DNA of 64,000 nucleotides from a virus (IMGVR_UViG_3300045941_000233:32001-96000), one strand, 5' to 3'; positions 1 through 64,000 are shown, counted from the stretch's first letter. Translations and numbers: made by a program. Notes: generated by a model not told the origin, from the sequence alone.

Positions 1-243
1 AAGCAACTTTGGAAGCTTCGCCACCTGCGCGACCGCGCGGCCCAGAACGGGATTAAGGTTACAGACGACGGCCGCCCGTTGAACCGCGGCGCCGCTTCCG
101 ACTTGATTGACGCCATTAAGTCGGCCCTGGATTCAGTCGCGACCGCCGCCGGCCGCGGTGGCCCGGTGGCTGGCTGCAGTATCGGCCCGTTCCGCGGTGG
201 CCGCTGCCTTGAATGCGGTTTGCCCCAAGCCGCCCGCCGTTAG
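1..243 (+). CDS. partial hypothetical phage protein (5' end outside window)
   Basis: Frame 1 is open from base 1 (KQLWKLRHL...LNRGAASDLIDAIK...CLECG) to TAG at 241-243. Not in the ORF track because the start is missing. Confidence 0.55.
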   Translation, partial: KQLWKLRHLRDRAAQNGIKVTDDGRPLNRGAASDLIDAIKSALDSVATAAGRGGPVAGCSIGPFRGGRCLECGLPQAARR

Positions 244-372
244 ATCGACGTTGAGACCGCCCAATACACCGGCCGGCGGAATGGAAGCCGCCGACCGGCT
301 ATTGGCTGGCCTTTACTTTTGCCCGCCTGCGGAATGCGGCCCGCGATACAAGCCGCGCGAAAGGGTGTTTTT

Positions 373-1494
373 ATGTTGGTTCCGAAGTCGGTTTTCGCCG
401 CCCGCAAGATATGCGACCGCGAGCAATCGCGCTACGCGCTTGGGGGGATGGAATTCAGCCGCGACAAAGCCGGCGCCCCGCTGGCCTGCGCGACCGACGG
501 CCGCCGCCTAGTCGCATTGACTTGGCAAGAGCCAGACGCCGCCGAATATCCGGCGCCGCCCAACTTGACCGCCGGCCGCCGCGATGGCGCGCAGCCCTTT
601 ATTCTGCCCTATGCCGCTTGCGATCAAGCGTCGAAAGTAAAGCTAGGCGCCAAGTGTAAGCCGATACTGCAGCACGTCGTACTACAAGAGCCGGCCGAGG
701 GTGAGAACGATATCACCATTTTCGCGACCGACTTGGAAAATCGGCACCAAAACACCGCCCGCAAAATGGATGGCCGTTTCCCGCGGTGGCCTGACTGTAT
801 TCCGAACTATGCGACTGATTCGATATCGATCGACGTTGACGCAAAATTCCTGGCGGAATGCGCCGAAACGCTGGCGGCCCATATGGCCAACAGTGGCGCC
901 ACTAACGACCGCGCTGTCACGTTGACAATTCGCCGGCCCGTCGCCGATGAGAAGCACCACCACCTAGCCCCGGTTTTGCTGTCGGCCGCGGCGCCAGACG
1001 GCCGCAAAGCGCTGGCCGTTATCATGCCGCTTGGCCGCGGCAATGACGATGAAGCACCCCGGCCGCGGTGGGATTTCCACGCCAAGCCGGCCCCGGCCCC
1101 CGAGCCGGCCGCCGCTGTCGATCAACCGCCGGAAGAGCCGAGCGACTTGGAAGCCGAGCCGCAAGCCGGCATAGATACGGATATTGAGCCGGCGCCCGTT
1201 CCGACCGCGGCCCAGATCGTCGCCGCTTCGCCCGTGGTTGTCGAGCCGTCGCCGGCCGAAGAGCCGGCCGCGAGCTCGCCGGCCGCCCCGGCCAAGCCGC
1301 GGCGCCGCAAGTCGGCCCGGGTGGCCCCGGTGGCCGCCCCGGAAGCCGAGCCGGCCGCCGAGCCGGCCCCCGAGCCGGTTATCGTCGCCGAGCTCGCCGA
1401 GCCCGAGCCGCACCGGCCCGAGCTCACCGAAGAGCCGGCCGCCGATGGCTGGCGCGCCGCGGCCCGCCGTATCGCCGCTATGGCCTTTGTCTAA
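373..1494 (+). CDS. DNA polymerase III beta-clamp (DnaN)-like domain protein with a long Pro/Ala/Glu-rich C-terminal tail
   Basis: Motifs SRYALGGM, ACATDGRRLV and MDGRFPRW resemble DnaN RYYLNG/ATDGHRL/DGxFPDY. ATG 373 follows AAGGGTG. The C-terminal ~130 aa are PEPAA-like low complexity. Confidence 0.6.
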   Translation: MLVPKSVFAARKICDREQSRYALGGMEFSRDKAGAPLACATDGRRLVALTWQEPDAAEYPAPPNLTAGRRDGAQPFILPYAACDQASKVKLGAKCKPILQHVVLQEPAEGENDITIFATDLENRHQNTARKMDGRFPRWPDCIPNYATDSISIDVDAKFLAECAETLAAHMANSGATNDRAVTLTIRRPVADEKHHHLAPVLLSAAAPDGRKALAVIMPLGRGNDDEAPRPRWDFHAKPAPAPEPAAAVDQPPEEPSDLEAEPQAGIDTDIEPAPVPTAAQIVAASPVVVEPSPAEEPAASSPAAPAKPRRRKSARVAPVAAPEAEPAAEPAPEPVIVAELAEPEPHRPELTEEPAADGWRAAARRIAAMAFV

Positions 1495-1735
1495 TCCCAA
1501 AATTGCGTTGACCGGCGGCCCGTAGTCGCCGGCCCTTTCGGCCGCGGGGCTTGGCGCGATGGAAGCGCACCCCGCGGCATTTTGGCAACCGCCCAGCGCA
1601 GCCCCAGCAGCCCTGGCGGCACTGACCGCCCGCCGGCAGCCCTTGCCGTGGCCTGTCGCTTGGCTGTTGCCAAAATGGAAGCCGCCCTGATAATTTTGAC
1701 GCGCGGCACTTAACCGAAAGGATTACAGCCCCACC

Positions 1736-2491
1736 ATGCCAAGCACAAGCAAGCCGGCAAGCAAGCCGGCGCCGCCGATTATCACGCGCGGCATATCGAT
1801 TAACGAGCCGTGGGCTTGGGCGATCGTCGCCGGCCCAGATCCGGCCGCCGGCCGTGGCTGGAAGCCGATAGAAAATCGCACCTGGCCGACGGCCTACCGC
1901 GGCCCGGTGGCCATCCATGCATCGACCGCCAAGCGACACCTAACCGAAGAGACAATCGCTTTCATTTACGGCGCCGACTCGCGAATTATTCCGCGCATCG
2001 ACTCGCCCAACATCGATAAAGACAATCAGATTTTCCACTTGGGCGCGATTATCGGAACCGCCGATATTGTTGGCTGTATTGAATTCAAGCCGACTGGCAA
2101 CAATGAGCGCGATTGGCGCAACTTTGAACGAGCCGCCCGAGCCGCCGGCCTTGACTGGTGGCTAAACAAGTATCAAGGCGACTGGGAAGCCGCCGGCCGC
2201 GGCCCTGAATTTTTCGAAGACGGGGAAGGTAAAACGTGGTCAACCGACGCATTCTATTGGGCCGACGGCCCGTATTGTTTCCTGTTGGATAACGCGCGGC
2301 AATTCACGCAACCCATTGCCGCCCGCGGCCGCCTGAATATTTACAATTTGGCGCCAGAGGAAATAGCCGCCGTTGGCCGAGCTCTTCGCGCGCCGCTTGG
2401 CTGCCCGGTTGAATACCGCGCGAAACTAAAAACAGCCAAGCAAGGCGCCGCCGCGGCTATTGCTAAAAGCCGGCCGCCCGCGGTAGCCTAG
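1736..2491 (+). CDS. ASCH-domain protein
   Basis: GISINEPWAWAIVAG...KPIENRTWPTAYRGPVAIHAS and GAIIGTADI are ASCH signatures. Confidence 0.85.
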   Translation: MPSTSKPASKPAPPIITRGISINEPWAWAIVAGPDPAAGRGWKPIENRTWPTAYRGPVAIHASTAKRHLTEETIAFIYGADSRIIPRIDSPNIDKDNQIFHLGAIIGTADIVGCIEFKPTGNNERDWRNFERAARAAGLDWWLNKYQGDWEAAGRGPEFFEDGEGKTWSTDAFYWADGPYCFLLDNARQFTQPIAARGRLNIYNLAPEEIAAVGRALRAPLGCPVEYRAKLKTAKQGAAAAIAKSRPPAVA

Positions 2492-2566
2492 TTCTTACTG
2501 GCGACTTGGCGGCCCGCAATTCTAACCCGTGGGCGATTGTCGCCCCTGCCATAAGGATTAACCCTA

Positions 2567-2932
2567 ATGGCAAGAGCTCGCACCGCCCGAGTGGGCGCCC
2601 GAGCCGGCCGCGCGATTTTCCGAGCCGGCGCCGACCCCGAGAAAGCTATCGGCCAAGCCGGTAATGCCGTCGGCCGCACCGCCCGCCGGCAATTCGGCCG
2701 AGCCGGCCGCCGCGTTGTTGGCGCCGCCCGCCGCACAGTCGCCAATGTCGGCCGTAGCATCGCGAACACCGGCCGAGCCGCCGCCCGCGCTGTCGGCCGC
2801 GGCGCCCGAGCCGTCGGCCGTGGTGCGCTTCGACTGGCCGCCAGCGCGGCCCGTGGCCTGCGCGCGATTTTCGGATTTGGCCGCGGCACCGGCGCCCGCA
2901 ACCGCTTGGCACTTGGTGGCGCCGGCGGGTAA
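2567..2932 (+). CDS. small very basic Arg/Ala/Gly-rich protein
   Basis: 121 aa with 26 Arg and only 2 acidic residues, (A/V)GR repeats, ends LGGAGG. AAGGA upstream; 9 nt before the next gene. Confidence 0.7.
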   Translation: MARARTARVGARAGRAIFRAGADPEKAIGQAGNAVGRTARRQFGRAGRRVVGAARRTVANVGRSIANTGRAAARAVGRGARAVGRGALRLAASAARGLRAIFGFGRGTGARNRLALGGAGG

Positions 2933-2941
2933 TCTCGCCGG

Positions 2942-3742
2942 ATGAGCTCGCCGGCCAAAAAGCCGCCGCCGAAAATCCCGCCGCATCCGCTGGCCGTCAT
3001 CCGCCGCGCCCGCGACGAATTCGGCGTCCGCGAGGCAATCGTCGGCATATCGTGCGGCAAAGACTCCATCGCCGCGGCCGAAGTCTGCCGCGAACATCTC
3101 GACCGCATCGAGGGCTATTTTCTTTACATCGTGCCCGGCCTGTCCTTTCAGGAAAACTACCTGGCGTACTTGGAACGGCGCTACTCGATCCACATTCACC
3201 GGCTGCCGCACTTCCAACTGGCCGCCATGCTCCGCGGTGGCACGCTGCGATTCAATCGCCGCGATTCGCTGGCCGCCGCCAATATCAAGCCGCGGCACAT
3301 CGACGCGCATCTCCGCAAAATCACCGGCATTCAGTGGATTGCGACCGGCGAAAAGGCGATCGACTCCGTGGAACGCAACGCCATGATCCGGAACGTCGCC
3401 GGCATCTCTTTACCCCGGCGCCGCATCTGGCCGCTGGCCTATTGGTCCCACTCGACCGTTTACAACTACCTGAAGACTCGACAGATCGCGCTCGCACCCG
3501 AATACTCGCTGTCGGTCACTTCGAGCTCGCCGGCGGACCGGAAAACGCGCTCGTTCGGCGGACTCCAATACCGCGACGTCTGCTGGATCGAAGAGAAGTA
3601 CCCCGACGACTACAAAAAAATTACGACGATGTTTCCCATGTTGCCGGCTCAGATTCTCCGCTACCGGCAGCGTGAAGAGCTCGAACAGCAACCACCACCA
3701 GAACAACCAGAACAACCAGAACCAGAGCAGGCCAATGGCTAA
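2942..3742 (+). CDS. PAPS-reductase-family (PP-loop) protein
   Basis: VGISCGKDS PP-loop, GEKAIDSVERN and IWPLAYWS motifs. Confidence 0.85.
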   Translation: MSSPAKKPPPKIPPHPLAVIRRARDEFGVREAIVGISCGKDSIAAAEVCREHLDRIEGYFLYIVPGLSFQENYLAYLERRYSIHIHRLPHFQLAAMLRGGTLRFNRRDSLAAANIKPRHIDAHLRKITGIQWIATGEKAIDSVERNAMIRNVAGISLPRRRIWPLAYWSHSTVYNYLKTRQIALAPEYSLSVTSSSPADRKTRSFGGLQYRDVCWIEEKYPDDYKKITTMFPMLPAQILRYRQREELEQQPPPEQPEQPEPEQANG

Positions 3743-4724
3743 GAAAAAGCAAGAAGTCCCGGCAGGAAATCCAGTCGCCGCGCCGCCCACTCCACCCGCG
3801 GATCATCCGCTCACAGAATCCACTGTTTCTGTTCAAAAGACGCGAAAATTCCAGGCTTTTGAGCGTATGATCGTCAGGCGGTCTGCGCTCCGCCTGCATG
3901 AAACAAATCCGCGCACGATCGACCCGCACGCTTTCCGCAAGCTCCGCGAATTCCTGCGCAAGCGCAAGCTGCTGGGAGCCCTGCAAGTCAACCGCCGGCG
4001 CGCTGCCAACGGATTCGACCAATCACAAGACGGCCAGCTTGTTGTCATCGGTGGCCATCAGCGCATCAAAGCCATGGACGATATTTCAGGATTCCCCGAC
4101 GCGGAGAATTCTGATTACGAAGTGCCGATCGACGTCGCCGAGCTCACGCCGGCCCAAGAGCGCGAAACGCTGGTCGCGCTCAATAACCCCGGCCTGCAAG
4201 GCGCTTGGGACTGGGACATGCTGTCGGAAGTCCTGACCGCCCCGGGCGTGGATCCGCTCGCCACCGGTTTTGATCGCGCCGAGCTCGCGTCGTTCATCGA
4301 CGCCGGCATTCTCGACCAAATCATCGGCGGGGGAGCCAGCGCGCAAGTAGCCGCCGAAACGCCCATCCTGGCCGATATCTCCGCTATCGCTGAAACAGGC
4401 CGAGCAGCCGACGCGGCCGATCGCGCTGCGCGCGCAACCGTGCAAACCACTGTATCCATCCCGCAATCGTCACCCGACGCGGCGCTCGCCGCCCAGCAAG
4501 CGGCTGTTGACGGAATGAAAGCCCGCCGCCAAGAGTATCAGCAGTCAGTGAACGCGGACACAAACACGGCCAATTTTATGATTGCCCTGTTCGCGGACAC
4601 TGAAGATGAAAAAGTGAACCTACTCACGCACCTTGGTCTCGATCCTGGACAGGATTTCTTTTCGCTCTCTCAATTCATGGAACATCTGGCCAATTCCGAG
4701 CCAGCAGAACAGCAGGAAGCCTAA
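3735..4724 (+). CDS. ParB/Srx N-terminal-domain protein
   Basis: ETNPRTI, GALQVNRR, VVIGGHQRIKAM, VALNNPGLQGAWDWDML. ATG 3735 overlaps the previous stop. Confidence 0.8.
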   Translation: MAKKKQEVPAGNPVAAPPTPPADHPLTESTVSVQKTRKFQAFERMIVRRSALRLHETNPRTIDPHAFRKLREFLRKRKLLGALQVNRRRAANGFDQSQDGQLVVIGGHQRIKAMDDISGFPDAENSDYEVPIDVAELTPAQERETLVALNNPGLQGAWDWDMLSEVLTAPGVDPLATGFDRAELASFIDAGILDQIIGGGASAQVAAETPILADISAIAETGRAADAADRAARATVQTTVSIPQSSPDAALAAQQAAVDGMKARRQEYQQSVNADTNTANFMIALFADTEDEKVNLLTHLGLDPGQDFFSLSQFMEHLANSEPAEQQEA

Positions 4725-4978
4725 TGATGCTAGTCCTATCCCGATACCGCGATGAGCAGATTGTTATCGGCGACGAAATTGTCCTAACCGTCGTCGATAT
4801 CCGCGGCGACAAAGTGCGAATCGGAATCGACGCGCCGACTTCCGTTCCTGTCCACCGCCGCGAAGTTTACGACGCGATCAAACGCAAAGCCAAAGCCGAA
4901 GCCCAAACCCAAGCCGAATCTCAGCCGCCAGCCGCCGCGGCAGCCACTGACGTCGGTCCGGCGCCGTCGCTGAAGTAG
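4724..4978 (+). CDS. csrA: carbon storage regulator CsrA (RNA-binding translational regulator)
   Basis: MLVLSR..EQIVIGDEIVLTVVDIRGDKVRIGIDAPTSVPVHRREVY is near-canonical CsrA. Confidence 0.95.
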   Translation: MMLVLSRYRDEQIVIGDEIVLTVVDIRGDKVRIGIDAPTSVPVHRREVYDAIKRKAKAEAQTQAESQPPAAAAATDVGPAPSLK

Positions 4979-5039
4979 GCAGCCGCGAAAAATTTTTGCG
5001 GTCCAGTGGTCTCTAGGAAATTTTTAATACCATTTGGAA

Positions 5040-5909
5040 ATGGTCGAAAATTCTGAAAATTCTAAAAAACCTGAGAGAATTCAAAAAACGACCGGCAGTG
5101 AGCAGCCGATTCCCGGCCGTTGCGGCGCAAAATTAAAGAGAACCGATCCGCCTCGATACTGCATGAAGTATCCAGTCCAGGGGCGGAATCGATGCGAGCG
5201 CTGCGGTGGCAAATCTCCGCCCGCCGGCCCCACTCATCCGCGATTTGTTCACGGCCGAACGTCCAAGCTCATCCCGAAGGGCGTTGTCGGTGATCGTCTC
5301 CGCGAGCTCCTACAAGATCCGGACTTATGCAAGATCGATCGCGACGTTGCCGTCGTGCAATATCGCTGGTCGATGCTGCTTGAACGCTTAACCAGCGGAG
5401 AATCGACGAAACACTGGGACCGCCTGGTCAGAGCGAAGGACAATTTCCAGAAAGCCAACAAAAGGATTCAGGAAGCCAACCGCGAGCAGCAGGAAGAGCT
5501 CGCCAAGCCGGTCGATCAACAGTCCGCGACGAAACTGAACCGCATCGATGAGCGCGTGATCGCGGCCCGCAAGCAAGTGTCCGAGTCGCTTAGCGAAATC
5601 GTGCAGATGATTACCGAAGGCGCCGCCCAGCAAGAGCAATGGCGCGAGCTCGTTGACGTGACGCATCAGGTGGCGGCCCTGAAGAAAGCCGAGTCGGACC
5701 GCCTGACACAAGAGGGCATGACGCTCAACGCGCAAGAGGCAGTTATTTTAATGACCGCGACACTGGCGGCCATCGCGAAGCACGTCACCAGCGAGCAGGA
5801 GAAACAGTCGATCGCGGTCGAGCTCGCGCGAATCTGGCAGCAGCCCGGCTTGCCGCCGGCAATCCAGCAAACGATTGACGGGCATGTGAGCATAGCCGAC
5901 GCCGATTGA
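5040..5909 (+). CDS. HGGxSTG-like Cys-rich N-terminus plus coiled coil; probable terminase small subunit
   Basis: RCGAK...YCMKYPVQGRNRCERCGGKS...HGRTSK motif, helical C-terminus, located upstream of terL. Confidence 0.55.
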   Translation: MVENSENSKKPERIQKTTGSEQPIPGRCGAKLKRTDPPRYCMKYPVQGRNRCERCGGKSPPAGPTHPRFVHGRTSKLIPKGVVGDRLRELLQDPDLCKIDRDVAVVQYRWSMLLERLTSGESTKHWDRLVRAKDNFQKANKRIQEANREQQEELAKPVDQQSATKLNRIDERVIAARKQVSESLSEIVQMITEGAAQQEQWRELVDVTHQVAALKKAESDRLTQEGMTLNAQEAVILMTATLAAIAKHVTSEQEKQSIAVELARIWQQPGLPPAIQQTIDGHVSIADAD

Positions 5910-6010
5910 CGCAATTCGTCCGCCGGCCGGATATTGGGAATCGTTCCGATCGTTCCACTTAGCTTCGCTGCGGTGGGACTTCGCTGTGTTGACTCTGGGG
6001 TTTAGGCGCG

Positions 6011-6050
6011 AAGCCGGCCGGGGATGACGACTCCGGCCGGCTTTCTTTGT
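6011..6050 (+). terminator. Rho-independent terminator
   Basis: AAGCCGGCCGG/CCGGCCGGCTT stem followed by TCTTTGT, between converging gene blocks. Confidence 0.7.
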
Positions 6051-6136
6051 AAAACCGGCTTCACCCACCGGCCTTGAAGAGCGCCCTACTATTCGGCCTG
6101 CCGCAACAGCATTTGGCCGACGCTCTAGGTTTTGTC

Positions 6137-6409
6137 TCACTCCCCCTCCAATATCCGCAGGATTTCGCTGGCCAAGTCGCATCGGCCTTTTGCGTATGCC
6201 TCTGGTCGGAAGCGCTGCGCTTGGCACAATTCCCTCACCGCCTCCAATCGCCGCGCGTATTCAGGGGAGTAAATCTCATGTACCGCATCAACCGTGTCCT
6301 CAATGGCGCGTTCGCGGGTCGGGAAAATGAAATGAGGATCGTTCGGTAGTCGGTCCCTTAACCAATCTCGAAACTTCTCGTCGCACTTCAGCAGTTCGTC
6401 GGGTGTCAT
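6137..6409 (-). CDS. hypothetical protein, paralog of the adjacent gene
   Basis: MTPDELL...PEYARRLEAVR...GRCDLASEILRILEGE. Start re-set to ATG 6409. Confidence 0.7.
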   Translation of the reverse strand: MTPDELLKCDEKFRDWLRDRLPNDPHFIFPTRERAIEDTVDAVHEIYSPEYARRLEAVRELCQAQRFRPEAYAKGRCDLASEILRILEGE

Positions 6410-6411
6410 GG

Positions 6412-6699
6412 TCACTCCCCCTCCAATAGCCGCAGGATTACACCAGCCAAATCCCATCGGCCAAAGTCGTACTGTGTCCGGTGATCGTTCCCTCGCTCAG
6501 CACGGCAGTACGCCCGCACCGCCTCCAATCGCCGCACGTATTCGGGGCATGAGTTGCAGGCGGCTTCTACGTACTCGGAAATTTCCGTGCTGCGTGGAAT
6601 GTCTCCCCCCGCAATCTTTCCGAGTGTCATCAAGTCGAGTTTGTCTAGCTTTTTTCTGGCCTTATCAGCCAGCGCCAGCAGTTCATCGGGTGGGGTCAT
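6412..6699 (-). CDS. hypothetical protein, paralog of the adjacent gene
   Basis: MTPPDELL...PEYVRRLEAVR...GRWDLAGVILRLLEGE, with AAGGAG RBS. Confidence 0.75.
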   Translation of the reverse strand: MTPPDELLALADKARKKLDKLDLMTLGKIAGGDIPRSTEISEYVEAACNSCPEYVRRLEAVRAYCRAERGNDHRTQYDFGRWDLAGVILRLLEGE

Positions 6700-6761
6700 G
6701 GGTGGTTCTCCTTTGAAAACAACTGTCGTCCGCCGACGAGGGGGAGGTTGTCAGTCATCAC

Positions 6762-7208
6762 TCACGCTCCTTTCCTGTTAATCACTTTGCGCACTGTATC
6801 AATCGCATAATTAAGATCGCGTTGGTCGCGTGGCCCAGGAAATGTCGCGCGGCATAGGGCTTCATGCGCCACATCGCACGCTTTCGCGAGTTGCTCAACC
6901 TGCTTCCGCAGTTCGTCACGCTCGGCTTTCAAGTCCTGCGCCCAGCGAATGAACGCCACCGAGATTTCGCAGGCGGTGTTTAGCGGGTCGAGGCTGCTAC
7001 TGATTTGCTGCCTCAATCGCTTTACATCGTCCTCAGCGCCTATGCGACCGTCCAGGGCTACGCTTGTGGCGTCGATAATTGTGTGATCGAGGCTGGTAGC
7101 GTTAGCGCCGGGGCTAGGTGTCTTGTTTTGCATCGCTTCTCCAAAATCCGCCACGACTCTTCCTGCTCTTGGGTCGTGGTATATCACCGGCTGGATCCTG
7201 TCGGCCAT
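6762..7208 (-). CDS. hypothetical coiled-coil protein
   Basis: 148-aa ORF within a tightly packed minus-strand run. Confidence 0.55.
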   Translation of the reverse strand: MADRIQPVIYHDPRAGRVVADFGEAMQNKTPSPGANATSLDHTIIDATSVALDGRIGAEDDVKRLRQQISSSLDPLNTACEISVAFIRWAQDLKAERDELRKQVEQLAKACDVAHEALCRATFPGPRDQRDLNYAIDTVRKVINRKGA

Positions 7209-7417
7209 GGGTTGCTCTCCGCTTGCTCGACTCTCTTCGGCTGGACAAATTCAAACTGGCCGCTATGCGGGTTGTATTGGCCGTAGCCGTTTGTGATGAC
7301 AGACTTTTTCCAGCCGGCGTCCACAGTGCACCCGCCAATGAGTATTCCAAAAATCATCGACATTACGGCCAGAATAACCATAAAGGCAGTATCTTCGTCG
7401 TCCTTGGTCATAATCAC
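7184..7417 (-). CDS. small membrane protein
   Basis: One hydrophobic segment FMVILAVMSMIFGILIGGC; overlaps its neighbours. Confidence 0.6.
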   Translation of the reverse strand: MIMTKDDEDTAFMVILAVMSMIFGILIGGCTVDAGWKKSVITNGYGQYNPHSGQFEFVQPKRVEQAESNPWPTGSSR

Positions 7418-7641
7418 GAAATTACCTCGGGCTTGTGCGGTGTCTGAATAACCAGCCGGGCGCCGCAGGGGAGTAGCGGCTCACCGTCGGGCTTGTAGAT
7501 AATCTCGCCCTCGGTGAACTTCACGCGCTTAGCGTAGGTCGGCTTCCCGTGGCGTCCTTTTTGGAACCGCACGGCCGGATTGTTCGTTCCGTGCTTGCGA
7601 TTCGATGCGATTACGTTTTTGTTGACGTGGATGTAATACAT
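7414..7641 (-). CDS. conserved phage hypothetical protein
   Basis: IHVNKNVIASNRKHG...YKPDGEPLLPCGARLVIQT resembles a recurring phage family. ATG 7641 lies just downstream of a promoter. Confidence 0.7.
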   Translation of the reverse strand: MYYIHVNKNVIASNRKHGTNNPAVRFQKGRHGKPTYAKRVKFTEGEIIYKPDGEPLLPCGARLVIQTPHKPEVIS

Positions 7642-7657
7642 TCCGCGGCATCCTGGC

Positions 7658-7685
7658 ATTGTAGAATCGTACAACAGATCGTCAA
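7658..7685 (-). promoter_or_regulatory. sigma70-type promoter of the minus-strand island
   Basis: TTGACG-atctgTTGTACGATtc-TACAAT (16-nt spacer), the same architecture as the promoter at 11292. Confidence 0.7.
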
Positions 7686-7745
7686 CGGCATTTTCGAGCT
7701 CAGCACAATTGACGCTTTGATTGCTCCGCGGCTATTCATGCCCGC

Positions 7746-8813
7746 ATGGCACAGAAAACCGCATTGATAACCGGAATCACCGGCCAGATTGGATCTTATC
7801 TGGCCGAATTGCTTCTATCACTCGATTACCGGCGCGTCCATGGTCTAGTTCGGCCGTCGTCGGACGTGGTGGCCAGCCGCGAGCGGATTGAGTCTTTCGC
7901 GAACAACCCGCGCGTCGAGCTCCACTACGGCGATTTGTCAGATCAAGCTGGCCTGACGCGATTGCTCCGCCAGATCAAGCCGGACGAAATTTACAACCTG
8001 GCCGCGCAGTCGCATGTCGCTATCAGTTTTTCCCTGCCCTGCGCAACTGGGGACGTAACCGGGCTTGGCTGTCTGCGATTACTGGAAGCCATGCGTGAGG
8101 CTTCGCCCGAGTCCAGGTTCTATCAAGCGTCGTCTAGCGAGCTCTTCGGCAATTCGCCGGCGCCGCAGTCGGAAAAGACGCCATTTAGGCCCCGCAGTCC
8201 CTATGCGGCCGCCAAACTTTTTGCCTATACGGTATGTGTAAATTACCGCGAGGCTTACGGGCTGCACGTCAGCAACGGGATTCTGTTCAATTCCGAGTCT
8301 CCGCGCCGCGGCCCGGGCTTTGTCACCCGCAAGATCACCCGCGGCGTGGCCCGCATCGCAAATACTGTCGGCCGGCCGGCGGACAGAATCATCAGGCTTG
8401 GCAACCTGAACGCCCGCCGGGATTGGATGCACGCCAAGGATGCTGTGCGCGGCATGCATGCCATGCTACAGCAGGACGGTCCAGGCGATTACGTGCTGGC
8501 CAGCGGCCGCAGCGAGTCCGTGAAGACGTTTTGCGAGATGGCGTTTCAGCGCGTCAAGATTCCGCTGTTTTGGGTTACAGAGAAAATTCCTGGACTGATC
8601 GACCGCGAGTATGCTGCCTACTTCACGGAATTTGTGGAAATGGGGCGGGTGCGGGTGATTGAAGTCGATCCGGCCTATATTCGTCCGACTGAAGTTCCGC
8701 ACCTATGCGGCGATGCGGGCAAGGCCTGGCGCGTGCTAGGATGGCGGCCGGAGATTTCGCTTGAGTCGCTGATCGACGAAATGGTCGAAGCGGACTTGAA
8801 TAGAGAATCGTAG
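7746..8813 (+). CDS. gmd: GDP-mannose 4,6-dehydratase
   Basis: ALITGITGQIGSYLAELLL, YNLAAQSHV, FYQASSSELFG, SPYAAAK, FVTRKIT, LGNLNARRDW. Confidence 0.95.
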   Translation: MAQKTALITGITGQIGSYLAELLLSLDYRRVHGLVRPSSDVVASRERIESFANNPRVELHYGDLSDQAGLTRLLRQIKPDEIYNLAAQSHVAISFSLPCATGDVTGLGCLRLLEAMREASPESRFYQASSSELFGNSPAPQSEKTPFRPRSPYAAAKLFAYTVCVNYREAYGLHVSNGILFNSESPRRGPGFVTRKITRGVARIANTVGRPADRIIRLGNLNARRDWMHAKDAVRGMHAMLQQDGPGDYVLASGRSESVKTFCEMAFQRVKIPLFWVTEKIPGLIDREYAAYFTEFVEMGRVRVIEVDPAYIRPTEVPHLCGDAGKAWRVLGWRPEISLESLIDEMVEADLNRES

Positions 8814-8822
8814 CGATCAACG

Positions 8823-9221
8823 ATGTTGAACAAGCTGGATTTTTCGTTTGGCTTATCTAACTCCACCTGGATCAAGGCCGAGCGAGAGTCTTTTATTTCT
8901 CGTTCCATCGGAAAGCTGATGGAGTATGTAAACATCGAAGTGCCGCCCAAAAGTGAAGCGATTACCGAAATTGAGGCCGGCGATGCCGTCATGCGGACGG
9001 CTTTATGGATGATAAACGCCGGCCTGGCTGGCGAATCTGATTTCGTGATGCTGGGAGCCGATAAATCCGCCGTTGCGATGATGAGCGGAATGCGCGTCTA
9101 TCGCAGCTTCAGGAATATCCTGTCCGACTCGTTCATTTCTCATCGCGCCGATGGCTCTTGCGTGATGCATTACGCCGGCGGAAAAAAAGTTCGCTGTCTG
9201 CCTGACGCTAAAATGGACTGA
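8823..9221 (+). CDS. hypothetical protein
   Basis: 132-aa ORF directly abutting terL. Confidence 0.55.
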   Translation: MLNKLDFSFGLSNSTWIKAERESFISRSIGKLMEYVNIEVPPKSEAITEIEAGDAVMRTALWMINAGLAGESDFVMLGADKSAVAMMSGMRVYRSFRNILSDSFISHRADGSCVMHYAGGKKVRCLPDAKMD

Positions 9222-17193: not shown

Positions 17194-17846
17194 GTTTTTG
17201 GTATCTGGCGACTCCGTATTCCAAGTACAAGGGCGGAATCGTGGCGGCATTCAATGAGGCCGCCAGGCAAGCGGCCGTCTTGTTGCGTGCCGGAGTGCCG
17301 GTCTTTTGTCCAATCACGCATTCGCATCCGATTGCCATCTACGGCGAAATAGATCCGTTAGATCACTCGATTTGGCTTGAGTCCGATGGATATTTCATGG
17401 AAGCGGCCCGCGGGCTAATCGTTTGCGAGCTCGACGGCTGGAAAGAGAGCTACGGCGTCAATCACGAAATCAAGTGCTTTGAAAAGCAAGGCAAGCCGAT
17501 AGTCCAGATGACGCCGGGCGTTGTGCCAGACTTTTTCAATCTGAAATCGCCTGCCGCCAACATATTGAAAATCGCCGACTCGCTGGTTCATGGCGATCGT
17601 GGCGTCAGCTACGGACATCCCGAAGACGATTTTTCGTGTGTTGCGGCTATCGCCACGGCCATGCTCCGCCGTCAGGGCAAGCTTGCCGGCAACGAAGTGA
17701 TATCGGCCGAAGATTGGGCGCTGTTCATGGTGGCGTGCAAGATCACGCGCGAGTGCTATCAGCACAAGATCGATAACCTTGTGGACGGCGCCGGCTACTT
17801 CGAAACTCTACAGATGATCCACGAACGACGCGCCGGGAGAAGTTAA
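17190..17846 (+). CDS. DUF1937 (nucleoside deoxyribosyltransferase-like) fused to a DUF6378-like domain
   Basis: YLATPYS...FCPITHSH...GWKESYGVNHEI, then ADSLVHGDRGVSYGHPEDDF...KITRE...DNLVDGAGY. Confidence 0.7.
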   Translation: MSFWYLATPYSKYKGGIVAAFNEAARQAAVLLRAGVPVFCPITHSHPIAIYGEIDPLDHSIWLESDGYFMEAARGLIVCELDGWKESYGVNHEIKCFEKQGKPIVQMTPGVVPDFFNLKSPAANILKIADSLVHGDRGVSYGHPEDDFSCVAAIATAMLRRQGKLAGNEVISAEDWALFMVACKITRECYQHKIDNLVDGAGYFETLQMIHERRAGRS

Positions 17847-17927
17847 GTGGCGAATTGGTTCTACCTGGCCGGCAGCGTGATGTTTTTAATCGGCACGATT
17901 ATCAACATGCTCTCCGCGAGGCATTGA

Positions 17928-18284
17928 ATGGATTTGCCGGTTTGCGGCCATCGCACAAGCGCCACCGATTCGTCCGGCCGCAATCAATACACTTGCGACC
18001 ATCCGCAAGTCGCCCGCCCGCACGCTTCCGCTGTCGTGTCCGAACAGTTTTGCAGAGAGTGCGGACTTGTTGAATTCGGGCCGGCGGCTGTCGCGTATCA
18101 ACCATCTTGCCCAGAGCAGCCGACGTTGATCGAGTATTATTCTCGCGCCATGACTTGCATGTCCTGCCGCTCGCGCGACGGCAACCATTGCGTATTGTCT
18201 GGCGGCTCATGTAGTCTCGCGCAGAAGCTGGCGCGGCCGGACTTCGCCTGTCCGCTAGGCAATTTCGGGACAATCAAAAGATGA
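17928..18284 (+). CDS. Cys-rich hypothetical protein
   Basis: Multiple Cys including CxxC pairs, ending ACPLGNF. Confidence 0.55.
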   Translation: MDLPVCGHRTSATDSSGRNQYTCDHPQVARPHASAVVSEQFCRECGLVEFGPAAVAYQPSCPEQPTLIEYYSRAMTCMSCRSRDGNHCVLSGGSCSLAQKLARPDFACPLGNFGTIKR

Positions 18285-18499
18285 TCTATGTCTTACTGTT
18301 TGTGACCGGGGTTTTTTGCGGCGTTTCAATCGGATTCATTGCCGGAACTTTGTTCGGCGCCGCGCTGTGGAGGTCAGCCTGGAACGGGTACGGCGATTCG
18401 GTCGATTACACAGTGACGATGGAGTCGGCCAAAACCGAAGAGCAGGAAGAATCCGACTGGTGGAAAAAGGGGGCAAGCGACAGGAATGAGCGAGACTGA
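18281..18499 (+). CDS. small membrane protein
   Basis: N-terminal TM segment and acidic tail. Confidence 0.6.
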   Translation: MIYVLLFVTGVFCGVSIGFIAGTLFGAALWRSAWNGYGDSVDYTVTMESAKTEEQEESDWWKKGASDRNERD

Positions 18500-18821
18500 G
18501 CAGGCCAATCGGCTGAAGGACTTCGAACGAGTCTCGGAATTGCTTTGGCCGGCGGTTCGTTTCTTTGGTCTATGCGGCGCCGACCCGCGGTACGTTGCCG
18601 CGGTCGCGGAGCTCGGGGTGCTGCTTGGCAAGGCGAAGTCGCTTGGCGAAGCGGAAGGTCCGACCGGCGATACGATCGCGAAGGCCCGCGCCGAACAGCG
18701 CCGGGCGGATTTTGCGGAAATCGCCAATTACATCGAGCAGACCGGAGAGATACGGTCGCGAATTGGCCGCGGTAATTCCGCGGATATCGCTGAAATAGTT
18801 AGGGGGCTGGCAAGCAAGTGA
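18486..18821 (+). CDS. hypothetical protein
   Basis: Coupled ORF. Confidence 0.55.
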   Translation: MSETEQANRLKDFERVSELLWPAVRFFGLCGADPRYVAAVAELGVLLGKAKSLGEAEGPTGDTIAKARAEQRRADFAEIANYIEQTGEIRSRIGRGNSADIAEIVRGLASK

Positions 18822-19126
18822 TACGCCGATTTTTTCGCTGGTTGATCGATCACTGGCACGCCCGCCGCGCTTACGAAGCCAATCGCCGCGACATCATCGG
18901 CCGATACGTCGTCCGGGAAGAAGAAATCACGGAGCGACACCGCCGGGAAATCGAGTCGAAGGATTCGACCATTGCGCTGCAGCAGCTTGAGCAAAAAGTG
19001 CTGCTTTCGATGATCGAAACACTGCAAGCCAAGCTATCCAGCGTCCAGGCCGCACTTGCACTACAGCAGGCCCAGTCTGAAAATGCAGTGAGACGACCGC
19101 CACAAGCCGGGGGCACGGCGAATTAG
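18818..19126 (+). CDS. hypothetical coiled-coil protein
   Basis: GTGA overlap; heptad-rich. Confidence 0.55.
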   Translation: MIRRFFRWLIDHWHARRAYEANRRDIIGRYVVREEEITERHRREIESKDSTIALQQLEQKVLLSMIETLQAKLSSVQAALALQQAQSENAVRRPPQAGGTAN

Positions 19127-19136
19127 GTGAGCGTCC

Positions 19137-20636
19137 ATGTCGATCCAGGACTTGATTACAGAGGCAAAAGACCGTCGCGTCGGATTTTATAAGGCGGCGA
19201 CGGCATCTCTATCACGCGGCCCGTCCGGAGGCAGCGCGGCCGGCGGCCCGTACATGCAAGGCGAAGCGAGCATTGCGTCCGCTTTCGGCGACCAAGTGAC
19301 GGCCGGCGCCGAACGGCAATATCGCGCGGCCCGCGGGGGCTGGCAGTGGGCGGCCATGCGGCCGGTTGCCGTCCGGGTAGCCGATCAACCGTTCCGGTGC
19401 GGCAACAAGCAGATCCGCAAAGACTCCGGCCAAAACGCCCCCAGCAAGTTTCGCCGCAAGGTTTTCGAGTGCGCGCCGCTGTTCGTTCAGAAGCAGATGA
19501 GCGAGGGGATGGATCAGGACGACAGCCATCCGCTGCTTGAACTGTTCGAGTCCCCGAATCCGTTTATGACTGGCTGGGCGAACGTGTATTGCACGGCCCT
19601 GTCGATGCAGATCACCGGCAAAGCGTTTTGGTGGCTGGAAAATTTACAGTCGGATCCGAACAGTCCATCCAGCGCTCAACAAATGCGGCTGTGGTATTTG
19701 CCCGTGTCTTGGGTCCGAGAAATCAGCACCGAAACAGAGCCATTGGCCCAATTCAAGGTTATTCCGCCGGGTGTCACGGAAGACCGGGCGGTAATAGTCC
19801 CTGGCGCGGACATGTTGCGGTTTACCTATCCCGACCCGGCCGACCCTCTCGGGCAATTGAGCCCGATGCAGACCCAAGCCCGGGCGATCAATACCGACGA
19901 CGAAATTCAAAAGTCCCAGTTTGCGTCGATGATGAACGGCGCGCGGCCCGGAATGATTCTCACCGCCGGCCGACTGGAAATGCCGGCTGGAATGGGCGGC
20001 GGACTGGGACCGCGGCCCATTTTGACGCCCGAGCAGCGAGCGCAGCTTACATCCGCTTGCCGGCTGGCTTACGCGGGCGCCATGCATCACATGGAGCCGT
20101 TTATCATCGACGGCATGATCGAAAACGTGCAGCCGTGGACCCTCAACCCGGTCGATCTGGACTTTCCCAACGGTTCGAGCCTGACCAAAGAGCGGATTTT
20201 CCAGGGCTTCGGCATGAATCCGATCGTGGCCGGACAGATCGAGGGAGCCAACCGCGCTTCGGCCTACGTGGCGCAGGCGAACGTCGATGCGAATGTCGTT
20301 AATCCCCTGATTACACAGATTTCGCAGACCATGACGATGAAGCTGAGTCCGCGATTTTCAGGCGACGGCGCCGGTCGCAAGTTGTATGTCTGGATTGACC
20401 GGGCTGTCGCGCACGACGAAGAGATTGAAATCCAGAAAACGGCCCAGCTTTTAGAGGGACACGCCATCACAAAGAACGAGCTCCGCGAGCGAAACGGAAT
20501 GGCGCCCATGGAAACCGGCGGCGACGAAATAGCCGCCCCGCCAGAGCCGCCGCTGGCCCCGCCAGGATCCACCGGCCCACAGCGCCCCGGTAGTGGTGGC
20601 CAGCGTCCGCCGGCCCGCGGCAAGCCCAAGCGCTGA
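19137..20636 (+). CDS. phage portal protein (HK97-like)
   Basis: HPLLELFESPNPFMTG, GKAFWW, DPLGQLSPM, NGARPGMIL, ITKNELRERNGMAP; position upstream of protease and capsid. Confidence 0.9.
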   Translation: MSIQDLITEAKDRRVGFYKAATASLSRGPSGGSAAGGPYMQGEASIASAFGDQVTAGAERQYRAARGGWQWAAMRPVAVRVADQPFRCGNKQIRKDSGQNAPSKFRRKVFECAPLFVQKQMSEGMDQDDSHPLLELFESPNPFMTGWANVYCTALSMQITGKAFWWLENLQSDPNSPSSAQQMRLWYLPVSWVREISTETEPLAQFKVIPPGVTEDRAVIVPGADMLRFTYPDPADPLGQLSPMQTQARAINTDDEIQKSQFASMMNGARPGMILTAGRLEMPAGMGGGLGPRPILTPEQRAQLTSACRLAYAGAMHHMEPFIIDGMIENVQPWTLNPVDLDFPNGSSLTKERIFQGFGMNPIVAGQIEGANRASAYVAQANVDANVVNPLITQISQTMTMKLSPRFSGDGAGRKLYVWIDRAVAHDEEIEIQKTAQLLEGHAITKNELRERNGMAPMETGGDEIAAPPEPPLAPPGSTGPQRPGSGGQRPPARGKPKR

Positions 20637-21301
20637 TGGTCAGCGCCAGCGACTTAACCGTGATGGTCGTAATGGTTGGCGGGACGGATTATTGGCCAAA
20701 AACACGGCCGTTTATTGAAGAATACTGTCAGCGGCACGGCTATCAATTTCGAGTCTTCACCGAAGACTGCCTGCCGGCTGAAGCGCATCCGTCCTGGAAC
20801 AAGCTGGCGATAGCATCGTTTGCAAAAACGCCGCACGTCGTCACCTGGGACGCCGACTTAGTTCCATTGCCGCAAGCCGGCCCGATCCATGTCGAGCTCG
20901 ACCCCGATCGTCTTGGCATGGTCAAAATCCCTCCGTCACACGGCGGCTATTCGAAGCTGAGATATCGCTACGGCCGCCGGGCTGCGCCGCACATGCAATT
21001 CAACTGTGGCCTGATTTCCATTCCGGACGCCTGGAAGCCGTTCCTGCGCGACTTGTTTTTCGCTTCCGACTATGGGCGGTCGATCTTTTGGGAGCAGGGC
21101 GCGCTAAATTACGCGATCTATCGCCAGTCGATCGATGTCTGCGAGCTCGACAGCCGCTGGAATTACTGGGTTTCTGGCGTCCTGCGCCGCCGGCATCTGG
21201 TCGAAGCCAACTGCCTGCACTTTGCCAGTCGATCGTGGCTCCGGCGCCGCAACGTCGATCTGCTGTACCGGCTACTTCGCCGGCCACTCCCGGCAGCCTG
21301 A
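20636..21301 (+). CDS. GT-A glycosyltransferase (GT8/GT34-like)
   Basis: PSWNKL, WDADL (DxD), FNCG, WEQGALN, LDSRWN, LHFA. Confidence 0.75.
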   Translation: MVSASDLTVMVVMVGGTDYWPKTRPFIEEYCQRHGYQFRVFTEDCLPAEAHPSWNKLAIASFAKTPHVVTWDADLVPLPQAGPIHVELDPDRLGMVKIPPSHGGYSKLRYRYGRRAAPHMQFNCGLISIPDAWKPFLRDLFFASDYGRSIFWEQGALNYAIYRQSIDVCELDSRWNYWVSGVLRRRHLVEANCLHFASRSWLRRRNVDLLYRLLRRPLPAA

Positions 21302-21321
21302 AATATTTTCGTTTTTGCCTG

Positions 21322-21357
21322 TTGACGTTTTCCGCGGTTTGTTTCTAAGTTCGGGCT
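21322..21357 (+). promoter_or_regulatory. putative leaderless promoter
   Basis: TTGACG-N18-TAAGTT-N6-ATG(21358). Confidence 0.5.
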
Positions 21358-21555
21358 ATGGCGGCTGACGAAGTGGATTTGGAGTCACCGCAAGAGAAGT
21401 CAGCGAGGCTTGAAAGGTCGATCTATTCGCTGGTTGCTGAAGCCGTAAGGCACAAAGCCGCCTCGAAGTCCTTCGGTCACTTTCAAATCAAGCTGGTCTT
21501 CAAGCACGGCCTAATCGACATGATTGAGGCCGGCGACAACGTAACGCACAAGTAA
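21358..21555 (+). CDS. small hypothetical protein
   Basis: 65 aa between a promoter and a terminator. Confidence 0.6.
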   Translation: MAADEVDLESPQEKSARLERSIYSLVAEAVRHKAASKSFGHFQIKLVFKHGLIDMIEAGDNVTHK

Positions 21556-21577
21556 TTTTTTAGTCAGAGCACCAAAG

Positions 21578-21627
21578 AAGGGCCTGGCAAGCGAGTCCGC
21601 TCGCTTTCCAGGCCCTTTTTCGTTTTT
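21578..21627 (+). terminator. Rho-independent terminator
   Basis: AAGGGCCTGG-c-AAGCGAG/CTCGCTT-t-CCAGGCCCTT stem plus T tract. Confidence 0.8.
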
Positions 21628-21646
21628 ACACACAAAGGCCATCGAA

Positions 21647-22177
21647 ATGAACGCTCAAGGTTTTGGCGGTTTGTATGTCACTGGCAATACAACGAACGTC
21701 CATGCCTTGAGCACGGGCACGGAGCTTTCCGGCGTGTTGCTTACGTGGGTGGCGCTTTCCGGCGTCACTGCCGCGCATGGCGATGTTTCCGTTACTCCCA
21801 GCACTTCAACGGGCCGGCTGACCCTGAAGCCGGGCGCTTACGAAGTCGTTTTCGAGTGCAGCGTCGAAAACAACATCGTTTCCGGCCTGTCGTCTGAAGA
21901 CGTGACAGTCCAAGACATCCTGCAAGCGGACATCCGCCAGGGCAATTCGTCCGGCACGATGACCGCCATCACCGGCACCAAGAGCAAGGTGGCCTTGCTG
22001 GAAGGCTTGCCGACCATGCTCCGCATCACGGCGCTGGTGGAAATCGCGCACGCCGCGGCCGCTGCGACCACGCCCTACAACTACATCTCCGTTTGGCTCA
22101 CGACGGCGATCACTGGCGGAACACTGAGCGACGTGCTCATCAGCGAAGCCCGGTTCTACGCAAAGCGGCTGTACTAA
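21647..22177 (+). CDS. putative virion (head-region) beta-rich protein
   Basis: Thr/Ser/Gly-rich beta-strand sequence located before the protease. Confidence 0.5.
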   Translation: MNAQGFGGLYVTGNTTNVHALSTGTELSGVLLTWVALSGVTAAHGDVSVTPSTSTGRLTLKPGAYEVVFECSVENNIVSGLSSEDVTVQDILQADIRQGNSSGTMTAITGTKSKVALLEGLPTMLRITALVEIAHAAAAATTPYNYISVWLTTAITGGTLSDVLISEARFYAKRLY

Positions 22178-22229
22178 TTCCGCCGCTCGACCCGCGCCCG
22201 CTGTCCGCTGGATCGAAAGGTTTTGGCTG

Positions 22230-23774
22230 ATGACGCTTGAACAACTCATTGAGTCGATCAACTCCCGAAAGGCATTTTCGCCTTTCGGCATCAGCACGGC
22301 CGCGGCTTACGTCGGCGGCATCGCTCCATGTCTGACCGGTGGCGATCTATGCCCGGTCAAGATTTTCAAGTTGGCGTCGGCCGACTTGTGGGAAAAGGAA
22401 ATCAAGGAGGCGGCCAACCGCCTGACGTATTGCGATAACGCCATGGCGGACCCCGACTTGCTTTCCAAGTCGATTCGCGACGGCGCCGGCATCACCAAGG
22501 ATGCTGTGCTCGAATACGACTGCGTTTTGTCGTCGTGCATGAAGGACCGCGACGGCGATATCGTCCGGCAAAAGGGCGGCCTGGAAGTCGATCTGAAAAT
22601 GCCGCTGCTGTGGCAGCATATTCAGGTGAGCCCCATCGGCAAGCATGTCGCCCTGCTTGAACAGGACGACACGATCACCAAGTCGCGTTTCGCCATCGCT
22701 GACACCGAGCTTGGCCGCGATGCGGCCGTGCTGGTGAAATTCGGCGCTCTCCGCAAGTCCATTGGCTTCAAGCCTTTCGAGTTTTCGCCCATCGAAATCG
22801 TCAAAGGTTCCGACGGCAAGGATCATGTCCGCGGCTGGGACGTGAAGAAATCGGCCTGCATGGAAGGTTCGCTGGTTTCGATTCCCGCCAATCCGGCCGC
22901 CGGCATCCTGTCCTACTACGAAAAGGAATTCGACGGGCTGTGCACGGCCCACGGCCGCGGGCTGCTGAAGCACCCGATGGTAAAGCATTGGTCGAAGGGC
23001 ATTTACGATTTGCGGCCGGTCCAAGTCCCGGGTGTCGATCTGAGCACCAAAGCGGCCGAATCCGAGACGACCGCCAAGCTGACGATTGGCGGCGCGGTTG
23101 TCGAGCTCTCCACCAAATCAACGGCCGCCGCAGAGAAATCCGGCCAAGCGCAGGGCCAAGAGAAGCGGAAATGCCCGAAGTGCGGCGTCGGCCGCCTGGC
23201 GTCCAACGGCGAATGCCCGAATTGCTTCCACATCGAAGTGGATAACAAACCCGGCAGCGCCCCCAAGTCCACGGAGCCGACCGCCGACAAAGCCGTCACC
23301 GATGACCTGTCAACGAAAATGATGGGCAATGAGTACATCGACGGCAGCTACGAAAAAGTCCAGTCGATGCTCCGCGCCACCGCGCGAAGCTACTTGCGCG
23401 GCAAGGGCCTGACGGCCAACGAAAACGGCTATACGGATCTGGTTGCGACGTTCGGCGATTCGGCCGTCGTTTGCCTGTACTCCTACGGCGATGTTAAGTC
23501 GCCTTGCTACCGAATCGATTACTCGGTGGACAAGAGCGGCGCCGCCACCTGGACCGGCGAACCGAAGTCGGTCGAAGTCAAGCAGCAAATCATCGACAAG
23601 CGCTTCGCGGCCGAGTCGATCGACGCACTCTCCCGCAAGCTGGCCGCCAAGATGCTCAACGCTGACGGCGCCAACGAGCAAGTGCGAGCCGCGCACGACA
23701 CGATTTCCAAGGCTTTCGCGACCCTCAAACAGTCCAGCGAGAGCTTTGATTTTGAGGAATTGTTCAGTAACTAA
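22230..23774 (+). CDS. prohead maturation protease (HK97-type) with C-terminal extension
   Basis: DRDGDIV, PLLWQH, PIGK, SIGF, EGSLVSIPANP; internal CPKC..CPNC. Confidence 0.85.
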   Translation: MTLEQLIESINSRKAFSPFGISTAAAYVGGIAPCLTGGDLCPVKIFKLASADLWEKEIKEAANRLTYCDNAMADPDLLSKSIRDGAGITKDAVLEYDCVLSSCMKDRDGDIVRQKGGLEVDLKMPLLWQHIQVSPIGKHVALLEQDDTITKSRFAIADTELGRDAAVLVKFGALRKSIGFKPFEFSPIEIVKGSDGKDHVRGWDVKKSACMEGSLVSIPANPAAGILSYYEKEFDGLCTAHGRGLLKHPMVKHWSKGIYDLRPVQVPGVDLSTKAAESETTAKLTIGGAVVELSTKSTAAAEKSGQAQGQEKRKCPKCGVGRLASNGECPNCFHIEVDNKPGSAPKSTEPTADKAVTDDLSTKMMGNEYIDGSYEKVQSMLRATARSYLRGKGLTANENGYTDLVATFGDSAVVCLYSYGDVKSPCYRIDYSVDKSGAATWTGEPKSVEVKQQIIDKRFAAESIDALSRKLAAKMLNADGANEQVRAAHDTISKAFATLKQSSESFDFEELFSN

Positions 23775-23811
23775 CGCCGGCGCAAGCCGGAATTTGTAAA
23801 GGGCCGACCCA

Positions 23812-25482
23812 ATGTGGAAGATCACCACCGAACTGAAGAAGCACCTTCAGGAGAAATTCAGCCTCGCGGCCGATGCGACGGATGAAGTTGTTCGCAAGAT
23901 GGTTGGCGAGAAAATCGCCAGCGGCGAACTGTCGATGGACGACTTCGCCCGCCTCACGACTGCAAAGGCCACCGAGGCCGAGCAGAAAGTCCAGGCGATG
24001 ATCGACAAGTCCATCGCCCCCGTGCTCGACGCCATCAAGGCGCTCAAGCCCGAGACGCCGGCCCCCGCGGCTCCCGCGGCCCCCGCCGAATCGAAGGCCC
24101 TCAACCTGACCGCCCCGCCGGCCGCGCCGGCAACTCCGCCCGCGTCGGAAGGCCAGAAGCTTTACGCTTTGGCCGGTTCGGCTGTGGCGAGCGACCTGGA
24201 CGAACCCACCCGTATTCGCGTGAAGTCGGCCATTGAACGGTTCGACGACACCCGCACGGCCGCGACCTGGGACAAGTGCACAAGCACTATGGTCAAGGCG
24301 CTTGGCAGCGGTAACGTCGGATCGCACACCAGCGGCCACTATTCGCCCAGTTATGACATGCCGACGGAGCGCAGCAAGGCCATCTCCGGCGTGTGGCTGA
24401 AGAACATGGCCATCAAGCGCATGCGTTCGCGCGGCGTGCATGTCGCCGACCACATCCAACTGAAGGAGTGGGAGCGCGACATCCTCATGTATGCCGCCCA
24501 CAACTGCAAATTTGTTGGTCCGATTGGCTGGACCGGCAGCGGCGACAGCAATGAAGGCGACGCGCTGCACTGGTACACGGGCGAGAAGCTGATGAGCGAC
24601 TTGCACCGCAAGGCCGTGTTGGACGATTCGACGTCGGGCGGCCTGGAAGCCGTGCCTATCGAATTCGACGCCAACGTCATCCTGACTCCGCTTCTCAATG
24701 GCGAACTGTTCCCGTTTGTGAACATCGTCAACGTCGGACGCCGACGGATCGAGGCCACGAAAATCAGCAATCCCACCATGGCGTGGGGTGTTGCTGAAGG
24801 CACCGCGATTTCGCTGTTCAATACGGACAGCTTCATTTCGGCTTTCGACAATTCGATCTATCCGATCACCGGCGCCATGGAGCTCGGCCTGGACTTCCTG
24901 GCCGACTCGCCGCTGGCCGTCACCCAGACGGTTGTGCAGCGGTACGGCGAGCGGTTCCGGACGGAAATGGACAACGTGATTGCGACCGGCAACGGCACCG
25001 ACCGGCCCGAGGGCGTGTTTACCACGTCCGGCGTGACTTCGGTCACTCCTTCCGGTGGCGCTGGCGCCGCCCAGACCGTCGGCGATTACGAAGGCTTGCG
25101 GTTCGGCGTGGCGAAGGAATTCCGCCAGGAAGCCGGCCTGCGTGCCATGTACGTCGGGACCGACACTTCCTACAGCCGCGCCCGCGGCATTGCGGTTGGC
25201 GCGTCGGATCAACGCCGAGTGTTCGGCATCGACGACCAGGAGAGCTACACGCTGTTCCAGCGGCGTTATGCGGTCAACGGTTCGCTGACGAATGCCCAAA
25301 TCGGGTATTTCTGCTTCAACCGATACCGCATGTATCGCCGGCTTGGCTTGGAAGTCCGGATGGTCACTGAAGACTGGACCTTGGCCCGCCAGAGCAAGGA
25401 AGGCATCATCGTCCGCGCCCGCTTCGGTGGTGCGCTCGAACTGGCCGCGGCCGGAACAAAGATCACTAACGGCCAAGCCTAA
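23812..25482 (+). CDS. major capsid protein (HK97 fold) with N-terminal scaffold region
   Basis: SGGLEAVPIEF, WGVAEG, GNGTDRPEGVF, RARFGG; position and strongly biased codon usage. Confidence 0.9.
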   Translation: MWKITTELKKHLQEKFSLAADATDEVVRKMVGEKIASGELSMDDFARLTTAKATEAEQKVQAMIDKSIAPVLDAIKALKPETPAPAAPAAPAESKALNLTAPPAAPATPPASEGQKLYALAGSAVASDLDEPTRIRVKSAIERFDDTRTAATWDKCTSTMVKALGSGNVGSHTSGHYSPSYDMPTERSKAISGVWLKNMAIKRMRSRGVHVADHIQLKEWERDILMYAAHNCKFVGPIGWTGSGDSNEGDALHWYTGEKLMSDLHRKAVLDDSTSGGLEAVPIEFDANVILTPLLNGELFPFVNIVNVGRRRIEATKISNPTMAWGVAEGTAISLFNTDSFISAFDNSIYPITGAMELGLDFLADSPLAVTQTVVQRYGERFRTEMDNVIATGNGTDRPEGVFTTSGVTSVTPSGGAGAAQTVGDYEGLRFGVAKEFRQEAGLRAMYVGTDTSYSRARGIAVGASDQRRVFGIDDQESYTLFQRRYAVNGSLTNAQIGYFCFNRYRMYRRLGLEVRMVTEDWTLARQSKEGIIVRARFGGALELAAAGTKITNGQA

Positions 25483-25503
25483 CCTGGCTTGACTGACTGA
25501 ACT

Positions 25504-25548
25504 CCCGGCGGCTGCAACATCGCCCGCGGCCGCCGGGTTGATTTTTTT
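25504..25548 (+). terminator. Rho-independent terminator after the capsid gene
   Basis: CCCGGCGGCTGC/GCGGCCGCCGGG stem plus TTGATTTTTTT. Confidence 0.65.
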
Positions 25549-25571
25549 CCGAAGGGCGAGCCGGGGGTTAC

Positions 25572-26237
25572 ATGCCACGCTACACGATCGAGATAGCGGG
25601 ACCGCGCAACGAAGGCGCGATTTTCCCGCCGATTGGAAATGAACGGCTGAGAGGCCGTTGGTCGAATGCGAAAGTTGCTCACCGCAACAAAACCAATGAT
25701 GAGTCCGGGCTGGCGCTCAAGCAGTTGTCGCTCGCCGTCGAGACGATTCCTGGGTTGTTTATTTCGCTCGACACGACTGCCGGCGGTCGCGGAGAGGGGT
25801 CAATTGTTGACCCGCTCGGTGAGTCGCCGGCGGGACGCGAGATTCAGGCGAAGATCAAGGATGTCCTGAGCCGTTTTTCGCCGAACGCTCTTGATTGCGG
25901 TTCGGATCCACGGCCGCGATCGACTTTCCCGAATTTGGGCGCCGACGGCATCAAGGAATGGGCGTTTTTCATGCGAACGATGCTTGACTCCGGTCAGGCG
26001 GCGGAAGTTGGCACCGAAAAACTGCCGGATATCGAAACGATTCGAAAGATGCCAGGCAAGCGGCGCCGCGATCCGCTCAACACCGGCCGCCAGGACGCCG
26101 AGAGCGAAGCCGAAGCCCGCAAGGGCCACGGAGTTTACCGATACGCCGACGAAGTGCCAGAGAATGCCGAGCTCGTCGGCGCCGGCCCCTCGACTGGCAA
26201 TGGACCCAAGGGCGGCAGTAAGCCGCCGACACCGTAA
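25572..26237 (+). CDS. hypothetical protein
   Basis: 221 aa with a GGGGG RBS. Confidence 0.7.
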   Translation: MPRYTIEIAGPRNEGAIFPPIGNERLRGRWSNAKVAHRNKTNDESGLALKQLSLAVETIPGLFISLDTTAGGRGEGSIVDPLGESPAGREIQAKIKDVLSRFSPNALDCGSDPRPRSTFPNLGADGIKEWAFFMRTMLDSGQAAEVGTEKLPDIETIRKMPGKRRRDPLNTGRQDAESEAEARKGHGVYRYADEVPENAELVGAGPSTGNGPKGGSKPPTP

Positions 26238-26261
26238 AACAGCGCTGGCCCCCGGCGCGTT

Positions 26262-26304
26262 CCACTCCCGGCATAGGTCGTCCCTATGCCGGGCAGTGGT
26301 TTTT
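26262..26304 (+). terminator. Rho-independent terminator
   Basis: CCACT-CCCGGCATAGG/CCTATGCCGGG-c-AGTGG plus TTTTT. Confidence 0.7.
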
Positions 26305-26319
26305 ATCTGGCCCGTCACA

Positions 26320-26595
26320 ATGGCGAATCGTGTTACTGGATTCGAGCAGATCACCGGACTAAATGTCGTCAAGCAATTGACGGTTCCGGCCGGATCCAGC
26401 TTCGCCTCGATTCGCGCTGTGACCCAAAACGTCCGCTACCGGCTTGATGGGACCGACCCAGAGGCCGGCATCGGCGAACAGATCAAGGCCGGCGCCGACC
26501 AGCCGACCATTTTGGTTATCCAAAACGGAATGATTGCCGCCAAATTCATTCAAGAGGCATCGTCTGCCGTCCTGAATGTCCATTACTTCGCATAG
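26320..26595 (+). CDS. small virion-type protein, paralog A
   Basis: GFEQIT..LTVPAG..FASIR...QNVRYRLDGTDP...LNVHYFA. Confidence 0.75.
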   Translation: MANRVTGFEQITGLNVVKQLTVPAGSSFASIRAVTQNVRYRLDGTDPEAGIGEQIKAGADQPTILVIQNGMIAAKFIQEASSAVLNVHYFA

Positions 26596-26598
26596 ACC

Positions 26599-26865
26599 AT
26601 GGTACTCGGATTTCAACAGATCACGTCGCTATCGACGGCCATCGGCCTAACGGTCCCGGCCGGAACTCGATTCGCCTCGATTCGGGTTGAGTCCCAGAAC
26701 GTGCGTTACAGGCTGGACGGATCAAACCCGACAGCATCCGTCGGCGAGCAGCTAAAGGCCGCCGCGGACCAGCCGATCCAATTGTCGATCGACGAAGGCT
26801 TGCACGTCGTCAAATTCATCGAAGAAACGACGTCCGCAAAGCTTAACGTCCACTATTTCAGCTAG
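26599..26865 (+). CDS. small virion-type protein, paralog B
   Basis: GFQQIT..LTVPAG..FASIR...QNVRYRLDGSNP...LNVHYFS. Confidence 0.75.
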   Translation: MVLGFQQITSLSTAIGLTVPAGTRFASIRVESQNVRYRLDGSNPTASVGEQLKAAADQPIQLSIDEGLHVVKFIEETTSAKLNVHYFS

Positions 26866-27035
26866 TGCGCGAGCTCATCACCAAACCGATCGACTCACGG
26901 CCACGCGCCTCTTGCGTTTTTTGCGCGGACGCGGGGACAGTGACAGTCGAGAAAGACGGCCGGCAGACGAAAGTCGCCTGCCCGCACTGCACCAAAAAAC
27001 CAGACACTTCAAATCTTGTCACTAAGGGGGTTTAG
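26865..27035 (+). CDS. 56-aa zinc-ribbon protein (not in ORF track)
   Basis: GTG start overlaps the previous TAG. VRELITKPIDSRPRASCVFCADAGTVTVEKDGRQTKVACPHCTKKPDTSNLVTKGV* fills the gap exactly. Confidence 0.6.
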   Translation: MRELITKPIDSRPRASCVFCADAGTVTVEKDGRQTKVACPHCTKKPDTSNLVTKGV

Positions 27036-27037
27036 TC

Positions 27038-27343
27038 ATGGCCGAAAGCACAATCAGGATCGCACTGAAGAAAGTCCGCGACTTCCTTTCCTACGTCGCG
27101 CCGATCACTCCCATCAAGACCGACGATGCGCTGGTGGTCGTAATCGATGCGCTCCTGGCCGACGTTTTGCTTTTCGGGTGGTTCACCGTGAAGGTTGCCG
27201 AAGATCAAGCCGGCAAGCTGTCACTGGAAGCGGCCGAACCGCCGCAAGAGCTCCGCGGCCCGCTGGCCGATCGCCGGATCGAATGGAAGAAACTCATCGA
27301 AATGGCGCCGACGATTATTAGCCTTGTGAAGCTGTTTCTGTAG
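27038..27343 (+). CDS. small hydrophobic hypothetical protein
   Basis: TPIKTDDALVVVIDALLADVLLFGWF. Confidence 0.6.
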   Translation: MAESTIRIALKKVRDFLSYVAPITPIKTDDALVVVIDALLADVLLFGWFTVKVAEDQAGKLSLEAAEPPQELRGPLADRRIEWKKLIEMAPTIISLVKLFL

Positions 27344-27388
27344 TCCAGCGTCGATCGACGCTATCTCTGCAGATCGAAAGAGGGGCCA

Positions 27389-28057
27389 ATGCCTGGCGAG
27401 TTACAACCGGTCGAAGAGCAGATCCTTTTCTGTCGCAATCCCGAGCAGTTTGGCGACGGGACGGCCCTGAACATCCTTCGAACCAATCGTCCCAAATGGT
27501 GGATCGTCAGAACTCCATCCTGGCTGACAGTCGATCAACTGAATCAGATTTTCGAAGCTGGCGTGAATCGTTGGTCGAAGGTGGCGAACGTCTATGCCAC
27601 CCGCGCGGACTCCATGGAGCTCGCGGACTGGATCATCGACGCGCAGAGCATCGACGGCCCGGGAAAGATTTTGGCCGACGCCGAGCTACCCGGCTTTTCC
27701 CGCCAGCAGAAAGTCCGGATCGACATTGCCGAGTCGGCGCTGCGCGATCGAATGTCTGACATTTTGGGCCATGAGGGCGGCCACCTATACGGCCTGCATC
27801 ACTTTTCGTCGGCGCCGCCGCCGGAGTGGATGGAACCGACGCTGGGCGTTGTGAACACGCCACAGCAGGCGGAAGCATCGCTGATGGCGCAGCTTTATGG
27901 CCTGCCGCAGTCAACTCCGCCGGGCTCCGGACCGAGCATTCCGCCGGTCGTCAGCACTTGCCGGATCGAGGTTGTTGACGGCATCGCGAAAGCGTCAATC
28001 AGTGTTCAGCAAGCCAACAAAAAGGCGATGCTGGACGGCAACAAGCAAATGGTTTAA
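27389..28057 (+). CDS. matrixin-like (M10/metzincin) metallopeptidase
   Basis: DGPGKILADAELP, HEGGHLYGLHH zinc motif, Met-turn WMEP. Confidence 0.8.
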   Translation: MPGELQPVEEQILFCRNPEQFGDGTALNILRTNRPKWWIVRTPSWLTVDQLNQIFEAGVNRWSKVANVYATRADSMELADWIIDAQSIDGPGKILADAELPGFSRQQKVRIDIAESALRDRMSDILGHEGGHLYGLHHFSSAPPPEWMEPTLGVVNTPQQAEASLMAQLYGLPQSTPPGSGPSIPPVVSTCRIEVVDGIAKASISVQQANKKAMLDGNKQMV

Positions 28058-28076
28058 CGAAAACCCCGGGGGCGGG

Positions 28077-29783
28077 ATGTTTGGAGTTCTGTTTGTGCTG
28101 GCCACTATGGGCCAGATCGATATTCCACCGCTGCCCGGCTACTTGCCGGCGGCCGTCGCTCCTGCGCCGCAGCAAGTCGCGCCAATTGTCGAAGCGGTTC
28201 GCGTTCCGGACACCACGGATTATGTGGCATGGGCTGTGCAGGATCTAATGCTCCGCCAGCCGACGGACCGGCCATTCATGCGATACCTGGCCGTTCCCGC
28301 GTGGGGCGACATTAGCTGGCATCACGTCAATTCGTACATGGTCAATTCGGCCATCAGCCAGTCGAGCGTTACCGTGCGTCCGGAAGGAACCGCCGGCGGC
28401 TGGATGATCGTTTGGGATTTGCGGCGACTGGCGCCGAAAGAACATGATCTAAAGCGATTGCTGGCCGTCTGGGACGCTTTAGCGCACGGAGAGCCCTATT
28501 TCCATGTCGAGCTACCGCAAGGAAAACAAGTCGCCTGTCGGCAATACACCCATCTCGACGGCAAAATCTACACCCAGCGGCGATTTGTCCCCGCTCCGCA
28601 TGTTGCCGAAGGTTATGGCATCTTGGAGCGCGAGACTGCGGCTTTCGCGCCGCTTCTCCGGGCGGACTATTTTCTGAGGCGAGTCGCCAGCACGGTTGAT
28701 GGCGGTCTGTATTACCACTTCATCGGCTTCATCAGTGGCGGTAAGCGGCTGACCGAAACCGAGATTTTCAAGCTGGTTGGCCTGGACGTGGCACTTTCCC
28801 GCGGGGTCGAAGGCGACGACCGGGCGGCCGTGTTCCAGTCGGCAGTGACTGGCAAGCCGCGCACGGTCGAACAAGTCCAGGGCGCCATTGGTAAAGCGCG
28901 GATTACCTACGATCTATTCGACGAAGACGTCGAAGCCGGCCGGCATCCGATTTACGAATTGCTCGACTTTGTGAAGCGAGCTCGCGGCAAGGAATTGATT
29001 TACGAGCGGCAGAACGGGACTCTCGGCTATTTCCTGGCTGACGGCGAAGGGAAATTGGTCGATGTTGCCCCGCCAAATCTCGCCAGCGACCACAACACTC
29101 CGGCGCCGGTGACGAAGCAGCTTTTCCCGCCGCTTAGCTGCATTCGCTGCCACGGCCCGCATAGTGGCGTCCAGATCGTCCGAAACGACGTGCAGACGCT
29201 GTTAAGCGGCGGCAGCGGCGAAGTCGATTTGTTCGATGACCTGACCAGCAAGGACAACCGCTTCGCTACCGTCGATCGACTGGCTGGCCTGTATGCCGCG
29301 GCCGACGCTTTCAATTTCGACGCTGAACTGTCCCGCTCGCGGCATGCCGACGCCATTTTTCGGGCAACCCGCGGGATGGGTGTTCGCGAGCGCGAAAACG
29401 TAGCCTCCAAAGCCGCGGCCAAGCTGTCCGAGCAATTCGCCGACTATTGGTATCCCCGATCGCCGACCGAAGCGAACGTGAACGCCGACCGGGCTTGTCT
29501 GGAACTTGGCTGGCGAGTGCCGCCGGGAGATGGCTCCGCATTCTTGAATCAGACACTGCGGCCGCATCGCGTGGACTTTTCGGTCCAGGGCGTGCCTGTC
29601 GAGTCGGCCGATCCGGCCCTGGCTGCATTGCGGCGACTGAAAACGAACCCCGATGGGACGCTGTTCCTCCAAAACGGAAAGCCGGTTAGCGCCGGCCTGA
29701 CGATCCGGCGACAGGACTTGGATCGAATCTATCCATACGCCGCCGGCCAGATGATCGAAGCTCGAAAGAACCCAAAACCTTAA
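28077..29783 (+). CDS. exported protein with a c-type haem motif
   Basis: Hydrophobic N-terminus MFGVLFVLATMGQ and SCIRCHG. Confidence 0.65.
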   Translation: MFGVLFVLATMGQIDIPPLPGYLPAAVAPAPQQVAPIVEAVRVPDTTDYVAWAVQDLMLRQPTDRPFMRYLAVPAWGDISWHHVNSYMVNSAISQSSVTVRPEGTAGGWMIVWDLRRLAPKEHDLKRLLAVWDALAHGEPYFHVELPQGKQVACRQYTHLDGKIYTQRRFVPAPHVAEGYGILERETAAFAPLLRADYFLRRVASTVDGGLYYHFIGFISGGKRLTETEIFKLVGLDVALSRGVEGDDRAAVFQSAVTGKPRTVEQVQGAIGKARITYDLFDEDVEAGRHPIYELLDFVKRARGKELIYERQNGTLGYFLADGEGKLVDVAPPNLASDHNTPAPVTKQLFPPLSCIRCHGPHSGVQIVRNDVQTLLSGGSGEVDLFDDLTSKDNRFATVDRLAGLYAAADAFNFDAELSRSRHADAIFRATRGMGVRERENVASKAAAKLSEQFADYWYPRSPTEANVNADRACLELGWRVPPGDGSAFLNQTLRPHRVDFSVQGVPVESADPALAALRRLKTNPDGTLFLQNGKPVSAGLTIRRQDLDRIYPYAAGQMIEARKNPKP

Positions 29784-29800
29784 TCCGAAAGGATCAAAAA

Positions 29801-30661
29801 ATGAAACGGTTACTGGCTTTGCTTGTATTGCTTGCTGTCTGGCTTACTGCAACTCCGGCCGATGCCTGCCACCGGTGCGGGATTTTCGGCCGTGGCTGCC
29901 GGTTTAATCACGTTCCGGCGGTCATTCACGCGGCGCCTTACGTCGCTCCGGCCTACGGCAACCAGACTTTTAATTTCATCAACAGCTACCCCCTGAACCT
30001 TATTCCTGGCGGCAATTCGGTGTACGGCTACAACCTAGCCGCCCAGCCGCTGGCTCTCGACGTTCCGCTGGTGCTCGATCGCTCCGCCCGACTGGCCGAA
30101 GCGTTTTCCGTCGGCGCCGTGCAGGCCCTGAACGGCCACAATGCCAACGTCCAAGGCGCTTTATCGCTGGTGGACGGCATCGATCGCCGATCGAAAAACA
30201 TTCAGGCATTTACGGCGACACTGCAGGCCAACAATGGAGCTCAGCCGGTCCAGTCCCCGCCGTCGCTGTCTTTTCGCGTGACTGTCGGCGCCGACGGCCA
30301 GCCGAAAGTTGAGCGATTGGAAGCCGGCAAACCATGCCCCGACGGCAATTGTCCAGATCCGGCAATCCCGCCGCCGTCGCCCATCCAGGCCCCCGAGCAG
30401 CCGCTGACGCCCAAGCAAACCGGATTGCAGTACCGCGGCCAGTCGCTGGGAGTGCTTTCGGCCGTTTGCGGTAAATGCCACGACGGGCTTGGCACAAAAG
30501 ACACTCCGCTTGGATTGGTCATTGACGATCGCGCCGTACTTACGCCAGATCAAAGGAAGCTGGCCTTGAAAAAAGTCGAGGCAGGAAAAATGCCGCCCCC
30601 GGGCTCGATAGCCGTCAGCATCGACGTCTTGAATAGCGTCCGGGCGGCCCTGGCAAACTGA
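29801..30661 (+). CDS. secreted protein with a C-terminal cytochrome c-like domain
   Basis: Sec signal MKRLLALLVLLAVWLTATPADA; CGKCH plus distal GKMPP Met ligand. Confidence 0.75.
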   Translation: MKRLLALLVLLAVWLTATPADACHRCGIFGRGCRFNHVPAVIHAAPYVAPAYGNQTFNFINSYPLNLIPGGNSVYGYNLAAQPLALDVPLVLDRSARLAEAFSVGAVQALNGHNANVQGALSLVDGIDRRSKNIQAFTATLQANNGAQPVQSPPSLSFRVTVGADGQPKVERLEAGKPCPDGNCPDPAIPPPSPIQAPEQPLTPKQTGLQYRGQSLGVLSAVCGKCHDGLGTKDTPLGLVIDDRAVLTPDQRKLALKKVEAGKMPPPGSIAVSIDVLNSVRAALAN

Positions 30662-30708
30662 ATCGTTCCGTTTGATTAACCAAAAACCTTAACCGAAAGG
30701 AAAGTTTT

Positions 30709-30957
30709 ATGAAGTTCGTTCTCTCCGTCGCCGCGGCCGTCGCCTTGCTGGCTGCTACCGCCGGCACCGCGAATGCGTTCCACGGTCCCGCCGCTCAGGC
30801 ATTTCGGAATGCCGGCAATCGGCAAGCCTTCCGTCAGGCGCAGCGGCTGAACAACCACCACCACGGCCGCCAGGCAATTTTACTTGTCCCGGTGGCTCCG
30901 CCAGTGCAGACATTTGTCGCCCCCAGCGGCGCCATTCTGCAGTTTCGGTCGTACTAG
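30709..30957 (+). CDS. small secreted protein
   Basis: Signal peptide ending ANA; QAFR repeats. Confidence 0.7.
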   Translation: MKFVLSVAAAVALLAATAGTANAFHGPAAQAFRNAGNRQAFRQAQRLNNHHHGRQAILLVPVAPPVQTFVAPSGAILQFRSY

Positions 30958-30971
30958 GCCCGTATCGTCCA

Positions 30972-31307
30972 ATGCGTTTCGACATTTACCACCATCACGA
31001 ACACGATTCAGCGCTTCGAAAGTCACTTTCTGACATTTCGATGGCGATGGCATCGATACTTGGAAAGGTACTTCGCATGTCCGCATCCCTTGATCGCCTC
31101 ACCCGCGAGGTAGGCGAGATGAAAGAGCAGGTCAATTCCGCCGCGGAGAAGTTTGGAAAACTGGCAGAGCAAATCCGCCAGTTGAAAGACGACCCCGCGA
31201 AATTGGAGGCATTGGCCGACGACCTTGATGCCCAGCAGGCCACCTTGAAGTCGGCCGGCGATGCAGCTAGTCCGCCGGACGAACCGCCGGCAGAGCCGCC
31301 CGCATAG
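30972..31307 (+). CDS. coiled-coil hypothetical protein
   Basis: MSASLDRLTREV...DDPAKLEALADDL. Confidence 0.65.
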   Translation: MRFDIYHHHEHDSALRKSLSDISMAMASILGKVLRMSASLDRLTREVGEMKEQVNSAAEKFGKLAEQIRQLKDDPAKLEALADDLDAQQATLKSAGDAASPPDEPPAEPPA

Positions 31308-31336
31308 TTTTGCGCGTCTCCGCACCGCAAACCCTT

Positions 31337-31374
31337 ACAGCCGACGGCTTAACTGCCGCCGGCTGTTTTCGTTT
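31337..31374 (+). terminator. Rho-independent terminator
   Basis: ACAGCCGACGGC/GCCGCCGGCTGT stem plus TTTCGTTT. Confidence 0.6.
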
Positions 31375-31480
31375 GCCAGTCCAAGCTATTGCCGGTTTTT
31401 GCGCCTTTCCAGCAATATCTAGCTAGGCTCCGGGGGCGTGGCCGAGGCTTTCGTATTGTCCTCGTTGGTCGTCCAAAACC

Positions 31481-31864
31481 ATGCCCCAAGATCAAATCGA
31501 ATGGTTGCTGAAGACCGGCAGCATTTACGGGCTCGGATTTGCGGCCCTTGCTGTCGGCGTGTCGATGGCCTTTTATTTTTTGTGGCGGATTGGTCTGGGA
31601 GTGGCCAACTTCGTTGACGACGTGCGGACGAAATGGTTTCCGAATGTCGTCACCGGGCATTTGGCGTTTCTGTCGCGAACACAGGAGTCAAATGACGCCA
31701 CCCTGGCCGCGGTCGAAAAGATGACAGCCGGCCATGCCGTTTCCAGCGACAGCCACGAAAAAACTCACCGCGCTTTGGAATACATCGCCAGAGCACAGGC
31801 CGAGGGAGACGTTTGCGAAGACGCGCGAGCGTTTCTGGTCGAAGCCGTGAAGATTTTGAAGTAA
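31481..31864 (+). CDS. single-TM membrane protein (holin-like candidate)
   Basis: TM segment IYGLGFAALAVGVSMAFYFLW followed by a soluble C-terminus. Confidence 0.5.
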   Translation: MPQDQIEWLLKTGSIYGLGFAALAVGVSMAFYFLWRIGLGVANFVDDVRTKWFPNVVTGHLAFLSRTQESNDATLAAVEKMTAGHAVSSDSHEKTHRALEYIARAQAEGDVCEDARAFLVEAVKILK

Positions 31865-31889
31865 CCGCCATCAAGGAGAGCCATAAAGC

Positions 31890-32429
31890 ATGTCATTGAC
31901 GCTTGCCCAAAAACAGGCCCTGAAAACTCATGCTCTGAATAATCAAACCCAACTGGCATTTCCGGCCGGGCAGGCAACTATTGCCAGCAAGTTTGCTGCG
32001 GCATCGCTGCAGTCAGCGGACGCGCTGCTAATTGCCAACTGGTATAACTTACTCACTTCGCCGGCGGCGTATGCTTGGCATTTTTCTCGGTCGCGCATGG
32101 ACAATCGGCGCGCGGTGATGAATACGGCCGGGTCAGCGAATCAACTTGACGCGCTAACTGGCGCCAAGCGCGATGCTCTTCTGTGGTGCATTGACGACAC
32201 GATCGATTGCAGACTGGCGGCCGTCCGGACAAGCATCGACGATCTTTGCGGCAGCCAGAACACGCTAAAGGCGGCCATCCTTGACAGCTTCAAGAGGCAG
32301 CTTCGCAATCTTGAGCGCGTGTTTTCTACCGGCGGCGACGGCTCGCTATCAACTCCGCACGACTACGTGTTTGAGGGCACTGTGACCGGCGACGAAATCT
32401 CTGACGTGCACGGCGTAACGCTGCCCTAA
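31890..32429 (+). CDS. hypothetical virion-region protein
   Basis: AAGGAG RBS; 179 aa. Confidence 0.7.
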   Translation: MSLTLAQKQALKTHALNNQTQLAFPAGQATIASKFAAASLQSADALLIANWYNLLTSPAAYAWHFSRSRMDNRRAVMNTAGSANQLDALTGAKRDALLWCIDDTIDCRLAAVRTSIDDLCGSQNTLKAAILDSFKRQLRNLERVFSTGGDGSLSTPHDYVFEGTVTGDEISDVHGVTLP

Positions 32430-32444
32430 TTGGACTAATGCGAA

Positions 32445-33014
32445 ATGCCTAACGAAATCAAGCAAAAGGTTGGCACGCAGCTTCGGTTCTGCGTTAGCGG
32501 CTCGTTCTCTCCGGCCGATTCGGCCACTAACTGGACGATTGGCTCGCCGACTAACGTAACACTGACGCAAAGCGGTCTGGCCAACGGCGCAGGCCGGCAG
32601 TCCGCCAAGTTCGATTTTGGCTCCACCCGGGCAGCAGCCTTCGAATGCCTCGCCGCGGCGGATTTTACCGACGAAACTCCGACGGCGGGCGGCACTATCG
32701 ATTATTACTTCGCGCCATCGACCAGCACCACGCAGGCAGACGGCAACGTCGCCGGAAACTCGGGGGCGGACGGCGCCGCGCCGGACGGCGCTTTGGGCTC
32801 GATCACGCTGGCCGAGTTCCTGAAGCAGTGCATTTTTATTGGGTCGCTTGTGACGCATGACGGGGCCGTCGTGCAGAACGGTTTTGTTGGAATTCTGCGG
32901 CCCACCAGTCGCTACGGACAGTTGATCGTCGTGAACAACAGCGGCGATGCGCTTGAAGCAGACGACGTGGAAAATCATGTAGTCCTGAACCCAATCGTCG
33001 ATGAGTTTCAATAA
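32445..33014 (+). CDS. putative virion beta-sandwich protein
   Basis: Gly/Ala/Thr-rich beta sequence (LANGAGRQSAKFDFG). Confidence 0.6.
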   Translation: MPNEIKQKVGTQLRFCVSGSFSPADSATNWTIGSPTNVTLTQSGLANGAGRQSAKFDFGSTRAAAFECLAAADFTDETPTAGGTIDYYFAPSTSTTQADGNVAGNSGADGAAPDGALGSITLAEFLKQCIFIGSLVTHDGAVVQNGFVGILRPTSRYGQLIVVNNSGDALEADDVENHVVLNPIVDEFQ

Positions 33015-33840
33015 ACACGGCTGGCTTGACAGTGCTACTCCTGTCAATTGGTTCCACCCCCTCAATCGCGGCCTTGTGGCCGAGTGGGCGGTAGTACAGC
33101 CAGGCTACGGGGGGACTGCTTTTCGTAATCTGGTTACTCGCGGTCTGGTTAAAAACGGCGCCAACAACGCCAATATCACATGGCTGCGCCGGAATCTGGT
33201 TTTCAATGGGACCAATACCAGAGTCAGCCTGGACGACTCGTCTGCGCTCATTGCCTCCGGTGATTTTTCCATCGTCAGCATCTACACTCCCACCGATGCC
33301 GTGTCGGGGGGCATGATCTACCGGATGGGCGACAACCCATCGGACAACGACGCCAACTTACAGCAAGGCAATCTATTCAATGGTGGCACCGCCAGCCGCA
33401 TTTCTCTCATCCACTACAGCGCTGGGTGGCAGGTCTGCACTGGCGCTACGGATCTTGTGAATGGCCGTCGATACTGGGCGGCTGGGACTTTCAGCGGAAC
33501 TAATGGCAGTGTCGTGTACTTGAACGGAGTGGCGGACGGCACAGATGGCAACACTACCCGCGGCGGAGTGCCTTCCACGCATGCCGCCATTGGGGCTAAT
33601 GCCGTCACCGACCAGTATTACCTAAACGGATCCATAGAGAGCGTATTACTCTACAACCGGGCGCTCACCGCCGGCGAATGCTTGTCCTTGTATAAGGAAA
33701 TGATGCAGGACAATCCCTTCCGATGGAATTGGATCAACAACAGCTTAGTCAGGAATGTAGGCGCGGCATTAAAATCGAGGGGACTGCTTAGCGGCGGTAA
33801 TCTGCTAGGCCAGGGGATGCTTTCCGGCGGAAGGCTTTAG
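33001..33840 (+). CDS. LamG/concanavalin-A-like lectin-fold virion protein
   Basis: HPLNRGLVAEW, VFNGTN, YWAAGTFSG..VVYLNG, GSIESVLLYNRALTAGE. Confidence 0.8.
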   Translation: MSFNKHGWLDSATPVNWFHPLNRGLVAEWAVVQPGYGGTAFRNLVTRGLVKNGANNANITWLRRNLVFNGTNTRVSLDDSSALIASGDFSIVSIYTPTDAVSGGMIYRMGDNPSDNDANLQQGNLFNGGTASRISLIHYSAGWQVCTGATDLVNGRRYWAAGTFSGTNGSVVYLNGVADGTDGNTTRGGVPSTHAAIGANAVTDQYYLNGSIESVLLYNRALTAGECLSLYKEMMQDNPFRWNWINNSLVRNVGAALKSRGLLSGGNLLGQGMLSGGRL

Positions 33841-33844
33841 TCCA

Positions 33845-34549
33845 ATGGGATTCAAAGGCATTGACGTTCGAGAAACCGGCGACAGGATCGTCGTACGCGC
33901 GTTTTTGCTGGATTCTTCCGGCGCAAAGGTGACGTCCGGGGAAGCCTCGCTGTATCTCTATGAACTTCAGTCCGACGGGTCTTTGAAGTCGTTTGATTTT
34001 CGCGACCTGACTTTCAAGACCACCAATCTGCACTCGGAAACACTGGCGCTCACCCACCAGACCGGCAACAACGGCCAGACCAATACGGGGATCTGGACCG
34101 GCGCTTTTGAAGTCGATCGCACGCTCGAATCTTCATCGTCGCAGTGGTCTAGCCAGTCTGGCGATTCATTTTCGTCCGAGTCCAGCATCAATGAAGAAAC
34201 GGAATTCACGAAGGGCAATATTTACATCGCGCTCGTAAACCACTCTTCCGCAAGCCCGCCCTGGCAGGGCCGCGAGTTCCAATATGGCGAGGCGGAAGGC
34301 GACGGACTGGCGGCAATTGCTGACGCGACCCTCTTCCGCAACTGGATTACGGCCGTGGCCGAGCTCGAAGCCGATGGCGACTCCGTGCCGGCCCGTTCCT
34401 TGATTCAGGCGGCCCGCTTCATTCGCAATAAGTTCAGCACGACCGACAATCCTGGCTTTGTGACGGTTTATGAAGAGGACGACGCGACAGAAGCCTATCA
34501 AAAGGCCCTGACTACAGATCCGGCCGCAGAGCCGATTGTCGAAGGCTAA
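33845..34549 (+). CDS. putative virion protein with an internal Ser-rich insert
   Basis: ESSSSQWSSQSGDSFSSESS insert; C-terminal TVYEEDDATEA..LTTDPAAEPI. Confidence 0.65.
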   Translation: MGFKGIDVRETGDRIVVRAFLLDSSGAKVTSGEASLYLYELQSDGSLKSFDFRDLTFKTTNLHSETLALTHQTGNNGQTNTGIWTGAFEVDRTLESSSSQWSSQSGDSFSSESSINEETEFTKGNIYIALVNHSSASPPWQGREFQYGEAEGDGLAAIADATLFRNWITAVAELEADGDSVPARSLIQAARFIRNKFSTTDNPGFVTVYEEDDATEAYQKALTTDPAAEPIVEG

Positions 34550-34561
34550 CGGGGGTGTCCG

Positions 34562-34834
34562 TTGGCAGAAATAGTTGCCCAGCGCGTATCCAAGGACGAA
34601 ATATACATTCGTGCCGGCGACGGCAAGGACGTCACGATCACGCGCACGCAGATACAGGGTTTTTACGCGGCCCAAACCGGCAACGCCGCTGCGCGCAAGT
34701 CCGCCACCGTCGCCGAGTTCAAGCAGCGCATAGCAACTGCCCTTGGTGTCGCGCAGATCGCGATTGGCAATATCGTCCTGGACTTCAACCCCAGCGACAC
34801 CAATGCGACCCTGACGTCAGAGGTCGTTAGCTAA
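34562..34834 (+). CDS. hypothetical protein
   Basis: TTG start with GGGGG RBS; abuts the next gene. Confidence 0.6.
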   Translation: MAEIVAQRVSKDEIYIRAGDGKDVTITRTQIQGFYAAQTGNAAARKSATVAEFKQRIATALGVAQIAIGNIVLDFNPSDTNATLTSEVVS

Positions 34835-37153
34835 ATGACGACCATAAACTTTGGCGGACATGAGAGAGGAACGGCGGCGGAAACCGCCATCACTGGCGGT
34901 ACGTTTTCTATTCAGTCCACCACGAAGCGCACCGGCACTTACGCCTTGCAATGCAATCCGGCAAGCGGAGTAGCTGGCTACAACGGCTTTCACAACATCT
35001 TGGCGAACGGTGGCGGCACATCTCTGGCCAGGACCGCCGAAACTTTTTACACGACTTACTTTCGATTTGTCAGCATTCCGTCAGGCACCACTAAGTTTGT
35101 GCAGGTCGTATCGAATACGCCGTCCGATGTTGTGGTAGTGCAGATCGACTCATCGGGGAACGTCAAGCTTGTAGGCACCACAACATCGGCGACGATTGCC
35201 ACGGTAACTTCTGGGACATGGTACAGGCTTGACTTGCGAGTGACCAGCAACGGCACCAGCGGCGCAAGTATCGACGGCGGAGCCGAGCAAACAGTAACAG
35301 CCAACAACATCACGCAAGACAGGTTTGTGCAGGGACGGATTAGCACCGAAGCAGTCGCGATGGACGTGATCTTCGACGATTGGCATATCGACGACGCCGG
35401 GTTTCCTGGCGCGGGCGAATGCCGAATGTGTTCGACCACGGGAGACGGGACATACACGGGATGGGTGACTGGCACTGGCACAACCGAAGCGGAAGTCGAT
35501 GACACTCCGAGCGATGCTGACACCACCTATATCGCCGTGCCGGCCACCGGAGACAACACCGCTCGGACGTTCGCGATGGAGGATTGCACGACGGTTGGCA
35601 TCGAGGGAACGATCCGGGCCGTCAAATGCATCTGCTCCGTTAGAACCGAATCAACCACTGGCTCATCTACGGTTGGATTGCGGGTACGGTCCGGATCGAC
35701 TGACAGCGATACAACCGGTGTGGAATGGACGACGACCTACGCTAATCATCAAAAGCTGCTAACGACCGACCCTAATGGCGGCGGCTCGTGGACAAGCAGC
35801 GGCGTCGATGGCGTCGAGTGCGGTGTATTTGCCGGGTCTATCGCCCAGATTCAGCGCTGCACGACGGTTTCGCTGATGGTGTGGAGTAGCGGCGTAGATG
35901 AGTCCTCAAGTTCCGATTCCAGCGCTTCGTCGGCGAGCTCCGCGTCCTCAATCAGCAGTCTTTCGTCGCTCTCTTCGCCGTCGTCTGCCTCTAGCGCAAG
36001 CTCGATTTCTTCCCTTAGCAGCCTGTCGTCTCTGTCCAGCCAGTCATCGGCTTCCAGCGCCAGCAGTATTAGCAGTGTCAGTGATGCAAGCAGCGGAAGC
36101 AGCGCAAGTAGCGCAAGCAGCCTTTCGTCTCCAAGCAGCGGATCGTCGGCAAGTTCCGCTTCGTCTTTTGGTCCCACGGCCGGCTATCGATCGTTCACGG
36201 CGTTCTGGTTGGGTGGCGCATCGGCGCCAGGAGAGGAAGATTCGTCGTCATCGTCGGTCTCTTCCGCAAGCAGCCAGTCCTCACTCAGCAGCCAGAGCAG
36301 CCTATCGTCGGCGAGCAGCGCGTCGAGCCTGTCGAGCCCTTCCAGCGCGTCATCGCTTTCGTCGCCAAGCTCCGCAAGCTCTCTCAGCAGTCTTTCGTCG
36401 GTGAGCTCGCTGTCGTCGGCGAGCAGCGCATCGTCGGTATCCTCGTTGTCGTCTATTTCCTCACTGTCCCGGCCGTCAAGTTCCAGCAGCCCGACTTCGG
36501 CCAGTTCCGCAAGCAGCCAGTCTAGCGCGTCGTCCGCCTCTTCGCTTAGTTCGGTATCGTCTCAAAGCTCCGGATCGTCGGCGAGTTCTCTTTCTTCTTC
36601 AAGCAGTCTTTCGTCGGCATCATCGGCATCGTCGGCCAGTTCGGCAAGCAGTTTGTCGTCGGTTTCATCTCTTAGCAGCCAGTCATCAGCCAGTTCGGCG
36701 AGCTCTGCGAGCTCGTCAAGCTCCCTGTCATCCCAAAGCAGCCAGTCGTCGGCATCTTCCGCATCCAGCGCGAGCAGTATTTCTTCGCTCAGCAGCCAGA
36801 GCTCGGCGAGCAGCGCATCGTCTGCGAGCTCATTGTCCAGCAGTTTTTCGTCGGCGAGCAGCGATTCTTCCGTCAGCAGCTTGTCGTCACTCAGCAGCCA
36901 ATCGCAGAGTTTTTCTAGCGAGTCATCGTCAACGTCCAGCATGGTCGAGCGGCCGATCTACCCCGGCGACACGGCTTGGTCGCAGCTTGGCCCTGGCGAT
37001 GCAGCTTGGAACCAGCGCGGCCCCGGTAGCGCGTCCTGGACCCAGCGAGGGCCGGCCGGCACAGCCTGGACCCAGCGAGGCCCTGGCGGCGCCGACTTGT
37101 CGCCGCGCGGTCCTGGCGGCATTTCGATTCGACCAAAACGCACTAATCCGTGA
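34835..37153 (+). CDS. serine-rich virion protein 1 (beta-rich N-terminus, ~350-aa Ser tract, C-terminal 10-aa repeats)
   Basis: Ser tract ~35898-36940 with an SSx pattern. Confidence 0.85.
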   Translation: MTTINFGGHERGTAAETAITGGTFSIQSTTKRTGTYALQCNPASGVAGYNGFHNILANGGGTSLARTAETFYTTYFRFVSIPSGTTKFVQVVSNTPSDVVVVQIDSSGNVKLVGTTTSATIATVTSGTWYRLDLRVTSNGTSGASIDGGAEQTVTANNITQDRFVQGRISTEAVAMDVIFDDWHIDDAGFPGAGECRMCSTTGDGTYTGWVTGTGTTEAEVDDTPSDADTTYIAVPATGDNTARTFAMEDCTTVGIEGTIRAVKCICSVRTESTTGSSTVGLRVRSGSTDSDTTGVEWTTTYANHQKLLTTDPNGGGSWTSSGVDGVECGVFAGSIAQIQRCTTVSLMVWSSGVDESSSSDSSASSASSASSISSLSSLSSPSSASSASSISSLSSLSSLSSQSSASSASSISSVSDASSGSSASSASSLSSPSSGSSASSASSFGPTAGYRSFTAFWLGGASAPGEEDSSSSSVSSASSQSSLSSQSSLSSASSASSLSSPSSASSLSSPSSASSLSSLSSVSSLSSASSASSVSSLSSISSLSRPSSSSSPTSASSASSQSSASSASSLSSVSSQSSGSSASSLSSSSSLSSASSASSASSASSLSSVSSLSSQSSASSASSASSSSSLSSQSSQSSASSASSASSISSLSSQSSASSASSASSLSSSFSSASSDSSVSSLSSLSSQSQSFSSESSSTSSMVERPIYPGDTAWSQLGPGDAAWNQRGPGSASWTQRGPAGTAWTQRGPGGADLSPRGPGGISIRPKRTNP
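36961..37120 (+). repeat. 30-nt/10-aa tandem repeat (GxAxWxQRGP), about 5 copies
   Basis: GDTAWSQLGP GDAAWNQRGP GSASWTQRGP AGTAWTQRGP GGADLSPRGP. Confidence 0.8.
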
Positions 37154-37165
37154 TAATTAACCGCT

Positions 37166-37603
37166 ATGCCGTTCCTTGTTTCAGCCCGAAACCGCCGCGA
37201 CCGTGAATGGGACATGACCATTTATGAAGACGACGGCACGACTGAGGTTGTGCTGGCGTCTGACGACGTGGTGCGGCTGAAAATCGGAACCAACGATGAA
37301 GAGCCGCCACTGGACCTATCCAGCCTCGATCCGGACGAAATCACGTTTACCGTCGGCACCGGCGATTGCGTTGTTTATTTGACGGCCGCCCAGGTTGCCG
37401 TCCTTGGCGCCGGCGTCTTCGACTGTGAAGTGAACGTGTACGACGAATCAGAAAACAAGTTCAAGCAGGCAGAATACGGCGCTTTCACCGTTCACCCGAC
37501 GCAGCTTGGCGAGACCGGCGGCGAGCAGTCCAGCAGCAGCGGCGGGAGCTCGGAATCAAGTAGTTCTGGGGGTAGCTCTGAATCTAGTTCGTCGTCGTTC
37601 TAG
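37166..37603 (+). CDS. Ig/BppU-like virion protein with Ser-rich tail
   Basis: Paralogous to the C-terminal domain of 37622-40885; ends EQSSSSGGSSESSSSGGSSESSSSSF. Confidence 0.7.
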   Translation: MPFLVSARNRRDREWDMTIYEDDGTTEVVLASDDVVRLKIGTNDEEPPLDLSSLDPDEITFTVGTGDCVVYLTAAQVAVLGAGVFDCEVNVYDESENKFKQAEYGAFTVHPTQLGETGGEQSSSSGGSSESSSSGGSSESSSSSF

Positions 37604-37621
37604 CGCCTGCGGGTGCGGCGC

Positions 37622-40600
37622 ATGTATTACTACGGACTTCAACAATACGCCTGGCATGAGCTAGGAAATTCCGGCAAGGGGTATTGGAAGCTGCCGGCGG
37701 GCGTTGTCGGCGCGGTCGATCTGCGGACCATTCCCGCCCAATCTCAACGCGGCGGCACTCCGCAAGGCTTTGCGTTTGTTGCGTCAAAAGATCCTGTTGA
37801 CGTGCTGATTTCCAGGGCCGAACACCTTGGAATCGAATTGGCCACAACGGAGATGCGTGACGCTTGGGAAGCCGAACTAGGCTACCGCCCCAACGGCAAC
37901 ACGGTTGCCGATCTGCTTTGGGACATGCTTACCGCCGGCGCGGATCCGACCGGCGATTCAGCCTGCAAGCCGCTCATGCCGGCCAGGGATAACTTTTACG
38001 AATTGTTTTTGGGCGTCCACGGGCTTGTGAAGGATGAAGAGTTTTCTGCGGTGAGCGCGGCCGGCCTGAAATCGCTCGACTTGCTGCGACTCGAATATCG
38101 CCAGCACCGCCAGGATTCTTTAGACGGCTTGCATCGGGACACAAGGGGCCGGGTGGCACCACAGCATTACCGCAAGATTCTCGGCTTTTGGGTGCAAAAG
38201 TATGGCCTGGACTATCGGGCGTTTATTCCAAGCGACATGCCCGACGAGCGGCCGCTGCAGCCGGAAACGACCATTGTTGACGACTTTGATCGCGCCGACC
38301 AAAGCGGTCTCGGAACAGCGTCCGGCGGATTTACGTGGTCGAATCCTATCGGTAGCGTCCGCTGGGATATCGTCAGCAATCAGGCAAAGTACGGCGACGG
38401 AAGCGAGACCGGCGAGGATATCGAGCGGGCGGATGCTGACCTGTCGGGTACAGACCATTACGTCCAGATGAAGGTTGTCGAGGTTTTCGATGGCGGCGGC
38501 CCGGGCTTCTACAACTCGGCAGACACGATTTCGCGGAAAGATAACACGTCCACCGCGACGTACTATCTTGGCCAATGCTTCATCGAAAGCGCAATCAGTT
38601 ACCACCGTCTATACAAAAATGTAAACGGCTCATTTTCGCAGCTTGGGAGCACTGCGGAGACTATCAATGCCAATGAAATTCAGAGGGTAGAGTGCGTCGG
38701 AACGACAATCCGGCTTTTGATCGATTCGGTGATAGTCCATGAAGTCACCGACTCATCGATTTCGACCGGCACGCGCACCGGCATCCGAAACGATTCAAGC
38801 CACGCCGATAATTACACGATTATCGACGATTTTGAGGCCGGCGACCTGGACGCCGACGAATCGTCTGCGAGCTCGGCATCTTCGGCTTCGTCGGTTTCGT
38901 CGCAATCGTCACTATCCAGCCCGTCTTCGCTATCGTCTGCGAGCTCGGCGTCGTCGGCTTCCAGCCAATCGTCGGTGTCCAGCCTGTCTTCCCCAAGCAG
39001 CGCTTCGTCGCTATCGTCCGCGAGCAGCCTGTCCAGCGCGTCGAGCCCTTCGTCGGCTTCCAGCCAGTCGTCAGCTTCAAGTCCGTCTTCCGCGAGCAGC
39101 CAGTCGAGCCAATCGTCGGCGAGCTCGCCGTCTTCCGTCAGCAGCCTTTCGTCGGCGTCGTCAGCGTCCAGCCAGTCTTCGGTATCATCTCTAAGCAGCG
39201 CTTCGTCGCCGTCGTCGGCGAGCTCAGTTTCTTCCCAGAGCGCTAACGTCACGGCCGGCTATCGGTCGATGGCGGCCTTTTGGTTAGGTGGTGCCGCGGC
39301 AACCCCGGAGAGCGCGGCCAGTTCACAATCGAGCGCGTCGTCTCTTTCGTCGGCATCGTCCCTGTCGTCGGCATCGTCTTTGTCGTCGGCCAGCAGCGCC
39401 AGCAGCCAATCGAGCCAAAGCAGCCTATCGAGCGAATCGAGCTCTTCAAGCCTGTCCAGCGCCAGCAGCCAATCGTCAGCGAGCAGTCAGTCGAGCGCCA
39501 GCAGCCTTAGCTCCCAGAGCTCGCTTAGTTCGCCGTCGAGCGCATCAAGCCAGTCCAGCCAATCTTCGGCGTCGTCTGAGTCTTCGGCATCGTCATTGAG
39601 CAGCCCAAGCAGCGAATCGTCGGCCAGCAGCGTCAATAGTTCGTCGTCGTCCAGCAGCATCAGCCAGGTCAGCAGTTCATCTAGCAGCGTCAATAGTTCG
39701 TCGTCGTCCAGTAGTCTCAGCAGCCTTTCGTCGGCATCGAGCCAGTCATCCGCGAGCAGCCTTTCGTCGGAAAGCAGCCCGTCGTCCGCGAGCAGCTTAT
39801 CATCGGCCAGCAGCGCTTCATCGGCCAGCAGCCAATCTTCCGCAAGCAGTCCGTCATCTGCCAGCAGCGCGTCGTCGGAATCGTCGGCTTCGTCGTCGTC
39901 GTCTCTCAGCAGTCAGAGCTCGGCATCGTCTCAAAGCTCGGCAAGCTCACTGTCCAGCGGTTCGAGCGCGTCCAGCGCGTCGAGCGCTTCAAGTGCTTCC
40001 AGCTTGTCGAGCGCTTCGAGCTCTTCCAGTGCGTCGAGTGCTTCGAGCGCGTCAAGCCTGTCGAGCGGGTCCAGCCAGTCGAGCGCGTCAAGTGCTTCCA
40101 GCCAGTCTTCCGCTTCGTCGCTGTCGTCCGGATCGTCGTCGTCCAGCGCGTCATCGGCCAGCAGTGCCAGCAGCCTTTCATCTCTCAGCAGTGCCAGCAG
40201 CGCATCGTCCGCGAGCTCTTCGAGCAGCGCATCGTCGCTGTCGTCTCAGTCGTCGCTTAGTTCCGCGAGCTCGGCCAGTTCCGCAAGTTCGGCAAGCTCC
40301 CTTAGCTCGGGCAGTAGTTCGTCATCGTCTTTTAGTAGTTCGTCGTCTTCGTCCTTTAGTAGCTCATCGTCTTCGTCTCTCTCTTCGCTTTCGTCATCGT
40401 CGCTTTCGTCATCGTCCAGCAGCCATTCGAGCTCTAGCGTCATTGAGGGCTTGGCAACCGCCCGGATGGGCATTGCCAGCTTTATGCTTCACGTCCGCAA
40501 CCGCCGGGACCGCGAATTTGATCTGATAATTTTCGAAAGCAACCGGCCAGTCGAAATTGTGCTGACGGAAAACGATGTCGTCCGGTTCAAGGTTTTCGAA

Positions 40601-40885
40601 AACGAAAAAACGCCAATCCTGGATCTGTCGAGCCTCGATCCGGGCCAGATTACATTTACCGCCGGGACCGGCGAATGCGTCGTCAACCTGACCGCCAGCC
40701 AGATAGAAAGCCTCGGCGCCGGCGCATGGGATGCTGAAATCAGCGTTTGGGTGGAGTCCGAAGACAAACTGAAGAACACCGGCAGCGGCGTTATTTTTGT
40801 GCATCCTACGCAAACCGGGCAACATGCGGGCGAAGAGTCCAGCAGTTCCGGCAGCAGCGAGAATTCCTCAGTTTCCTCGTTCTAG
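37622..40885 (+). CDS. serine-rich virion protein 2 (N-terminal domains, ~525-aa Ser tract, C-terminal Ig/BppU-like domain)
   Basis: Ser tract ~38855-40440; start 37613 or 37622. Confidence 0.85.
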   Translation: MYYYGLQQYAWHELGNSGKGYWKLPAGVVGAVDLRTIPAQSQRGGTPQGFAFVASKDPVDVLISRAEHLGIELATTEMRDAWEAELGYRPNGNTVADLLWDMLTAGADPTGDSACKPLMPARDNFYELFLGVHGLVKDEEFSAVSAAGLKSLDLLRLEYRQHRQDSLDGLHRDTRGRVAPQHYRKILGFWVQKYGLDYRAFIPSDMPDERPLQPETTIVDDFDRADQSGLGTASGGFTWSNPIGSVRWDIVSNQAKYGDGSETGEDIERADADLSGTDHYVQMKVVEVFDGGGPGFYNSADTISRKDNTSTATYYLGQCFIESAISYHRLYKNVNGSFSQLGSTAETINANEIQRVECVGTTIRLLIDSVIVHEVTDSSISTGTRTGIRNDSSHADNYTIIDDFEAGDLDADESSASSASSASSVSSQSSLSSPSSLSSASSASSASSQSSVSSLSSPSSASSLSSASSLSSASSPSSASSQSSASSPSSASSQSSQSSASSPSSVSSLSSASSASSQSSVSSLSSASSPSSASSVSSQSANVTAGYRSMAAFWLGGAAATPESAASSQSSASSLSSASSLSSASSLSSASSASSQSSQSSLSSESSSSSLSSASSQSSASSQSSASSLSSQSSLSSPSSASSQSSQSSASSESSASSLSSPSSESSASSVNSSSSSSSISQVSSSSSSVNSSSSSSSLSSLSSASSQSSASSLSSESSPSSASSLSSASSASSASSQSSASSPSSASSASSESSASSSSSLSSQSSASSQSSASSLSSGSSASSASSASSASSLSSASSSSSASSASSASSLSSGSSQSSASSASSQSSASSLSSGSSSSSASSASSASSLSSLSSASSASSASSSSSASSLSSQSSLSSASSASSASSASSLSSGSSSSSSFSSSSSSSFSSSSSSSLSSLSSSSLSSSSSSHSSSSVIEGLATARMGIASFMLHVRNRRDREFDLIIFESNRPVEIVLTENDVVRFKVFENEKTPILDLSSLDPGQITFTAGTGECVVNLTASQIESLGAGAWDAEISVWVESEDKLKNTGSGVIFVHPTQTGQHAGEESSSSGSSENSSVSSF

Positions 40886-40943
40886 TGTAAAATCCTGACA
40901 TGCAGGCACGGCACGCCGGGGGCGGCGCACCGGGCAATGTGCC

Positions 40944-41732
40944 ATGATTTGCAAAAAGGCCGAATGCCTCGTTTTTATGAAGCTCGCGACCTCCCTCTCG
41001 CAAGAGGATGAGGCGCTATTCGATCTGATTCACCCGCTGGCTGAGTCGAGTCTCTTGAATTGGATTGGCCAGGAGCTTCAGCACCAGCAATTCGTCGAAT
41101 TCCTGCCGATTGGCCAGTCGTTTTCTAATCGGGCGCCGCTACTCCAAACCAATTATGCCGTGGGCGGCGGCACGCAAGACGTCGAATGGCGATCGTCATC
41201 GACCGCGATCATCACGGCCGGCAATGGGACCGAGTTTTTGCAACTCGAAAATACGCCCGTTTCGCTCACCGGTCTGCAGGTGAAGGAAAACCCTGGCGGG
41301 TATGCCGGACAGGCCGAAGGAAGTTTTGGCGATGATACGGTTTTGGCTTTGGGGGTCGATTACTACCTGGACGTTGACAATCCGGCCAGCGATATCAGCA
41401 AAAGCGGCATTCTGTACCGGAATGGCTCTTGGCCGACGGAGCCGCGGAGCATCAAGGTAAGCTATTTCGGCGGCTACACTGCCCAGCAACTAAGCGGAAA
41501 CATGGCCGGGGTCGTGAAGCTGGCGGCGATGCAGTGCATTGCGGCCGCGTTTTGGAAGGCCAAGGTTTTAGCCAAAACTAACGGGCTTGGACCGTACACG
41601 TCCGAGTCGATCGGCAAATACAGCTATGCCATCTCTTCCATGGCTTCCGCCGGCCATCTGACGTTCGACGTTCCGGCCGACGCCCGCCGGCAATTGTTCA
41701 GTTTGAAGAGCCTTGGTCGAATCTTCGGCTAG
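40944..41732 (+). CDS. head-tail connector/adaptor protein
   Basis: IKVSYFGGY, VKLAAM and SESIGKYSY motifs; position. Confidence 0.75.
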   Translation: MICKKAECLVFMKLATSLSQEDEALFDLIHPLAESSLLNWIGQELQHQQFVEFLPIGQSFSNRAPLLQTNYAVGGGTQDVEWRSSSTAIITAGNGTEFLQLENTPVSLTGLQVKENPGGYAGQAEGSFGDDTVLALGVDYYLDVDNPASDISKSGILYRNGSWPTEPRSIKVSYFGGYTAQQLSGNMAGVVKLAAMQCIAAAFWKAKVLAKTNGLGPYTSESIGKYSYAISSMASAGHLTFDVPADARRQLFSLKSLGRIFG

Positions 41733-41743
41733 GAGGGCCAGCT

Positions 41744-42127
41744 ATGTCAGCCATCGCGGCCGATTGGAGCGACCGGATTCTCGACTATTACGACGACGTG
41801 AGCCACGTCGGCCCGCTGGCCGGTTGCACGCACAGCGGCGAGCTCACAAACGCTTCATGCGGCGATCGGGTGGCCATGGAGATGATTATTTCGGCCGGCC
41901 ACAAGATCGTTGCGGCGGCCTTTACGGCCCGCGGCTGTTGTCTTAGCCGGGCGGCGGCCGCGATGCTGGCGGAGAAGATCCAGGGCCTGCCGCTTGGCCT
42001 GGCGTCACAGATTCACGATGACGGCATGATCGAGCTCGTTGGCGTCGGAATCTCGCCCGCCCGCCGGGGCTGCGTCCTATTGCCATTGCGTGCTTTCAGG
42101 CTGGCGATTGCGGAGTACATCGTATGA
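41744..42127 (+). CDS. IscU/SufU-like Fe-S cluster scaffold protein
   Basis: ILDYYDD..HVG, NASCGD, FTARGCCLSRAAAAML, ISPARRGCVLLP; the three conserved Cys are present. Confidence 0.85.
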   Translation: MSAIAADWSDRILDYYDDVSHVGPLAGCTHSGELTNASCGDRVAMEMIISAGHKIVAAAFTARGCCLSRAAAAMLAEKIQGLPLGLASQIHDDGMIELVGVGISPARRGCVLLPLRAFRLAIAEYIV

Positions 42128-42498
42128 GCGTCGAAGCGCTTTGCACTGGCGATAAAGTCGTCAAACAGGAAGCGGCCATCACTAAAGGCGGCATGGGCGG
42201 GCAAGCCCGTTCGTTTTCGGACGTCGGCGCCGCGATCGACTGCCTCGTCCAAGACGTCGGCCGCGGACAGTCTGTCATGTTCGAGGCCCGCGGACAGCGG
42301 CACAGCCACGAAGTTTTCTTTTCGTCGGACGTGCAATTAACCACAAATAACCGCCTAAAACAGACGGTCTCCGGCAATCGAGCGCTCTCAGTGCCCGTTT
42401 ATCTGCGCGTGCTGGCGTATTATTCGGAAGGCCGTCCTGGCGAGAATTATTTGTGGATTGCCGCCTGCGAGCAGGAAACGACGCGGCCGGAAAGTTAG
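42124..42498 (+). CDS. head-closure/stopper protein
   Basis: GGMGGQARSF, size and position. Confidence 0.65.
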   Translation: MSVEALCTGDKVVKQEAAITKGGMGGQARSFSDVGAAIDCLVQDVGRGQSVMFEARGQRHSHEVFFSSDVQLTTNNRLKQTVSGNRALSVPVYLRVLAYYSEGRPGENYLWIAACEQETTRPES

Positions 42499-42501
42499 CC
42501 A

Positions 42502-42846
42502 ATGTCACCAGTCACAATAGCTTGGTTTGGCGCCAAGATTCTCCAAGAATTCAAAATGGAGATGAAGCGGCGGGCGATGCGCGCGGCCCGCACTCTGGCT
42601 AATCAACTCGCCGACAACATCGACACGCCTGGACCGCAAGCCAGTGCACCGGGCGAGTTTCCGCATGCCCAGACTCGCGAATTGTTGTATTCGATCAACG
42701 TCCATGACGACGGCGAAATGGGCGCCTCAGTGTCGGTTGACGCCGAGCATGCGAGATTTGTCGAGAAATCGCGGCCGTTTTTCGATCGCACAATACGAGA
42801 TTGCGAACGTAGAATCGAAAAAATTCTGTCCGCACCAATGGACTAG
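42502..42846 (+). CDS. HK97 gp10-like neck protein
   Basis: ASAPGEFPHAQTRELLYSI, HARFVE..RPFF. Confidence 0.7.
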   Translation: MSPVTIAWFGAKILQEFKMEMKRRAMRAARTLANQLADNIDTPGPQASAPGEFPHAQTRELLYSINVHDDGEMGASVSVDAEHARFVEKSRPFFDRTIRDCERRIEKILSAPMD

Positions 42847-42852
42847 CCGACA

Positions 42853-43305
42853 ATGGCAGACGCCCTAGCTACCCTAATTACCGGCATTGTGACTAAATGG
42901 GACGCCACCGCCACGCTTACAAACGGCATTCCGGGCGGGTTGCATTTTGCTGAGCGCCCGGCCGACGATCAAGCCAACCCGGTCATTGGCAGCGATTTCC
43001 AGCCTTACGCGATACTTCCCAGCCGCGAGCAGCAGTCTAGGCTTTTGGCAATGTCTTGCGGGTCAGAGCTTTGGGAGCATGAGATACTTTTTAGGGTCTA
43101 TGGCGCCACCCCGGAGCTCTGTCAGACCTATGCCGGACTGGTCAGAGCCATTTACGATTCAGACTCGCTTGCATTAATCTTGGCAGAGGGGTCGATGGTC
43201 AAACATCGGCCCACCGGCGACGTTCGATACGTCCAGGCAGACAAGAGTGTTTTTTATGTCGATTTGCCGTATGAGTTCGTAACCCAAAAGGACCGCACGG
43301 CATAG
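42853..43305 (+). CDS. tail terminator/completion protein
   Basis: Size and position immediately before the tail tube. Confidence 0.6.
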   Translation: MADALATLITGIVTKWDATATLTNGIPGGLHFAERPADDQANPVIGSDFQPYAILPSREQQSRLLAMSCGSELWEHEILFRVYGATPELCQTYAGLVRAIYDSDSLALILAEGSMVKHRPTGDVRYVQADKSVFYVDLPYEFVTQKDRTA

Positions 43306-43349
43306 ACCGTACACGCCGGGGGCTAAGCGACTGTCTCGGGAGATAACCG

Positions 43350-43727
43350 ATGGCAGCCGTTTCTGGTCAGTACGGAAAAATTACGATCGCGACTTCGAAC
43401 GTCACCGAATGCAGCTATTGGAGCTTCGATCGGACGGCCGCCGAACACGCTTACGCATCATGCGCGACCAACGGCTACAAAAAGCGCGTGGCCGGCACGA
43501 AGGACGGCAGCGGGAACCTGAAGGGATGGCAGGATCCGTCGGCGATGATCGAAACCTATTTCGTGGAAGGCGATTTGCCGACGCTGCGTTTGTATATTTC
43601 GGCGGCCAAGTATTACTCTGTGCCGTGCATGATTACCCGTCTGCACACTGAATGCGATATCGACGACGGCGCCATCATTCCATGGGAGGCTGATTTCGGC
43701 GTCAACGGCGCCTGGTCGATCGTGTAA
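43350..43727 (+). CDS. major tail tube protein
   Basis: SGQYGKI, GYKKRVAGTKDGSG, FGVNGAW; precedes the chaperones and tape measure. Confidence 0.75.
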   Translation: MAAVSGQYGKITIATSNVTECSYWSFDRTAAEHAYASCATNGYKKRVAGTKDGSGNLKGWQDPSAMIETYFVEGDLPTLRLYISAAKYYSVPCMITRLHTECDIDDGAIIPWEADFGVNGAWSIV

Positions 43728-43753
43728 TCTTTTTTAGGAGAATCGGGGGCCAG

Positions 43754-44224
43754 ATGCAGGATATTAGTCGTGTGACCGGCGATGGAGTCATCGTCGAGTC
43801 CAATGTGAAGGGCCGCACATTTGTTTTGAGCGGCATGACGTTTGAGGATCTTGGCGCTGTCCAAAAAAGGTTTCTGAGAGACAAACGCGAGCGGCTACTT
43901 GAGGCCGCCAAGATTCGCGCAGACCTTGAAGACACTCCGGAAGCCCGCCAGGAAGTGATGGACAAGGCGCAGGCGGCAGCGACCCAGATAGCCTACCTGT
44001 CGGACGAAGAATTCAACAGCATCGTTAAATCGCCGTTCGGGGCCACAGAGCTTTTGTGGGTGCTGTTCCAAAGACAGTTTCCTAATCAAGTGACCAGGAC
44101 AGAAATTATCAGGATGGCAAACGCTGGCGAGTTTCCAGCGGATAGCATGACGCAGCTTATTTCTGAGTTACTTGGCGGGAGTCCAGGGGGAAACTCGACT
44201 GGCCAGAGCAACGATTCCAAGTAA
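43754..44224 (+). CDS. tail assembly chaperone (gpG-like)
   Basis: Position; slippery site near its end. Confidence 0.75.
   Translation: MQDISRVTGDGVIVESNVKGRTFVLSGMTFEDLGAVQKRFLRDKRERLLEAAKIRADLEDTPEARQEVMDKAQAAATQIAYLSDEEFNSIVKSPFGATELLWVLFQRQFPNQVTRTEIIRMANAGEFPADSMTQLISELLGGSPGGNSTGQSNDSK
44188..44194 (+). other. programmed -1 frameshift site G GGA AAC
   Basis: In-frame XXXYYYZ heptamer; the -1 frame is open from 44191 to 44571. Confidence 0.75.
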
Positions 44225-44571
44225 GTTTCGATCCGACTAGCCCGGCCGGCTGGCGGTATTTGCTCTGGCTGCTTGTCCGGCCACCCGAAGCTGGCGGGTT
44301 GGGGATGGACCCTATCTCTGCCAAGCGACTTACACTGGGAGAAGCGCACCTATACTTGTCGGGCGAGGACTCGATCAAATCTGCCTGCCGCAAAATGAAT
44401 CAGGCATCGCACTTTGGCCGCAAAGCGACACCGGAAGATATACGCGAGGCTCACCGCCGGAGCATGACCGAGCGCCGCAAGTATTTCACTGGCAGCGAAG
44501 ATATTGGTCTAACAGAGGCAGAACAAAAAGACGTCGGCAAGGAAGAGCCGCTGGGGGCTTTTTGGGGATAG
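44191..44571 (+). CDS. tail assembly chaperone frameshift extension (gpT-like)
   Basis: -1 frame KLDWPEQRF...GAFWG ends 5 nt before the tape measure gene. Confidence 0.7.
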   Translation, partial: KLDWPEQRFQVSFDPTSPAGWRYLLWLLVRPPEAGGLGMDPISAKRLTLGEAHLYLSGEDSIKSACRKMNQASHFGRKATPEDIREAHRRSMTERRKYFTGSEDIGLTEAEQKDVGKEEPLGAFWG

Positions 44572-44575
44572 TGTT

Positions 44576-46339
44576 ATGTCGAGAATCCTGGCGAATCTGG
44601 TTGTTAATATCGGCGCCAACCTGGCACCGCTGAAGAGCATCTTGGGGCAGGCGCAGGGCATGGCCCTTGGCATGCAACTCAGCAAAGGAATTGATCTTGC
44701 GCTCTCCGGAATGCGCGGCCTGTTTGCCGCTGGCATCGGAGTAAACGCCGAATTGGAGCAGATGACGGCCGGATTTGAGGTCATGCTTGGATCGCAAGAA
44801 AAGGCGGTCAAGTTAATGGGCGATATTCGGAAATTCGCCGCGGAGACTCCATTCGAGTCCCCCGCCGTAGCGCAGCTTGCCACGCAACTTCTGGCAACCA
44901 AAAAAATCGCCGAAGATAAAGTCATGCCGGCAATTCGGAAGCTTGGCGATGCGGCCGCTGGCTCCGCGAAAGGATTCGAAGCTCTGCCGCGGATTGGGCT
45001 GGCTATCTCTCAAATGCTCGGAAAGGGAAAGATTACAGCGCAGGACATGAATCAAATCGCCGAAGCCGGCATACCAGCCTGGTCGGCGCTTGCGGAAGCA
45101 ACTGGTAAATCGGAAGCGCAGCTTCGCGAAATGTCCGAGTCCGGAAAGCTCGGTATGAATTCGGTTTTGATGCTGATCGATGCACTCGGCAAGCGATTTG
45201 ATGGTATGGCGGTTAAGCAGTCCAGAACTTACAAGGGTCTCTTCAGCACGATCAAAGACAATTTTTCGATGGGACTAGGGCGTGTTTTCGAGCCCATTTT
45301 CAATCGGCTAAAGAAAGTGCTGGAATGGGTTGCCGATTTCACGAAGAGCCCCGACTTCACTGCCTGGACGGATCGGCTTGCCGCCGGCATGGAATGGTTT
45401 GGAAAGATGGCTGAAGCCGGGGTCAAGGGGCTGCTTAGCGGTATTGAGCTCGCGATTAAAGCCGTGACATTTTTCGGCGAGCACTGGAAGACGATCTGGG
45501 ATTTTGTTGTTGCGCAGGGCATCGCCAGCGTTTCCTTGCTTTGGGACAGGTTCAAGTATCTCCTGAATGAGCAGGTTCCGTTTGCGATCGTCGCCATGTG
45601 GGAAGGCGCTTTGGCTGGCGGCAGAAAATGGCTGGAACATCTCGGCACCGAAATGAAAGCGTGGATGGATTTCTTTAAGGACTTGTTTATCGCTGTCTTT
45701 GACTCAATTTCTGTGAGATTTCAGGGGCTGATGAAGGCATGGGAACAGGTCAAGGCCGGCAAGCTCGGGAATGCTTTTGAAGAGCTCGTCAAGGGAAACG
45801 CGGCCGGAGATGCAGCGCTGGCCGGCGGAGCGGTGAACGCCGCAAGCAACTTTGCTGCCACGATGGGCGGCATGGCCGTTGATATCGGCGCGGCCGTTGC
45901 TGACGCTGTTGGTGAGGTTATGTCAGCAATGCCAGGTTTCGAGCCGTCTGACAGAACAAAGGGACTTCAGGGCGTTGCCGACGAAATCGGCAAAAGATTA
46001 GGCGAAGCATGGAACGCGGCCGGAATGCCGAATTTATTCAAGGCTCCGGAAAAACCAGCCGGCGCCCCTGGTGGCAATGTTGCTGGTGCAGGCGGTCTTG
46101 AGGACACCGGCAAGGGTAAGGTCAAATCCGAATTCCTGGCGCTCGACGAGCTCAACAAAAAGATCCAGTCGTCGATCACCGACAAGGAGGCCAAGGACCG
46201 CAAAAAGGCGATTGCCGCGGCCGAACGCGGCGCCGACGCCGGCGAAAGGGTTGCCGTATCCACCAATCACATTAACGAGTCCATGCGGACGCTTCCGCAG
46301 AGAATCGCCACCGAAGTCAATCTGGGCTACGTGGCCTAA
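44576..46339 (+). CDS. tape measure protein
   Basis: AAETPFE, QMLGKGKITAQDMNQIAEAGIP, FSTIKDN; Trp/Phe-periodic helices. Confidence 0.9.
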   Translation: MSRILANLVVNIGANLAPLKSILGQAQGMALGMQLSKGIDLALSGMRGLFAAGIGVNAELEQMTAGFEVMLGSQEKAVKLMGDIRKFAAETPFESPAVAQLATQLLATKKIAEDKVMPAIRKLGDAAAGSAKGFEALPRIGLAISQMLGKGKITAQDMNQIAEAGIPAWSALAEATGKSEAQLREMSESGKLGMNSVLMLIDALGKRFDGMAVKQSRTYKGLFSTIKDNFSMGLGRVFEPIFNRLKKVLEWVADFTKSPDFTAWTDRLAAGMEWFGKMAEAGVKGLLSGIELAIKAVTFFGEHWKTIWDFVVAQGIASVSLLWDRFKYLLNEQVPFAIVAMWEGALAGGRKWLEHLGTEMKAWMDFFKDLFIAVFDSISVRFQGLMKAWEQVKAGKLGNAFEELVKGNAAGDAALAGGAVNAASNFAATMGGMAVDIGAAVADAVGEVMSAMPGFEPSDRTKGLQGVADEIGKRLGEAWNAAGMPNLFKAPEKPAGAPGGNVAGAGGLEDTGKGKVKSEFLALDELNKKIQSSITDKEAKDRKKAIAAAERGADAGERVAVSTNHINESMRTLPQRIATEVNLGYVA

Positions 46340-46440
46340 GTCCGGCGCGATTGCCAAACATTGCCGCCCGCTGGCACACTAACCAATTGAGCCGGGGGCC
46401 AGCGATTGCACTACTACCGCAACCGCTGGGACGGCAATAA

Positions 46441-47277
46441 GTGGCGCAGGTATTGATTCAAGGCGGTTCAGTCGCCTTTGAAGAGCTAAACGACTCGCCG
46501 AAATTCACCGTCGGCCGCGATTCCCGCGAGGCATCTCGGCACGGCAAAATTGCGTGGACCGACATTCAGTCCGCGATCAATGAGCTATTCCCGGCTGCGC
46601 CGGCGCTGCCCGGCATCTATCCTGGAGTTTCGTATCTGTACGCCGAATCGGCCGAAATTGAGCCGTGGCACCCGGAGGCCATTCCAACCGACGGAACGAT
46701 AGCGACCTACGCCACGCCGGCCAGAATCCGAATCAAGTATTCGACGAAGCTATACGATCCGTCGGACTTGATCGTCAGAAAATATGGTTTCTCGGGTGAG
46801 TTTCTGACACTGACCGGCGCCGGTCTCTACTGGGAATCCGGCCCGCAGGTCGAGCAGGAAGATGTTTCGGCCGCCAAGATCGTCCCGATGGTCGAGCATT
46901 CCCTGACTCGGCACCGGGCGACGTTCATTCCGTGGACTGCTATCCAGGCCAATATCGGCAGGGTCAACAAGAACACAATCAATAACAGCTATTTCACGAA
47001 TATTCCGCGCGAATGCCTGCTTTACATGGGCGCGGAAGTGAACTTCACGCTTTCGACGAACGGAACCACTGTCTGGACGCTTGAGCATCGGTTTCAAGAG
47101 CGGCGCGTCGATCTTTACGAAGACACCAGCAGCACCGGCGGCGCGACCGGCATCGGCGGCTGGAATCACTTCTACCGCCAGACCGGCGCCAGTCCTGGAT
47201 TCGATCGAATTTTCACGGCCGACGGCGATCCAATTTACTCCTATTCGCAAAACGATTTCGCCGGCCTGTTTGTGTAA
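46441..47277 (+). CDS. putative distal tail/tail-tip protein
   Basis: First gene after the tape measure gene; GWNHFY motif. Confidence 0.55.
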   Translation: MAQVLIQGGSVAFEELNDSPKFTVGRDSREASRHGKIAWTDIQSAINELFPAAPALPGIYPGVSYLYAESAEIEPWHPEAIPTDGTIATYATPARIRIKYSTKLYDPSDLIVRKYGFSGEFLTLTGAGLYWESGPQVEQEDVSAAKIVPMVEHSLTRHRATFIPWTAIQANIGRVNKNTINNSYFTNIPRECLLYMGAEVNFTLSTNGTTVWTLEHRFQERRVDLYEDTSSTGGATGIGGWNHFYRQTGASPGFDRIFTADGDPIYSYSQNDFAGLFV

Positions 47278-48302
47278 TGTCGAAGCCCAGCACCAACAAC
47301 AAGAGTTTTTTCAAGCTGGTTGCGGCCGGGGACCGCCCCAGCGCGACCGAGCAGAATAAAATCACGTCTGCCCTGTCGTCGCTGATGGGGAGCCCCAACG
47401 TCCACGACTTGGGCGGCAACAAGGTTCGCATTGTCAGGCTTGGCGAACCGTCCGGCACGTTTTCGACGGCCGACAACCGGCACGACGTCACCGCGCAGGT
47501 GATGCACTACAACAACGAAGACGTCTCGGACGCTTCCAGTCAGTCGCAAGACATTGGCGCCGGCTTCAAGGTCTCATCGCGCGACCCGCTGGATAACTTC
47601 TGCGACCCTCACAATCTGATTTTCGACCGCCACGAAATCGCGGTGGCCGTGTATTGCAAGCAGTCCGCCAAGTGGATTCCGGTTACTTTCCGGTCTGTTC
47701 GGCACGCCATGACATGCCGGGCTTCCGACGGCACATATCCGGCGCGAAGCGTCAACCCGGACACCTACCCGATTCAGTGGATCCGCTTGCGCTACCATGA
47801 AGCCATCGGCCGCCAGCGGCACGACGTCAGTTTCCTCGCGAACAATGTCCTGGATACCAACCTGGCCAATGAATCGAGCCTGTTCAGCGAGTCGAGCAAC
47901 CAGCGGCCGCTAGGCCCGGACGCCTACGTCCACAACATCGTGCCAAATGCCTACATCAAGCCCAGCACGATCATTCAGGTTTACAACGTCACCGGGCAGT
48001 GGTTTACGGAATATCGCGCCGAGCCGGCGCTTGTAGTCCAGCCGGTCCGTAGCATTACCGCCGGCCAGTCGGACGATTGCCGAATTTACAGCGGCGGGGT
48101 CTATACCAAGAAAGTCGTTCGCTGCACGGCCCTTGCCGCGGCCGTCCAGGCTAATCGCTGGTGCGTTGCCTGGCAGGAAGAGTCGAGCGGCGTTTATTAC
48201 GTCGGCCCGTGGGAATGCGCCGACGCCACGCAGAGCGAAAGCAGCATCAGCCGGTCCATCAGCAGCGAGAGCAGTCCATCGTTTGTGTCTGGCGAAATCT
48301 AA
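47277..48302 (+). CDS. putative tail protein with Ser-rich patches
   Basis: Coupled to neighbours; C-terminal QSESSISRSISSESSPSF. Confidence 0.55.
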   Translation: MSKPSTNNKSFFKLVAAGDRPSATEQNKITSALSSLMGSPNVHDLGGNKVRIVRLGEPSGTFSTADNRHDVTAQVMHYNNEDVSDASSQSQDIGAGFKVSSRDPLDNFCDPHNLIFDRHEIAVAVYCKQSAKWIPVTFRSVRHAMTCRASDGTYPARSVNPDTYPIQWIRLRYHEAIGRQRHDVSFLANNVLDTNLANESSLFSESSNQRPLGPDAYVHNIVPNAYIKPSTIIQVYNVTGQWFTEYRAEPALVVQPVRSITAGQSDDCRIYSGGVYTKKVVRCTALAAAVQANRWCVAWQEESSGVYYVGPWECADATQSESSISRSISSESSPSFVSGEI

Positions 48303-49048
48303 TGCGGAAAATTGCTTGTTATCTGCGCTACGCGGCGGCCGTTGTGCTGCTTTGTGCCGTCCTGGCGATCATCGACCCGGCCCAAATCACAAACGCCCTT
48401 TGGCCGCTGGGCCTAATTCCAAATGCGTGTTGCTGCGATACGGAGGAATTGAGCAGCGGCAGCAGCAGTACGTCGTACCCGGGTTGCTCTTGCTGCATCG
48501 GCGATTACGACGGGCAGTTTGACGTTGAGATTTTCGGTGTCGCGGATCAAATCTGCATCGAGTGCGAGAGCCTTAACGGACTTTACACGCTCAGCTTCAT
48601 GGGCGGTTATCTGGATGGAGTCAACGACGAACAGGTCATTTCCAGCCAGAGCGGCTTCCCTCCCGGCACTTCCTGCGCAAGCCTCCCATTCACCACTTGC
48701 TGCCGTGCTTGGGGTCACTGGTTTCGGTGGGGTTGCGGCGGCTCCCAGCCGATAGCCGATATCCATATCGGTCTCAACATTTACAAATTCAACACGGACA
48801 ACAGCAGCAGTAGCAGCGGATCAGTTGGCAGCGATATTGGCGATTGCACTATTCAGGTATTTTTCTCTGTCCCAAGCCGTCCATTGTTCGGCACTTTCAT
48901 TTTCAGTAAAAGGCTAAATGCCGACGAAGTTGATTGCGCGCTAATCCACGGCCTGGAACTTTCACTCCAAACAGAGACCGGAACGGACTGCAACGGATCG
49001 GCTGCCCGCGCTGTTGTTTCGGCTGTCGTTAGCTCCCAATCGTCCTAG
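48302..49048 (+). CDS. Cys- and Ser-rich protein with N-terminal hydrophobic segment
   Basis: ACCC, CSCC, ELSSGSSSTS, DNSSSSSGS. Confidence 0.65.
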   Translation: MRKIACYLRYAAAVVLLCAVLAIIDPAQITNALWPLGLIPNACCCDTEELSSGSSSTSYPGCSCCIGDYDGQFDVEIFGVADQICIECESLNGLYTLSFMGGYLDGVNDEQVISSQSGFPPGTSCASLPFTTCCRAWGHWFRWGCGGSQPIADIHIGLNIYKFNTDNSSSSSGSVGSDIGDCTIQVFFSVPSRPLFGTFIFSKRLNADEVDCALIHGLELSLQTETGTDCNGSAARAVVSAVVSSQSS

Positions 49049-49058
49049 CCGCGCCCAA

Positions 49059-49538
49059 ATGCTCGAATATCGCAGCGAGCCAGACAGCAGCGGCCGGCGG
49101 CTAGTCGTCTGCACAACCGCAAACTGCGGATACAGGCGGACGACGACCTGGCCGATTGAGAAGATTCGTCACAGTTGCGGCCACGAAAGAATTCCGGAAC
49201 CACTGGAAGACCCGCCGCCGGCAGTCGGACCCGGTACGGAGTTGGTGCAACTTTTGAAGCAGCTTGGGGCGTCGGCCAAAGCGTGCGCCAGATGTTCTGA
49301 AAATGCTGGCCTAATGAATCGATGGGGTCCGGACGGCTGCCGCTCGCGCAGGAATACCATCGCCGACTGGCTGAAGAGGGCCTACGGGGAGCAGTCGGTT
49401 ATCGGAAAAATCAAAAACCGGATGGCCGGCGCCGTCTCGGGAGTAGCCTGGAAAATCGACTGGAACGACCCTTTTTTGTGGTTGGTCGATGAGGCGATCC
49501 GGCGCGCGGAATCCGTCGAGAACGATGGCGGAAATTGA
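49059..49538 (+). CDS. Cys-containing hypothetical protein
   Basis: GPGTEL..LLKQLG..CARC..MNRWGPDGC. Confidence 0.65.
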   Translation: MLEYRSEPDSSGRRLVVCTTANCGYRRTTTWPIEKIRHSCGHERIPEPLEDPPPAVGPGTELVQLLKQLGASAKACARCSENAGLMNRWGPDGCRSRRNTIADWLKRAYGEQSVIGKIKNRMAGAVSGVAWKIDWNDPFLWLVDEAIRRAESVENDGGN

Positions 49539-49573
49539 CGATTCAGGACATTTCCATACAAAACCGATAGGGA

Positions 49574-50596
49574 ATGGACGATGAGAACACGATTTCGCGA
49601 CTTGAGCCGCGGCCGAACCTGACCCCGGACCAATGGGCGGCCCTGCCGCGGCATGAACGCATTCGCCTTCGGCAATTGAAGTTAGCCCACCGCCGGGCTG
49701 AAGCAATCGCGGCCAGCCAGGACGGCGAGACGCCGGTAGAAGAGCCATCGGCATCGCGCCCACCGCCGGCCGATACGCCATTCCGAGACTCCCACAACCG
49801 GCCGCTGTACCTGGAAAATCTCTATTTCGGCGCTAGTTGCTTTTTGATGCTCTCGGGACCGTCGGCACTGAGTAACGACCTGACAGAGCTAAGACGGCGC
49901 GGCATCTACACAATCGCCGTCAACAATGCGGCCACGATCATTCGCCCGAATTCCTGGATTTTCGTGGACCCGCCGGAGAAGTTTCATTCGGCAATCTGGC
50001 TGGATCCGGCGGTGACGAAGTTCGTTCACAACCGGTTCCTGGAATATCGACTGCGCGAGAAAATCGGCGACGAATTCCGCAAGCTGGACCGGCCGGACGG
50101 CAAGCCGGCCCACGTTCGGGATATGCCTGGCGTGGTGTCGATTATTCGCAACGCCGACTTTCGGCCCAATCGCTGGCTGAGAGAGTCGTCGATCAACTGG
50201 GGAAACTCCAAACGGTCGGCCCGCCGGAACAATCAACCGCGCGATCTGAATGTGATGCTGGCGGCCCTGAAGCTGGCCTACGTGCTCGGCTTCCGGGCGG
50301 TTTACTTGCTGGGCTGTGATTTCCTGATGACGGACGATCAGCCGTATTCGTTCACCGAAAACAAGCACGCTTCGGCCGTCGGCAGCAACAACAACAAATA
50401 TCGCCGCATTACGGAGATGCTTCAGATTCTGAAGCCGTACTTCGAGGGCGCCGGGTTTCACGTTCGCAACTGCAACCCGCGAAGCGGATTGACGCTTTTC
50501 CCGTTCGTCTCTTACACGGAGGCTATCCAGGCCGCCAGCGGCCACGTCCCGCAAGACCCGCTCGACACGATGAATTGGTACAGGAAAGGAAACTAG
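49574..50596 (+). CDS. DUF115/MptE-like (Maf/sialyltransferase-like fold) protein
   Basis: LSGPSA, IAVNN, LGFRAVYLLGCDF, NCNPRSGL. Confidence 0.65.
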   Translation: MDDENTISRLEPRPNLTPDQWAALPRHERIRLRQLKLAHRRAEAIAASQDGETPVEEPSASRPPPADTPFRDSHNRPLYLENLYFGASCFLMLSGPSALSNDLTELRRRGIYTIAVNNAATIIRPNSWIFVDPPEKFHSAIWLDPAVTKFVHNRFLEYRLREKIGDEFRKLDRPDGKPAHVRDMPGVVSIIRNADFRPNRWLRESSINWGNSKRSARRNNQPRDLNVMLAALKLAYVLGFRAVYLLGCDFLMTDDQPYSFTENKHASAVGSNNNKYRRITEMLQILKPYFEGAGFHVRNCNPRSGLTLFPFVSYTEAIQAASGHVPQDPLDTMNWYRKGN

Positions 50597-50603
50597 GGGG
50601 GAT

Positions 50604-50963
50604 ATGACCGAAAATCAAGCCATCCCGTTCGGCAATGTGCCGGCCGGCAATGAAATGGATTCTCTGTCTGGCATTCCGGACTCCCTCTTCAATGCCTTGC
50701 GGCACGCCATGAAGAACAGCGGCGGCCGATACGGAATCGCCGTCTTCACCCACGACGAAAACTGCAACGAAGTTCTTTTGAATTTCAATTACGGTCCGGC
50801 GTGGAGCGGCAAGTGTTTTCTGACCGCCTACGGTCTTTTCGTCGGCGAGTTTTTGAAGGTCACGCCAGGACTGATTAACGCGATCAACCGGACGACGGAA
50901 GCCGCGCAGTCGCCGCAGGCCAGCTTCGGACCGGCCCCGCCAGCGGAGATTCCGCCGCTATGA
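50604..50963 (+). CDS. hypothetical protein
   Basis: GGGGG RBS; coupled. Confidence 0.55.
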   Translation: MTENQAIPFGNVPAGNEMDSLSGIPDSLFNALRHAMKNSGGRYGIAVFTHDENCNEVLLNFNYGPAWSGKCFLTAYGLFVGEFLKVTPGLINAINRTTEAAQSPQASFGPAPPAEIPPL

Positions 50964-51364
50964 CAGGGCCGGCCGCCAGACCAATCGAAGTCGGATTAGG
51001 CACATGGATTGAAAAATCTTGGGGCTGGTTCCGGACACTGTTCCGCGACGATCAAGTCGAAATTGTCGAGGCCGAGATTGTCGCCGGCGGCTATAGCAGT
51101 CAGCACAAGCACCTATACAAGAGCAACACGTTCCAAGTGATAACCGGCGAGCTCGAAGTCCAGACCTATCCGGCGTCACTGAAGCCGACGAAGTACGTTC
51201 TGACGCCAACGGCCGATTCGATCACCATCCCGGCATTTGTTCCGCATAAGTTTTTCGCTCCGCAAGCCACGCGACTAATTGAAACATACGTCGCTTCGCA
51301 GCGCGGCCGCGCCATCGAGCCAGACGATATAGTCCGGTTCAGTGACGGGGGAATTAGGAAGTGA
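50960..51364 (+). CDS. cupin-domain protein (sugar isomerase-like)
   Basis: EKSWG, SSQHKH..F.VITGEL, IPAFVPHKF. Confidence 0.75.
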   Translation: MTGPAARPIEVGLGTWIEKSWGWFRTLFRDDQVEIVEAEIVAGGYSSQHKHLYKSNTFQVITGELEVQTYPASLKPTKYVLTPTADSITIPAFVPHKFFAPQATRLIETYVASQRGRAIEPDDIVRFSDGGIRK

Positions 51365-52149
51365 TTCCCGATTTTACTATTGTCGTCGCGATCGACCCGG
51401 CTCACCTTGCCGAGTTGCGCCTGTCCTATCCGACCTGGATCCGACACCATCCGGAACTGGCCGATAGGCCGATGGTCGTGATTTGCGACGGCGACAGACA
51501 TCCAGACGGCGCGCCGGCCAGGCCCGGGGCAACGGTCGCATGGTGGGGAGCCATCGAGGATATTGTTTATCCGTTTCACCGCGGGAAAATCCACCCAATA
51601 TTCGCGAGCAGCAGCGATCCGCAAATCAGCCAGCGGGAGAAGATGCTTTCGGCGTTTGTGTTGAAGGCGCCGCTCCGCGTCGATACGCCGTGGTATCTGA
51701 AAATCGACACGGACTGCATCGCCACCGTCGGCGGCGACTGGGTTTATCCGGAATGGTTCGAACGCGAACCGGTTCTGATTGCCCCCGCGTGGGGCTACAC
51801 AAAGCCGGGCAGCATGCTCGACAAGCTCGACGATTGGGCCGACTGCAATCCGGAGCTCGTTCTACGGCCCCCGCCGGCCCGCCGCGCCGTCGGCCAAATC
51901 GCCAAGCATCGCCGCATCATTTCCTATTGCATGTTTGGCCGGACGGACTGGACCCGGAATATTGCAAAACTGTGCGGCGATCGACTGCCGGTCCCGAGCC
52001 AGGACACGTTTTTGTGGTACTGCGCCGAGCGGCTTGGCCATCTTTGGATGCCGGCAAAAATGAACGGCTGGCGGCATGTTGGCGGCGGCGGCCAGCGACT
52101 GAGAATCGCGGCGCAAGAGGCGATGAAGACCGAGGGGGTGACTGCATGA
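51361..52149 (+). CDS. putative GT-A glycosyltransferase
   Basis: YLKIDTD (DxD), SQDTFLW. Confidence 0.55.
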   Translation: MIPDFTIVVAIDPAHLAELRLSYPTWIRHHPELADRPMVVICDGDRHPDGAPARPGATVAWWGAIEDIVYPFHRGKIHPIFASSSDPQISQREKMLSAFVLKAPLRVDTPWYLKIDTDCIATVGGDWVYPEWFEREPVLIAPAWGYTKPGSMLDKLDDWADCNPELVLRPPPARRAVGQIAKHRRIISYCMFGRTDWTRNIAKLCGDRLPVPSQDTFLWYCAERLGHLWMPAKMNGWRHVGGGGQRLRIAAQEAMKTEGVTA

Positions 52150-52811
52150 GCATGGGAGACAGCGGTCGTTTTGTCGAAATCCTGGAAGCCCATTTCGGCC
52201 CCGGCGGCGGACGAATGCATACGGGCGTCGAAATCGGAACGCACCGCGGGGGACTGTCGGAAAGGCTCCTGCGCAAATTTCCTGCGCTGATGCTGTTCAT
52301 GGTCGATTCTTATTGCGAACACGACAAAGAATCCGACTACCGCAAGACGGGCGACAAGTGCTCCCGTCTCAGCTACGACCAACAGCAAGAGCATTACAAG
52401 GTGGCCCTGCGGGTTACGTCATTTGCCGGACACCGCCGGACGATCTTGAAAATTCCGAGTTCTGAAGCAGCCTTTCGCATTCCATGCCCGCGGCTGTCGT
52501 TCGCTTTCCTGGATGGATCCCACTCACTCCCAGACGTTCGGCACGACTGCTTGATCTGGTGGCCGCGAGTCGAAGCCGGCGGCATTATGGGCGGCCACGA
52601 TTACGGCCATCCGCGCTATGGCGGCGTCGAAGTTGCCGTGAAGGAATTTGCGGCCCGCGAGCAAGTGGAAATCAGGACGGCGGGAAGTTGCTGGTGGGCG
52701 GTGAAGCCTGACACGCTTGTTGCGGCCGCCGATTCCGGCAGCCTGCCATCTTTGGACATGGGAGTGCAGACGATTAACGTCGATTCTGGCGACGTTGACG
52801 ATTTCGATTAA
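52146..52811 (+). CDS. class I SAM methyltransferase (Methyltransf_24-like)
   Basis: GVEIGTHRG, FLDGSH, GGIMGGHDY. Confidence 0.85.
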   Translation: MSMGDSGRFVEILEAHFGPGGGRMHTGVEIGTHRGGLSERLLRKFPALMLFMVDSYCEHDKESDYRKTGDKCSRLSYDQQQEHYKVALRVTSFAGHRRTILKIPSSEAAFRIPCPRLSFAFLDGSHSLPDVRHDCLIWWPRVEAGGIMGGHDYGHPRYGGVEVAVKEFAAREQVEIRTAGSCWWAVKPDTLVAAADSGSLPSLDMGVQTINVDSGDVDDFD

Positions 52812-52824
52812 AGGAGTTTTTGAG

Positions 52825-53244
52825 ATGAAAAATCAAAAAAAGGAAGCGCTTCGCAACGAGTCTATACACGATATCGACGAAGTGCTTTTTGAGGTTGGAC
52901 GGTATGAGGCGATGAATCGCCGGCCGAATGAAACAGGCTACGACGTTTTCCCCATCATGCCGCAAGGGTGGTTTGGTCGATCGGTCGAAATGCTGCGCGA
53001 AAGCATCGGAGCCAGGAAAAGGCTTCCGGACTGCGGCGAAGCTATCTGGAAGTCGATCACCGACATTGCTTTTTCTGGCAACGAGGGCGATATCGATCGA
53101 CTGATGCATGAGTTTCGGCTGTGGCTGATTTTTCAGCGCGGAAAAGTCACGTTCGGCAGTGGCCGCCGGCCGGAAACTTTCCCGGGAGAGGAATCGACAT
53201 CGACAAGCGAAAGCAGTAGCAGCCTGACCATCAGCGAGGATTGA
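52825..53244 (+). CDS. hypothetical protein with a Ser-rich C-terminal tag
   Basis: AAGGAG RBS; ends EESTSTSESSSSLTISED. Confidence 0.65.
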   Translation: MKNQKKEALRNESIHDIDEVLFEVGRYEAMNRRPNETGYDVFPIMPQGWFGRSVEMLRESIGARKRLPDCGEAIWKSITDIAFSGNEGDIDRLMHEFRLWLIFQRGKVTFGSGRRPETFPGEESTSTSESSSSLTISED

Positions 53245-53245
53245 T

Positions 53246-54007
53246 TTGCCGGAGACCGTTTTAGCTTCGATCATTAACTGGCGGCGGCCAGAAAACATCC
53301 ACGCGCTGTTGACCCGCTACCGCGAGCAAACGGTTCCGCTGCATATCGTCCTGGTCGAGTGTTCGCCGGATTCGGAATTCGCGGCCCCGCCGGAAGCCGT
53401 CGCACTGGCCGACGTCGTAATCACAATCAACCGCAACCTGACGGCATGCTCCCGGTTCATTCCGCCGCTAATGATGCCGCAGTTTCGGTACACGTTCTTT
53501 GGCGTTGACGATCATCTCCCCGGCCGCCGGCACGTCGAATGCCTGCTGCGCTGTGCCGAGTCTCTTGGCGGAAGGTTTGCCACAATCGGCCAGGACGGAA
53601 GATGCTTCCGGAATGGCGCTATCCACAAGCGGCGAGCCAGGCCCTATCCATCGACACCGCGGCCGATCGACGTCGTAACGAGCTCTGAATTGATGGAGAC
53701 AAGGAACATCGCCGACGCGATCATTTTTCGCCAGCGATTGCGCGAGTACGAGGGCAGCGACGAATTCATCACGGAAGACGATTTGATCCTTTGCATGGCC
53801 CTGCAAACGAAGCTGGCGGCGCCGTGCTACGTGACTCCGCAGCCAGGCGAAGACGAATGGTGGGCCGAAAAGCGACTGCCATCCGACCACGCGCTGTCGG
53901 GACGGCCGAATCACATCGACAGACGGAATCAGATGATCCAGAAAATGACGGATCTTGGCTGGCGGTCGATGGTTCCGAAGAGCGAATCAGGAGACGAAGG
54001 CGAATGA
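53246..54007 (+). CDS. GT2-like glycosyltransferase
   Basis: INWRRPENI, GVDDH, EDDLIL. Confidence 0.6.
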   Translation: MPETVLASIINWRRPENIHALLTRYREQTVPLHIVLVECSPDSEFAAPPEAVALADVVITINRNLTACSRFIPPLMMPQFRYTFFGVDDHLPGRRHVECLLRCAESLGGRFATIGQDGRCFRNGAIHKRRARPYPSTPRPIDVVTSSELMETRNIADAIIFRQRLREYEGSDEFITEDDLILCMALQTKLAAPCYVTPQPGEDEWWAEKRLPSDHALSGRPNHIDRRNQMIQKMTDLGWRSMVPKSESGDEGE

Positions 54008-55110
54008 GCGAGCCAGTGCTGGTCAAAGACCGCAGATTCATTCCAGTTGCCAAGCCCTGGATTACGGACTGTGAGATAGAGGCGGCAAGCAAGGTCGTTC
54101 GATCTGGCTGGATTTCGGCCGGCCAGCAAGTCGAGGAATTCGAGCATGAATTCGCGGCGGCCCACGGCAAAAGATACGGGGTCGCGTGCAACAGCGGGAC
54201 TACAGCGCTGCAGTTGGCCATCACGGCCGCCGGAGTTGAGGCCGGCGATCGTGTCGCATGCCCAACAATGACGATGGTGGCCTGCCCAAACGCCATCATT
54301 TCCGCCGGCGGCAATCCATTTTTGCTTGACTCCGTGCCGGGCTCCGGATGCATGGACCTGGACGAAATTCCAGCCCGTCGATATCGGCCGAAGGCCATTT
54401 TGTATGTTCACCTTTACGGGGTGCCGGTCGAGTTTGACGCTGACACTTGGATTGCGAAGGCGATCGAGGACTGCGCAGAAGCACACTACGGCAGTTTCGA
54501 AAACGGCTCACCGGTTGGCAGCCGCGGCGACTTTGCTTGTTTTTCGTTTTTCGCCAACAAGATCATTGCATGCGGCGAAGGCGGCATGGTCCTGACGAAC
54601 AGCGCCGAAGATGCCGAACGAATGCGAGGGCTCCGCGCCCATGCATTCACCAAAGGCGAGCACTTCCACCACCGCGAGCACGCCTTGGGTGTTCGCATGA
54701 CCGACATGCAAGCGGCAATCGGACTTTCCCAGCACCGACGGCGGGAACAGATAATCCAGCGGCGGCGCCGGATTTTCAGGCAGTACATGGCCGGCCCTTG
54801 GCCGGATTGGGTCCGGTTTCAGTGGCGAACTCCCGGCTCTGCCGATTGGGTTTTCCCTATTTTGGTTCGCGAAGGCTTCGGACTGACTCGCGACATGGTT
54901 CGCCAGCATCTCGGTTCGGCTGGAATAGAAACGCGATCATGGTTTAAGCCGATGCATCGGCAGCCGCACCTAAAGCGGTTCGCAGACGGAGAGCTCTTTC
55001 CAGTTGCCGACGATCTTGCACGGCGCGGCTTGTATTTGCCTATTTATCCGGAAATGACGGACGATGACGTTTCCTATGTCATCGAAACCGTTGCAGCCAT
55101 TCGCGCGTAG
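54004..55110 (+). CDS. DegT/DnrJ/EryC1/StrS PLP aminotransferase (perosamine-synthase-like)
   Basis: NSGTTAL, VHLYG, IEDCAEAH, FSFFANKIIACGEGG, RMTDMQAAIG, GLYLP. Confidence 0.9.
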   Translation: MSEPVLVKDRRFIPVAKPWITDCEIEAASKVVRSGWISAGQQVEEFEHEFAAAHGKRYGVACNSGTTALQLAITAAGVEAGDRVACPTMTMVACPNAIISAGGNPFLLDSVPGSGCMDLDEIPARRYRPKAILYVHLYGVPVEFDADTWIAKAIEDCAEAHYGSFENGSPVGSRGDFACFSFFANKIIACGEGGMVLTNSAEDAERMRGLRAHAFTKGEHFHHREHALGVRMTDMQAAIGLSQHRRREQIIQRRRRIFRQYMAGPWPDWVRFQWRTPGSADWVFPILVREGFGLTRDMVRQHLGSAGIETRSWFKPMHRQPHLKRFADGELFPVADDLARRGLYLPIYPEMTDDDVSYVIETVAAIRA

Positions 55111-55843
55111 CGCGCAGTATTACGACCAAATCTATTCCGGCGGACGGAAGCGGAACTACTCGCGCGAAGTTGACGTCATCGCGTCGTTTTTTGGTGAACT
55201 GCAGACCAACGGCCGACAGATAGTCGATTGGGGGTGCGGGACCGGTGAGCATCTTTCCCGCTGGCCGGCAGCGGCCCCCGGCTGGCAGGCTTCCGGCTTC
55301 GATCCATCCGACGGCATGGTTCAAATCTGCCAGCGAAAGGGCCTGGACGTTTATCACGGCGACATTTGCTCGACGCTGCCATGTCACGGGCTGGCGCCGG
55401 CGGCCGTGCAGACGTGCTTGTTTGGCGCTTTTGGTTATGCTGCCGCCGGCCCGGACTCCCGCGGCATGAACGCGGCCCTCGATAACGTGAAATGGTGGGC
55501 GGCTTCCGGCGGGCTGTTCATTCTCGACGTCGTGAATTATTTGGCCGCCGCTTGTCATCTTCGATCGCAAGATTGTTATCAGTGTCCGGAACTGCGCCGC
55601 ACGTTCCGCAAGCGGTTCGATCTGGAAGAATCTCTGCTGCATTATGAAATCGAGTACGAGCCGGCCAATGCGGCTTCTTTCGTGGAATCGCACGTCATGC
55701 GCGCCTTCACTCCGCGCGAGCTCCGCCAGGCCCTGCGGCTGAATGGGTTTGACGTTTTGCATTGCTTCGATCCAGAATCCGCGCAGATGTCGAAGCCGGG
55801 GCCGGAGAGCTTCTATTTCATGCTGGTAGCGCGGAAGCGATGA
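55064..55843 (+). CDS. class I SAM methyltransferase
   Basis: YYDQIY, DWGCGTG, GFDPSDGM, GGLFILD. Confidence 0.85.
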   Translation: MTFPMSSKPLQPFARSAQYYDQIYSGGRKRNYSREVDVIASFFGELQTNGRQIVDWGCGTGEHLSRWPAAAPGWQASGFDPSDGMVQICQRKGLDVYHGDICSTLPCHGLAPAAVQTCLFGAFGYAAAGPDSRGMNAALDNVKWWAASGGLFILDVVNYLAAACHLRSQDCYQCPELRRTFRKRFDLEESLLHYEIEYEPANAASFVESHVMRAFTPRELRQALRLNGFDVLHCFDPESAQMSKPGPESFYFMLVARKR

Positions 55844-56040
55844 CCGATTTCGATATTCAGGCGACGATCAAGCGCATCATTGCCCTATACCGCGAGCGCG
55901 GCTTGGAGCGGACGCGCGACGATATCGTCAAATACTCAAAGTCAATCGCCAAAAAGAACAAGATTTCCGAGACAAAGGCGCTGTTGGCGATCGAAAGGGA
56001 TTTACTCGACGACAACCCGAAGCCGGAGAAGTGGGACTAG
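55840..56040 (+). CDS. small hypothetical protein
   Basis: ATGA overlap. Confidence 0.55.
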   Translation: MTDFDIQATIKRIIALYRERGLERTRDDIVKYSKSIAKKNKISETKALLAIERDLLDDNPKPEKWD

Positions 56041-56937
56041 ATGGACGAAGCTGTTAAGACAGTGACCGCCGACGATCTGACGCCAGAGATGCGAAAGGTG
56101 ATGAGAATCCTTCATGGCGGACAGCGAACGATAGTATCCATCGCCCGCGAGCTCGGCTGCCAATATCGAATCTCTGACGCCAGCGTTCGCCGGTTGAGAG
56201 ATATCGGGCTTATCGAAATCGGCGAGCGGGAGATTGTTTCGCTGACTGAAGCCGGCCGCGGATTTGACCTTCAAACTTCAACCAGCAAAAAGCTTCAGAA
56301 TCTGACATTCAACGCCGGAATGATGCCGAAGCAGATTGAGGCGGCCGAAAAGAAACTGGAAAGAAAGATCAACAGGGAGATAGCCCGGGCTCACAGGCGA
56401 AAAGTCGGCTTAATAGAAGAACTGGACAGGGGATTCGTCACGTCCCCGTCGATGCCTGAACTTCCTGACGATTTCGTTCAGACGGCGGCCGAAGAGTGCC
56501 GGATTGCCATCCGCCGCGGGAATTTCGATTCGCTGCACGAACTGGCCGAGGATTTCCGCGAGCGATGGGACCGGATTCGGCTGGCCATGTCGCCGCTGGC
56601 GAAGAAGCCGATTGGACTCAGGCTGGCGACTTATCTCAGCGAGTGCCAGCACCCCGACACCGGGAAATTGATCGACGTGCGGATTGTTAATGCCGTCGAA
56701 AAGGTATGTCCGGCCACGCTTGGTTCGGTTCTGGAAAATTGGCCGAATGCGTTCGCCGGCCAGGCCAACGTCGGCCAGCTAATGATCGAATTGCTTGGCA
56801 AAGTCCTGTTGAGTGCCGGGCTCATCGACAGCGAAGAACACGACCGGCGCATGACCGATTCCGGCCTGAAGGACATACTTCGCCGCAAGAAACACCGCAA
56901 GCAGTGCGAGGAAGAATTGCGCTATGCCGTTGCTTAG
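56041..56937 (+). CDS. winged-helix domain protein (possible regulator)
   Basis: TIVSIARELG..VRRLRDIGLIE..SLTEAG. Confidence 0.6.
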   Translation: MDEAVKTVTADDLTPEMRKVMRILHGGQRTIVSIARELGCQYRISDASVRRLRDIGLIEIGEREIVSLTEAGRGFDLQTSTSKKLQNLTFNAGMMPKQIEAAEKKLERKINREIARAHRRKVGLIEELDRGFVTSPSMPELPDDFVQTAAEECRIAIRRGNFDSLHELAEDFRERWDRIRLAMSPLAKKPIGLRLATYLSECQHPDTGKLIDVRIVNAVEKVCPATLGSVLENWPNAFAGQANVGQLMIELLGKVLLSAGLIDSEEHDRRMTDSGLKDILRRKKHRKQCEEELRYAVA

Positions 56938-57739
56938 CCAGGACTTTGACGCCGACCTGACGGCTATCACGGTTGGCCTGTCGCGCGACTACAAAGGGCC
57001 GCCCTACGCTTTTTCGCGGTGGGCCGACGGCGAATGGGCTGTGGCGTTTGGGAAGTACCATTACGCCCAGTCCGACGGCTGGCAATGGAAAGACGGGCAC
57101 CGCAATTTGCTTTCCGATTGCCTACTGGACTCGCTGGCTTATTGCGACCCTGGATGGTATGTCGGCATTACGTGCGAGCCACATCACCCGCAGATTCACG
57201 CCGATCTTTTGAAGTACGTCAACGTGCCGCCGGAGCAACTGACGTTCGCCGAAGTCTTTATTTTTGCCAATTATTGGCGGTGGGCGCAGATTGATATCGC
57301 CGGCTGCCTGACCGTCGGCCCGGGCGGCGACTTCAATGTCCCAGACAATGGCGTCGAAACCGGCTGGCTGTGGCACGATCTGGCCGAAGAGATGATCGAG
57401 GAAGCCGGCGGACCGATCCTGGTTGCCGCCGGACCGCTGTCGAATGCCATTATTTACGAGTATTGGCGCCGCAGTGCTCACCGGCCGGCCTGTCGGCAAG
57501 TGATTCTGGACGTCGGCAGTGCCTTGCGGCTTACCAAGCGATCGAGGGCCGCCCCTGGCCCATACCGGGTCGTCGGCGACAGGCTGGTTCGCGTCCGCGG
57601 CCGCCGTAGCAGCATCACGCGCGAATATCAGCGGATGGAGCGGCCGGCGGCCAAGTGGCGCCCCGGCTGGAAATTGAAGCCCGGCGAGCAGCCCGGCATT
57701 CCCGGGTATGAATTGACGGATTCCGAGGGCGAGCCGTAG
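56924..57739 (+). CDS. GT-D/DUF1792-like glycosyltransferase
   Basis: FSRWADGE (cf. RFGDGE), LVAAGPLS and ILDVGSAL. Confidence 0.55.
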   Translation: MPLLSQDFDADLTAITVGLSRDYKGPPYAFSRWADGEWAVAFGKYHYAQSDGWQWKDGHRNLLSDCLLDSLAYCDPGWYVGITCEPHHPQIHADLLKYVNVPPEQLTFAEVFIFANYWRWAQIDIAGCLTVGPGGDFNVPDNGVETGWLWHDLAEEMIEEAGGPILVAAGPLSNAIIYEYWRRSAHRPACRQVILDVGSALRLTKRSRAAPGPYRVVGDRLVRVRGRRSSITREYQRMERPAAKWRPGWKLKPGEQPGIPGYELTDSEGEP

Positions 57740-57748
57740 CGTTCGGAC

Positions 57749-58873
57749 ATGGAAGTCGGCGGCCCTTATTCTGCTTTGAAGGTTTTCCACCACAGAGACC
57801 GGCTGGAACAGCTAAAGCGCGGCGAGCAGATCGTCCCGACGCAGCTTCAGATAATTCTCAGCGACCTTTGCAACCACGATTGCAGCTTTTGTTCGTATCG
57901 ATGGTCCGGATACACGTCGAACGAGCTTTTTACCGCCGGCGCCGAGCTCGCCGCGTTTGGGACCAATAACCCAAACCGGATGCTGCCTTACGAGAAAGTG
58001 ATCGAAGTTCTGGACGACTGCCAGGAGATGGGCGTTCAGGCGATCCAGTACACCGGCGGCGGCGAGCCGACGGTTCACCCCAAACACCGCGAGCTATTCC
58101 AGGCGACGATCGACCGCGGCCTGCAGTTTGCGCTAGTGTCCAACGGCGCCATTTTCCGGAAGGCGTCCGCCGACGTTCGATCGACCGTCGATTTGCTGCT
58201 GGAAGCGGCTTGGGTGCGGTTTTCGATCGACGCCGGCAATTCGAACACCTACTCCGCCATCCGCCGCATACCGAAAACAATATTCAGGCAGGTAATCGAC
58301 AACATTCAATCACTCGTTGACGCCAAGGCTGCCGCCGGCCGCGGTCCGATCATCGGAATCGGGTTTGTCGTCACAAAGGAAAACTGGCGCGAAGCGGCTC
58401 AGGCGGCCGAGCTCGCGAAGACGATTGGCGCCGACAATATTCGCATCAGCGCCGTTTTTCAGCCGGACGACGACGCCTATTTTCGGGACTTTCATCTCAA
58501 TGCGGCCGCCGCGTGCCGTGAGGCCACAAAATTCGCCGACGCGAGCTTTGCTGTCTTCAATCGATTCTCGGACCGGCTAGAGGATCTTCACGACAAGCAC
58601 CCCGACTACTCGTTTTGCGGCTATCAGCAATTCAATTGCTACCTGGGCGGAGACATGTCCGTGTACCGGTGTTGCAACACGGCCTATTCGCTGCACGGTC
58701 TCATCGGTTCGATCAAGGATCAACGATTCAAGGATTTGTGGGCGTCCGAAGTGAAGCGGCGAAAGATTGGCGACTTTGACGCCAGCGGCTGTCCGAGATG
58801 TATGTTCAATCGCGTCAATAAGACGATCAACTACGCGCTTGGCGAAAAGGCTGAGCATACGGCTTTCGTATGA
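57749..58873 (+). CDS. radical SAM protein with SPASM/twitch domain
   Basis: CNHDCSFC, TGGGEP, VYRCC, CPRC. Confidence 0.9.
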   Translation: MEVGGPYSALKVFHHRDRLEQLKRGEQIVPTQLQIILSDLCNHDCSFCSYRWSGYTSNELFTAGAELAAFGTNNPNRMLPYEKVIEVLDDCQEMGVQAIQYTGGGEPTVHPKHRELFQATIDRGLQFALVSNGAIFRKASADVRSTVDLLLEAAWVRFSIDAGNSNTYSAIRRIPKTIFRQVIDNIQSLVDAKAAAGRGPIIGIGFVVTKENWREAAQAAELAKTIGADNIRISAVFQPDDDAYFRDFHLNAAAACREATKFADASFAVFNRFSDRLEDLHDKHPDYSFCGYQQFNCYLGGDMSVYRCCNTAYSLHGLIGSIKDQRFKDLWASEVKRRKIGDFDASGCPRCMFNRVNKTINYALGEKAEHTAFV

Positions 58874-59715
58874 CGATTTACCTGAATCCAGAAATACGAT
58901 CCGGCTTGGGCGAAGATACGTTCTGGACTTGGGCCGCGAGGGAATTCCCCGGGGCGACATTCGATAGTCCGCCGGGCCGCCCGCTTAACGCCGACGAAGT
59001 TGTGCTGCAATACAGCACGCTTGGACATCCACAAAACGCCGACGACAACACGGTCGCGCTGCTTTGGGAACTTCACCCCGAGATGCGATTGCAACTCGAC
59101 AGTCAGGAGTGGAACGAAGTTATCGAGCGGACCGAGCTATGTGCCGCCGGCTGCCATCGTCGCGCCGTCTCCACCCGTTTCGCTGTGCCTTTTTATGAGC
59201 GATTCGGCAAGGTCGATATCCTGCCGATTGGCGTGGACTGCGATCTATTCCAGCCACAACCGGAAAACGTCAGGCAGGCAACACGGCTCTTGTCTTGTGT
59301 TCCGAACGACGCCCGCGTCGGCTTCTGGATGGGCACCAATCACCGCATGAAGGGCAGCGATCGGCTAGTCCAGTATGCCCGCGACAATCCGGACATTTTC
59401 TGGATCGTCGTTTGGAAGTCGAAGCGCGAGCGCGGCGAGGCGCCGGTCAATTCAAAGGAATACGTTCATGTCACCCAGGACGTGCTTGCTGGGCTGATGG
59501 CCTGCTCTGATTTCCTGCTGGCCACTGGCCGTCTGCGGCCCTGGTTCATGGTCGAGTGGGAGGCGATGGCCGCCGGCTTGCCGGTTGTCGATCTGAGCGG
59601 CCTGGAACGCGAATTCGCGCCGTCGGCAAATCCGCGACAGCAAGTGATTGAGCTTGGCTGGGACCGGAAGACGGCAAGGGAAACCTGGCTGAAATATTTG
59701 GGAATTCAAGGATGA
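58870..59715 (+). CDS. GT-B (GT4-like) glycosyltransferase
   Basis: PIGVDCDLF, MKGSD, WEAMAAGLPVV. Confidence 0.75.
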   Translation: MTIYLNPEIRSGLGEDTFWTWAAREFPGATFDSPPGRPLNADEVVLQYSTLGHPQNADDNTVALLWELHPEMRLQLDSQEWNEVIERTELCAAGCHRRAVSTRFAVPFYERFGKVDILPIGVDCDLFQPQPENVRQATRLLSCVPNDARVGFWMGTNHRMKGSDRLVQYARDNPDIFWIVVWKSKRERGEAPVNSKEYVHVTQDVLAGLMACSDFLLATGRLRPWFMVEWEAMAAGLPVVDLSGLEREFAPSANPRQQVIELGWDRKTARETWLKYLGIQG

Positions 59716-60476
59716 CATACCGCCCGCGCATCTCCATTGCCGCCCTGATTTACCGCTCGACACGGTTCGCCGATTCGGTTTACGCATCGCTTCAGGAATT
59801 CACGCCATGGCTTCAGGATCCAGAGGCGCGTACCCGGTTTTTCTTTGTCCTGAACGATCCAGAAAAGGGCCTGCTTGGCCACATCATGCAAAAGGGCTAT
59901 CCGTGGGTTATGCACCACGTCCCGAAGCCCTGGCTGACTGAGGATGAGCTCTTCGCGCAGGGCTACGGCACCCCCGAGTACATTTCGCGCGTTTATCGGG
60001 CGTGGAATCACGCCATCATGCACGGCGACGAAATTTGCGTCCTGGTGAATAGCGACCACATTTTTTCGCCGAACTGGCTAGAAAACCTGATTCGGCCGCT
60101 GCTTGAAAACCCGCGGCAGTTGGTTTGCTCTCAGGCGATCGAGCTCCCGGGCTTCAACGGCGCCTGGCCGGTCGATTTCGGCCGAAAACTCGACACGTTC
60201 CGCAAGGATGAATTCCTGGAATTCGTCGAAGCAAACAAGCAGCCGGGAGTCGTGCGGCCGAGCGGGGTCTATATGCCGGTGGCGTTCTATCGCCACTTTG
60301 CCATCGGCGCCGGCCTGTACCCGGAAGGCAACCTGCACGGCGGACGGTACGACAAGATTGCCAAATTCGGCGATGCCGCGTTTTTTGAAAGAATGGAAGA
60401 AAAATACAATATCCAGCACGTTACAGCGATGGACTCCATAGTCTATCACTTTCGAGAGGCTGAGAGGCTGGAATGA
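59712..60476 (+). CDS. GT2-like glycosyltransferase
   Basis: RAWN, LVNSDHIFSPNWLENL, GDAAF, VYHF. Confidence 0.7.
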   Translation: MTYRPRISIAALIYRSTRFADSVYASLQEFTPWLQDPEARTRFFFVLNDPEKGLLGHIMQKGYPWVMHHVPKPWLTEDELFAQGYGTPEYISRVYRAWNHAIMHGDEICVLVNSDHIFSPNWLENLIRPLLENPRQLVCSQAIELPGFNGAWPVDFGRKLDTFRKDEFLEFVEANKQPGVVRPSGVYMPVAFYRHFAIGAGLYPEGNLHGGRYDKIAKFGDAAFFERMEEKYNIQHVTAMDSIVYHFREAERLE

Positions 60477-61273
60477 ACACCGAAGATACGCAGGGAATCA
60501 GAAGTAGTGTTTTACCGTCGAAGGGCAGAGTGGTTTACGAGTTCTCTGCGGACCCGAACGCAGAGTACCGTCCTGTCTTAAATTTCCCCAATTATGCTGT
60601 CGGATCGGACGGGACAGTATGGACTGCTCATGGCGGCTGGATTAAGCAGATGAAGGTCAATTCTTTCAACAAGAAATATAACGGATGTAATCTTGTATGC
60701 GGCAGCCGAAGGAGACGGGTTTGCATTCATACGCTTGTCTTGGAGGCTTTTGTTGGCCAGCGCCCAAAAGGCATGAGTTGCCGACATTTAGACGGAAACG
60801 GATTTAATAATCGACTCGACAATCTAAAGTGGGGGACTCCGCTAGAGCAGTCTGGGGACCAAAAAAGACACGGGACGAATCTGATCGGATCAAGACAAAA
60901 CAAGTCCAAGCTATCTGAAGTGGACATTGCGGCAATCAAAAAAATGCTAATCGGCAATGTGCCAACAAAGGAGATTGCATTTTATTTTGGAGTTTCCTCG
61001 AACACGATAACGAGAATCGCAAGCAACAAAACATGGAAGCACGTAAAAACGGCTCCGGTCCCTCTAAAAGACAGGGCTGGCCAGAAAGGAAGCGACCATT
61101 ACGCAGCAAAAATCAGCGAAGACATTGCCAGGGAAATATTTGCCAGGTCGAGGGCCGGCGAGAGCGGCCGTTCACTTGCCATGGAGTTTGACGTTTCAAG
61201 CCAACTTGTCAGCAATATCATTCGCGGCAAAGCATGGAAACATGCAACTCGACAACTCCAAATTTCAGCATGA
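60473..61273 (+). CDS. NUMOD4/HNH homing endonuclease-like protein
   Basis: NYAVGSDG, HTLVLEAFVG..CRHLDGNGFNNRLDNLKW; two C-terminal HTH-like repeats; visibly A-richer than its flanks. Confidence 0.9.
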   Translation: MNTEDTQGIRSSVLPSKGRVVYEFSADPNAEYRPVLNFPNYAVGSDGTVWTAHGGWIKQMKVNSFNKKYNGCNLVCGSRRRRVCIHTLVLEAFVGQRPKGMSCRHLDGNGFNNRLDNLKWGTPLEQSGDQKRHGTNLIGSRQNKSKLSEVDIAAIKKMLIGNVPTKEIAFYFGVSSNTITRIASNKTWKHVKTAPVPLKDRAGQKGSDHYAAKISEDIAREIFARSRAGESGRSLAMEFDVSSQLVSNIIRGKAWKHATRQLQISA

Positions 61274-61938
61274 GCCACCACCCGTCAGCAATTGCGATCT
61301 ACGATGCCGTTCCGCGGTCTGTCCTGGCTGCCGCGAGGGAGTTCATTGAATCGCTTGGCCCTGAAAGCTTCGACGTCTATTCGCACCCTTTCGAGCCGAA
61401 AATCCAGGTCAAAAAACAGCTTTACAACAACTTGGCGCTATGGCGGGTCGTCCTTGCGATCAATGAGCGGTTTGGCCATCTGTTCGCGCAAATGTTTGGC
61501 GATCTGCCGGCCCTGCAGCCATCCTCCAACTACTTCCGGGCGTTTTACATCTACCGCACCGGCGACTATCTGCAGAACCACATCGACGCCGCATTCCACG
61601 ACAACGAGCGGAAAGTCGTCACGGCCAATCTGTATCTGACCGACTGCGAGGGCGGGGAGTTGTTTGTTGGCGATCAAGCCATCCCGCCGGCCGCCGGCTG
61701 CCTGGTGGTCTTCGCCAATCGCGACAATGCCTATCATCGCGTCAGTCCGGTTCGATCTGGCCGCCGGATCATGCTCACCACTGGATTTTGCATGCCGGCC
61801 GACATGTTTCCGCGGCCGGACTTCACCTGGAACAACAAAAAAGCTTGGTTCGCGCCGGCGCCAGGCGAGGAATGGACCGAAGAGCAATTCAAGATGCGAA
61901 ACGAGCGAGCGGACCCGAATTGGAGGCCCGTGAAGTGA
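61270..61938 (+). CDS. 2OG-Fe(II) oxygenase
   Basis: HID, NLYL..EGGEL, YHRVSPVRSGRR. Confidence 0.85.
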   Translation: MSHHPSAIAIYDAVPRSVLAAAREFIESLGPESFDVYSHPFEPKIQVKKQLYNNLALWRVVLAINERFGHLFAQMFGDLPALQPSSNYFRAFYIYRTGDYLQNHIDAAFHDNERKVVTANLYLTDCEGGELFVGDQAIPPAAGCLVVFANRDNAYHRVSPVRSGRRIMLTTGFCMPADMFPRPDFTWNNKKAWFAPAPGEEWTEEQFKMRNERADPNWRPVK

Positions 61939-62393
61939 GTCGCGAGTATCGCAGCGTCAACCTTGGCGCTGGCCCCTACAAAACCCCGGGCTGGACGAAT
62001 ATCGACATCAATCCGGCACACAAGCCGGATATCGTGCGCGACGTCCGCCGCGGCCTGCCGTTCGACGATTCAAGCTGCGAGCACGTTCGAACGAGCCATT
62101 TTTTGGAACATCTGGCAAATGACGACATGATTTGGCTGATGGGAGAGATTTACCGGGTTTTGAAGCCCGGCGGCCACTGGCAGATCGTCGTTCCGCTGGG
62201 CTGCACCGGCGAGCTCGACCACAAAATGCAATTCACGGAAGGGAGCTTCGATATCCTGACGCGGCCCGAGACGTCCGACTATTTTCAGCAGCCGATGCGA
62301 TGGGAAGAGGTCGAAGGCATGCGCCGAGTTGAGGAAGAGCCGACGCGCAAGGGAGTCTTTTCGCTGCATTTGAGGTTGCGGGCGATCAAATGA
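61935..62393 (+). CDS. SAM methyltransferase (Methyltransf_11-like)
   Basis: NLGAG, LPFDD, SHFLEH, YRVLKPGG; GTG start in a GTGA overlap. Confidence 0.85.
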   Translation: MSREYRSVNLGAGPYKTPGWTNIDINPAHKPDIVRDVRRGLPFDDSSCEHVRTSHFLEHLANDDMIWLMGEIYRVLKPGGHWQIVVPLGCTGELDHKMQFTEGSFDILTRPETSDYFQQPMRWEEVEGMRRVEEEPTRKGVFSLHLRLRAIK

Positions 62394-63112
62394 AATGCTC
62401 GATCGTCATGGCGACACATGAGCGGCCGGAGCTCTTGGCCCGCACGCTCGACAGCATCGCCCGCCAGCGGCCGCCGTTCGAATTCGAAGTGATTGTCGTC
62501 GATGACGGTTCCGAGTCGCCGGAGATACAGCGGATTGTTACGGCGCGAGGATACGGGTATTTCCGGATCGACCGCGAGCCAGGCTATCGCAATCCCGGTC
62601 CGGCCAGGAATTTCGGATATCGGGTTGCCCGCGGGGAAGTGGTCATCTGCCAGAGCGACGATGTAGTGCACCGGTCGGCGGACTGCATCGCAAAGCTGGT
62701 GAAACTTGTCGCAAACGACAATTTCGTCATTGCGACGGTGTTCAACGGCGACATAGACGACTGCGAGCTCCCGAACGACGTTTACACGTCGCCGCAAAAG
62801 CCATCGCCGCTGTTTTTCCTGGGTGCCATTCAGCGCCGGCACATCTACGCCATCGGCGGCAATGACGAAGATTTCACAGAGCCGGGCTACGACGACAACT
62901 ATTTCGCGGACTGTCTCATCCAGGGCCTGGGGCTGACGCCGCTGTTCACCGACGAAGTTGTCGGAATCCACCAAAAGCATGAGCGTCCGCGACTGGTTGG
63001 CGCCTATCGCCACATGCGAGCCATTTACGAGCGGAAATTCGCCTACTCCAAAGCCAAAGGGGTATGGGTGGCGATCGGTGGCGCGTGGCCGATGGATAGG
63101 CCGACGGTTTGA
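62390..63112 (+). CDS. GT2 glycosyltransferase
   Basis: SIVMATHER, VIVVDDGS, ARNFG, QSDD, GYDD. Confidence 0.9.
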   Translation: MKCSIVMATHERPELLARTLDSIARQRPPFEFEVIVVDDGSESPEIQRIVTARGYGYFRIDREPGYRNPGPARNFGYRVARGEVVICQSDDVVHRSADCIAKLVKLVANDNFVIATVFNGDIDDCELPNDVYTSPQKPSPLFFLGAIQRRHIYAIGGNDEDFTEPGYDDNYFADCLIQGLGLTPLFTDEVVGIHQKHERPRLVGAYRHMRAIYERKFAYSKAKGVWVAIGGAWPMDRPTV

Positions 63113-63144
63113 CGATTTGCGGGCGGCTTTTCTAGTCTCGCCCG
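63109..63144 (+). promoter_or_regulatory. putative leaderless promoter
   Basis: TTGACG-N18-TAGTCT-N6-ATG(63145). Confidence 0.5.
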
Positions 63145-64000
63145 ATGGACTCCGCCCCAACTGTCTCCCAGCGCATCGATCTACTACGCGCCGCGAACCT
63201 GCTTCCCGCCGGCGGGCCGCTTCCGACGCCGCGATTTACGCCAACTGACCGATGGACTGGCCGAGTTTTCTGCGGCATTGCAAGCTTTGAGCGGCATACC
63301 AGCGACGAAGGCTGGCAGCTTCAGATTGGACTACAGCACGCCGGATATTTGCTGGCCGGAAAGAATCTTCCATTCGACGAAACCGATATCGACGAAATAA
63401 CGCTTTACGCCAAAGCCGGCACGCTGATCCTTCAGGACAAGCGCGAATGGGATCCGTCAAACGACGCTTGCATCGACAAAAGTGAGGCTTTCGAGTGCTA
63501 CGAATACATGAAGGACGATTACGACGATGTTTTCAAGCTGACGATCTGTAAAGACGCGCACGCCCGGCCGGACTATCACCGCCAGGCCAGCGACGAAATC
63601 GGCTGCCACGCCTGGATTTGCTACTACCACCCCGACATTGTTTGTGCGCTGGCGCCGTGGATCCGGCGGGAGCACGTCATCCGGACTTGGCATTCGGTCG
63701 ATTCGGCCGCCGTGCCGCCGTACAACGCCGACGATCATGTCGCCGGCTGCCTGATTTCCGGGGCCGTGACTCGCGAACTGTATCCGTTCCGGACTCGAAT
63801 CCGAGACGCCCATAAGGCCGGCCGTCTCAAAAGCACGGCCATCATGCACCACCCGGGCTATCACGCCCGCGGGAGCCATACGCCGCTATTCCTGAAGATG
63901 CTCAGCCGGCACAAGGTTGCCATCTGCACGGCCAGCATTTTCGGCTATGCCCTTCGCAAGATTATCGAGGCGACGGCTTGCGGGTGCCGCGTCATCACCG
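63145..64000 (+). CDS. partial GT-B (CgeB/GT4-like) glycosyltransferase (not in ORF track; runs off the window)
   Basis: Open frame MDSAPTVSQR...LYPFR...GYALRKIIEATACGCRVIT. Confidence 0.7.
   Translation, partial: MDSAPTVSQRIDLLRAANLLPAGGPLPTPRFTPTDRWTGRVFCGIASFERHTSDEGWQLQIGLQHAGYLLAGKNLPFDETDIDEITLYAKAGTLILQDKREWDPSNDACIDKSEAFECYEYMKDDYDDVFKLTICKDAHARPDYHRQASDEIGCHAWICYYHPDIVCALAPWIRREHVIRTWHSVDSAAVPPYNADDHVAGCLISGAVTRELYPFRTRIRDAHKAGRLKSTAIMHHPGYHARGSHTPLFLKMLSRHKVAICTASIFGYALRKIIEATACGCRVIT

Follow-up and report, generated by a model that had tools for sequence, protein, structure and literature searches.

Poly-serine proteins and a Maf-like glyco-enzyme cluster in a phage of Planctomycetes

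The closest structural counterparts of the enzyme at the centre of this study are the Maf flagellin O-glycosyltransferases, known from Magnetospirillum (structure 5MU5) and C. botulinum, and a Maf enzyme has been reported to use Kdo as donor (PMC11339370). Phage glycosyltransferases have also been described that modify structural proteins of their own particle at terminal extensions, namely in mycobacteriophages Che8, Corndog and Myrna, where the sugar is carried on short extensions at the C-termini of capsid and tail-tube subunits (PMC12619734, citing Freeman et al. 2023).

Here, we analysed a window of 64,000 nt (positions 32001-96000 of IMGVR_UViG_3300045941_000233; all coordinates are counted from the window start) from a near-complete tailed phage genome of ~104 kb. 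Its kin are prophages in Planctomycetaceae, and the genome is that of a phage of Planctomycetes. Two relatives, both proviruses, recur below: G006, a syntenic prophage in a Planctomycetaceae MAG that retains Ser-tract proteins and core enzymes, and G001, an 86-kb relative with an estimated completeness of 81%. The best explanation for the locus, and in our view a reasonably probable one, is a phage-encoded cytoplasmic protein O-glycosylation system with the phage's own poly-Ser particle proteins as main acceptors.

Poly-serine proteins and their predicted place in the virion

Ser-rich proteins and their neighbours are encoded as follows:

33001-33840, + strand: LamG_3 (ConA-like lectin) protein (Pfam PF13385, E 6.6e-12; PHROG 'virion structural protein')
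33845-34549, + strand: protein carrying a short acidic Ser tag internally
34835-37153, + strand: P0001, 772 aa; N-terminal double beta-sandwich (1-356) and (SSX)n tract (357-703)
37166-37603, + strand: beta-sandwich module of 145 aa whose acidic Ser tail ends ...SSF; paralogue of the P0002 C-terminal domain
37613-40885, + strand: P0002, 1090 aa; conserved N-terminal region (1-416) and (SSX)n tract (417-943)
47277-48302, + strand: protein tagged with Ser at its C-terminus; its gene follows that of the tape measure

Serine makes up 219/347 residues of the P0001 tract and 351/527 of the P0002 tract, in good agreement with the earlier note on this DNA, which had described Ser tracts of ~350 and ~525 aa in two proteins. 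The X of the SSX triplets in P0001 is A, L, Q, V, I or P, and its tract is interrupted by an island, AGYRSFTAFWLGGA, that the P0002 tract shares in the form AGYRSMAAFWLGGA. P0001 ends in three GP(G/A)xxxW(T/N)Q repeats, and the C-terminal part of P0002 consists of a beta-sandwich module followed by an acidic Ser tail. All six Ser codons are present in both tracts in the proportions of the rest of the genome (AGC 0.31-0.32, TCG 0.28-0.35, remaining four 0.07-0.12 each), and the repeats that Tandem Repeats Finder detected in the tract DNA were all short and degenerate (65-88% matches); the periodicity is therefore a property of the protein rather than of slippage-prone DNA. The Ser tracts are real and under protein-level selection, as had been argued previously from their mixed codons.

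The 145-aa protein shares 54% identity with P0002 residues about 957-1073, has a homologue in the G006 prophage and gave weak Atlas leads to BppU_N/LtfC-like folds. The G006 homologue of the tagged protein encoded after the tape measure bears a long Ser tract.

P0001 and P0002 are encoded between the genes for the major capsid protein and the head-tail adaptor, with the LamG_3 gene shortly upstream, and gene position together with fold matches suggests that both proteins are carried in the virion. In the structure model of P0001 (pLDDT 89), the N-terminus is predicted to form a double ConA-like/CBM-like beta-sandwich, and comparison of the model placed it near ConA-like lyases, CBM22 and sialidase lectin domains and, at TM 0.7-0.78, near phage virion proteins. 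For P0001, the lectin-like head proposed earlier thus holds at the level of fold. Homologues of the P0001 N-terminus have non-Ser C-terminal parts, and P0004 and P0005, which are homologous to the P0002 N-terminus, have different fibre-like C-terminal parts. One related poly-Ser protein has a BclA_C-like head.

The glyco-enzyme cluster and its Maf-like first gene

The sugar-gene cluster begins 36 nt after the last tail-region gene, on the same strand, and contains many 4-nt gene overlaps. It extends over ~21 kb, from 49574 past the window end to about window-equivalent 70886 (position 6886 of the continuation, L001); the earlier note had put it at more than 14 kb. Its genes within the window, together with three further genes located outside 34835-64000, are:

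7746-8813, + strand: GDP-mannose 4,6-dehydratase (Pfam E 1.7e-115), outside the cluster
13951-14739, + strand: KdsB-like CMP-sugar (ulosonic acid) synthetase (PF02348, E 2.3e-24), outside the cluster
14721-15248, + strand: GNAT acetyltransferase adjoining the KdsB-like gene (NCBIfam rimI-type, 90.6 bits, above cut-off)
49574-50596, + strand: Maf/GT42/DUF115-like glycosyltransferase, first gene of the cluster, proposed Ser O-glycosyltransferase
50960-51364, + strand: small cupin, which accompanies the Maf-like gene in 10 other loci
51361-52149, + strand: virus-type GT-A-like protein with a DxD motif
52143-52811, + strand: Methyltransf_24-type methyltransferase, true start near the sequence MGDS
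53246-54007, + strand: conserved 253-aa protein, probably GT-A-like, with homologues in G006 and G001
54040-55110, + strand: GDP-perosamine-synthase-like DegT aminotransferase (Pfam E 2.4e-82)
55064-55843, + strand: class I SAM methyltransferase, overlapping the end of the aminotransferase gene
56924-57739, + strand: conserved 271-aa protein with a homologue in G006
57749-58873, + strand: radical SAM enzyme with a SPASM domain (Pfam/NCBIfam)
58870-59715, + strand: possible GT-B glycosyltransferase, weak (Pfam Glyco_trans_1_4, E 0.0056)
59712-60476, + strand: possible GT2 glycosyltransferase, weak (Pfam E 1.2e-4)
61234-61938, + strand: 2OG-Fe(II) oxygenase, prolyl-hydroxylase-like (Pfam PF13640, E 3.3e-12)
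61788-62393, + strand: methyltransferase (Pfam/NCBIfam)
62390-63112, + strand: GT2 glycosyltransferase, solid (Pfam E 8.3e-21)
63145-64000, + strand: 363-aa gene product, the gene extending past the window end

The remainder of the cluster in L001 comprises genes for a reprolysin-like peptidase, a second radical SAM enzyme and GT2_4, GT32-like and GT8-like proteins. All of the about 30 cluster products look soluble, with just two borderline hydrophobic hits.

Pfam or NCBIfam confirmed the three methyltransferases, aminotransferase, cupin, radical SAM enzyme and 2OG oxygenase that had been read from the sequence, and the DUF115-like gene listed with them corresponds to the Maf-like gene. The count of about seven glycosyltransferase-like genes was sustained in part: the GT2 at 62390-63112 is solid, the matches at 58870-59715 and 59712-60476 are weak, and 51361-52149 and 53246-54007 are GT-A-like by DxD motif, conservation and Atlas leads only. 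Atlas look-alikes of the 51361-52149 product are named 'putative glycosyltransferase', and the 253-aa protein had no match in Pfam or NCBIfam. A test of the oxygenase as a Tet_JBP enzyme was negative.

The Maf-like protein matched a PHROG sialyltransferase (E 1.8e-10), and its family profile matched CstII (E 0.002) via GPS and LGxxxxYLxGxDF motifs. The CMP-binding motifs of the family (GxGPS and LGxxxxYLxGxDF...Y) can be aligned with those of CstII, and residues S97, D249 and Y258 do not vary across 59 family members, although no counterpart of the CstII catalytic His is evident or conserved in the family alignment. The structure model (pLDDT 93.6) is predicted to possess an MptE-like Rossmann core fold. 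Its best structural match was Maf 5MU5 (VIA-align Z 14.1, rmsd 3.7 over 197 residues), ahead of MptE HPPK (Z 10.7) and CstII (Z 10.6), and a Foldseek search likewise placed CstII and Maf on top. Pfam PF01973 scored 13.9 bits on this protein, under the gathering cut-off of 34.6, and 29-30 bits on two fused relatives (in loci L065 and L070), also under the cut-off. We propose that this enzyme is a Ser O-glycosyltransferase acting on the Ser tracts.

Among the sugar-nucleotide genes, the dehydratase exceeded the NCBIfam gmd equivalog cut-off (417.4 bits versus 415), and the KdsB-like protein scored 160 bits for the KdsB subfamily, under its cut-off of 193. In three related phages, a homologue of the KdsB-like gene immediately precedes the Maf-like gene. 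The best PDB relatives of the DegT aminotransferase are the perosamine synthetases 3BN1 and 3DR4 (E 1e-54), and the next PDB match trails them by about nine orders of magnitude. Among NCBIfam equivalogs, PseC, LegC and ArnB all scored under cut-off on this aminotransferase.

Linkage to poly-serine genes and competing explanations

Across IMG/VR, 46/80 loci with the Maf-like enzyme had a poly-Ser ORF of the same orientation no more than 10 kb away (11/20 when Maf-like loci were clustered at 70% identity), as against 0/11 Gmd loci used as a small control set (Fisher p 2e-4 for loci and 2e-3 for clusters). Loci with a poly-Ser ORF ranged from 27 to 70% GC, and many of the poly-Ser-negative Maf-like loci end less than 2 kb downstream of the enzyme. 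Co-occurrence of Ser-rich genes with glycosyltransferase clusters, which the earlier note had suggested as a check, is thus found. Low-GC phages have the Maf-like enzyme joined to a GT8 domain in one protein and its GT-A neighbour (the counterpart of 51361-52149) joined to a radical-SAM domain in another; in the L065 fusions, Pfam detected Radical_SAM and, weakly, GT8 (E 0.005). The GT8 profile (A3) matched glycogenins (E 2e-7), and the GT8 DxD motif and a C-terminal H-x-H-G-x-K-H region were invariant in the alignment. Domain fusions therefore connect four cluster enzymes, and they adjoin very large Ser proteins of 903-1782 aa and up to 68% Ser. Three of five Planctomycetaceae chromosomal loci examined had no poly-Ser ORF within 15 kb of the Maf-like gene, and no Ser tract or tag was found in G001 (86 kb, estimated 81% complete), which encodes the Maf-like enzyme and both GT-A-like core proteins, plus a GT9 enzyme and ADP-heptose-type genes.

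Ser tracts can therefore not be the sole possible target, since G001 holds the three core glycosyltransferases without one. This persistence favours an alternative in which the tracts are unmodified flexible spacers, comparable to polyserine linkers in bacterial glycoside hydrolases, and the cluster acts on another phage target, such as virion proteins that lack Ser tracts. The N-terminal domains of P0001 and P0002 likewise occur elsewhere on quite different non-Ser stalks, so that the Ser tract acts as one interchangeable spacer among several. Nonetheless, unmodified spacers leave unexplained the proximity of Maf-like and poly-Ser genes across distant phage groups and the position of the fused cassette beside proteins so rich in Ser, and where a short acidic Ser tag sits at the end of a protein, it separates no domains; we regard this explanation as unlikely. 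Less likely still is an action on the host envelope (LPS or another surface glycan), whether for lysogenic conversion, superinfection exclusion or sugar supply, even though the relatives G001 and G006 are proviruses and enzymes for perosamine, Kdo and heptose, sugars typical of LPS, are predicted. No convincing membrane segment, flippase, polymerase, GtrA/B or Und-P transferase was found among the about 30 cluster products, the cluster sits immediately behind the tail genes, closely packed within the late structural operon, the nearest structural relative of the Maf-like enzyme modifies a protein, and the linkage to poly-Ser ORFs is not accounted for.

That linkage is equally unaccounted for if the glycosyltransferases hypermodify phage DNA, which we consider very improbable. 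DNA hypermodification pathways can include phage glycosyltransferases, a 2OG oxygenase and methyltransferases (PMC12619734 and works cited there); however, neither a thymidylate-synthase-like hydroxymethylase nor a Tet/JBP oxygenase was found in this genome, the oxygenase present belongs to a prolyl-hydroxylase-like family, and the pathway enzymes would yield GDP- and CMP-sugars, which are typical of glycoconjugates.

Under the favoured explanation, in which the phage O-glycosylates its own poly-Ser proteins in the cytoplasm, we infer that activated sugars would be produced late in infection. GDP-mannose 4,6-dehydratase and the perosamine-synthase-like aminotransferase, with methyl- and acetyltransferases, would yield a modified GDP-4-amino-4,6-dideoxyhexose, and the KdsB-like synthetase a CMP-activated ulosonic acid such as Kdo. 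The soluble Maf-like transferase may then attach its sugar to Ser hydroxyls, both in the (SSX)n tracts and in the short acidic tags, and GT8, GT-A and GT2 enzymes, with the radical-SAM, 2OG-oxygenase and methyltransferase enzymes, would lengthen and decorate the glycans. The outcome would be long mucin-like stalks connecting ConA-like or beta-sandwich domains on the virion.

More tentatively, and with somewhat less than an even chance of being right, these genes may represent a widespread, so far undescribed virus glycosylation system: a portable cassette of a Maf-like enzyme (often GT8-fused), a virus-specific GT-A protein (often radical-SAM-fused), a small cupin and often a KdsB-like synthetase, which would turn poly-Ser tracts in fibre or decoration proteins of phages into mucin-like bottlebrushes. 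If so, the glycan could begin with an ulosonic acid, for instance Kdo, O-linked to serine, and the system would be at work in phages whose hosts differ widely (GC 27-70%) as well as at some chromosomal loci of bacteria.

Relation to described glycosylation systems

The serine-rich repeat adhesins (Fap1, GspB, PsrP, SraP) resemble this locus in joining very long Ser-rich repeats to globular binding domains and in having dedicated linked glycosyltransferases, GT8-type extenders among them. They belong to Gram-positive bacteria, whereas this is a phage of a Gram-negative-type host. No GtfA/GtfB-type GT4 pair was recognised, the single weak Glyco_trans_1_4 match aside; no SecA2/SecY2/Asp export genes were found by Pfam and PHROGs among the cluster and structural ORFs scanned; and no LPXTG anchor was seen at the C-termini on reading the sequences. 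The earlier reading of glycosylated fibres modelled on Fap1, GspB and SraP is supported in the link between Ser tracts and glyco-enzymes and in the fold-level lectin head, and fails as membership of the adhesin family.

Bacillus exosporium BclA, Mimivirus and PBCV-1 offer glycosylated hair-like filaments or giant-virus fibril and capsid glycosylation, with unusual 4-amino-4,6-dideoxy sugars or a virus-encoded GDP-mannose dehydratase. The BclA acceptor repeats are collagen-like GXT, and acceptor repeats, enzymes and hosts all differ from those of this phage. Long Ser runs also join carbohydrate-binding or enzymatic modules as polyserine linkers in bacterial glycoside hydrolases; these are much shorter, lack dedicated glycosyltransferase cassettes and have no known glycosylation.

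This phage differs from the mycobacteriophages in its candidate acceptors, which are Ser tracts 350-530 residues long that belong to accessory fibre-like proteins and would be served by a ~21-kb cluster with its own sugar-nucleotide synthesis and a Maf-like enzyme. The closest comparison remains that with the Maf enzymes, even though no flagellin or flagellar genes were found among the phage ORFs scanned with Pfam and PHROGs. The phage enzyme corresponds to the central domain only, the N- and C-terminal domains of Maf being absent, occurs as a GT8 fusion in other phages, and has a low-complexity Ser tract as its presumed acceptor, in contrast to the folded flagellin surface modified by Maf. 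By analogy, both are soluble enzymes that would move CMP-activated ulosonic or nonulosonic acids to protein Ser/Thr, the acceptor protein probably being exposed later on a filament, and in both cases a CMP-sugar synthetase is encoded alongside.

Serine tracts in the structural block

The source is a single virus record of 104,285 bp (CheckV completeness estimate 93%), of which the window covers bases 32001-96000. An exact 120-bp direct repeat lies at genome positions 1-120 and 104056-104175, and because the second copy, which starts 230 bp before the record end, stops 110 bp short of it, the repeat is not cleanly terminal. No match to the structural region, to a 686-aa ORF interpreted as the large terminase, or to the capsid protein was detected among 50,697 deposited phage genomes (Megablast, tblastn), a collection with no sequenced isolate of this lineage. 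Metagenomic relatives of the capsid protein number in the hundreds, on contigs of ~95-110 kb, and since their alignment recovers prophages in MAGs of Planctomycetaceae and Pirellulales, a planctomycete is, judged from sequence, the most probable host. When the P0002 N-terminus, the capsid protein or the aminotransferase was used singly to scan viral contigs, no match was returned, and only alignment-based scans gave results; contigs from the metagenome scan were mostly short. ORFs were also noted at window 11375-12001 and 12214-13230, as was a 351-aa phage protein with a prepilin-type N-terminal methylation motif (L002:5229-6284, minus strand, genome coordinates; Pfam N_methyl, E 3e-5).

Genes of the structural region (window positions)
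22230-23774, prohead protease (PHROGs)
23812-25482, HK97-type capsid protein (PHROGs)
33845-34549, product with an internal short acidic Ser tag
34835-37153, P0001, 772 aa
37166-37603, 145-aa product with a short acidic Ser tag at its C-terminus
37613-40885, P0002, 1090 aa, with a short acidic Ser tag at its C-terminus
40944-41732, head-tail adaptor (PHROGs)
41744-42127, NifU-like Fe-S scaffold (PHROG 8429, E 1.3e-16), among head-tail joining genes
44576-46339, tape measure protein (PHROGs)
47277-48302, product with a short acidic Ser tag close to its C-terminus

A neck protein was also assigned by PHROGs. The P0001 and P0002 genes, both open and stop-free on translation, lie within a 15-kb accessory structural block that also has a gene for a LamG_3 protein and is flanked by the capsid gene on one side and the adaptor gene on the other. 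Serine makes up 219 of 347 residues in the P0001 tract (residues 357-703) and 351 of 527 in that of P0002 (residues 417-943), nearly all as Ser-Ser-X triplets in which X is chiefly A, L, Q, P or V. Codon choice for serine, across all six codons and at either Ser position of the triplet, is close to that in the other genes, and Tandem Repeats Finder detected only short arrays with 65-88% matches; the earlier proposal that the repeat is maintained at the protein level, and not through DNA slippage, is borne out by both observations. Each tract is broken once by a nearly identical, hydrophobic 14-residue island, AGYRS[FM]xAFWLGGA:

window ~36179-36220, island in P0001 (residues 449-462)
window ~39254-39295, island in P0002 (residues 548-561)

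The domains joined to the tracts vary. Residues 1-356 of P0001 are predicted to form two beta-sandwich domains (pLDDT 89), and the model resembles ConA-like polysaccharide lyases, tandem CBM22 and sialidase lectin domains, as well as uncharacterised phage proteins of 320-360 aa (TM 0.7-0.78), among them one with a virion-structural annotation. Homologues of this N-terminus (≤59% identity) have very different, non-Ser C-terminal parts, and the same holds for homologues of the P0002 N-terminus. The C-terminal module of P0002 shares 54% identity with the separate 145-aa protein whose gene immediately precedes it; for the latter, the Atlas gives weak leads towards attachment folds like BppU_N or LtfC. 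Tracts of poly-Ser or poly-Ser/Thr on capsid-related contigs are preceded by LamG_3 domains, or by PKD plus a pectate-lyase-like beta-helix, and end either in the GPxxxW repeats that P0001 also has at its C-terminus or in the same beta-sandwich module as P0002. Among other phages with the Maf-like gene, one poly-Ser protein bears a BclA_C-like head. Given such varied heads and tails, the Ser tract is an interchangeable stalk between modular domains in this phage lineage.

The glyco-enzyme cluster and its Maf-like protein

Co-directional genes, many overlapping their neighbours by 4 nt, extend from 49574 to ~70886 (window-equivalent), into the region of the record past the window end (L001).

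Genes of the cluster, in order
49574-50596, gene 1, Maf-like transferase
gene 2, 119-aa protein
gene 3, cupin
51361-52149, gene 4, GT-A-like protein
next, Methyltransf_24 enzyme
53246-54007, second conserved GT-A-like protein
next, DegT aminotransferase (closest solved relatives GDP-perosamine synthases, E 1e-54)
next, methyltransferase
next, radical SAM/SPASM enzyme
next, GT-B candidate and GT2 candidate, both weak
60473-61273, mid-cluster, HNH endonuclease with HTH domain
next, prolyl-hydroxylase-type 2OG oxygenase
next, methyltransferase
last listed in the window, solid GT2
L001:1173-2456 (genome 97173-98456), reprolysin-like zinc metallopeptidase (Pfam E 3.5e-5; 10% Ser)
after the peptidase, second radical SAM, GT2_4, GT32-like and GT8-like enzymes

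ORF 51483-52811 was rejected as one gene, its N-terminal half being an alternative frame of the conserved gene at 51361-52149. The HNH/HTH gene is probably a mobile element; its homologue in G001, an 86-kb IMG/VR relative, occupies a different genomic position. The reprolysin-like peptidase could process glycoproteins. Searches for a GT2 in five related records and the genome carrying G006, a syntenic prophage in a Planctomycetaceae MAG, found none in their phage regions, and GT2 therefore lies outside the conserved core. No solved relative was found by sequence with the GT-A-like (A4) profile, nor any PDB match with a 271-aa protein or the single Maf-like protein.

The Maf-like family comprises 1187 clusters at 50% identity. 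A 59-member profile matched the sialyltransferase CstII (E 0.002) through the GPS and LGxxxxYLxGxDF motifs, and the closest structure to the predicted model (pLDDT 93.6) was the flagellin O-glycosyltransferase Maf 5MU5 (Z 14.1, rmsd 3.7, 197 residues), with MptE HPPK (10.7) and CstII (10.6) clearly behind. Because its model is closest to 5MU5, the enzyme would work most like Maf, yet it is not assignable to the Maf family, since the protein scores under the Pfam PF01973 cut-off.

Further genes, outside the coordinates of the cluster and the tract proteins, may bear on sugar supply:

7746-8813, GDP-mannose 4,6-dehydratase
13951-15248, KdsB-like CMP-sugar synthetase, then GNAT acetyltransferase

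Synthesis of a nonulosonic acid by the phage itself was rejected, a NeuB-type synthase being absent from the genome. The NifU-like scaffold could serve the two phage radical-SAM enzymes.

Linkage across phages and planctomycete chromosomes

Scanning IMG/VR with the Maf-like alignment returned 135 relatives; 80 of their loci were retrieved and searched within 10 kb of the gene for poly-Ser ORFs (≥100 aa, with at least 60% Ser, or at least 75% Ser+Thr, over 40 residues). Co-occurrence across phages, which the earlier note had put forward as a check, was found: such an ORF was present, each time on the same strand, in 46 of 80 loci against 0 of 11 control loci fetched with the dehydratase, a small control (Fisher p 2e-4 by loci, 2e-3 by clusters). 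After clustering at 70% identity, 11 of 20 Maf-like clusters, spanning 27-70% GC, had a poly-Ser ORF; many negative loci stop <2 kb downstream of the Maf-like gene.

Fusions occur in low-GC phages, joining the Maf-like domain to a GT8-like domain and the GT-A-like protein to a radical-SAM domain, and these genes, with a nearby cupin, adjoin Ser proteins of 903-1782 aa (≤68% Ser). A KdsB-like gene lies directly 5' of the Maf-like gene in three planctomycete-type phages. In a clade of 64-70% GC, the gene that begins right behind the Maf-like one codes for a protein of 500-630 aa that is rich in Ser, Gly and Thr and contains a Hint (intein-like) domain (L125:10726-12321 and ~30 comparable loci of high GC, L083-L139); at many of these loci the contig stops at this gene, perhaps through assembly breaks in the repeat.

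In the prophage G006 (capsid 53% identical) a Ser protein of 338 aa and the 145-aa module are conserved, as is a tail-region protein containing long runs of Ser, together with the Maf-like gene (54%), cupin, both GT-A-like genes, methyltransferases and aminotransferase; its radical SAM, GT2_4 and GT8-like genes are kept at the opposite prophage end. A full-length Maf-like copy was found in 7 of 201 Planctomycetaceae genomes, and a poly-Ser ORF lay nearby at two of the five chromosomal loci examined. One of these two (L163+L164, G039:C1 ~2.19-2.22 Mb) encodes, all within ~15 kb, a 573-aa fusion of Maf-like and GT-A domains, GT-A-like and GT8-like proteins from separate genes, and a Ser-rich protein of 2055 aa; the cassette is thus not restricted to phages and extends beyond them.

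Proposed mechanism and its alternatives

We propose that soluble enzymes, probably made late, modify the Ser tracts of the phage's own proteins in the cytoplasm, with the Maf-like enzyme as the putative initiating Ser O-transferase. Its donor would probably be a CMP-ulosonic acid from the KdsB-like enzyme; one Maf enzyme reportedly takes Kdo (PMC11339370). GT8, GT-A and GT2 enzymes would then lengthen the glycan, while the GDP-perosamine-type branch, the methyl- and acetyltransferases, the radical-SAM enzymes and the oxygenase may supply and tailor sugars. Of this scheme, only the enzyme families, the fold and the linkage are shown; which acceptor is modified, with which sugars and in what order, we infer.

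The tracts might instead be unmodified linkers, the enzymes having another target. This is supported by G001, which has no Ser tract at all yet carries the Maf-like and both GT-A-like genes, the former adjoining a GT9 heptosyltransferase-FkbM methyltransferase fusion and an RfaE-like (ADP-heptose-type) kinase and nucleotidyltransferase (L030, record 3568-7484). However, the poly-Ser linkage and the domain fusions oppose it, and we regard it as unlikely. Modification of the host envelope by the cluster seems more doubtful still: the cluster sits within the late operon, and a scan of its products for membrane-spanning segments gave none that was convincing, only two borderline hydrophobic hits. 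That the glycosyltransferases act on phage DNA is highly improbable, as searches of the genome for a base-hydroxymethylating (thymidylate-synthase-like) enzyme and for a Tet/JBP enzyme found none.

If a portable Maf-like cassette does use poly-Ser tracts as acceptors, long flexible fibres densely coated with sugar would be present on many uncultured phages, whose hosts range from Planctomycetes to those of low GC, with consequences for host recognition, adhesion to polysaccharide matrices or mucus, and particle stability. Several virus-specific protein families now without annotation would gain a function, and the enzyme and its tag would form a compact pair, testable for glyco-engineering. 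Among phages, virion glycosylation has so far been documented in a few mycobacteriophages, whose particles are thereby shielded against antibodies. Glycosylation of phage virions, O-glycosylation of the Maf type and serine-rich glycoproteins are all known separately; our literature searches found no description of the three combined in phages, nor of this cassette, and low-complexity Ser tracts would, on the proposed mechanism, be a new type of acceptor for Maf-like enzymes.
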